Shown: positions 1 through 33,695 of the stretch, piece by piece
Numbering within the stretch: the first letter of the stretch is position 1
Layout of the letters: each line of letters begins with the position of its first letter
Origin: an uncultured Methanomicrobia archaeon
GTDB lineage: Archaea; Halobacteriota; Bog-38; Methanoflorentales; Methanoflorentaceae
Reading direction: 5' to 3'
Assembly (NCBI GenBank): GCA_964534635.1
Contig: CAZHSW010000060.1
Coordinates: 1 to 33,695 of the forward strand
Length of the DNA stretch: 33,695 bases
Notes under the pieces: model-generated
Told to the model about the DNA's origin: nothing
Seen by the model: the letters and a program-made list of their open reading frames with translations, nothing else
Database searches by the model: none
Made by a program: the position numbers and the translations under genes

Positions 1-1
1 C

Positions 2-271
2 ATCCAATCACTGTCGTGCGCGGAGACGGTGACCGTCGAAGACGGGACGCATATCAGAGTTCGCGCGTCAGGTGATGACGCGTGCGGCAGTATCGTTGAC
101 GCCGTGCGGTCACGTGGCGGCAAGATTCGCTCTGTGCACAACGTTGAGCCGACACTCGAGGACGTGTTCCTCTACCTCACTGGCCACGAGGTACGCGAAC
201 AGGTTGCCGACAAGGTGACCACTACCGCGCCTTCGAGACACGGCCCGAAGGTGCAAAACAGGGTACGATAG
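2..271 (+). CDS. ABC transporter ATP-binding protein, C-terminal fragment (5' end outside window)
   Basis: The frame is open from the window edge. The tail EPTLEDVFLYLTG is the conserved C-terminal signature of ABC-2/DrrA-type ATPases. The stop lies 11 nt before the permease gene. Confidence 0.6.
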   Translation: MQSLSCAETVTVEDGTHIRVRASGDDACGSIVDAVRSRGGKIRSVHNVEPTLEDVFLYLTGHEVREQVADKVTTTAPSRHGPKVQNRVR

Positions 272-282
272 GAAGGTGCAGA

Positions 283-1473
283 ATGGGAATCAGAAGCGGC
301 ATTCACGACAGTCTGTGGATTGCGCGGAAAGACCTGTTGGAGCTTTTCCGAAACCGTATGGGTCTAATAATGCTTATCCTCATGCCCCTATTCATGATGG
401 TCATGGTCGGCTACATCTTCCCGTCAAACAGTGGCATGTCGCACGTCCCGGTTGCACTTGCTAATCTTGACACTGCACAAGGCAATGCGTCTCTCAGCAC
501 GCAATTCGTCACGCAACTCGAAGCCGTAAACAACAAGACAGGAATGATGGATCTCTCCACGGTCAGCAGCGCCGATGACGTAAAGTCGAGCATTCAAAAC
601 GGGCAGCAGAGCGCGGGAATCATCATTGGGAGCAATTTCACGTCGAACCTGAAGTCAGGCAAACAAGCAGATGTTACTATCGTCATTGATCAATCGAACC
701 CTCAAACTGCGTCCCTCGTGCAAACGACGCTCACACAAGCCATTGGACAGCTGGGCACGCAGACGGCAACATATGGCTTAAATCAGACGTATAAAACCCC
801 CTTGAACTATTCGCTAGCGCGAGTAGCCCCCTACGACGTCAAGACGACAGGTATCGTTCCCGGACAACCCAACTATTTCCAGTTCGTTGCCCCGGGCATA
901 ATGGCGATGGTCGCCATGATGTCGCTTATGACAGGACTTCCGCACGCTATTTCCTACGAACGAGAGATCGGAACTCTCGACGGCATGCTCGCCGCCCCGG
1001 TACACCGGATGTCGATCCTGGCTGGCAAGGTCATCGCCCAGACAACACGCGGCATGCTCCAGGGAATCATCATTCTTGGCCTTTCGATTGGCCTCTTTGG
1101 GGTTGTCGTGCAAGGCAGCCTTGCTCTCGTTGTTGGGCTCTTGCTGCTCACTGTGTTCAGCATCGTCGGCTTAGGCATTCTCATCACTTCATTTACGAGT
1201 ACAGAAGAGACCGCCACAATGGCCATGATGACGATAACGTTCCCTATGATGTTCCTTAGCGGCGTGTTCTTCCCCCTGCAGCAGATGCCTGACTTTATGC
1301 AAGTTATCGCCAAGTTCCTTCCGCTCACCTACGCCGTCACCGCGTTGCGGCGCGTCGTGGTGCTCGGTGTGGGCATTCAGGCAATATCGACAGATATCAT
1401 TGTTCTGTTCGGTTTTGGCACCGTCTTGTTGTTCATCGCGCTCATGGTTTTTGAGCGGGCGATGAAACGATAA
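283..1473 (+). CDS. ABC-2 family transporter permease
   Basis: 396 aa. It has an N-terminal TM helix, a large hydrophilic loop (about residues 50-200) and a cluster of about 5 C-terminal TM helices, the typical ABC-2 exporter permease layout. It sits immediately downstream of the ATPase fragment. Confidence 0.75.
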   Translation: MGIRSGIHDSLWIARKDLLELFRNRMGLIMLILMPLFMMVMVGYIFPSNSGMSHVPVALANLDTAQGNASLSTQFVTQLEAVNNKTGMMDLSTVSSADDVKSSIQNGQQSAGIIIGSNFTSNLKSGKQADVTIVIDQSNPQTASLVQTTLTQAIGQLGTQTATYGLNQTYKTPLNYSLARVAPYDVKTTGIVPGQPNYFQFVAPGIMAMVAMMSLMTGLPHAISYEREIGTLDGMLAAPVHRMSILAGKVIAQTTRGMLQGIIILGLSIGLFGVVVQGSLALVVGLLLLTVFSIVGLGILITSFTSTEETATMAMMTITFPMMFLSGVFFPLQQMPDFMQVIAKFLPLTYAVTALRRVVVLGVGIQAISTDIIVLFGFGTVLLFIALMVFERAMKR

Positions 1474-1941
1474 CAACAGCGGCCGGACAAATGGGTGTCG
1501 ATTGACCCAATGTGTGACAAGAAAAAGTGGTCACGCGAGGTTAAATTCTCTACCGAACTGTCTTGGTTGGAAGGGACAGAACGATGCCAACCCAAAGTAC
1601 GGGATTTTACTACGGGCGTCTTGTACAACAGTTGAACGAACTCAAAGCCCACGAATGTAGATGGTGCGACAAGTGCTTAAGCTGCGCTGTTAGCCTAGTA
1701 CTCCATCCAAACGAGCCTAACGGTTGCGCGCGCCGAAACGCGACGCTATCGCAGCACGTCTCGTAGCTCCTCAAGTTTTCGTAGCACGCCGGCAAAGGCC
1801 CAGTGGCGCCGCAGCGTTGCTTGTTGTCATATAGACTTAGAATAGCGAATAAATCGCAGACTTTGAATTTGAAATCGTGATCTGCCTAACTAGCGAAATG
1901 ATGCCCGCTATTTGCGACGGCAAAAAGAGTCTCGATAATTT

Positions 1942-2577
1942 TTAGAACTGACGCCTAAGGCGTAGCGCAGCGAATATTACAGCAAGGCTTCCCAAGGCAT
2001 ATAATGCTTCAAAGCCAGGAAGCGTATTCCGGCTGCGCGCCAATAAATTACCACCGGTCGCACTTGGCGTAGCAGTCGAGGGTATAGCAGACGCTGATCG
2101 AGATGCTGCCGCACCAGCGGTGTCTGCGGCGACTCTTGTTACTGTGATGGCATCAACGGCCTTTGCTCCGGGAGGCAGCTTTGCCATTCCAGTTTGCGAA
2201 GCTGCATCTATGCTTAGTGAACTAGCAGCGCTTGAATTAGCGGCTATGGCATAGATTTGGAAGGTCTTCTCAACGGCAAATACATTGGCTAAGGAAAGGC
2301 GCGTTGACCAAGTTGTGTCGTTTTGCACTCGTACCGGAGACGCAGGCGGATAATACCTGCCTGCCGTAGGGTCATACGGTACTATCCAAAGCGAGTACCC
2401 TTTTAAAAGCTGTGCTCTACCGCTCACAGGCTCAGTCGGTCCTGCAGTGCCGTTCCTCGGGGGCGCGTCGATTTTGACTACGTTTCCAGGGTTGCTCGCG
2501 GCATTAGCGATGGTAAAATTTGACATAAGCAAAAATACCGCTACTAACGACATAACGGCCCATCTCAGCGCGCTCAT
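1942..2577 (-). CDS. Secreted surface protein with C-terminal PGF-CTERM sorting signal, domain of unknown function
   Basis: N-terminal signal peptide (ALRWAVMSLVAVFLLMSNFTIANA). Sequons NFT, NGT, NDT and NSS are present. A Ser/Thr/Ala-rich linker is followed by LPGFEALYALGSLAVIFAALRLRRQF, i.e. PGF + TM helix + basic tail. I placed the start at ATG 2577; the ORF track extends it to GTG 2592. Confidence 0.6.
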   Translation of the reverse strand: MSALRWAVMSLVAVFLLMSNFTIANAASNPGNVVKIDAPPRNGTAGPTEPVSGRAQLLKGYSLWIVPYDPTAGRYYPPASPVRVQNDTTWSTRLSLANVFAVEKTFQIYAIAANSSAASSLSIDAASQTGMAKLPPGAKAVDAITVTRVAADTAGAAASRSASAIPSTATPSATGGNLLARSRNTLPGFEALYALGSLAVIFAALRLRRQF

Positions 2578-2599
2578 ATAATTAGTCTTCACATGTTAG

Positions 2600-2630
2600 T
2601 AATTGATTATCATATAAGCCTTGTCAATTA
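2600..2630. promoter_or_regulatory. Perfect 7-bp inverted repeat (TAATTGA / TCAATTA) bracketing a TATA-like box upstream of the PGF-CTERM gene
   Basis: TAATTGA at 2600-2606 and TCAATTA at 2624-2630. The 17-nt spacer contains CTTATATG (reverse strand, 2611-2618), 34-41 nt upstream of ATG 2577. Confidence 0.3.
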
Positions 2631-2888
2631 GTGCTTAGCCCGTTAAGCCGATTTCTAGGTAGCGCGTCGAAGTCCTGTAAAAAAGTGGTGATCCTAGGAA
2701 GGCTGCTACGCTTGGTGGCCGCGCGCAGTTAACTATAATAGAGATGGTTCTGACTATTGACTCGCTAATAAACGGCCTGCGAACGATCGGTTCCGTGCAA
2801 CCAACCGGCGAGATATCTCAGTCATCAAAGTGCTTCGGGTCCGCTAAAGACGATCGCCTGGTAAAGCGCAACTCAATTTCATTCAAGT

Positions 2889-4298
2889 ATGATCGAGCAA
2901 AGGACTGACGTAGTTATAGGACTCGAGGTGCACGTCCAGCTGACGACGCAATCAAAGCTTTTTTGTGGATGTTCAACACGTTACCAAGACTCAGAACCAA
3001 ATACTCACACGTGCCCGATTTGTCTCGGTCTCCCCGGAAGCTTGCCCGTCATCAATGAGATGGCAATTGTTTATGCCGAGCGCGTTGCAAGAGCGCTCAA
3101 TTGTTCGATCCAGCCGACGCAATTCTACAGGAAGAACTATTACTACCCAGATCTACCAAAGGGCTTCCAAATCAGCCAATATGACTTTCCACTTGCCATA
3201 AACGGACACATGACAGTAGACACGGACGGGCACGAGCGGACGATACATATCAGACGGGTTCATTTAGAAGAAGATCCAGGGAAACTTACATACCGGGGGC
3301 CCATCGAGAAAGCACAGTACTCGCTCATTGATTACAACCGGTCGGGCGTGCCGCTCCTCGAAGTGGTAACGGAACCAGACCTTCGAACTCCCAAGGAGGC
3401 GAGGCGCTTTCTCAATAAGTTGCGAAACATCCTGGAGTACCTCAACGTCTTCGACGGCAATCTTGAAGGATCTCTGAGAGTCGACGCAAACGTCTCGGTT
3501 GCTGGCGGACAACGTGCTGAAGTCAAAAACATTTCGTCCTACAAAGGCGTCGAAAAAGCACTCCTCTTTGAAATAACCCGCCAAAGAAACTTGCTGCGCA
3601 GAGGCATCCACATCGCGCAAGAGACGCGACACTTCGACGAGTCGCGCGGTATCACGATCTCATTGCGCTCGAAGGAGCAAGAGCAAGATTATAGGTACTT
3701 TCCGGAACCCGACCTCGCTCAGGTCGACCCCGAACTTCTCGTCAAACAATTCCCCCGACAAGCAGAAATAGAGCTGCCTGACGCGAAGCGCCGCCGGTTT
3801 GCTGAGCAATACCACATTTCAGACTATCTGGCTAAAGTACTCACCGCGTCAAAACCACTCGCCGATTACTACGAAATGGTAGCAGCGGCTGTAGACCCGT
3901 CGGCAGCCGCAAGCTGGGCGGTCGACGTGCTCCAAGGCGAGCTTAACTATCGCGGGCTTGAACTCAGCGCATTTAGTCCGGATTACCTGATCGACGTAAT
4001 CAAGAGAGTTACCGACGGAACGATTACCGAAAAAGCAGCGGTCGAGGTCATAAGGACTGTCCTCGACCGCGGTGGCAGTCCTTGCGAGATCATAGAGCGG
4101 CAAGCGCTTCACGCAGTGCCGGCAGAGGAAATTAACACAGCCGTTAGACAAGCAATCGAGGAGAATCCTCAGGCGGTTGCGGACTTTCATCGCGGCAGGA
4201 AAGGGGCACTCAACTTCCTCGTCGGCCAAGTGATGAAGAAGACGCGAGGAAGGGCTGATCCTTCAGTGACTAACCGCCTTATCCGGGAGCAGCTTTAA
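2889..4298 (+). CDS. gatB: Asp/Glu-tRNA(Asn/Gln) amidotransferase subunit B
   Basis: N-terminal GLEVHVQL and [12 protein letters not shown] motifs. C-terminal GatB/YqeY tail [20 protein letters not shown]. The 469 aa length fits GatB rather than the longer GatE. Confidence 0.9.
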
Positions 4299-6304
4299 TG
4301 CATCTCGTAGTCACGGAGAAGGATCTCGCAGCGAAGCGAATAGCCGAGATTCTCTCGGACGGAACCGCGGCGCCAACGAAAGTCGCTAGTGCCAGCGCCT
4401 ACCGTTTTAACAGCACTGTGGTGCTCGGCCTCAGAGGCCACGTCGTCAAACTCGACTTTCCTGAAGCTTACCGGGACTGGAAGGTTAACTTTCACGACCT
4501 GATACGCGCCGACCTCGTCACGGTTCCCACCCACAAAGCGATAGTACTCGGGCTCAAACGGGCCGCAAAAGATGCCGACCGAGTAACCATTGCGACAGAC
4601 TTTGATACGGAAGGCGAGCTTATCGGTCTGGAAGCGTGTTCCATCGTCAAGTCCGTAAAGGATGTGAAAGTGGAACGGGTACGATTCAGCGCGATGACGC
4701 CGATGGAGGTCAAACGTGCCTTCCGATCTCCTACGCAAATCGATCTTAATCTCGCCCGTTCCGGAGAAGCGAGACAAGCTGTGGACCTAATCTGGGGCGC
4801 CACGCTCACGCGCTTCATATCAACGGCTGCCAATCGACTGGGAGATCGCTTTTTATCTGCCGGACGAGTGCAAAGCCCAACGCTTGCGTTGATCGTCGAT
4901 CGCGAGCGTGAAATCGCACAATTTGTGCCGGAGCCTTACTGGGAAGTATTTGCCGACATCCGCATTGGGAGTGAAACGTTTCAAGCAAAACACCAAACCG
5001 ACCGGTTTCAAGATAAAGCAAGCGCAATGTCTGCGGCTCAAAAAATTGATGCAACGGCGACAGTCGTTAGGTTTGTAAAATCTGCACGAGTGGATGCCCC
5101 TCCACCGCCCTTCAACACAACAGAGTTTCTCGCGGCCGCAAGCGCGCTCGGCATATCAGCTAGCCGCGTCATGGAGATCGCAGAGCGGCTTTATACGGCA
5201 GGATGGATAAGCTACCCCCGCACTGATAACACCGTTTTTCCAAACGAGCTGGATCTCCGCCTTATCGTTAGCATGTTCAAGAGCGGCCCCTTCGCCGCCA
5301 ACGCTCAGTCACTGCTACAGAAAGGATCATTGGTTCCCACGAGAGGCAAAAAGCAAACGACCGATCATCCGCCAATCTATCCGACGGCGCGCGCAACCCC
5401 GACAGACCTTGAGCCACGAAGTTGGAAGATCTACGAACTCGTCGTGCGGCGATTTTTTGCCACGCTCTCGGATCCCGCTCGGTGGTGCACCAAGAAGGCA
5501 GACCTAGAATCCAGTGGTGAGCCACTGAAAGCGACAGGACTTGAGTTATCGGAGCCAGGCTGGCGCTACCACTATGCTTACGCCCACATCCAAGAGCGGC
5601 GATTACCCGACCTACACGTCGGTGCAGTTCTCGCTGTCACCGACAAAAAGGTCCTTGAAAAGGAGACCCAACCACCACAGCGATGGGGGCAAGGCGCCCT
5701 CATCAAAAAGATGGAACAGCTCGGTTTAGGAACGAAAAGCACACGGCACGAGATCGTGCAGAAACTGGCCCAGCGCGGCTATATCGACCTCAGCCCTCTG
5801 CGCCCTACAGGGATCGCGTGTAGCGTCACCGAATCACTTGAACGGTACGCGCCAACCATCGCCAATCCTGACATGACGCGTCTTCTGGAGGAGGAGATGG
5901 AGAAGATTAGCAGCGGCGCACTTGCAAAGGAGGTGGTGGTAATCAACTCGAGGGATATTCTCGAACAAGTGCTCGACAGACTCGACGAGAGACGCGAGGA
6001 GATACGCGCGTCGCTCCAGGCAAGCCTCCGTAGGGATGCAACCGTTGGCACGTGCCCTGAGTGCGGCTCCGGTCTCATCGTGCGCCGCTCGAAGCGTGGC
6101 GGACGGTTTGTGGGATGTTCAGGCTACCCCAACTGCGCCTTCGGACTTCCCCTTCCTAAGTCAGGGAGGCTGCGCGTTACCGCCCGAAAGTGCAAACACC
6201 ACGATATGCGTCTTTTGAAAGTGCAGACTGGCACGCGACTGTGGGACCTCGGATGTCCCCAGTGCAACTACACAAGCTGGAGAGAGAAGAACAAAGAAGG
6301 ATAA
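4298..6304 (+). CDS. topA: DNA topoisomerase I (type IA)
   Basis: Toprim N-terminus (MHLVVTEK..., acidic cluster TDFDTEGE). Active-site Tyr context WISYPRTDN. C-terminal zinc ribbons CPECG...CSGYPNC and C...CPQC. The ATG overlaps the gatB stop (TAATG). Confidence 0.9.
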   Translation: MHLVVTEKDLAAKRIAEILSDGTAAPTKVASASAYRFNSTVVLGLRGHVVKLDFPEAYRDWKVNFHDLIRADLVTVPTHKAIVLGLKRAAKDADRVTIATDFDTEGELIGLEACSIVKSVKDVKVERVRFSAMTPMEVKRAFRSPTQIDLNLARSGEARQAVDLIWGATLTRFISTAANRLGDRFLSAGRVQSPTLALIVDREREIAQFVPEPYWEVFADIRIGSETFQAKHQTDRFQDKASAMSAAQKIDATATVVRFVKSARVDAPPPPFNTTEFLAAASALGISASRVMEIAERLYTAGWISYPRTDNTVFPNELDLRLIVSMFKSGPFAANAQSLLQKGSLVPTRGKKQTTDHPPIYPTARATPTDLEPRSWKIYELVVRRFFATLSDPARWCTKKADLESSGEPLKATGLELSEPGWRYHYAYAHIQERRLPDLHVGAVLAVTDKKVLEKETQPPQRWGQGALIKKMEQLGLGTKSTRHEIVQKLAQRGYIDLSPLRPTGIACSVTESLERYAPTIANPDMTRLLEEEMEKISSGALAKEVVVINSRDILEQVLDRLDERREEIRASLQASLRRDATVGTCPECGSGLIVRRSKRGGRFVGCSGYPNCAFGLPLPKSGRLRVTARKCKHHDMRLLKVQTGTRLWDLGCPQCNYTSWREKNKEG

Positions 6305-6335
6305 CCCGATGGCAACTTTGGATCCGCTGCCCGAT

Positions 6336-7079
6336 TCACTGGTTTATTGAACGCACAAAACCTGCGATTTTAGTTTTGATGTCTGTGTTTTCTTCGATTG
6401 CCGTGCCCGTGACTATAACATCCGCCCCAGCCTTGGCGAGCAAGGCAGCTTGTTCATCGGTTCGTATCCCGCCACCGACAATGAGGTTCGTATCCTCTAT
6501 CGCCTCTTTCACAGTTCTCACCATCTCAGGCGGAACCGTTTCAGAGACGCCAGAGCCTGCCTCGAGATAAATCCACCGCATGCCCATATATTTTCCAGCG
6601 AGCGCGTACGCAGCTGCAATCTCCGGCTTGTTCCGAGGAATAAGCCGCGCATCGCCAATCCAGCCTACAGTCCCCCCTGGTTCAACGATGATGTATGCGA
6701 CGGGGATGGGTTCGACTCTGTAACTCCTGATAAAAACAGCCCCTAGCGCTTGATTTGCGCTTAGATACGCCACGCTTCTCGAATTCAACAGGCTCAAGAA
6801 GAAGATCGCGTCGGCGGCGACGCAGGCCGAACCGACGTCTGATGGAAAGATAATAATCGGGGCTTCTGTGCTGCCCTTTATCTCGCGCACAGTGAACTCA
6901 AGCCCGCGGCCGCCGACACCGACCGAGCCGCCGACAAGAATCGCGGTCGTGCCCCCTTCTGTGGCGCCCTGCGCAATACGCGCAGCTTCTCCTGGCGACT
7001 GAGAGTCGGGGTCAATGAGCGTCAGGTGTATCGTTCCGTTCTTGCCGATCGCCGCCTCGAGCTGCTCCTCAATTGTCAA
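6336..7079 (-). CDS. Geranylgeranylglyceryl phosphate synthase (PcrB/GGGPS family)
   Basis: 247 aa. Contains IHLTLIDPD, a GGS block and the C-terminal GGGIRT...GADVIVTGTAIEE phosphate-binding segment typical of GGGPS. TTG start is preceded by GAGGT 8 nt upstream. Confidence 0.85.
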   Translation of the reverse strand: MTIEEQLEAAIGKNGTIHLTLIDPDSQSPGEAARIAQGATEGGTTAILVGGSVGVGGRGLEFTVREIKGSTEAPIIIFPSDVGSACVAADAIFFLSLLNSRSVAYLSANQALGAVFIRSYRVEPIPVAYIIVEPGGTVGWIGDARLIPRNKPEIAAAYALAGKYMGMRWIYLEAGSGVSETVPPEMVRTVKEAIEDTNLIVGGGIRTDEQAALLAKAGADVIVTGTAIEENTDIKTKIAGFVRSINQ

Positions 7080-7325
7080 TCGGTTAACCTCGTCGCTCCT
7101 TAGATTTGACCCGTAGATGTTTATAACCGCATTTCCTGCATCGCGTCGCTTTGGGTGGGTTGCGCGCGTTGCATCGCATGCAGATCTTGATGTTCAACAG
7201 CCTTTTTTCGGCCTCTGGAAAACGTGCCATCAGATGTACCTCTCGTGTCGGTAGCAAACATACGCCTTACCACATTTAATCTTTCTGTTCGCCGGAACCG
7301 GAAAAAACGTGAAATAGCGAGCGTT

Positions 7326-7826
7326 TTAGCCTCGCTGGTAGACGTGTTCGCAAGCAAGCACCGCAGCTACTGTTTCCGCCGCTGCGTAGTCGTTCAGGGG
7401 AGCAGCGTTTAGCATTAGAAATACTGGGCCCCATTTAAACTTGTCCAGAAGCGTCCTTGCGCGCTGTTGCTCTCCAAGAATGTAGAGCGCGGCCGCGAAC
7501 GCCTCTGCGGTTGTGAGCTCGCTGGGCCGCCCATAGTTTATGGGATTTGCTGCTATGAGGTACGGAAGCCGCCTTTTGCTGCGCGCGCGTAACGATTGGA
7601 ATACGCGTTCAGTTTGATTCCACGAGCAGTCAACTGCGACTAGTGTGGTCACGTCATCCGCGCGGCACAATGGGGCAGGAGCTGACGGGTCGAGCAAGAT
7701 GGCATGGGACGTCGAGCGAGGCGGACCGTACAAAAGGCTTACGAGATGAAACTTGGCTAGTTTCTTCGCCGTGCACTTCTTAGGGTGACATTGCCCGGTG
7801 TGAAGTACCCACAGTCGCATGCTCAT
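7326..7826 (-). CDS. tsr3: 16S rRNA aminocarboxypropyltransferase Tsr3 (DUF367)
   Basis: N-terminal HTGQCHPKKCTAKKLAKF motif and an internal DCSW motif characteristic of Tsr3. A second in-frame ATG at 7820 (MRLWVLH...) may be the true, possibly leaderless, start. A TTTAAAAG box lies at 7843-7850. Confidence 0.75.
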   Translation of the reverse strand: MSMRLWVLHTGQCHPKKCTAKKLAKFHLVSLLYGPPRSTSHAILLDPSAPAPLCRADDVTTLVAVDCSWNQTERVFQSLRARSKRRLPYLIAANPINYGRPSELTTAEAFAAALYILGEQQRARTLLDKFKWGPVFLMLNAAPLNDYAAAETVAAVLACEHVYQRG

Positions 7827-7952
7827 TTTCGGACGGCTTACTTTTAAAGAACGATCTTATTACAGGGTCTGGCGAATCCACAGCGCTCAAAACATAGAGA
7901 CCTAGACCGCGTCTGATCCGCCCTAGCATATAAGAACAAAAAACGAGTGTCC

Positions 7953-7979
7953 AAAAAAGCTCACTAAATGGGCTTTTTT
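7953..7979 (-). terminator. Hairpin plus oligo-T tract downstream of the MTH865-like gene
   Basis: AAAAAAGC (7953-7960) pairs with GCTTTTTT (7972-7979) around an 11-nt loop. On the reverse strand this reads hairpin then T6, about 33 nt after the stop at 8012. Oligo-T tracts act as archaeal terminators. Confidence 0.35.
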
Positions 7980-8011
7980 GAACGCAAGGGCTCTTTCAAA
8001 AATATACGTAG

Positions 8012-8314
8012 CTACATCGTGCAGGAGGATGCGAGCTTATCCGCGACGTCGCCTGCGCTGTTAATTGGGAACTCGTCCGCTTTCATCTTGGAAATATAAT
8101 CGTGAAGCTCAATTTTCTGGCCTTTCATAGAGCATTGCATGACCGTCCCCTTGGGAAACACGGTCATTAATTGCTCGCGACTCTTTATGGGAAAGGCGAC
8201 CTGGGCTTTCTTGAGCTCGAACACGATTTCGGCTTTAAAATTCTGAATCTCAGAGAGAGCCGGGTCGATACCATAGTCCTCAAATACAGGTTTCTTAGAG
8301 GGTTGTTCCGCCAT
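8012..8314 (-). CDS. MTH865-like small protein
   Basis: Duplicated FPI motif pattern (FPIKSREQL...FPKG...C...DEFPINSAGDVADKL). From memory this resembles the M. thermautotrophicus MTH865 family. No search was run. Confidence 0.45.
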   Translation of the reverse strand: MAEQPSKKPVFEDYGIDPALSEIQNFKAEIVFELKKAQVAFPIKSREQLMTVFPKGTVMQCSMKGQKIELHDYISKMKADEFPINSAGDVADKLASSCTM

Positions 8315-8422
8315 TATTATCGCCTCAATACAATCTATAAGCTCTATCGATATCTACACATCAAGCGATGTCGGTATATGGTTACACGGTAAATACTTAA
8401 TAGTTTTGGCAAAAGAGCAATT

Positions 8423-8471
8423 GAGCCCGAGATTCGGCTTCGTCCTCAGGCACGGCGAATCACTGGGGCTC
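8423..8471. other. Extended imperfect hairpin between the CBS gene and the MTH865-like gene
   Basis: The outer stem is GAGCCC (8423-8428) with GGGCTC (8466-8471). The inner stem is GATTCG (8431-8436) with CGAATC (8456-8461). The loop contains CCTCAGG. Confidence 0.4.
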
Positions 8472-8529
8472 GTTATCTGAACTACGCATTGCACCTCACG
8501 GGCGCACGCTTTTTGAAGCCCACGGCAAC

Positions 8530-8952
8530 TTATTCAAATTCGCTGTAGACCTGCTCCATCAAACTTGGCAGCCCGCCGAGGACGTCTCGATAAGAGACTA
8601 TGCCGAGTATCTCTTGTCCATTGAACACCGCTAGATGATGCACCCCGCCTTTGCGAAACATCTTGGCGGCATACAAGATGGGCATACCGGGAGACACGAT
8701 AAAGAGCGGCTTGTTCGCTGCTTCACCGACCGTCACTTTGCCGATATCGACCTCATCAGCAAACAGATCGACGACGTCTTTTTGCGTGATAATGCCGAAA
8801 GGCTCGTCTTTTTCAAGAGCCGACACGATGAGCGCATCCGTTCCTAACTCAACCATGCGATTCGCCGCGTCTAGAAGAGAGAGGCTCGGATCGATCGTAA
8901 CCACGTCGCGTTTAATCACGTCCCTAACTTTGAGTCGTTTCACGATACTCAC
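8530..8952 (-). CDS. CBS domain pair protein
   Basis: 140 aa with two CBS-like repeats (VRDVIKRDVVTIDPSLSLLDAANRM... and ...ILYAAKMFRKGGVHHLAVFNGQEILGIVSYRDVL). Confidence 0.8.
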   Translation of the reverse strand: MSIVKRLKVRDVIKRDVVTIDPSLSLLDAANRMVELGTDALIVSALEKDEPFGIITQKDVVDLFADEVDIGKVTVGEAANKPLFIVSPGMPILYAAKMFRKGGVHHLAVFNGQEILGIVSYRDVLGGLPSLMEQVYSEFE

Positions 8953-9350
8953 CGCCTATGATTGCGCAAGCGCCCTAGATAAAAGCTCTGGTGAGTTACT
9001 AAATCGACGAGAGCCATTCATTTTCCGTGCCTTAACGACGCAAAAGAGCAAAAAAACGCATTTTGATCCGTTAAGATTAAGCCAAAAACTATATCGTGTG
9101 ACAATATAACTTTACATATTTAATCATAATAATTGTGTAACATCTCGGTGTCACAGTGTGAGCAACGATGTTATGCGGCTAGTTGATAAGCTCAAGCAAG
9201 GAGCGGTAGCGCGATGCAGAGAACGGGTTTTGCGCGCAGGGAACAAAATAAAGAATTACGATGAAGAGGGAGTGGCGCACAGATCAGAATATTCCATCGC
9301 GGAACATGTGAAGCGGCGGCGCGGCCTATGAACGTAAAGAGGGCTGAAAA

Positions 9351-9674
9351 ATGACGGAGCTAGAACCGTCAGTCCTGCAGCAAATTAGGAAAAAAGAGGT
9401 CGAGCTAAGCGTAAAATCTGACCAAGCGCGGCGAGACGCCGAGCAGATTGTCGCAGAGGCGAAACGAGAAGCAGCTGCTACGTTAAGTGCGGCGGAGAAT
9501 GAGGGAAGAACCGTCGCTAACGAGTCTTATAAAATTGGACTAGCCAGCGTCATGGACGAGGTCGCGAGACTCAAGCGGCTCGGTGAAGAAGAGACTAAAT
9601 CTGCGAAACTGCAAGGAGAGCGCAATTTGCCGCGAGCGGTAGACCAAATTGTGAAAGTCATAATTCCGGAGTAG
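9351..9674 (+). CDS. atpH: A-type ATP synthase subunit H (operon 1)
   Basis: 107 aa Ala/Glu/Arg/Lys-rich coiled coil. It is the first gene of a canonical H-I-K-E-C-F-A-B-D array. Confidence 0.75.
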   Translation: MTELEPSVLQQIRKKEVELSVKSDQARRDAEQIVAEAKREAAATLSAAENEGRTVANESYKIGLASVMDEVARLKRLGEEETKSAKLQGERNLPRAVDQIVKVIIPE

Positions 9675-9678
9675 CAGT

Positions 9679-11601
9679 ATGCTCCAAAAAATGGCCAAAA
9701 TCCAGATCATCGGGCCAAAGGATGACTTGCACAGCGCCGTCGATTTTCTATATAATCTTGGGACTGTCCATCTAGAAGACGCGTCGACTACGATTGCTCC
9801 GGGAGACACAATGTTGCGACGTGGACTAACAGGCCCGAAAGCCGACGTCTCAGGCGTGTTAATCAAGGTCAGCGGGATGTTCAACCTGCTCCCTGTAATG
9901 ACCGTCGAAGAGACGCTACGAACACAACTCTACGGCCAGCTTCGATGGAAAAATGATGATGAACTCGTCAGCGAGGCAACCCAGGTCATAAGCGAGCTTG
10001 AGGCTACAACAAAAGAGCTTGCGACCCGAAAAAGTGACATAGAGTTTACGTTGACCAATTTGGCGCAGTACGAACGAGTGGTTGAAAAGCTGCGACCTTT
10101 GGAAGACCAGCTTCCTTTTTTGGAGGGGTTCGAAGTCACGGTAATTCTCATCCAACGCGAGTTTAAAGACGTTTTAGAGATTATTCGCGCGGCACTTGTT
10201 GAGATTACTCACAACCAATTCGAGTTGATGTCGGCTGACGTCGACGAAGAGACAACAGCCGCAGTCACGGTATTTAACAAGAGATACTCGGAGCAAGTAC
10301 ACTCATTCATTTGGTCGCAAAATGTTAATGAGGTCAGACTCCCTCCTGAATACTTAGACAAGCCGTTTGGCGAAGTATTGACGCTCGTAGAGGAGCGACG
10401 GCAAGGTGCCAACGCGGAGATAGCGACCGTCAATGAAGAGCTCGCAGCGCTGTCCGGGCACTGGTATCCAAAGCTTTCGGTGCTCAAAGACGTTCTGGAA
10501 GACAGAAACAACGAGCTCAGTGTTTTTTCAAAGTTTGGACAAACGGACTACACCTTCGTGATGCTGGGCTGGGTTCCAAAAAAACAGCTGGCTAACACAA
10601 AAAATGCATTGAGAGAGGCATTTAAGGGGCGAGTCATTGTTAACGATCTGAAAGTAAGTCGAGACGAAGAGAAAAATGCGCCATCGTTCTATGATAACCC
10701 TCGAATCATCAAACCTTTTGAGTTTCTGAGTGGATTGTTGAGTCCACCGCAATACGGAGAGATTGAACCGACGCCTTTGCTCGCGCTTTTCTTCCCGTTT
10801 TTCTTCGGCTTTATGGTAGGCGACATCGGGTACGCCATCTGTATATTAGCGTTTGCGCTAGTGGTGCGACAGTTCTACGGGAGGCGCAGTAACGCCATCA
10901 AGCAGCTCATGAACATCCTGATCATCTGCTCTATTCCAACGATGTTCTTCGGCTATCTCTACGGCGAGTTCTTCGGAAATCTAGGACAAATGATGGGCTG
11001 GATCCACCCAGTAACGATAAACGGGTTGACACTCGACAGGATCAACATTATCGTACCGCTGCTCATTTTCACGATCGCCGTTGGGATATTTCACGTTTTT
11101 CTCGGCCTCGGTTTAGGTATAATGAATGCTATCTCATATCAGAACAAAAAGCTCGTGTGCTCTAGGGCTGGCCTGATGCTCGCCTTGACGAGCATAATAT
11201 TAATCCTGCTTGCGGTAGTTGCAGTGATTCCCTCGATACTCGTAACCCCCGGCATCGTTTTGCTCGTTATTGCACTCCCGCTAATCTTCTATGGGGGCGG
11301 AATAGTGGGAGCAATAGAGGTTATGAGCGCGTTTACAAACGTGCTCTCATATGCGAGATTAATGGCAATCGGACTGGCTTCCGTAGTACTAGCGCTGGTA
11401 GCCAATGACCTCGGAAGCTCAATGGGAATTGTTCTGGTAGGTTTTTTGATAGCAGCACTGCTTCACGGATTAAACGTTGTGCTGTGTATGTTTAGCCCCT
11501 CGCTCCAATCACTCAGACTTCATATCGTAGAGTTCTATTCAAAGTTTTACGAGGGTGGGGGCAGACGTTACGATCCTTTTAAGCGGGGGACGGTAAAATG
11601 A
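9679..11601 (+). CDS. atpI: A-type ATP synthase subunit I (a-subunit, operon 1)
   Basis: 640 aa. A soluble N-terminal half is followed by multiple TM helices. The conserved LSYARLMAIGLAS segment carries the essential Arg. Confidence 0.9.
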   Translation: MLQKMAKIQIIGPKDDLHSAVDFLYNLGTVHLEDASTTIAPGDTMLRRGLTGPKADVSGVLIKVSGMFNLLPVMTVEETLRTQLYGQLRWKNDDELVSEATQVISELEATTKELATRKSDIEFTLTNLAQYERVVEKLRPLEDQLPFLEGFEVTVILIQREFKDVLEIIRAALVEITHNQFELMSADVDEETTAAVTVFNKRYSEQVHSFIWSQNVNEVRLPPEYLDKPFGEVLTLVEERRQGANAEIATVNEELAALSGHWYPKLSVLKDVLEDRNNELSVFSKFGQTDYTFVMLGWVPKKQLANTKNALREAFKGRVIVNDLKVSRDEEKNAPSFYDNPRIIKPFEFLSGLLSPPQYGEIEPTPLLALFFPFFFGFMVGDIGYAICILAFALVVRQFYGRRSNAIKQLMNILIICSIPTMFFGYLYGEFFGNLGQMMGWIHPVTINGLTLDRINIIVPLLIFTIAVGIFHVFLGLGLGIMNAISYQNKKLVCSRAGLMLALTSIILILLAVVAVIPSILVTPGIVLLVIALPLIFYGGGIVGAIEVMSAFTNVLSYARLMAIGLASVVLALVANDLGSSMGIVLVGFLIAALLHGLNVVLCMFSPSLQSLRLHIVEFYSKFYEGGGRRYDPFKRGTVK

Positions 11602-11817
11602 GTGTCAAGTTGGCTCTCAAGCCGCACAAGACGCCGGATTTTAGAAAGGAGGTAAAAAAACCCACCTTAACCGTCTGAAAGACGGACGGATCTATAACCT
11701 GAATCAGTTGACGGCACGTGCTTTTAATGTCAGTATTTTGTCTAAACCGGAAATTTGCAGAAGATAACGGGCTACTTAAGAGGCGAAACTAAAAAACCAC
11801 ACGGAGTTGATGAAAAG

Positions 11818-12036
11818 ATGGTCGAACCAATGATACCAATCGGCGCTGGGATTGCCTTCGGACTAGGTGCGCTCGGAACGGGCATAGCACAAGCGAGAAT
11901 CGGCGCAGCCGGGGCAGGAGTAATTGCAGAAAAACCAGAATTATTCGGTTTAGCGCTTGTTTTTGTGGCGCTGCCAGAAACGTTAGTCATCTTAGGCTTC
12001 GTCATCGCAGCCATAATCCTTTTTGTTCTAGTCTGA
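11818..12036 (+). CDS. atpK: A-type ATP synthase subunit K (c-subunit/proteolipid, operon 1)
   Basis: 72 aa two-helix hairpin with a Gly/Ala-rich helix 1 containing Q25, loop AEKPE, and helix 2 motif ALPETLVILG (E54-T55). I placed the start at ATG 11818; the ORF track start (TTG 11755) adds a hydrophilic extension. Confidence 0.85.
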   Translation: MVEPMIPIGAGIAFGLGALGTGIAQARIGAAGAGVIAEKPELFGLALVFVALPETLVILGFVIAAIILFVLV

Positions 12037-12184
12037 CGCCACGAGAGCTAGACAGTCAAATGTTGAAGTAAGGCCTCTTCTCGCGGTCTCAAAACTGATT
12101 CGTGAGATAAGATAGTCAAACGAGCTATCGCCCCAATGACGCAAAAAGCGTGCTTTCAAAGGGAGAACTAGAACGAGGTGAAAA

Positions 12185-12769
12185 ATGACGTACGAGAATT
12201 TGATTGAATCCATGGAGGTGAGCGCCGAAAAGAGAATCAATGAGATACTGAAAAATGCACACGAACAAAGCGGTGAAATTAAGAGGACTGCACTGACAAA
12301 AGCCGAATCGATAAAAACGGCATACCTAGAGGAGGCACAAAAATCAGTTGATGTGGAACGAAATAAACTAATATACCAAGTTAAAGCCGAAAACAAAATG
12401 AACGTCATAAAAGAGAAGGACCGCGTCATAAGAAGCGCGTTCGCTGAAGCTAAAAAACGCCTAGAAAACTTCAGAAATGACGGAAATTATCACGATAACT
12501 TCAAAAAAATGCTACAGGAAGCAGTTAATGCATTGGCGACAAAGAAAGTGCTGCTTCATATCGACAAGCGCGACGAAAACCTCTGCAGGCAAGTATTGAA
12601 CGAATTAAACATCAATTCGGAAATTGTCGCTGACTTAAAAAGCGAGGGAGGGCTAGCAGTCAGCACGAAAGACGGAAAAATTGTCGTTTTTAATACGTTA
12701 GAGTCACGACTGGCCAAAGCCGAAGAACTGATGAGGCGAGAAATTTTCGCGACCATTTACGGTGATTAG
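12185..12769 (+). CDS. atpE: A-type ATP synthase subunit E (operon 1)
   Basis: 194 aa with a long charged N-terminal helix plus a C-terminal globular part, positioned between K and C. GAGGTGA Shine-Dalgarno sequence upstream of the ATG. Confidence 0.8.
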   Translation: MTYENLIESMEVSAEKRINEILKNAHEQSGEIKRTALTKAESIKTAYLEEAQKSVDVERNKLIYQVKAENKMNVIKEKDRVIRSAFAEAKKRLENFRNDGNYHDNFKKMLQEAVNALATKKVLLHIDKRDENLCRQVLNELNINSEIVADLKSEGGLAVSTKDGKIVVFNTLESRLAKAEELMRREIFATIYGD

Positions 12770-13820
12770 CTTGGACTACGAATTCGTCAACGCTCGAATA
12801 CGGGGCATGAAAAGTCGCTTACTGGATCGGAAGAAGCTCGAGGCACTGGTGGCAAAGTTAGACATTGATTCCGTAATCGATGAGTTGTCAAGTACTCCCT
12901 ATCGCCCAGACATAGAAGATGCCAGCGTTCAATACGCTGGCCTTGCTTGTGTCGAAGAAGCGTTGCGGCGAAATCTGGGGAAGACCCTTCGTCTCTTATT
13001 TAAGTTCTTGAAAGGAGAAGACGCGGAGCGATTTGTTAACGTCTTTTTGAACAAGTGGGACGTTCAAAACATAAAAACGATCTTGCGAGGAAAAAACATC
13101 CACGAAGTGGCTGACGAAATCCTCGCGAGCTTAGCACCCGCAGGTGCGCTTGACGATGCAACCCTCATTGAGCTTGTAAAGCAGCCAGATGTCAAGGCTG
13201 TAATCGATTTACTAGCTACCTGGGGAATCGAATATTACAAGCCGCTTACTCAGCATTTCACGGAGTTTAGCGAAACAAGGGACCTGGCCGTCTTGGAATA
13301 CGCGTTAGATAAATTTTACTACAACAGTGCGCTGGACGCTGTCGCAGGCGACTCTTACGACGAAGCGATTGTTCGACAGATCGTTAGATCCGAGATAGAC
13401 GTAACGAACATAAAAAACATCTTACGCATCATACGTGACAAGGTGGAACCGGAAAATGCTACTTATTACTTCATTCGCGGCGGAAAGGAGCTAGACTTTG
13501 ATAAGCTGGTAATCGTCAGTCAAGCACGGACGACTGAAGGCGTTATTAAACTATTATCTAACACCTCCTATGGTTTCCTCACTGAGATCCCCAACGAGTA
13601 CGTCACAACTGAAAAGATTTCCGCATTTGAAAAGGCGCTAGACAAGTTCCTCCTGCAAAAAGCGCTGGCTATGTTCTCAGGAGATCCTTTAAGCTTCGCC
13701 ATGGTTGTCGGTTATTTATGGGCCAAATTGAACGAAATAACCAACATCAGGATAATTGCGACCTGCAAAACAGAATACTGTCCAGAAAAGGAACTGATGG
13801 AGGAGCTCGTCTTTGTTTAA
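12762..13820 (+). CDS. atpC: A-type ATP synthase subunit C (d-subunit homolog, operon 1)
   Basis: 352 aa helical protein. The motif WDVQNIKTILRGK is shared with the paralog (WDIREIKTILRGK). The GTG start overlaps the atpE stop. Confidence 0.85.
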   Translation: MISLDYEFVNARIRGMKSRLLDRKKLEALVAKLDIDSVIDELSSTPYRPDIEDASVQYAGLACVEEALRRNLGKTLRLLFKFLKGEDAERFVNVFLNKWDVQNIKTILRGKNIHEVADEILASLAPAGALDDATLIELVKQPDVKAVIDLLATWGIEYYKPLTQHFTEFSETRDLAVLEYALDKFYYNSALDAVAGDSYDEAIVRQIVRSEIDVTNIKNILRIIRDKVEPENATYYFIRGGKELDFDKLVIVSQARTTEGVIKLLSNTSYGFLTEIPNEYVTTEKISAFEKALDKFLLQKALAMFSGDPLSFAMVVGYLWAKLNEITNIRIIATCKTEYCPEKELMEELVFV

Positions 13821-14133
13821 GTTTGTGGTAATCACGGATCCAGAAACAGCACCAGGATTTCGACTCGCAGGAGTTGACGTGATTGAGGCGTCGACTGGCG
13901 AAGAGGCGAAGACCATAATTCCGTCCCTGCTATTTAAGGATGACACAGGCATCGTCGCGGTTAATGAGGATTTTATGGAATCCTTGGACGAGAAGCTATT
14001 GCAAAAGATCGAGAAGACACATCGGCCGATCGTTATTTCGATCCCGTCGCGAACACAGCGGATTGATCGCGCTGATTATATCGAAAGAATGCTTCGCAGG
14101 GCGATTGGGTATAATATCGTGGTAAGGAGATAG
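13813..14133 (+). CDS. atpF: A-type ATP synthase subunit F (operon 1)
   Basis: 106 aa. FKFVVITDPETAPGFRLAGV is the typical F-subunit N-terminus. TTG start overlaps the atpC end. Confidence 0.8.
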   Translation: MFKFVVITDPETAPGFRLAGVDVIEASTGEEAKTIIPSLLFKDDTGIVAVNEDFMESLDEKLLQKIEKTHRPIVISIPSRTQRIDRADYIERMLRRAIGYNIVVRR

Positions 14134-14136
14134 GGT

Positions 14137-15876
14137 ATGTTGCAAGGATTAATCTCACGGATCTCTGGTCCAGTGGTCTACGCCCATGAAATGCGCGGAT
14201 CTAAACTCTATGACGTTGTGCGAGTCGGTCACGAGAAGCTCAACGGAGAGATTATACGATTGGACGCAGACGAAGCAGTTATTCAAGTCTATGAAGATAC
14301 TTCAGGACTCACGGTTGGAGAGCCGGTTGAGAACACGGAGACTCCGTTGAGCGTTGAACTTGGACCGGGCATAATTTCGTCGATCTACGATGGCATTCAG
14401 CGGCCTCTTCCGATACTAATGGAAAAAAGCGGCGACTTCATTTCGCGGGGCATTACTCTGCCCGGAGTGGATCGGAAACGGCAGTGGGCGTTAACTGCCG
14501 TTGCGAAAAAGGGCGACGTCGTAGCCTCTGGAGACGTTCTGGGGACCGTCAACGAATACCATATTTCGCACAAGATCATGGTTCCGCCTCACGTTTCGGG
14601 GGTTGTCTCTGAAATAGAGAGTGGTACATTCACCGTGGAAGACGCCGTGTGCGTCTTAGACAACGGGACTTCGATAACACTTTTGCAAAAGTGGCCGGTA
14701 CGAAGAGGCAGGCCTTATGCTAGGAAGCTCGATCCGACTTTGCCCTTGCTAACTGGACAACGCGTTTTTGACAGCATGTTTCCAGTAACGAAGGGGGGCA
14801 CTGCTATGATTCCGGGTGGCTTTGGGACGGGAAAGACCGTGTCGGAACAAACGCTCGCAAAGTGGGCAGATGCAGAAATTGTGGTATACATTGGCTGCGG
14901 AGAGCGCGGCAATGAGATGACTGACGTGCTTACCGAATTTCCTGCCTTGATCGACCCTCGAACCAAGCAACCATTGATCCAAAGAACCATCATGATAGCC
15001 AACACCTCAAACATGCCGGTGGCAGCGAGAGAGGCTTCGATTTATACAGGCATAACGATGGCAGAATATTATAGGGACATGGGGTACGACGTAGCTTTAA
15101 TGGCTGACTCGACTTCGCGGTGGGGAGAAGCGCTTCGCGAGGTCTCGGGAAGGCTGGAAGAGATGCCAGGCGAAGAGGGGTACCCTGCGTATCTCGCGAC
15201 TAGGTTGGCTGCTTTTTACGAACGTGCTGGTAGGGTCGTTTGCTTGGGCTCCGATGAACGAACCGGATCCATAACAGTGGTAGGCGCGGTATCACCGCCT
15301 GGAGGCGACTTTTCTGAGCCCATCACACAAAACACGCTTAGAATAGCCGGGGCTTTCTGGGCATTGGACACGAGTTTGGCGTACAGGCGACATTTTCCGG
15401 CCATCAACTGGATAAACAGCTACTCACTCTACGTTGACAGCGTCCAAGATTGGTTTGTGGACAGCATTGCACGCGACTGGCGATTTCTTCGAGACAAGAC
15501 GATGTTTCTCCTGCAAAAGGAGGTTGAGCTCCAAGAAATCGTTCAACTAGTGGGGCCGGACGCGTTGCCGGAGGGAGAGAAGGCAATCCTCGAAGTGACG
15601 AGAATGATCCGAGAAGACTTTTTGCAGCAGAGCGCTTTTGACGAGATTGACTCTTTTTGCCCGCTAGACAAGCAGTACTGGATGCTAAAGGCGATCCTCA
15701 CATTTCACGACGCAATCACAGAGGCCCTTAGCAAGGGAGTTTCGCTCCCCCAAGTGTTGGAATTGCCGGTGAAAACAGAAATCGCACGGATGAAGGAACT
15801 TAAGGACGTGGGCACTATAGAAACCCTTATACGCAAAATAGATGAGAGTATCGGAACTCTGGAGGCCGCGCAATGA
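14137..15876 (+). CDS. atpA: A-type ATP synthase catalytic subunit A (operon 1)
   Basis: 579 aa. Walker A reads GGFGTGKT. Conserved blocks are [43 protein letters not shown] and [13 protein letters not shown]. Confidence 0.95.
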
Positions 15877-17270
15877 AATCTGACAGCCTGCTCACCAAAG
15901 ATTACAAGACGATCAATTATGTGTCTGGACCGCTTATATTCACTGAAAACGTAAAAGGAGTCTCTTTCGGGGAGACAGCCAAGATTACACTTGCTAATGG
16001 CGAAGAACGTACGGGCCAAGTCTTAGACGTCTCGCAAGAGCTTGCGATTGTTCAAGTCTTTGAGGGTACTAGCGGCATTGACGACTTAGAGACGCGGGTC
16101 AGATTTACGGGAGAGCCACCGAAAGTAAACGTCTCATTTGACATGCTTGGGAGGATTTTTGATGGTGTCGGCAATCCAAGAGACGGCGGGCCTCCTGTCA
16201 TCTCGGAAGAAAGTGTCGATATAACAGGTACGCCGATCAATCCGTATGCCCGCGACAAGCCGGCAGATTTCATCCAAACGGGTATGTCGGCAATCGATGG
16301 CTTAAACACGCTCGTGCGGGGACAGAAGCTTCCTATATTCTCTGGGTCTGGTCTGCCAGCGAATAGGCTAGCCGCGCAAATCGCCCGGCAAGCTAAGGTG
16401 CTGGGCGAAGGTGAGAACTTCGCCGTCGTTTTTGCAGCGATGGGTATCACTTACAAGGACGCGTCATTCTTTATGAGAGATTTTGAACGAACGGGCGCAC
16501 TCGAGCGCGTCGTTTTCTTCATGAACTTAGCAGACGACCCAACCATAGAGCGCGTCGCAACGCCTCGATGCGCTTTGTCAGCAGCAGAATACCTTGCTTA
16601 TGCCCACAACTTGCACGTGCTCGTTATCCTGACTGACATGACGAACTATTGTGAGGCTTTGCGAGAGATCTCCACTGCGCGCGAGGAGGTGCCTGGCCGA
16701 CGCGGTTATCCCGGATACATGTACACGGATCTAGCGTCAATTTATGAACGCGCTGGGCGCATCAAAGGCAAGAAAGGATCCATCACCCAAATACCTATAC
16801 TGACTATGCCAGACGATGATATTACTCATCCGGTGCCGGACTTAACTGGTTACATAACGGAAGGGCAAATCGTACTGAGTAGGGATCTGTATAGGCGAGG
16901 AGTTGATCCGCCGATTGATGCGCTTCCCTGTTTGTCTAGGCTGATGAACCTCGGCATTGGCGCAGAAAAAACGCGAGAGGATCACCGAAATGTCGCCGAT
17001 CAACTCTATGCGTCCTATGCATACGGGCGAGACCTAAGACGTTTGGTCGCGATTGTTGGAGAAGAAGCTCTGACTGAGCTTGACAAAAAATATCTCGAAT
17101 TTGCGGACGAATTTGAGAGGAAATTCATTTCGCAAGGAAACGAAGACCGGAACATCGGAGCGACTATGGGGATAGCTTGGGACCTCTTCTCGATGCTTCC
17201 TGAGGACGAGCTCAAGCGCATAAAGTTGGAGTACATTAAGAGATATCATCCTGTCTATAAGGGGCAATGA
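15873..17270 (+). CDS. atpB: A-type ATP synthase subunit B (operon 1)
   Basis: 465 aa. Contains [21 protein letters not shown] (degenerate P-loop of B subunits), [12 protein letters not shown] and [21 protein letters not shown] overlap with atpA. Confidence 0.95.
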
Positions 17271-17271
17271 C

Positions 17272-17937
17272 GTGGAACAAGTCAATCCGACTAGGATGGA
17301 ACTAATTAAGAAAAACGCGCAAATCAAATTGGCCGAGCAAGGCAGAGATCTTCTGCGCGAAAAGATGGACGCCCTCATTCAGGAGTTCTTTCACATTATG
17401 GTGTCAGTTTCAAAATCGCGAGAGGAGCTCGAAATCGCCGCCGCCGTTGCGCAGCGTTCGCTGTCCGTTGCGGAAGCAGTCGACGACCCGGTCGCGCTAA
17501 AATCGGCATCTTTCGCAACGAAAAGAGCTCTGGCGCTTGACATTAGAGGCAAGAACATAATGGGGGTTCCTGTCCCACTTGTGCAGAGAACGAGCGTCAC
17601 AAAGAGCGTGCTGGAACGGGGTTATAGCTTGATCGGAACGAGCGGCCGGATTGACGAAGCAGCAGAGAAGTTCGAGGCCGAGCTAGACCTAATCGTCGGA
17701 CTAGCAGAAACTGAAACGTCCCTCCGCAGGCTCGGTGACGAAATTCAGATGAACCGAAGGCGCGTTAATGCCCTTGAACAAGTACTTATCCCTGAGTTGA
17801 AGCGTCAAGCCAAGTACATCAAGATAGCGATCGAAGAACGGGAGAGGGAGGATCTATATCGCTTAAAAAAAGTCAAGAAGATCCTCGAACGACGGAAAGC
17901 GACAAAGAAGAAACCAATAATAGCCACTAGTGCGTAA
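17272..17937 (+). CDS. atpD: A-type ATP synthase subunit D (central stalk, operon 1)
   Basis: 221 aa coiled-coil protein with N-terminal PTRMELIKK motif and C-terminal RRVNALE...IEEREREDLYRLKK. GTG start 1 nt after the atpB stop. Confidence 0.85.
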   Translation: MEQVNPTRMELIKKNAQIKLAEQGRDLLREKMDALIQEFFHIMVSVSKSREELEIAAAVAQRSLSVAEAVDDPVALKSASFATKRALALDIRGKNIMGVPVPLVQRTSVTKSVLERGYSLIGTSGRIDEAAEKFEAELDLIVGLAETETSLRRLGDEIQMNRRRVNALEQVLIPELKRQAKYIKIAIEEREREDLYRLKKVKKILERRKATKKKPIIATSA

Positions 17938-18000
17938 ATTTGACGCGTTGCCCACAGCTCGTCAAGTTGTGCCTATCGCGCTTGTGTGAGACGGATAGCA

Positions 18001-18330
18001 CTACTCTTTGCGGACGAGCGCGGTGCAAACTTCGTCGATCGCAACTTTTTCACTTTTTTCTTTGTTTTCAACTTGTTTTGCAGCCGTTATGATTCCCTCT
18101 AAATCAACCTTTGTCAACCTCGAAAAAGAGATGTTTTCCCATTCGCTGCGTGTGATACAGACCCAAACCTCACCTAGAAACTGCTTGAGCATATCGATGT
18201 CTGCTGAAGTAAACGACTTCCATTCTGACGGCATTTTGCGCCGAATTTTTTCGAGTGCAACCTCAACGGCTTTTTCCTTGTGAATTTGAAACAGCCGCCT
18301 TCCAACTTCCTCGTCTCGGGCTTCGGGCAT
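18001..18330 (-). CDS. Hypothetical protein (109 aa) at the convergence point of the two ATPase operons
   Basis: ATG is preceded by GGGGT. The composition is charged and plausible, whereas the antisense ORF is Ser/Phe-rich junk. I recognised no family. It is co-oriented with operon 2, 187 nt downstream of its atpD. Confidence 0.45.
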   Translation of the reverse strand: MPEARDEEVGRRLFQIHKEKAVEVALEKIRRKMPSEWKSFTSADIDMLKQFLGEVWVCITRSEWENISFSRLTKVDLEGIITAAKQVENKEKSEKVAIDEVCTALVRKE

Positions 18331-18467
18331 AACGCGACCCCATACATACTGTATCTATTCGAATATCTTTTTTGCGGAAACTGAGGCTTTCTGACTTTCT
18401 AAGAGCTGTATATGCTTGAATTAGTTCGCCGCGTTCATCCAGACTGGACCGTTCAAAAACCTCCAGC

Positions 18468-18474
18468 AAAAAAA
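18468..18474 (-). terminator. Oligo-T (T7) tract downstream of operon 2 atpD
   Basis: An A7 run on the + strand gives T7 on the coding strand, about 44 nt after the atpD stop (18518). A T7 run on the + strand at 18497-18503 makes the region symmetric. Confidence 0.3.
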
Positions 18475-18517
18475 CTACCGAAATGAGCACAAGAGGTTTT
18501 TTTCGCTAAATAAGATT

Positions 18518-19159
18518 TCAGGCTGCTTCTGACGATGCTGCTTTAAGCTTGATTTTCTTCAGTCGGAAGATGTTTTCGCGTTCCATTTCTTCAAGCCTGA
18601 AGACGATGAACGCCTCAGCCTCTTTTAAATCTGGAATAACGCGAAATTCGAGAGCATTCACGCGACGTTTTATTCGCTCGATTTCCATGAGCAGTCGCTT
18701 GACAGCTGTCTCGACTTCTGCGGCTCGAATGACCTTGTCTAACAGCTCCTCATAAGCAGCTGCGGCTTCATCAATGGCTGATGAAGTTCCGATAATTCCG
18801 TACCCTCGCTCATCTATATTTTGACTGATACTGGTGAAAGACACCTCTGGGACCACGACACCCATCATACTTCTGCTTGTTAAGGCTACTTCAGGCTTGT
18901 TCTTTAACGCAAACGCGGCAGAATAGACTTCGATCACACCTTCGACCATTTTTGCGATGTCTATCTTCTCCTTAGCGACTCTGTACGTGTTCGCCAAATC
19001 CATGCTCGCATCCTTAGCTTTCTCAAGGACGTCAAAGAATTCGAGAATAAGCCCATCGCGCTTCATCTTCAGCAAATCGTGGCCTGATTCGGATAAACGT
19101 ATTTTCTTCTTAATCTCGAGCAGTTCCGATCGTGTTGGTTTTATTTCCCTTAAAGCCAT
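18518..19159 (-). CDS. atpD: A-type ATP synthase subunit D (operon 2)
   Basis: 213 aa. N-terminal KPTRSELLEIKKK...GHDLLKMKRD and C-terminal RRVNALE...LEEMERENIFRLKK. Confidence 0.85.
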   Translation of the reverse strand: MALREIKPTRSELLEIKKKIRLSESGHDLLKMKRDGLILEFFDVLEKAKDASMDLANTYRVAKEKIDIAKMVEGVIEVYSAAFALKNKPEVALTSRSMMGVVVPEVSFTSISQNIDERGYGIIGTSSAIDEAAAAYEELLDKVIRAAEVETAVKRLLMEIERIKRRVNALEFRVIPDLKEAEAFIVFRLEEMERENIFRLKKIKLKAASSEAA

Positions 19160-19237
19160 ATACGCCCCTAGAATACGAGGATTATGGCACTGTGCCTGCT
19201 CCTCTGATCATTTCTTTGTAGGTCCAAGGCGCCTTTA

Positions 19238-20653
19238 TCAAGAAGGCGCTGCAACTGGCTCCTCTGCCTTTTTTCCGATGTGTGCAGGATGGTATTTCTC
19301 AATAAGCTTTTTATCAATTCTCGTCAGCTGTGCTTCAGGCAGCGCAGCCAATAAGTCCCAACCGAGCTTGAGCGTATCCTCAATACCTCGGTCTTCTTCG
19401 TAACCCTGCCGTACGAACTTGTCTTCGAATTCATCGGCAAAGTCGAGAAGCGTCTTGTCGCGGTCTGATAGTGACTCTTTCCCGACGATCGCTACAAGGC
19501 CGCGTAGGTCCTTGCCTTCGGCATACCCCGCGTAAAGCTGATCCGAAACAGCCTTGTGGTCCTCTCGCGTCTTACCAACTCCAATCCCAGAGTTCATCAG
19601 GCGGGAGAGCGAAGGAAGCACGTTAACAGGCGGATAAATTCCTCGCCGGTGCAGCTCACGAGAGATCACAAATTGCCCTTCAGTTATATATCCAGTCAGA
19701 TCGGGAATTGGATGAGTGATGTCGTCACCGGGCATAGTTAGAATGGGGATCTGCGTAATTGAGCCGATCTTCCCGCGAATTCGTCCCGCTCGTTCGTAAA
19801 CCGACGCGAGGTCGGTGTACATATACCCCGGATAACCACGTCGGCCAGGCACCTCCTCACGCGCCGCACCGATCTGTCGCAGGGCCTCGCAATAGTTCGT
19901 CATGTCGGTAAGGATGACCAAGACGTGCATATCGTGCTCATAAGCCAGATATTCGGCTGTCGTAAGCGCAAGCCGAGGGGTAATCAATCGCTCGATGGCT
20001 GGGTCGTCGGCCAAATTCAAAAACACAACAGCACGCTCAAGAGCGCCAGTACGCTCAAAATCATTCATAAAGTGTTGCGCTTCTTCTGCCGTGATGCCCA
20101 TCGCAACAAATATGACGGCAAAAGCTTCCTCGGCGCCTAATACCTTCGCCTGCCGAGCGATTTGCAGGGCTAGGTCATTATGCGGAAGACCAGATCCAGA
20201 AAAAATAGGCAATTTCTGGCCTCTAACGAGCGTGTTCATCCCGTCGATAGTTGAGATGCCAGTTTGAATGAATTCTGAAGGGTTGTCTCGAGCGTACGGA
20301 TTGATCGCTGCGCCCGTAATGTCAAGTCGCTTTTCAGGTACGATTTCTGGCCCGCCGTCAAGTGGCTCCCCCGACCCAGAGAGGATCCGACCCAGTATTT
20401 CTTTCGACACAGGCATTTTGATGACTTCGCCGGTAAACCGAATGCGCGAGTGCGTGTCAATACCCGCCGTTGTCTCGAACACTTGGATAGCAACCAACTT
20501 CTCAGACGTATCTAGAACCTGTCCCCGTTTTACCGTTCCGTCGTCTAGGATGACGTTGACGAGCTCCATGTATCCAACCGGCTCTGTTTTCTCGACAAAA
20601 ACGAGAGGGCCGGCGATGGACGTGATTGTTCGATATTCTTTCATTTTCTTCAC
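19238..20653 (-). CDS. atpB: A-type ATP synthase subunit B (operon 2)
   Basis: 471 aa. Contains [33 protein letters not shown] and [17 protein letters not shown]. The start is either GTG 20653 or ATG 20644. Confidence 0.95.
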
Positions 20654-22381
20654 CTATGCGAGTGCCGCCCGCATGGCCGTCTCAACTTCTTCAAGCTTCG
20701 TTCCGTATTCCTCTTCAAACTTTATTTGTGCCAGCTCCGCTTTTGCGGGGAGGTTTATGATTTCATCAACGAGCTTGCCCATGTTAAGTGCTTTTTTCGC
20801 GAGGTCGTCGTAAACCATTATAGCAGCAAGGATATCGTGCTGTTTTTGAAGAGCGCAGTAGGTGTCGACCTCGTGATAGGCATTTTGCTGCAGGAAGTAC
20901 TCTCGAATCATCCGCGCAACTTCCAAGGTCAGTTGCTCATCATCCGGGAGCGCGTCAGATCCTACGAGTTGCACAACTTCCTGAAGTTCACTTTCTTTCT
21001 GCAGTATCGCCATAGCGCGCATTCGAAGGTCTTCCCAATCTCCAGCAACGCGGTCAGTAAACCATTCTGCCAAATTCTGCGTGTAGAGGCTATACGAATC
21101 AAGCCAATTGATAGAGGGAAAATGACGCCGCTGCGAAAGCTTGCTGTCAAGAGCCCAGAAGACTTTAACGATCCTAAGCGTGTTTTGGGTCACTGGCTCA
21201 GAGAAGTCCCCACCAGGGGGGCTGACCGCCCCGATAACGGTGATTGAACCCTCATCGCCGCCGAGAGTCTTCACGCGTCCGGCCCGCTCATAAAATTCCG
21301 AGAGCCTCGCAGCAAGGTAGGCAGGATAACCCTCTTCTCCGGGCATTTCCTCCAGACGTGAGGAGATCTCACGCATCGCTTCAGCCCATCTAGACGTCGA
21401 GTCCGCCATTAGCGAGACGTCGTACCCCATATCGCGGAAATACTCGGCTATCGTTAAACCCGTGTACACGGAAGCCTCGCGCGCAGCCACTGGCATGTTG
21501 GAGGTGTTTGCGACGAGTACGGTTCTGTCCATCAGGGGCGCGTTCGTTTGGGGGTCCTCAAGCTCGGGGAATTCGGTAAGCACGTCTGCCATCTCATTGC
21601 CGCGCTCCCCACAGCCGATGTATACAACAATCTGCGTGTCAGACCATTTTGCGAGTTGTTGCTGCGCAACTGTCTTGCCAGAACCAAAAGGCCCTGGAAT
21701 AGCTGCGGTCCCGCCTTTCGCTACCGGAAACAGCGCGTCGAGGATCCGTTGGCCAGTAATAAGTGGAATATCAGGCATCAGTTTCTCGCTAGATGGTCTC
21801 GAAACACGCACGGGCCATTCTTGCATCAGCTTGAGTTGGGTTCCATCTTCCAAGGTGCAGATTATATCGTCAACAGTATGTTCTCCAGGCTCTATAGTGG
21901 CTATTTTTCCTTCTTTATCTGGCGGAATCATAATCTTGTGCTTCAAATTAGCAGTCTCTTGCACGTATCCTATCGACTGCCCTGCGTGAACTTCCGCGCC
22001 CGGCTGGACCTCTGGCACGAAGTCCCACTTCTTTGAGTGATCAAGCCCCGAAGCAGCTACGCCACGCTCAATAAAGTCTCCCAGCTTCAGGTTCAACACC
22101 GGAAGCGGCCGTTGGATGCCGTCGTAAATCGAGCCTAACAAGCCGGGCCCAAGCTCGACGGATAAAGGCAAGCCAGTATTCTCTACGGGCTCTCCGGGCT
22201 TGAGGCCAGAAGTATCCTCATAGACTTGAATAACAAACTTGTCGCGGTCGATCTCTATAACTTCGCCCATCAAGCCTTCTTCACCGACTTTGACAAGATC
22301 GTACATCTTCGCTTCGATTCCAGTAACGGTAACAACGGGTCCTGCAACCCTGTAAATTCTTCCCTTTTGTTCTACTTCCAC
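20654..22381 (-). CDS. atpA: A-type ATP synthase catalytic subunit A (operon 2)
   Basis: 575 aa. Walker A is the canonical GPFGSGKT. It has the same conserved blocks as the operon 1 copy. The GTG start overlaps the atpF end. Confidence 0.95.
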
Positions 22382-22683
22382 AGGTCAACACCTACAGATC
22401 TCTTTATCTTCTCTCTCAGATGGGTACGCTCATCTGCCGCTCCACCAATTGAGATCACGGTGGGTTCGACCGAGTCGTCTAACGCAATTCGCAGCGGCGT
22501 GGACAGTTTCTCAACATCGTCGCTACTCATGATCAATATGCCGATGTCCTCCTCCTTCAAAACCTCCTTAAGCGTTGGCTCAAGACTCTCGTCAGTTGTG
22601 ATAAAGGTCTTTCGAACGCCCGCTAGCAAAAAACCGGTTACAAAATCCGCATTGCCTACAACTGCAACTTCCAAGCAACTCAC
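22372..22683 (-). CDS. atpF: A-type ATP synthase subunit F (operon 2)
   Basis: 103 aa. [20 protein letters not shown] is an F-subunit N-terminus. Confidence 0.8.
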
Positions 22684-22713
22684 CGCCCGTAACTACTTGC
22701 CACTGCGTGCCCT

Positions 22714-23784
22714 CTATAAGATTAGATGATCTTTAATAATTTCTTCTGGCAGATGTGCCTCTTTTCCTCGCGCTATCGCTTGGATGTTTTCCACTTCCGT
22801 GTCCTTGCTTAACATGTAGCCTAACATCGGCAATACGGTCAACGGATGGAACGTAGAGGTCTTCCAAACGTGCTCATTGAGGTATTTGTCAAGCCTTAGT
22901 TCGATCTTGCTCAACGATTCCATCTGTTCGGTGACTATATCAGAAATTGCGTCCCAATATGGGTATTTGCCAACGAGAGCGATGAGTTCAGCTATTGGGG
23001 CATTGGCCATCTTCTCGATTTCTTGGCGACGGACGTACAGTCCGTCGGGTATGATGTATTCCAGCACTCGAGAGCCGGAAATGCCAGCTTTTCTCAATCT
23101 AAACAACGTTTTTAGATTTACGACGTCAATCTCCATCTTAACGACGTTTAAATAAAGCGAGGAACCCGTAATCTTAGAAACGAGATCAACCATCCTTGCG
23201 TAATAGAACTGATCCAGCGCGTCCTCAAGCTTCATCAAGGACTCCGCGTAGTCGATATCTTTGATGACCTCATAGTAGACTGTGCCTTTCAAAGCCTCAA
23301 CGGCCTCTTGGACGCTTGATTTCTTTACTAGCGTTTGCAGGAACTCAAGGGAAAGCTCGCCGCTAGGAACCAGTACCCTCATTATCTCTTCCTCAGAAGC
23401 CCCGTACAGTTTCCCCCTAAGTATAGTCTTGATTTCGCGAATATCCCATCGTCTTAGGTATTCCACAATCAATTGGTGAGGCTCTCCCATCGTCATCTCT
23501 GTGAGCTTGACGAACGTTCGGGCTAAGTTGAGATGCGTTGCGAATTCGATGAGGTCTATACCAGAGTACCTACGTGCGAGCTCGTCAACTTCAGCCTTGT
23601 ACTCTGACTCCTCAATGAAGCGCGTCAGTTCAGGAATCGCCATTAAAAGCAATTTTGCATAGGTCTCTGCCGGCAGAAGCTTGACCTTCATAGCGCGCAC
23701 GCGGGCAGTGCCGTAAGCGTACCTAGCTTTGACTGAAGATCCAGCGTATCTTCGCTTTTTTGCCTGCGCTTTCATCCCGCTCAC
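22714..23784 (-). CDS. atpC: A-type ATP synthase subunit C (operon 2)
   Basis: 356 aa helical protein with the WDIREIKTILRGK motif. The GTGA overlap with atpE is one start option; ATG 23775 is the other. Confidence 0.85.
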   Translation of the reverse strand: MSGMKAQAKKRRYAGSSVKARYAYGTARVRAMKVKLLPAETYAKLLLMAIPELTRFIEESEYKAEVDELARRYSGIDLIEFATHLNLARTFVKLTEMTMGEPHQLIVEYLRRWDIREIKTILRGKLYGASEEEIMRVLVPSGELSLEFLQTLVKKSSVQEAVEALKGTVYYEVIKDIDYAESLMKLEDALDQFYYARMVDLVSKITGSSLYLNVVKMEIDVVNLKTLFRLRKAGISGSRVLEYIIPDGLYVRRQEIEKMANAPIAELIALVGKYPYWDAISDIVTEQMESLSKIELRLDKYLNEHVWKTSTFHPLTVLPMLGYMLSKDTEVENIQAIARGKEAHLPEEIIKDHLIL

Positions 23785-24329
23785 ACGTTTAATGTCTCTA
23801 GCAGCTGTTTCAAAGAGTCCCCTCGCACGTCCTTGAGTATAGTATCAAACGTGAGATCGCGCATGACTGTTCCGTCCTCGTTTTCCAGAATTACGCCGCC
23901 CGAACATTGAATCGTTCCGCCGTATTCTAAGCTGCTGATACGCTGAACTAGGGCCTTGTCGTTTTCATTCGAAAATACTCTAGCGTATTCATTCTGGGAT
24001 TCCAGCAGTTTTTTGATGAGATTCTCTCTTTCTGCTTCGGGTAGCGAGGCTAAGACATCAATAGCTTCATAGTATATTCGATCTATCAGTTCCTTCTTAG
24101 CGTTTAAAATGGACCGTTTGACCTCGAGATGCGCACTTGATATCTCTCGGTTCTTTCGGCGCTTGTTCAGCTCAATAGTCTGCTCCCGTTTTTCTGCAAG
24201 GATCTGACGCGCTGTATTTTCGGCACCCGCGATAATAGCATCCGCTTCAGATTGGCCTTGTTGCCTAATCTGATTGGCTTCTGCTTCTGCTCGTGCCAGA
24301 ACGTCTTTAACAACGACCTCCAAACCCAT
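23781..24329 (-). CDS. atpE: A-type ATP synthase subunit E (operon 2)
   Basis: 182 aa with a long charged N-terminal helix, positioned between K and C. Confidence 0.8.
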   Translation of the reverse strand: MGLEVVVKDVLARAEAEANQIRQQGQSEADAIIAGAENTARQILAEKREQTIELNKRRKNREISSAHLEVKRSILNAKKELIDRIYYEAIDVLASLPEAERENLIKKLLESQNEYARVFSNENDKALVQRISSLEYGGTIQCSGGVILENEDGTVMRDLTFDTILKDVRGDSLKQLLETLNV

Positions 24330-24335
24330 AGGTCC

Positions 24336-24578
24336 TCAATGTATGGCAGGCAAGGCTACAAAGAGCAATATCAACGCCACGACCAGTCCAAAAATGACGA
24401 TAGATTCTGGGATAACTGTCATCACCAGACCTCTACCGAAAAAACCTTCATCTTCCGCCATGACACCTATGGCTGCTGAGCCAATGACTTGCTCGCCTAT
24501 GGCGGCTGCTATTCCAGTTACGCTGACCGCTATCGCTGCTGACAATGCGATCAGCCCTGCTCCCATTGGATCTACCAT
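24336..24578 (-). CDS. atpK: A-type ATP synthase subunit K (c-subunit, operon 2)
   Basis: 80 aa two-helix hairpin. Helix 1 reads ...AAAIGEQVIGSAAIG (E29-Q30), the loop is AEDEG, and helix 2 is VIPESIVIFG (E58-S59). The ATG directly abuts the atpI stop (TAAATG). Confidence 0.9.
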   Translation of the reverse strand: MVDPMGAGLIALSAAIAVSVTGIAAAIGEQVIGSAAIGVMAEDEGFFGRGLVMTVIPESIVIFGLVVALILLFVALPAIH

Positions 24579-26492
24579 TTACGTTTCCTCCGTATACTTT
24601 CTCCTAAAACCGAACGGTCTATATTTAATTCCACCTCCACGATAGAACTTCGTGAAGAATTCAACATAGTGTAATCTCAAAGCCTGCAATCCAGAATCTA
24701 GGATACCCAGAGCGGTATTTACCGAGTGTCCAACGAGTAGCATTAAGACACCAAAAATGACAAAAATGCCTCCTCGCGAGAAGAATAGTGCGTCAGACAA
24801 CCTGTTCACGGCGAGGGCAATTCCGGCTGATGAGATGCCGATTGATAGAAGTCGAGAATATGAAAGCACATTAGAAAGAAGGCCAGGAAGCTCCACAATC
24901 CCGATGACTCCTTCGCCCGCAATCAGCAACACAAAGCCAACGACGGCGACTGCCAAACCTGCAATCAGCCCAGCCGAGAGCTGAATTCCCGATCCCGTGG
25001 TGAGGGGTGGCAAAATAAGGGCGATGGCAAGCACGCCTCCCCACAACATGCAGATCCAGCTCACTTTAACGAAGATCGCGTGCTTTAACCCGTGTTGCCT
25101 ATACTCATTAACAAAGCCTAGAACAAACCCGATCGTGAGCATTATTATACCAATGATCAGGGTCGCGATGAGGAGGGTGAGCACATTATCCAGCCGCGGA
25201 ATCGCCGGGTACTCAGAAATGAACGTGAGCAAGCCCTTATGTCCAAGGAATTCCACTCCAAAGAACTCGTTAAAGATAAAGCCGAATATGATCGAAAAAA
25301 CACCTGCGTAAAGGGCAACGGTAGCCAAATCTCGAACGCCCTTCGATTTTACCCATCGGGTCAATAAAACAGCCAACGCGATGACGACGACGCCGTACCC
25401 GATGTCGCCTAGCATCAATCCAAAAAGAAAAGGATACATGAATGCCATGAAAGTCGTTGGATCAATCTCATTGTACTTTGGAAGCGAAAAGGCTTTTACT
25501 AGTACCTCAAGTGGCCGCGTTGGCATCGGGTTGCTAAGTGCTATGGGGACTTTGTCAACGTCGCCGAGTTCAGAGTCGTCGACTGCGACTACAACGTGCC
25601 CGTGTGCGGCTTCGTCCATTTCACGTTGAACCAATTCAAAGTCTTTAGTAGGGACCCAACCCTCTACTACAAACGCGTTCTTCGTAGTGGCGAAGCGCAG
25701 CGGGGCTTCTGCTTTTTGCGTTTCAATGGAGAGGTACTCATCTGAGGCTAAGATATACTCGATATATTTTTGCCGAAGGCCTGCTAAGTCATCTTCGCTC
25801 TGGCGTTTATCTGACTCAAGTTCTGTGAGCTCTCCGTCGAGATCCGCGAGCAGGTCTCTTGGCACACCCTCTAGTTGTGGGAGTGGAAGAGCGGCATAGC
25901 TATGGTCCTGCAAGCGTTTCAAAATATCTTCTTCGAATTCTCGAGGCGCAAAAAGAGCGATCGCCAGACCACGTCCATACGGGACAGTCTCGAGCTCATA
26001 GTCTTGAGTGATATCGCTAATCGTTGGCGACCCTTTCAGCGTTCCTACAAATACTGCCAGAGAGCGGTAGCCGCTATAAAGATCGAGCGGCAGGTCGAAA
26101 CTCTTAAGAGGGTCGAGCAACCGCTTCTTTTCTTTAGTATCCTTGATTTTGGATTCGATCTCGTTTATCCTTTCTGTGACTTGCGTGACTTCAACATCGA
26201 GGCGCTTTGTTTTCTCGTCGATAGTGTCGATGATAGTCCTTTCTAAGAACTTACTCGGAATCTCCTCTTTGCCCTTGATGTGGAGATAGCTTGCAATGGA
26301 CCGCAACGAAACCGCGCGCTCAGAAAGCTGGGTGATACGTGCATAAGGCTTGCCGATTTTGAAGTCCTGATCTTCATCAACGAAGTCCTTAATATGGATA
26401 GCATCGCGCTTATGCATCGCGTCGATGGCGATGCCCATGTATTCTTCAGACCCTGCAATGATGACCTTGGTCATCGGTTGCGGCTCAAACAT
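24579..26492 (-). CDS. atpI: A-type ATP synthase subunit I (operon 2)
   Basis: About 637-645 aa, with a soluble N-terminal half plus TM helices and LSYSRLLSIGISS carrying the conserved Arg. I chose ATG 26492 as the start (8-nt overlap with the atpH stop). The ORF track start is TTG 26516, and ATG 26474 is also possible. Confidence 0.9.
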   Translation of the reverse strand: MFEPQPMTKVIIAGSEEYMGIAIDAMHKRDAIHIKDFVDEDQDFKIGKPYARITQLSERAVSLRSIASYLHIKGKEEIPSKFLERTIIDTIDEKTKRLDVEVTQVTERINEIESKIKDTKEKKRLLDPLKSFDLPLDLYSGYRSLAVFVGTLKGSPTISDITQDYELETVPYGRGLAIALFAPREFEEDILKRLQDHSYAALPLPQLEGVPRDLLADLDGELTELESDKRQSEDDLAGLRQKYIEYILASDEYLSIETQKAEAPLRFATTKNAFVVEGWVPTKDFELVQREMDEAAHGHVVVAVDDSELGDVDKVPIALSNPMPTRPLEVLVKAFSLPKYNEIDPTTFMAFMYPFLFGLMLGDIGYGVVVIALAVLLTRWVKSKGVRDLATVALYAGVFSIIFGFIFNEFFGVEFLGHKGLLTFISEYPAIPRLDNVLTLLIATLIIGIIMLTIGFVLGFVNEYRQHGLKHAIFVKVSWICMLWGGVLAIALILPPLTTGSGIQLSAGLIAGLAVAVVGFVLLIAGEGVIGIVELPGLLSNVLSYSRLLSIGISSAGIALAVNRLSDALFFSRGGIFVIFGVLMLLVGHSVNTALGILDSGLQALRLHYVEFFTKFYRGGGIKYRPFGFRRKYTEET

Positions 26493-26808
26493 AACGGGTT
26501 CCCTTAAACTCCTCAATTAAATAAGAGAGAGCCTCCGCGTGCTTCTTCTCTGCGCGCTCTTTGACTTTCAAGACGTCTGCCTCTCCCGCTTTATAGATTT
26601 CTTGCGTAGCTTTGCTTATTTCTGCGTCGGCGCTCGCATTCAAGTCTTCCGCTATCTTAATCGCTTCTTGTTCTGCGGCATCAATAATCTGCAACGATTT
26701 CTTCTTTGCGTCCTCGATTGTGGCTTCTTTTTGGGTCTGCGCTTCGTCGATCATCCGTTGGGCTTCCGCTTCGGCAGCCTTGATCTGAGATAGTATCTCT
26801 GCCTTCAT
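26485..26808 (-). CDS. atpH: A-type ATP synthase subunit H (operon 2)
   Basis: 107 aa Ala/Glu/Lys-rich coiled coil. It is the first gene of the reverse-strand H-I-K-E-C-F-A-B-D array. Confidence 0.75.
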   Translation of the reverse strand: MKAEILSQIKAAEAEAQRMIDEAQTQKEATIEDAKKKSLQIIDAAEQEAIKIAEDLNASADAEISKATQEIYKAGEADVLKVKERAEKKHAEALSYLIEEFKGTRYV

Positions 26809-26841
26809 GTGACCAAACCCGCGGTATAATGACGAGGGATG

Positions 26842-26849
26842 TTATTTAA
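26842..26849 (-). promoter_or_regulatory. TATA-like box upstream of operon 2 atpH
   Basis: Reverse strand TTAAATAA lies 34-41 nt upstream of ATG 26808, consistent with a short-leader transcript. Confidence 0.3.
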
Positions 26850-26922
26850 GCTTTAGCAAAAGCAATTCCGAATCACGCCTCAGCAAGAACGAATCTGCTA
26901 ACTGCCTTATCTGCGCCTTCAG

Positions 26923-27705
26923 CTACACTTTTAGATAGTCCGCAGCATACACGTTCTGGTTGAGGAGTATACTGCACGTTTTTATCGTGTCTAGCAACTC
27001 GTGATCGTCGGTATTTATTATAGCTGAGGAGAGACCTGCCCCGATCAGCATCGCCAAAAACGTTCTCTCTATGAGCCGCGGATTCTTCGTTTCGTGCGAG
27101 ATGTTGTTGAGGCCGACAGTCGTCTTCAGCAGCGCCGCGGGGCTAGTTAGCAAGCTGATTCGCCGAACTGCCTCGACAACCACCGGCGCTTGATCTTGTG
27201 CGGAGCTCACTGGCAAACAAACGGGGTCGACATATAACTTTTCAACATCGACCCCATGCTCGCAGGCGCTGGCGACAAGCGTCGCTGCGCGTTCCACGCG
27301 TTTGTCAACGTCTCCAAGGATAAACTGCTCATCCATGGTCATACAAATAATGTCCGAATCGTGCTCCGCGCCCAGCGGAAAAAGCGTCGCCATCTTCTCC
27401 TGCTCGGCCGGGATCGAATTGATCATCGATCTTCCTTTGACCGCATTGATGCCTGCTTTCATTACGTCAATCTTCGGCGTGTCGACTGAAAGCGTGACAT
27501 CTACGACTTCTTGCACGGTCGCGACCAGCCACTTCATAAGCTCAGCGGCATCATTCCTACCTAACCCCACGTTGAGGTCGAGTATTTGGGCATCGGCTTC
27601 CACTTGCCTAATTGCAAGGTCCTGGATCGCCTTCGAATCTCGCTTATCGAGTAACGCGCTGATCGACTTTGAATAGCCGTTTATGGTGCCGCCGATAATT
27701 ATCAT
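26923..27705 (-). CDS. acsE: Methyl-tetrahydrofolate(pterin):corrinoid/Fe-S protein methyltransferase, AcsE-like
   Basis: Pterin-binding barrel, collinear from memory with bacterial AcsE: MIIIGxxING, LDLNVG, MINS, LYVDP, VGLNNISH, RTFLAM and C-terminal LLNQNVY. About 260 aa from ATG 27705; the ORF track starts at TTG 27720. Confidence 0.85.
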   Translation of the reverse strand: MIIIGGTINGYSKSISALLDKRDSKAIQDLAIRQVEADAQILDLNVGLGRNDAAELMKWLVATVQEVVDVTLSVDTPKIDVMKAGINAVKGRSMINSIPAEQEKMATLFPLGAEHDSDIICMTMDEQFILGDVDKRVERAATLVASACEHGVDVEKLYVDPVCLPVSSAQDQAPVVVEAVRRISLLTSPAALLKTTVGLNNISHETKNPRLIERTFLAMLIGAGLSSAIINTDDHELLDTIKTCSILLNQNVYAADYLKV

Positions 27706-27790
27706 AGCATTGCTTCGCAAAATGCAAATGATTAGTTAACCGTTACATTTTAACACTTTCGCTTCGGCGCGCGATTTACTGCCGGAGAAC

Positions 27791-27798
27791 CTATATAT
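27791..27798 (+). promoter_or_regulatory. TATA-like box upstream of the RACo gene
   Basis: CTATATAT lies 60-67 nt upstream of the TTG start at 27858, in the 152-nt divergent acsE/RACo intergenic region. Confidence 0.3.
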
Positions 27799-27824
27799 CA
27801 AAATACAATATACAAGGCACACGT

Positions 27825-27862
27825 CAATTTGAACACAATTGAAGCTTTTGGGGCAATTTGAA
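27825..27862 (+). repeat. Three direct copies of CAATT(T)GAA; the last contains the RACo start codon
   Basis: CAATTTGAA at 27825-27833, CAATTGAAG at 27836-27844 and CAATTTGAA at 27854-27862. The TTG start is at 27858-27860. Confidence 0.5.
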
Positions 27863-29729
27863 GAAAGAATTCAAGGTTGTTTTTGAGCCTGACGACAAAA
27901 CTGTCAAGGTCGAGCGAGGTACTACTGTTCTCGACGCAGCCACGAGCTCAGACATTTATATCGACAGCATCTGCGGCGGACGGGGCACGTGTGGCAAGTG
28001 TAAGGTTCGTATCGAGGGACGTGTCCAAACCGACGAAACCGAGCTCCTGACTGCTCAAGAGCGAGCGGACGGCTTCTTTTTGGCATGCTTAGCGCAAGTT
28101 GCAGGCAATTTGAAAGTGACGGTGCCTAAAGAAAGTAGAGTGGAGTCGCACCAAATTTTAATGAAAAGTGTCGTCGCGCCTTTAGCAGCGATAAACCCTC
28201 CGGTAACGAAGGTATCACTTTCTCTCACCCCTCCGTCACTTGTTGACTACGTAAGTGACCTTGACCGAGTGACACACGCCCTGCATAATCTCGACGTTGG
28301 ACACGTTACGATCGGATTACCCACCCTAAAGAGGCTGAGCAGCGTACTTCGCGAAAACAACTGGAACGTGAACGTCACGCTGATGGATCTCTGGGACAGA
28401 AAAGAGATCATTGACGTCGGTCCTCCTTCAGACAATGATCTCATCGGGATCGCCGTGGACATAGGCACCACGACGATCGTCGTTGAGCTGGTGGATTTAG
28501 TGACGGGCAAGGTGATCGACGCACGCTCTGACTATAACAAACAAGTCGTGTACGGTGAAGACGTGCTTTCCCGAGTGTTGTACACGGAAGAGCACCGAGA
28601 TGGCATTAACAAGTTGACTCGCACCATGAGGTTCGGCATCAACGACCTCATACGAGAGCTCGTTATCGAAAATGACATGCGCTACGAGAAGATCTGTCGA
28701 GTAGTCCTTTCTGGCAATACAGTTATGATGCACTTCTTTTACGGCTTGGATCCAAAATACATCCGCCACGAGCCGTACATTCCTGTGATGTCCTTCGTGC
28801 CGGAGATGAAGGCAGTTAAGCTCGACCTGAGCGTTAACCCAAACGCGTATATTTATGCGCTTCCATGCCGGAGCAGCTATGTTGGGGGTGACATCACGGC
28901 TGACATCATCGCATCAGGAATGAGCGACGAGAAGGATGTCTCCTTACTAATCGACGTTGGCACCAACGGAGAGGTCGTGTTGGGCAACGATACGTTCCTC
29001 GTTTCGTGCTCCTGTTCAGCGGGTCCAGCTTTTGAAGGAGGCGAAGTTGAGTTCGGCGTAAGAGCAATGAACGGCGCGATTGAGCGTGTGTGGATCGGTA
29101 ACGGCGTCGTAGACTACTCGACCATCGACAACGGAAGGGCAAAGGGCATTTGCGGATCGGGTCTCGTTGAACTCATCGCAGAGCTCTTCAGTAACGGCGT
29201 CATTGACCGAACGGGGAAAATCCAGCTGGACGAGAACAACGTGAGAACCGATGTCGGAAGCAGCGGCAACCAGTTCATCGTGGCGTTTAAAGAGGACACG
29301 GCTATCGACAAGAACATAATCATAACCGACGTCGATATTCAAAACGTATTGCGAACGAAAGCTGCTGTGTATGCGAGCTGTAATGTCCTCCTCAAGACGT
29401 TTGACTATAAATTTAGCGACCTATCTAACGTGTTCATCGCCGGGAGCTTCGGCAACTACCTTGACATCAAGAAAGCGATTACAATTGGATTGCTGCCTGA
29501 TTTGCCTTTAGAGACTTTCAAATTCATAGGCAATGGAGCTCTTGGTGGGGCACGAATGGTATTGCTCTCGCGCGATCTTCAAGACAAAGCGGCAGACATC
29601 GTACAAAATATGACACATATAGAGCTGAGCGTCAGTAGCATGTTCTTCAAAGAGTTCACCTCGGCGCTCTTTATTCCGCATACGGAGCTTGACCAGTTCC
29701 CCCACGTCGCGAAACGAGTGTATACGTAA
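27858..29729 (+). CDS. Reductive activator of corrinoid Fe-S protein (RACo-type, 2Fe-2S + ASKHA ATPase)
   Basis: N-terminal plant-type ferredoxin motif ICGGRGTCGKCKV...LACLA. ASKHA phosphate motifs VDIGTTT and IDVGTNGE. 623 aa. TTG is the only start option before the conserved KVVFEPDDKTV N-terminus. Confidence 0.8.
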   Translation: MKKEFKVVFEPDDKTVKVERGTTVLDAATSSDIYIDSICGGRGTCGKCKVRIEGRVQTDETELLTAQERADGFFLACLAQVAGNLKVTVPKESRVESHQILMKSVVAPLAAINPPVTKVSLSLTPPSLVDYVSDLDRVTHALHNLDVGHVTIGLPTLKRLSSVLRENNWNVNVTLMDLWDRKEIIDVGPPSDNDLIGIAVDIGTTTIVVELVDLVTGKVIDARSDYNKQVVYGEDVLSRVLYTEEHRDGINKLTRTMRFGINDLIRELVIENDMRYEKICRVVLSGNTVMMHFFYGLDPKYIRHEPYIPVMSFVPEMKAVKLDLSVNPNAYIYALPCRSSYVGGDITADIIASGMSDEKDVSLLIDVGTNGEVVLGNDTFLVSCSCSAGPAFEGGEVEFGVRAMNGAIERVWIGNGVVDYSTIDNGRAKGICGSGLVELIAELFSNGVIDRTGKIQLDENNVRTDVGSSGNQFIVAFKEDTAIDKNIIITDVDIQNVLRTKAAVYASCNVLLKTFDYKFSDLSNVFIAGSFGNYLDIKKAITIGLLPDLPLETFKFIGNGALGGARMVLLSRDLQDKAADIVQNMTHIELSVSSMFFKEFTSALFIPHTELDQFPHVAKRVYT

Positions 29730-29913
29730 CTATATAATGAGCTCTTATGTGAAGTTCCTTGCAAAGACAAGTGCCAGATCTGCCACTTGGCGAAAGAAGG
29801 AGGTTTATGCGTTGCTCGAGGATCAACGTCACGTGCGACCTGCATTTTAGTAAAATAGCGGCGTAGGGATAGCCTGTGGGGGCTTCCTCGCGGAGCGTTG
29901 CTGGAGAAACGGT

Positions 29914-30690
29914 GTGCGAACGATTGCGATAACAGGGAAAGGTGGAACAGGCAAGACAACTTTTGCCTCGCTCCTTGTAAAGTGCTTGAGCAGCGACAGC
30001 GCTACTATTTTGGCTGTTGATGCGGATCCTAACTCAAACTTAGACGAGCGACTCGGAATGCACGCTGAGCAGACGATCGGCGATTTGCGTGAGGATTTAC
30101 TCAAAGAATCTTTTCCTGCAGGAGTCGCCAAGAGCGAACTTATTGAATATCAGATACGCCTCGCTCTCGTTGAAGGAGAGAAGTTTGACCTGATCGCGAT
30201 GGGGAGGCCTGAAGGGCCCGGATGCTATTGCTATGTTAACAACGTATTGCGCGATGTTCTCGACAGGCTCTCAGTCAATTACGACTACGTAGTTATCGAC
30301 AACGAAGCGGGCATGGAACATCTTTCGAGGCGTACGACAAGAGATGTCGACGTGCTTTTCATAATGAGCGATGTGACGGTGTTGGGCATACTCACTGCGA
30401 GTCGTATCAAGAAGCTCTCCGAGGATCTTAGTCTCGTCGTCGGAAAGACGTATCTGGTATTGAATGAGGTCAAGAACGCCATACCAGAAAGCATCAAGGA
30501 TCAGATCAAGCGAGAGGGACTAGACCTGATTGGCACCATCCCAAGCGACGCGATCGTCGAACAGTATGCTTTGGAAGGGAGATCCATAGGTGAGCTTCCT
30601 AGTGATTCAGCAGCGTTAAATGCCGTGAGTGCAATTGCAGCGCACTCTATAACACCCTTAAGGGCAGCTACGCATTCACAAGCTCTTTGA
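29914..30690 (+). CDS. cooC: CooC/AcsF-type nickel-insertion ATPase (CODH/ACS maturation)
   Basis: Deviant Walker A ITGKGGTGKTT, CxC metal motif GPGCYCYVN, 258 aa. GTG start. Confidence 0.85.
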   Translation: MRTIAITGKGGTGKTTFASLLVKCLSSDSATILAVDADPNSNLDERLGMHAEQTIGDLREDLLKESFPAGVAKSELIEYQIRLALVEGEKFDLIAMGRPEGPGCYCYVNNVLRDVLDRLSVNYDYVVIDNEAGMEHLSRRTTRDVDVLFIMSDVTVLGILTASRIKKLSEDLSLVVGKTYLVLNEVKNAIPESIKDQIKREGLDLIGTIPSDAIVEQYALEGRSIGELPSDSAALNAVSAIAAHSITPLRAATHSQAL

Positions 30691-32002
30691 GATACTTTGG
30701 CAGCGCAGACGAGTCTTTTACGCCGACGATTACTTCCCACCCCGTCAGCTCCTCAAGTTTCATCTTAAGCATAGCAATCATGCCGGGTATGATGAGTTTT
30801 CGGTGATCTACCTTTTCTGCGACCTTGTATTCTTCAAGTGCCTGCGCTATGGTCTCTGCCGTAAATTTGTCTGCGGCGAACGCGGTCATCACCGACAGGC
30901 CTTCTGTATCGACCACGAGAAGGCGTGCCGGAACTTTGCTGGCTTCGATATCGCTTGCAACGGTGAAATACGTGAGGGAAAAGTTTGACGTTACGATCAC
31001 TGGCGAGTTCCGGTCAGGCTTACCTATGTCGTAGAGTCCCGGATTGACCTGTATGAGCGCCTGAGGATCCGTGAAGATGTTCGTTCGTAGCGTCGTGAGG
31101 GGGTACAAACGCGCTGCGTCGAGGTCGCCGAAGACAATCAGCGAAGCATACTTCAACGTTCCTATCACGGCCCGTAAGGCCTGCGTTTGGACGTCGGCCC
31201 CGGTGTCCAAGTTGAGCATGACTGGGTGGCCCAAGGGCCGAAAAAGCTTCTTAACGCTTAGCCGACGTAAAATAGTGAGCCATTCCAGCGCGTCTCGCAA
31301 TGGCTTGGCACCGAGATTTAGATCTAGCACGAGATCATCGGCGCCTTCGCTCTTAGCAATCTCAGACAGCGATGCAAGCTCGTCGACATCGTCTGAGCGA
31401 AGCGCCAGTGGGCACGCGTACTGACGCGCGAGTTTCGCAAAAGCCGCGCAGTTGTCAGCGGTGCCTGCATAAATCAACGGTTTGGCCTTCGATACAATCT
31501 TAAGCCCATCTTCAGCGACCTGAGGGTCATCGCTCATCAAGACCAACGGCAACCCGCTGTTATCCCGCACGAGCTTCACCACTTCAGAGAACCGCTGCGC
31601 GTCTCCCTTTGACTTGACCGCGACTAAGTCAACGCCTGAGATGATGCCAATTCGCTCGTATTTCATCGCGTCGAGCCTCTTGGCCCGCTGCACAACGCTT
31701 TCGTTGGCGATATCGTCTTCGATTACAACTGCATACGCCGTTTGATTGAAAAATTTCTTTTCATGTCTGAAAAGCTCTGTTTCGCCGCCAATTCGAAGGT
31801 CGCCGAGAGAGACAGTGCTCATAGGCGGCAAGGCAGAGCTTTCGAGCTGTTGCGCGACTTCTGGCGAGACATATGGACACTTCGCCAGCTCGGTCTGCTT
31901 GTTCGCCAACATCATAGCGAACGCCAAGCACGTGGGAACCCCACATTCGCCGCAGTTCTTTTTGGCCAAAAGTTTGAAGATGTCGAGAGCGGTCATTGGC
32001 AT
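30668..32002 (-). CDS. cdhE: Acetyl-CoA decarbonylase/synthase gamma subunit (corrinoid Fe-S protein large subunit, AcsC equivalent)
   Basis: N-terminal [4Fe-4S] motif CGECGVPTCLAFAMMLANKQTELAKCP followed by TIM-barrel and corrinoid-binding regions. 444 aa. Confidence 0.9.
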   Translation of the reverse strand: MPMTALDIFKLLAKKNCGECGVPTCLAFAMMLANKQTELAKCPYVSPEVAQQLESSALPPMSTVSLGDLRIGGETELFRHEKKFFNQTAYAVVIEDDIANESVVQRAKRLDAMKYERIGIISGVDLVAVKSKGDAQRFSEVVKLVRDNSGLPLVLMSDDPQVAEDGLKIVSKAKPLIYAGTADNCAAFAKLARQYACPLALRSDDVDELASLSEIAKSEGADDLVLDLNLGAKPLRDALEWLTILRRLSVKKLFRPLGHPVMLNLDTGADVQTQALRAVIGTLKYASLIVFGDLDAARLYPLTTLRTNIFTDPQALIQVNPGLYDIGKPDRNSPVIVTSNFSLTYFTVASDIEASKVPARLLVVDTEGLSVMTAFAADKFTAETIAQALEEYKVAEKVDHRKLIIPGMIAMLKMKLEELTGWEVIVGVKDSSALPKYLKELVNA

Positions 32003-32007
32003 ACTGG

Positions 32008-32955
32008 TTATTCCCCCATCAGCTCATCGACAACTTCCTTCATGATCGCCAAAGACCTCGGGTGTCGCAGTATTAACGCGTTCGCGCCAGCCATTAAAGC
32101 CGCCAAGGCAGAGGCTATCTCCCAAAAGACGGCCCTTTCCCGCTCGTCGCCCAACTTCGGGTCCACACGATATGCTTCCTTAGCGCTCCATGCGACGCTG
32201 ACGTCGGCGATCATCGGAGATTGCAGCATCTTGTCTCCCACCAGGCCGGCAAGCTTGATCCGTTCCATGGCTGAATATGCATATTCCATGCCGAAGCCAA
32301 CCGCCGCCATAAGCGGGTCACACACGATACGATCAAGCGGCACGCCGAACTCGGTGAGCATGATGTTGAGCTGCTTCGCGATATTCACGTCAATGTTTGA
32401 GAACGCGACCACAGAGTGACCGTTCGCGGTGGCTGCCACTGAGATCGATTTATAACCTTCCGGTTCCGCACGCGCGAGCAGACACCGCTCTCCCTTGGCC
32501 ACATCTCCGCAAAGCTCCAAGACGCGCGAATCCTTCTCGTAATCCCCACTCCCCTGTATTATGATCGGTGCCTTGACGCGTTCCAGCAGTTGCGACACGA
32601 GAGACGCAGCGTCCTCAGCGCTGACGTTTGCTTCCTCCGGATTCGTGCTGAGAAGCTTGAGGCAGATGAAATCCGCACCGTGAGTATCGACGCACGCCTG
32701 TGCCCACGCAGCGGGCTCCTTTATGAGGTCACCAATTTCATCGATGATGATGTGGGGGTAATCTTCGTTAATATGATCAATCACTTCCATTCCAAGCGAG
32801 GGACGAGAGATTTTTCCCTCGAACGTCAAAAACGGAAGAGCTGTCTCTCCGCCCAAAAGAAGCGTCCTGTCCCTTGTTCCCCCTTCGGCGGCGGTTGCCC
32901 CAAATGCGACCTCTTTTATCTTACCGCTCCAGCTCTCCTTTGGAATTACGACCAT
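32008..32955 (-). CDS. cdhD: Acetyl-CoA decarbonylase/synthase delta subunit (corrinoid Fe-S protein small subunit, AcsD equivalent)
   Basis: 315 aa. From memory it is collinear with bacterial AcsD: GGTR...LGGE.ALPF..FEG, YKS, NI.KQLNI, DP..GG.G.G.EY..S.MERI and ILRHP. Confidence 0.9.
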   Translation of the reverse strand: MVVIPKESWSGKIKEVAFGATAAEGGTRDRTLLLGGETALPFLTFEGKISRPSLGMEVIDHINEDYPHIIIDEIGDLIKEPAAWAQACVDTHGADFICLKLLSTNPEEANVSAEDAASLVSQLLERVKAPIIIQGSGDYEKDSRVLELCGDVAKGERCLLARAEPEGYKSISVAATANGHSVVAFSNIDVNIAKQLNIMLTEFGVPLDRIVCDPLMAAVGFGMEYAYSAMERIKLAGLVGDKMLQSPMIADVSVAWSAKEAYRVDPKLGDERERAVFWEIASALAALMAGANALILRHPRSLAIMKEVVDELMGE

Positions 32956-32988
32956 CGTGGTTACCTCCGAATTCTCGCGACCACGCGT

Positions 32989-33695
32989 TTAAAATACGCC
33001 CATTGGCGGCATTCGTAGCGCTGGGTGATCGACCTTCGCCAAGTAATCCGCTAGTTCATCGGCATCAGTCGTAATACTTTCGTCTGCGATCTTGTCCACG
33101 AAGCCTGCTAAGTCAAGTTCCTTCGCCCTCTTCTCTAGATCGCCTCGGAGCGCTTCTTTGAGATCTTTCGGCATCCAAACGACACGAGCGAGCCCGCCGT
33201 CTGCTCGAATAAACTTCTTGCTCGTGATGAATTGCCTGCCAATGCCGATGAAGCCCGGGGTTTGGTTGCCGCCGCCGACGGACCCGGCGAGGGTAGAGAA
33301 CTTCATGCCGATCGGCGTCATGCCAATGTACTCGCGGTTGACAACGATCACCCCCTGTAAATCACTGTTAATCGCCACGATACATTCGAAACATCCACAG
33401 GACGTCTGCGGATCCTCCATCATAGTATACTGATTCATGCGTTCGATATGTCCGTGCGTGAGCTCTCGGACCGCTTGGTTAACGTTCGTCCACTGGCCTT
33501 TCTGCTCATCAATCGCGGCGCCCTTTTCAACCGGCTGGTTCGGCCCGTTTGGATCGATGCTGTACCCTGCAGCTGCGTCGAGCCAGTTCAGCGCGCCACA
33601 CAGCCCAAGGCGTTCCGGAGAGATGATGCACACGTGGCTCGGAGCGAAGCTCTGACACAACGTACACGCGTAGAATGCGTCCACACTTTCGTCCG
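32989..33695 (-). CDS. cdhC: Acetyl-CoA synthase catalytic subunit (beta/CdhC, AcsB equivalent), C-terminal part; N-terminus outside window
   Basis: A-cluster cysteines are present: CTLCQSFAPSHVC...LCG ([4Fe-4S]) and TSCGCFE (Ni-Ni site Cys-Gly-Cys). Also GMTPIGMKFSTLAG and QTPGFIGIG blocks. The frame stays open to the window edge. Confidence 0.9.
   Translation of the reverse strand, partial: DESVDAFYACTLCQSFAPSHVCIISPERLGLCGALNWLDAAAGYSIDPNGPNQPVEKGAAIDEQKGQWTNVNQAVRELTHGHIERMNQYTMMEDPQTSCGCFECIVAINSDLQGVIVVNREYIGMTPIGMKFSTLAGSVGGGNQTPGFIGIGRQFITSKKFIRADGGLARVVWMPKDLKEALRGDLEKRAKELDLAGFVDKIADESITTDADELADYLAKVDHPALRMPPMGVF

Follow-up and report, generated by a model that had tools for sequence, protein, structure and literature searches.

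The window analysed here (the whole 33,695-nt stretch of contig CAZHSW010000060.1) carries two gene clusters, each of which encodes the nine subunits of an A1AO ATP synthase. Operon 1 occupies positions 9351-17937 on the plus strand and operon 2 positions 26808-18518 on the minus strand, and both follow the order H-I-K-E-C-F-A-B-D on their respective strands; in coordinates, strands and subunit order this matches the ORFs of the preliminary description of this DNA exactly. The two operons converge on a gap of 580 nt between their D genes (17938-18517), which contains a small gene, ORF109. The features of the locus are the following:

8992..18536, no strand: 9.5-kb segment comprising ORF52, operon 1 and ORF109; 134 nt are found instead in the syntenic relatives L084-L086
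9173..9331, plus strand: ORF52 (52 aa; motif KLKxGAxxRCRER...RGL), called as a 52-aa gene in relative L001 and traced by tblastn
9351..9674, plus strand: subunit H of operon 1, peripheral stalk (PF16999, 30.7 bits)
9679..11601, plus strand: subunit I of operon 1, membrane a-subunit with the arginine of LSYARL at residue 556 (PF01496; motif)
11818..12036, plus strand: subunit K of operon 1, single-hairpin rotor proteolipid of 72 aa with a Gln...LPETLVILG ion site (PF00137)
12185..12769, plus strand: subunit E of operon 1, peripheral stalk (PF01991)
12762..13820, plus strand: subunit C of operon 1, rotor socket (PF01992, 258.7 bits)
13813..14133, plus strand: subunit F of operon 1, central stalk (PF01990)
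14137..15876, plus strand: catalytic subunit A of operon 1, P-loop GGFGTGKT (PF00006, PF16886, PF22919, PF02874)
15873..17270, plus strand: non-catalytic subunit B of operon 1, without Walker A (PF00006, PF22919)
17272..17937, plus strand: subunit D of operon 1, central stalk (PF01813)
18001..18330, minus strand: ORF109 (109 aa), predicted all-helical soluble protein that accompanies operon-1-type operons (conservation, synteny)
18518..19159, minus strand: subunit D of operon 2 (PF01813)
19238..20653, minus strand: subunit B of operon 2 (PF00006, PF22919)
20654..22381, minus strand: catalytic subunit A of operon 2, P-loop GPFGSGKT (Pfam; tree)
22372..22683, minus strand: subunit F of operon 2 (PF01990)
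22714..23784, minus strand: subunit C of operon 2 (PF01992)
23781..24329, minus strand: subunit E of operon 2 (PF01991)
24336..24578, minus strand: subunit K of operon 2, single hairpin of 80 aa with a Glu...VIPESIVIFG two-carboxylate ion site (PF00137)
24579..26516, minus strand: subunit I of operon 2, with the arginine of LSYSRL at residue 551 (PF01496; motif)
26485..26808, minus strand: subunit H of operon 2 (weak PF16999 match, 20 bits; TIGR02926 AhaH at 42.5 bits, below the cutoff of 48.5)

In a Pfam profile search, 18/18 ORFs of the two operons matched the expected families (V-ATPase_G_2 for H, V_ATPase_I, ATP-synt_C, vATP-synt_E, vATP-synt_AC39, ATP-synt_F and ATP-synt_D, and, for the head, ATP-synt_ab with the A-specific Xtn domain in A and ATP-synt_ab in B). 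Neither operon contains an internal stop, Walker A is present in both A1 and A2 and the P-loop is lacking in B1 and B2, and both A subunits contain PF16886, the A-subunit non-homologous insert domain. The essential arginine of the membrane subunit is conserved in I1 and I2, as is the helix-2 glutamate in K1 (PET) and K2 (PES), which aligns to the carboxylate of the Thermus and E. hirae proteins; the earlier view that both copies are intact is thereby borne out. For K1, the ORF as found mechanically begins at TTG 11755, but the subunit is called as 72 aa in two relatives (L087 and L091) and its true start is probably ATG 11818. No RNA element was found anywhere in the window at the Rfam gathering thresholds, and the non-coding spacers on either side of K1 showed no nucleotide-level conservation. 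Across all 18 ATPase genes, dN/dS against orthologs in four relatives (L004, L005, L008 and L087) ranged from 0.02 to 0.15, with synonymous sites being saturated, and, judged from these comparisons, strong purifying selection acts on both operons. We consider it probable that the locus encodes two separate A1AO rotary ATP synthases, predicted to be functional and of different evolutionary origin.

Pairwise amino acid identities between the two operons were low for most subunits (H 20%, I 27%, K 43%, E 21%, C 29%, F 25% and D 40%) and higher for A (60%) and B (66%). All five peptide runs that the preliminary description had quoted as shared by the A and B pairs were found in both copies, and the synonymous sites are indeed scrambled, as illustrated by a 12-residue peptide encoded at 16704-16739 and on the reverse of 19802-19837, for which 7/12 codons differ. 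The copies were also rightly described as deeply diverged: while A1 and A2 are 60% identical, A1 shares 77% with Methanoregula and A2 74% with Methanosarcinales, so that each is closer to the enzymes of other orders than to its partner. As the copies are not each other's closest relatives, a recent tandem or inverted duplication was rejected. The stator subunits E and H, which had been judged hardly alignable, are the most divergent, and together with the differing ion sites of the rotors (see below) they argue for two separate enzymes, as previously suggested. The stators of the two operons would then not be interchangeable and the two enzymes would be assembled separately.

The arrangement of the two operons is found well beyond this contig. 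ENA contig k141_984875 (99.85% identity over 16,978 nt) and JGI contig Ga0187770_10005899 (99.9%) both span D1-ORF109-D2, and the same layout was seen in the species-level relatives L004-L008 and L087/L088, which answers the question of whether related genomes share the convergent arrangement. In principle, a Methanomicrobiales contig could have been joined to a Methanoflorens contig during assembly or binning, since the two donor-like taxa are found together in peat metagenomes and the junction is a non-coding gap. However, short-read as well as long-read assemblies, produced independently by different projects, contain the identical junction; at least six related species-level genomes have it too, it co-diverges with them, and the gap itself holds a conserved gene. 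A chimera is thus extremely improbable, and misassembly of the D1-D2 junction is effectively refuted.

The one small ORF noted earlier in the 580-nt convergence zone proved to be a real conserved gene. ORF109 is 68-83% identical across relatives, with a dN/dS of 0.12-0.16, and in Methanomicrobiales homologs sharing 35-50% identity are located next to the primary operon. It has no Pfam or NCBIfam family, a homolog search yielded only hypothetical proteins, and, although its AlphaFold (AF2) model is confident (pLDDT 87.8), a Foldseek search against the PDB gave no fold match (best E 0.68). ORF52 was found by tblastn upstream of H in all Methanoflorens copies of operon 1 as well as in Methanoregula, Methanoregulaceae and the Methanomicrobiales MAG L024. 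ORF52 and ORF109 are thus small, conserved genes without annotation that travel with Methanomicrobiales-type A1AO operons.

The host is a methanogen belonging to the Candidatus Methanoflorens lineage (Bog-38 / Rice Cluster II). This placement draws on published work and on a single syntenic MAG, L005, which corresponds to SPRUCE 210 and has been assigned to Candidatus Methanoflorens crillii (PMC12296737). Northern peatlands are reported to have Ca. Methanoflorens (Bog-38) as their dominant methanogen, and Methanoflorens has been treated as a member of the Methanocellales (PMC11176372). The acetogenic-type context that had been proposed on account of the neighbouring acetyl-CoA synthase genes is therefore wrong. 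Operon 2 is flanked by this CODH/ACS cluster and by CBS-MTH865-Tsr3-PcrB genes in a conserved neighbourhood, and it remains part of this synteny block in all relatives, also where operon 1 is absent or displaced. As operon 2 keeps its place even in a relative without operon 1, it looks native.

Phylogenetic trees (neighbour-joining; NJ) assigned the two operons to different groups. In the tree of A subunits, A2 grouped with Methanocellaceae and Methanosarcinales in a clade that had 100% support and A1 fell within the clade of Methanomicrobiales primary enzymes, and in a broad A tree the operon-1 and operon-2 types were separated by other archaeal and bacterial lineages. A1 is 76-78% identical to the A subunits of Methanoregula and A2 73-75% to those of Methanosarcinales, and a P-loop survey found GGFGTGKT to be common only to operon-1-type enzymes, making it a Methanomicrobiales-type signature. 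In a tree of concatenated I+C+A+B+D subunits (2,242 columns; 200 bootstrap replicates), operon 1 was sister to Methanoregula with 59% support; it nested inside Methanomicrobiales in 155/200 replicates, and this order was monophyletic without operon 1 in 45/200 (22%), so that the nesting is moderately supported. Operon 1 also resembles Methanoregula (I 56-58%, C 54-57%, D 78-81% identity) more than operon 2 resembles the enzymes of the orders nearer to the host (I 38%, C 42%, D 61-62%), the opposite of what vertical descent would predict. Among the explanations listed in the preliminary description, a horizontally acquired second enzyme is hence favoured, possibly combined with different ion coupling: the A-subunit tree, which addresses the phylogenetic check that it had proposed, gave separate clades and not sister paralogs, and an old whole-operon transfer of operon 1 from a Methanoregula-like donor appears probable to us, though not proven.

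An alternative to transfer would be ancient paralogy with differential loss, in which the ancestor of the class II methanogens (Methanomicrobiales, Methanocellales, Methanosarcinales and Methanoflorens) possessed both operon types, of which Methanoflorens kept both and most lineages lost one. Such a history could explain the very short internal branches of the operon-1-type tree, the 45 bootstrap replicates that place operon 1 as a sister group of Methanomicrobiales and not inside the order, and the reciprocal combination in L024, which carries a Methanocellales-type second operon; it would also agree with an operon pairing as old as the sampled family and with the lack of any compositional or mobile-element trace of transfer. 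It is nonetheless harder to reconcile with the similarity between operon 1 and Methanoregula exceeding that between operon 2 and closer orders, with the tendency of operon 1 to group with one family and not outside the order, with the lineages that lie between the two types in the broad A tree, and with the operon-1 type not being seen in the Methanocellaceae and Methanosarcinales loci L032 and L090. We regard ancient paralogy as possible but unlikely. The preliminary description had also suggested comparing GC3 and codon usage, from which no transfer signal emerged: GC3 of the two operons was indistinguishable, their RSCU distance (0.223) equalled the null mean, and their distances to the flanks (0.267 and 0.291) were inside the null range. 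The reason is that amelioration has reached the same degree in the two operons.

It could likewise be imagined that operon 1 is native and that operon 2 was acquired from a Methanosarcinales- or Methanocellales-like donor. Compared with the deep-branch relative L087, operon 2 has diverged far more than operon 1 (84 vs 88% identity for A, 57 vs 73% for I and 59 vs 72% for C) and behaves less uniformly, and L024 illustrates that Methanocellales-type operons can enter other orders. Yet operon 2 belongs to the synteny block conserved in every relative, the Methanomicrobiales-specific companion genes sit in the operon 1 module, and the literature places Methanoflorens with Methanocellales, in line with the tree position of operon 2; we consider this reversed direction highly unlikely. 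Returning to a transfer of operon 1, the congruent subtrees of A1 and A2, the paired layout already present in the deep branch L087/88 and the indistinguishable codon usage suggest an ancient event. Both the direction and the timing of the transfer are what we infer from these comparisons.

The segment concerned can be delimited by comparison with L084, since window positions 2899-8991 and 18537-32370 are collinear with this relative (blastn), in which only 134 nt lie between them. L084-L086 keep both flanks as well as operon 2, and operon 1 is absent from the site. No direct or inverted repeats flanking 8992/18536 were found, and the window contains no integrase or transposase genes. The 134-nt site does not by itself prove insertion: in the A2 tree, the lineage concerned (P0019) nests among carriers of operon 1, which makes secondary loss a likelier reading of the empty site than the ancestral state. 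The latter possibility was rejected, as the A2 tree and L087/88 show the paired layout to be older. For this abundant lineage (P0019/P0026; L084-86), longest-contig values compared between the A1, A2 and ORF109 hit lists linked no A1 or ORF109 cluster to its long contigs, which indirectly suggests that operon 1 may be lacking elsewhere in its genome too. The mirror-image gene order emphasized earlier does exist, but it is a by-product of where the 9.5-kb module sits, namely in the spacer downstream of the operon 2 D gene, and thus an accident of position. Relatives break this order, the operons being separated by 3-4 housekeeping genes in L089 and L091, and the palindrome was consequently rejected as a feature in itself.

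The apparent ability of P0019/P0026 to do without an operon 1 at this position might be taken to mean that only one enzyme works, the other being silent or in the process of being lost, and that the arrangement is functionally meaningless. Against such redundancy or decay stand the 18/18 intact genes with their catalytic and ion-translocation motifs, the low dN/dS values in all four species-level comparisons (at saturated synonymous sites) and the persistence of the pair across the family, also after local rearrangement, which together leave it a very slim chance. Under the favoured transfer history, operon 2 would be the lineage's native enzyme, of the Methanocellales/Methanosarcinales type, and operon 1 a Methanomicrobiales-type module with ORF52 upstream and the convergent ORF109 downstream. 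A peat methanogen resembling Methanoregula would have donated this module prior to the divergence of the sampled family members; the module would have settled in the short spacer downstream of the operon 2 D gene, and both enzymes would since have been retained by purifying selection.

The two rotor subunits differ in their predicted ion sites. K1 (Gln...PETL) resembles the proton-coupled Thermus protein: it matches K of the Thermus thermophilus V/A-ATPase with an E of 2e-18, and its ion-site residues are the same except for Phe->Leu at the Tyr68-equivalent. K2 (Glu...PES) is of the two-carboxylate Methanosarcina type, as its Glu in ...IGEQVIG... aligns with the Thermus Gln, with Gln110 of E. 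hirae and with the Glu of Methanomethylovorans hollandica K, with which it shares the pattern. The full Na+ motif (helix-1 Gln plus helix-2 PETQxxYG, as in Enterococcus hirae NtpK), which we found in the third-type K subunits of Methanomicrobiaceae, is absent from both, PETLVILG of K1 and PESIVIFG of K2 being without the Gln65 and Tyr68 equivalents. Under the strict ProAD/Mulkidjanian rule, K1 and K2 would both be classed as H+-type, so that any difference in ion use is putative. For the Methanosarcina acetivorans enzyme, a two-glutamate prediction and Na+/H+ coupling have been described (PMC3692424), and by analogy the two enzymes here may differ in ion use or physiological role.

A division of labour can be envisaged on this basis, with K1 (Gln/Glu-Thr) being like proton-coupled Thermus and K2 (Glu/Glu-Ser) like the Na+/H+-promiscuous M. 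acetivorans. One enzyme might be proton-tuned, either to make ATP from the large pH gradient found in acidic peat or to extrude protons at the expense of ATP, and the other could additionally use the Na+ gradient generated by the methyltransferase Mtr. The further, adaptive reading, according to which the gain of a proton-tuned Methanoregula-type module provided two ion circuits in acidic peat and split ecotypes by module, is speculative and on the whole doubtful. Were it true, the native enzyme, with its two carboxylates, would draw on the Na+ gradient of Mtr and the acquired enzyme would run on protons, either in synthesis (with an Ech-type hydrogenase and external pH gradients) or in proton extrusion; ORF52 and ORF109 might be accessory or regulatory factors of the operon-1 enzyme class, and ecotypes of a globally important methane producer would differ in whether they carry the module. 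Given the reported dominance of Ca. Methanoflorens in northern peatlands, its energy conservation affects methane emission models, and a stably kept second ATP synthase of foreign type that most of the family's sampled lineages possess and one abundant lineage lacks at the site is a candidate for adaptation to a niche defined by pH and by ion economy at the thermodynamic limit.

Several archaea are already known to possess more than one such enzyme. The ProAD study (PMC11738941) counted at least two A-type ATPases in 3% of archaeal genera and reported genera with two or three, including 11 with two predicted H+ enzymes, seven with different predicted ion types and eight Methanomicrobiales genera with two H+ enzymes plus one Na+ enzyme, which weakens the novelty previously claimed for the locus. 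Bog-38 and Methanoflorens are not mentioned in its text or supplement, and no discussion of this lineage's ATPases was found in the literature searched. The ProAD cases are similar in having two complete A-type clusters in one genome, and differ in that the host here is Ca. Methanoflorens and the partner operon is of the Methanosarcinales/Methanocellales type and not a Na+ triple-hairpin enzyme. Among the Methanomicrobiaceae and Methanoregulaceae loci examined, we also found adjacent second operons, some of them convergent, and those of Methanomicrobiaceae have the same layout as here, with the primary operon and the second operon both pointing towards ORF109.

With regard to the rotor, the A1AO enzyme of Methanosarcina acetivorans (Schlegel et al. 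2012, summarised in PMC3692424) is similar to K2 in having a helix-1 Glu and a helix-2 Glu followed by Ser/Thr, although Methanosarcinales K subunits carry Thr (PET) where Methanoflorens K2 has Ser (PES), and the coupling of K2 is predicted from residues. K1 segments are near-identical to those of the Thermus thermophilus V/A-ATPase (PDB 6QUM, 5GAR; GTG(I/V)AQARIGAAG and LPETLVI(L/F)G), but that enzyme is bacterial and the likeness covers the rotor subunit only, the rest of operon 1 being closest to Methanomicrobiales. The closest precedent in terms of history is the V-type-like ATPase operon of Thaumarchaeota, for which horizontal operon transfer was described (Wang et al. 2019, PMC6863869). 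Both cases involve a whole operon of approximately 9 kb and an acidic setting, the discordance between gene and organism trees described there has a probable counterpart here, and hadopelagic ammonia-oxidizing archaea (AOA) keep a native and an acquired operon, as Methanoflorens would under the transfer history. Unlike in that case, operon 1 of Methanoflorens, known here from sequence alone, has no flanking mobile-element genes, and the putative exchange involves two methanogen orders of one phylum and a Methanomicrobiales primary enzyme rather than the acidophile V-type-like clade. The locus is thus real and conserved, yet it represents a known kind of situation, given that multiple ATPases and whole-operon transfer have already been described in archaea; it adds a within-phylum example to the exchange of whole ATPase operons in Archaea and leaves the general picture of rotary ATPase biology unchanged.

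A six-frame ORF list reproduced the coordinates in the preliminary description for both nine-subunit A1AO ATP synthase gene sets. On either strand the genes follow the order H-I-K-E-C-F-A-B-D, and each ORF matches the expected Pfam family; the Pfam match of H2 is weak, but against the archaeal AhaH model H2 scores 42.5 bits (cutoff 48.5). Here, the suffixes 1 and 2 denote the operon 1 and operon 2 copies. The 580-nt gap between the operons (17938-18517) holds a single ORF, which is 109 aa long and lies on the minus strand. The locus thus comprises:

9173-9331, plus strand: ORF52, 52 aa, upstream of H1, with the motif KLKxGAxxRCRER...RGL
9351-17937, plus strand: operon 1
18001-18330, minus strand: ORF109, between the operons
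26808-18518, minus strand: operon 2

No gene of either operon contains an internal stop, Walker A loops are present in A1 and A2, the arginine of the LSY(A/S)RL motif is retained in I1 and I2, and the helix-2 glutamate is retained in K1 and K2. The only correction concerns K1, whose start codon is probably the ATG at 11818 (72 aa), following the gene calls in relatives. dN/dS ranged from 0.02 to 0.15 for every subunit of both operons in comparisons with orthologs in four genomes, where dS was at or near saturation. K1 is also flanked by unusually long non-coding spacers (11602-11817 and 12037-12184) that occur in relatives too, with poor nucleotide conservation among them and no Rfam match; these spacers may be connected with the rotor subunit being expressed on its own.

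The operons are flanked on the left by archaeal housekeeping genes (GatB, topoisomerase, the GGGP synthase PcrB, Tsr3, MTH865 and CBS) and on the right by a CODH/ACS cluster. Bog-38, Ca. Methanoflorentaceae and Rice Cluster II denote a single methanogen lineage that is dominant in northern peat. The MAG 'SPRUCE 210' (locus L005) shows synteny with the window, contains both operons and has been placed in Candidatus Methanoflorens crillii (PMC12296737); M. stordalenmirensis has been counted under Methanocellales (PMC11176372). Given this synteny and lineage, the context is that of a methanogen and not of an acetogen, and the 'acetogenic-type' setting proposed earlier gives way to a Ca. Methanoflorens host. 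Within the CODH/ACS cluster that adjoins operon 2 (26923-33684) are an AcsE-like gene (243.8 bits on NF005719, cutoff 259) resembling methyl-tetrahydrofolate:corrinoid Fe-S protein methyltransferase, a RACo-type reductive activator and a short (315-aa) delta subunit. These features are reminiscent of bacterial acetyl-CoA pathway clusters, yet they lie in a methanogen genome.

Pairwise identity between operon 1 and operon 2 is 20% for H, 27% for I, 43% for K, 21% for E, 29% for C, 25% for F, 60% for A, 66% for B and 40% for D. The shared peptide runs noted earlier were all found in the A and B subunits of both copies, and the two quoted 36-nt stretches encode an identical 12-residue peptide with different codons at 7 of the 12 positions. 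A recent duplication is excluded, as had been argued, since A1 and A2 are just 60% identical and each is nearer to another methanogen order: outside its own clade, A1 is closest to Methanoregula and other Methanomicrobiales (72-78% identity), and A2 is closest to Methanosarcinales (73-75%). A neighbour-joining tree built from 68 A subunits (568 columns, 100 bootstraps) grouped A2 with Methanocellaceae and Methanosarcinales at 100% support and put A1 within the clade of Methanomicrobiales primary enzymes; extra operons of Methanomicrobiaceae and Methanoregulaceae formed a third clade. All operon-1-type A subunits share the P-loop GGFGTGKT, and operon 2 and its relatives carry GPFGSGKT.

In a tree from concatenated I, C, A, B and D subunits (2,242 columns; 200 bootstraps; rooted with bacterial outgroups), the Methanoflorens operon 1 clade was sister to Methanoregula with 59% support, and Methanomicrobiales were monophyletic without operon 1 in 45 of the 200 replicates. 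The main rival explanation, differential loss from an ancestor of these orders that had both types of operon, is to our mind rather unlikely; the phylogenetic test of transfer versus ancestral presence rests on neighbour-joining trees. Identities between operon 1 and Methanoregula are 56-58% for I, 54-57% for C, 68-69% for F and 78-81% for D, and those between operon 2 and Methanosarcinales/Methanocellaceae are 38%, 42%, 49-53% and 61-62%, respectively. This is the reverse of the vertical expectation, because Methanomicrobiales are the more distant order. Horizontal acquisition of operon 1 is thus probable. A reciprocal case was observed in a Methanomicrobiales MAG (SMAG_U14911, locus L024, 14.7-20.5 kb), where the primary operon is followed by a tandem Methanocellales-type operon whose A subunit is 71% identical to A2 and groups with Methanocellaceae (79% bootstrap).

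The extent of the operon 1 segment emerged from synteny with loci lacking it. P0019, the most abundant A2 variant (92% identical, in 295 collection blocks), is located in loci L084-86, where both flanks are as in the window and operon 1 is absent. Window positions 2899-8991 and 18537-32370 are collinear with L084, and the intervening 9,545 nt (8992-18536), containing operon 1, ORF109 and ORF52, correspond to 134 nt. A 216-aa ORF at 1942-2592 (minus strand) has a syntenic counterpart of ~226 aa in L084-86 and no Pfam match. In many Methanomicrobiales, an ORF109 homolog (35-50% identical) adjoins the primary operon, mostly directly after D and in convergent orientation; ORF109 is found beside operon-1-type operons in both Methanoflorens and Methanomicrobiales. 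It is under constraint (dN/dS 0.12-0.16) and predicted to be soluble and all-helical (AF2 pLDDT 87.8); it belongs to no Pfam or NCBIfam family, and its fold has no match in the PDB. ORF52 carries no annotation. Methanoflorens and several Methanoregulaceae have it at a conserved position upstream of their operon-1-type A1AO operons, and Methanoregula has additional copies downstream of D; an accessory or regulatory role for this operon class, so far unrecognised, is conceivable. As both companions are known from Methanomicrobiales-side operons, the segment constitutes an eleven-gene Methanomicrobiales-style module.

Misassembly is ruled out, and we rejected an assembly artefact: the D1-ORF109-D2 junction is spanned at >99.8% identity in assemblies from different projects (ENA k141_984875 and JGI Ga0187770_10005899), and the convergent layout recurs in five GTDB species representatives (L004-L008, 73-80% nucleotide identity) and in two deeper-branch genomes (L087/L088, A2 84% identical). 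In L089 and L091/92, the module lies beyond the CBS-MTH865-Tsr3 block, in which an Elf1-like gene is also called in L089, so that the operons are separated; ORF109 is still joined to D1. Immediately upstream of ORF52 and operon 1, L091/L092 carry an Ech/Mbh-like [NiFe] energy-converting hydrogenase operon (1-4310). The mirror-image, palindromic layout emphasised earlier is therefore just one of three family layouts, without demonstrated significance in itself.

The subtrees of A1 and A2 agree with each other, and the pairing is already present in the deep branch (L087/88), which makes the association older than the sampled radiation. In the A2 tree, the lineage without operon 1 nests beside carriers with 93% support, so the empty site more likely reflects secondary loss or relocation. 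The suggested comparison of GC3 and codon usage did not separate operon 1 from operon 2, and the boundaries of the 8992-18536 segment showed no repeats or mobility genes, which is compatible with an old event. Compared with the window, the two operons of L087 (GCA_054328555.1) differ in depth: the operon 1 proteins (A 88%, I 73%, C 72%, F 84% identical) have diverged no further than those of shallow relatives, and the operon 2 proteins (A 84%, I 57%, C 59%, F 61%) have diverged much further. Movement of operon 1 within the family might account for this, as might faster evolution of operon 2 in the L087 lineage.

K1 resembles the K subunit of the Thermus thermophilus V/A-ATPase (E 2e-18), with near-identical ion-site segments in the alignment (helix 1 ...AQARIGAAG..., helix 2 LPETLVI(L/F)G). 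The Thermus enzyme is proton-coupled, and Methanoregula K subunits share the pattern of K1. K2 has a glutamate at the helix-1 position, aligned to the Thermus glutamine and to E. hirae Gln110, and its helix 2 (VIPESIVIFG) is like that of Methanomethylovorans hollandica K (E...VIPETIVIFG). Two glutamates per site were predicted for the c-ring of M. acetivorans, whose enzyme is coupled to Na+ and H+ (PMC3692424). The full Na+ motif PETQxxYG is absent from both K1 and K2, which would both score as H+ under the strict rule of ProAD, a published ATPase survey; the motif is present in the triple-hairpin K of a third operon type in Methanomicrobiaceae. From these residues, a functional difference in ion use between the two enzymes would be plausible but unproven. 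In the Methanomicrobiaceae loci L013, L016 and L021 (minus strand, ~14.4-21 kb each), a convergent second A-type operon directly follows the ORF109 homolog, and its triple-hairpin K (~250 aa) carries LPQTQGIYG, LPETQAIYG and MSETFAIFG, so that only one of the three hairpins has a complete Na+ site. These loci resemble the window in their general layout, but the partner enzyme is of a different type.

Of the preliminary interpretation, two enzymes and a probable horizontal origin stand; the emphasis on the palindrome, the acetogenic setting and the extent of the claimed novelty cannot be upheld. A further proposal, which we consider doubtful, is that the locus represents adaptive two-circuit bioenergetics in the dominant peat methanogen; it also takes in ORF52 and ORF109, the unannotated companions of A1AO operons of the Methanomicrobiales type. 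The literature searched contains no description of Methanoflorens ATPases, and the lineage is not mentioned in the ProAD supplement; this specific case appears unreported, but its kind is known. Most archaea have one A-ATPase, and two or more occur in 3% of genera; among these, 11 genera combine two H+ enzymes, 7 have enzymes that differ in predicted ion, and 8 genera of Methanomicrobiales have one Na+ enzyme besides two H+ enzymes (ProAD, PMC11738941). Entire ATPase operons (~8.9 kb) have been horizontally transferred across archaeal phyla (Wang et al. 2019, PMC6863869; also cited by PMC10656485), in association with acid and pressure adaptation; for the thaumarchaeal operon, acid tolerance has been assayed in E. 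coli. Some recipients retain both enzymes (PMC6863869).
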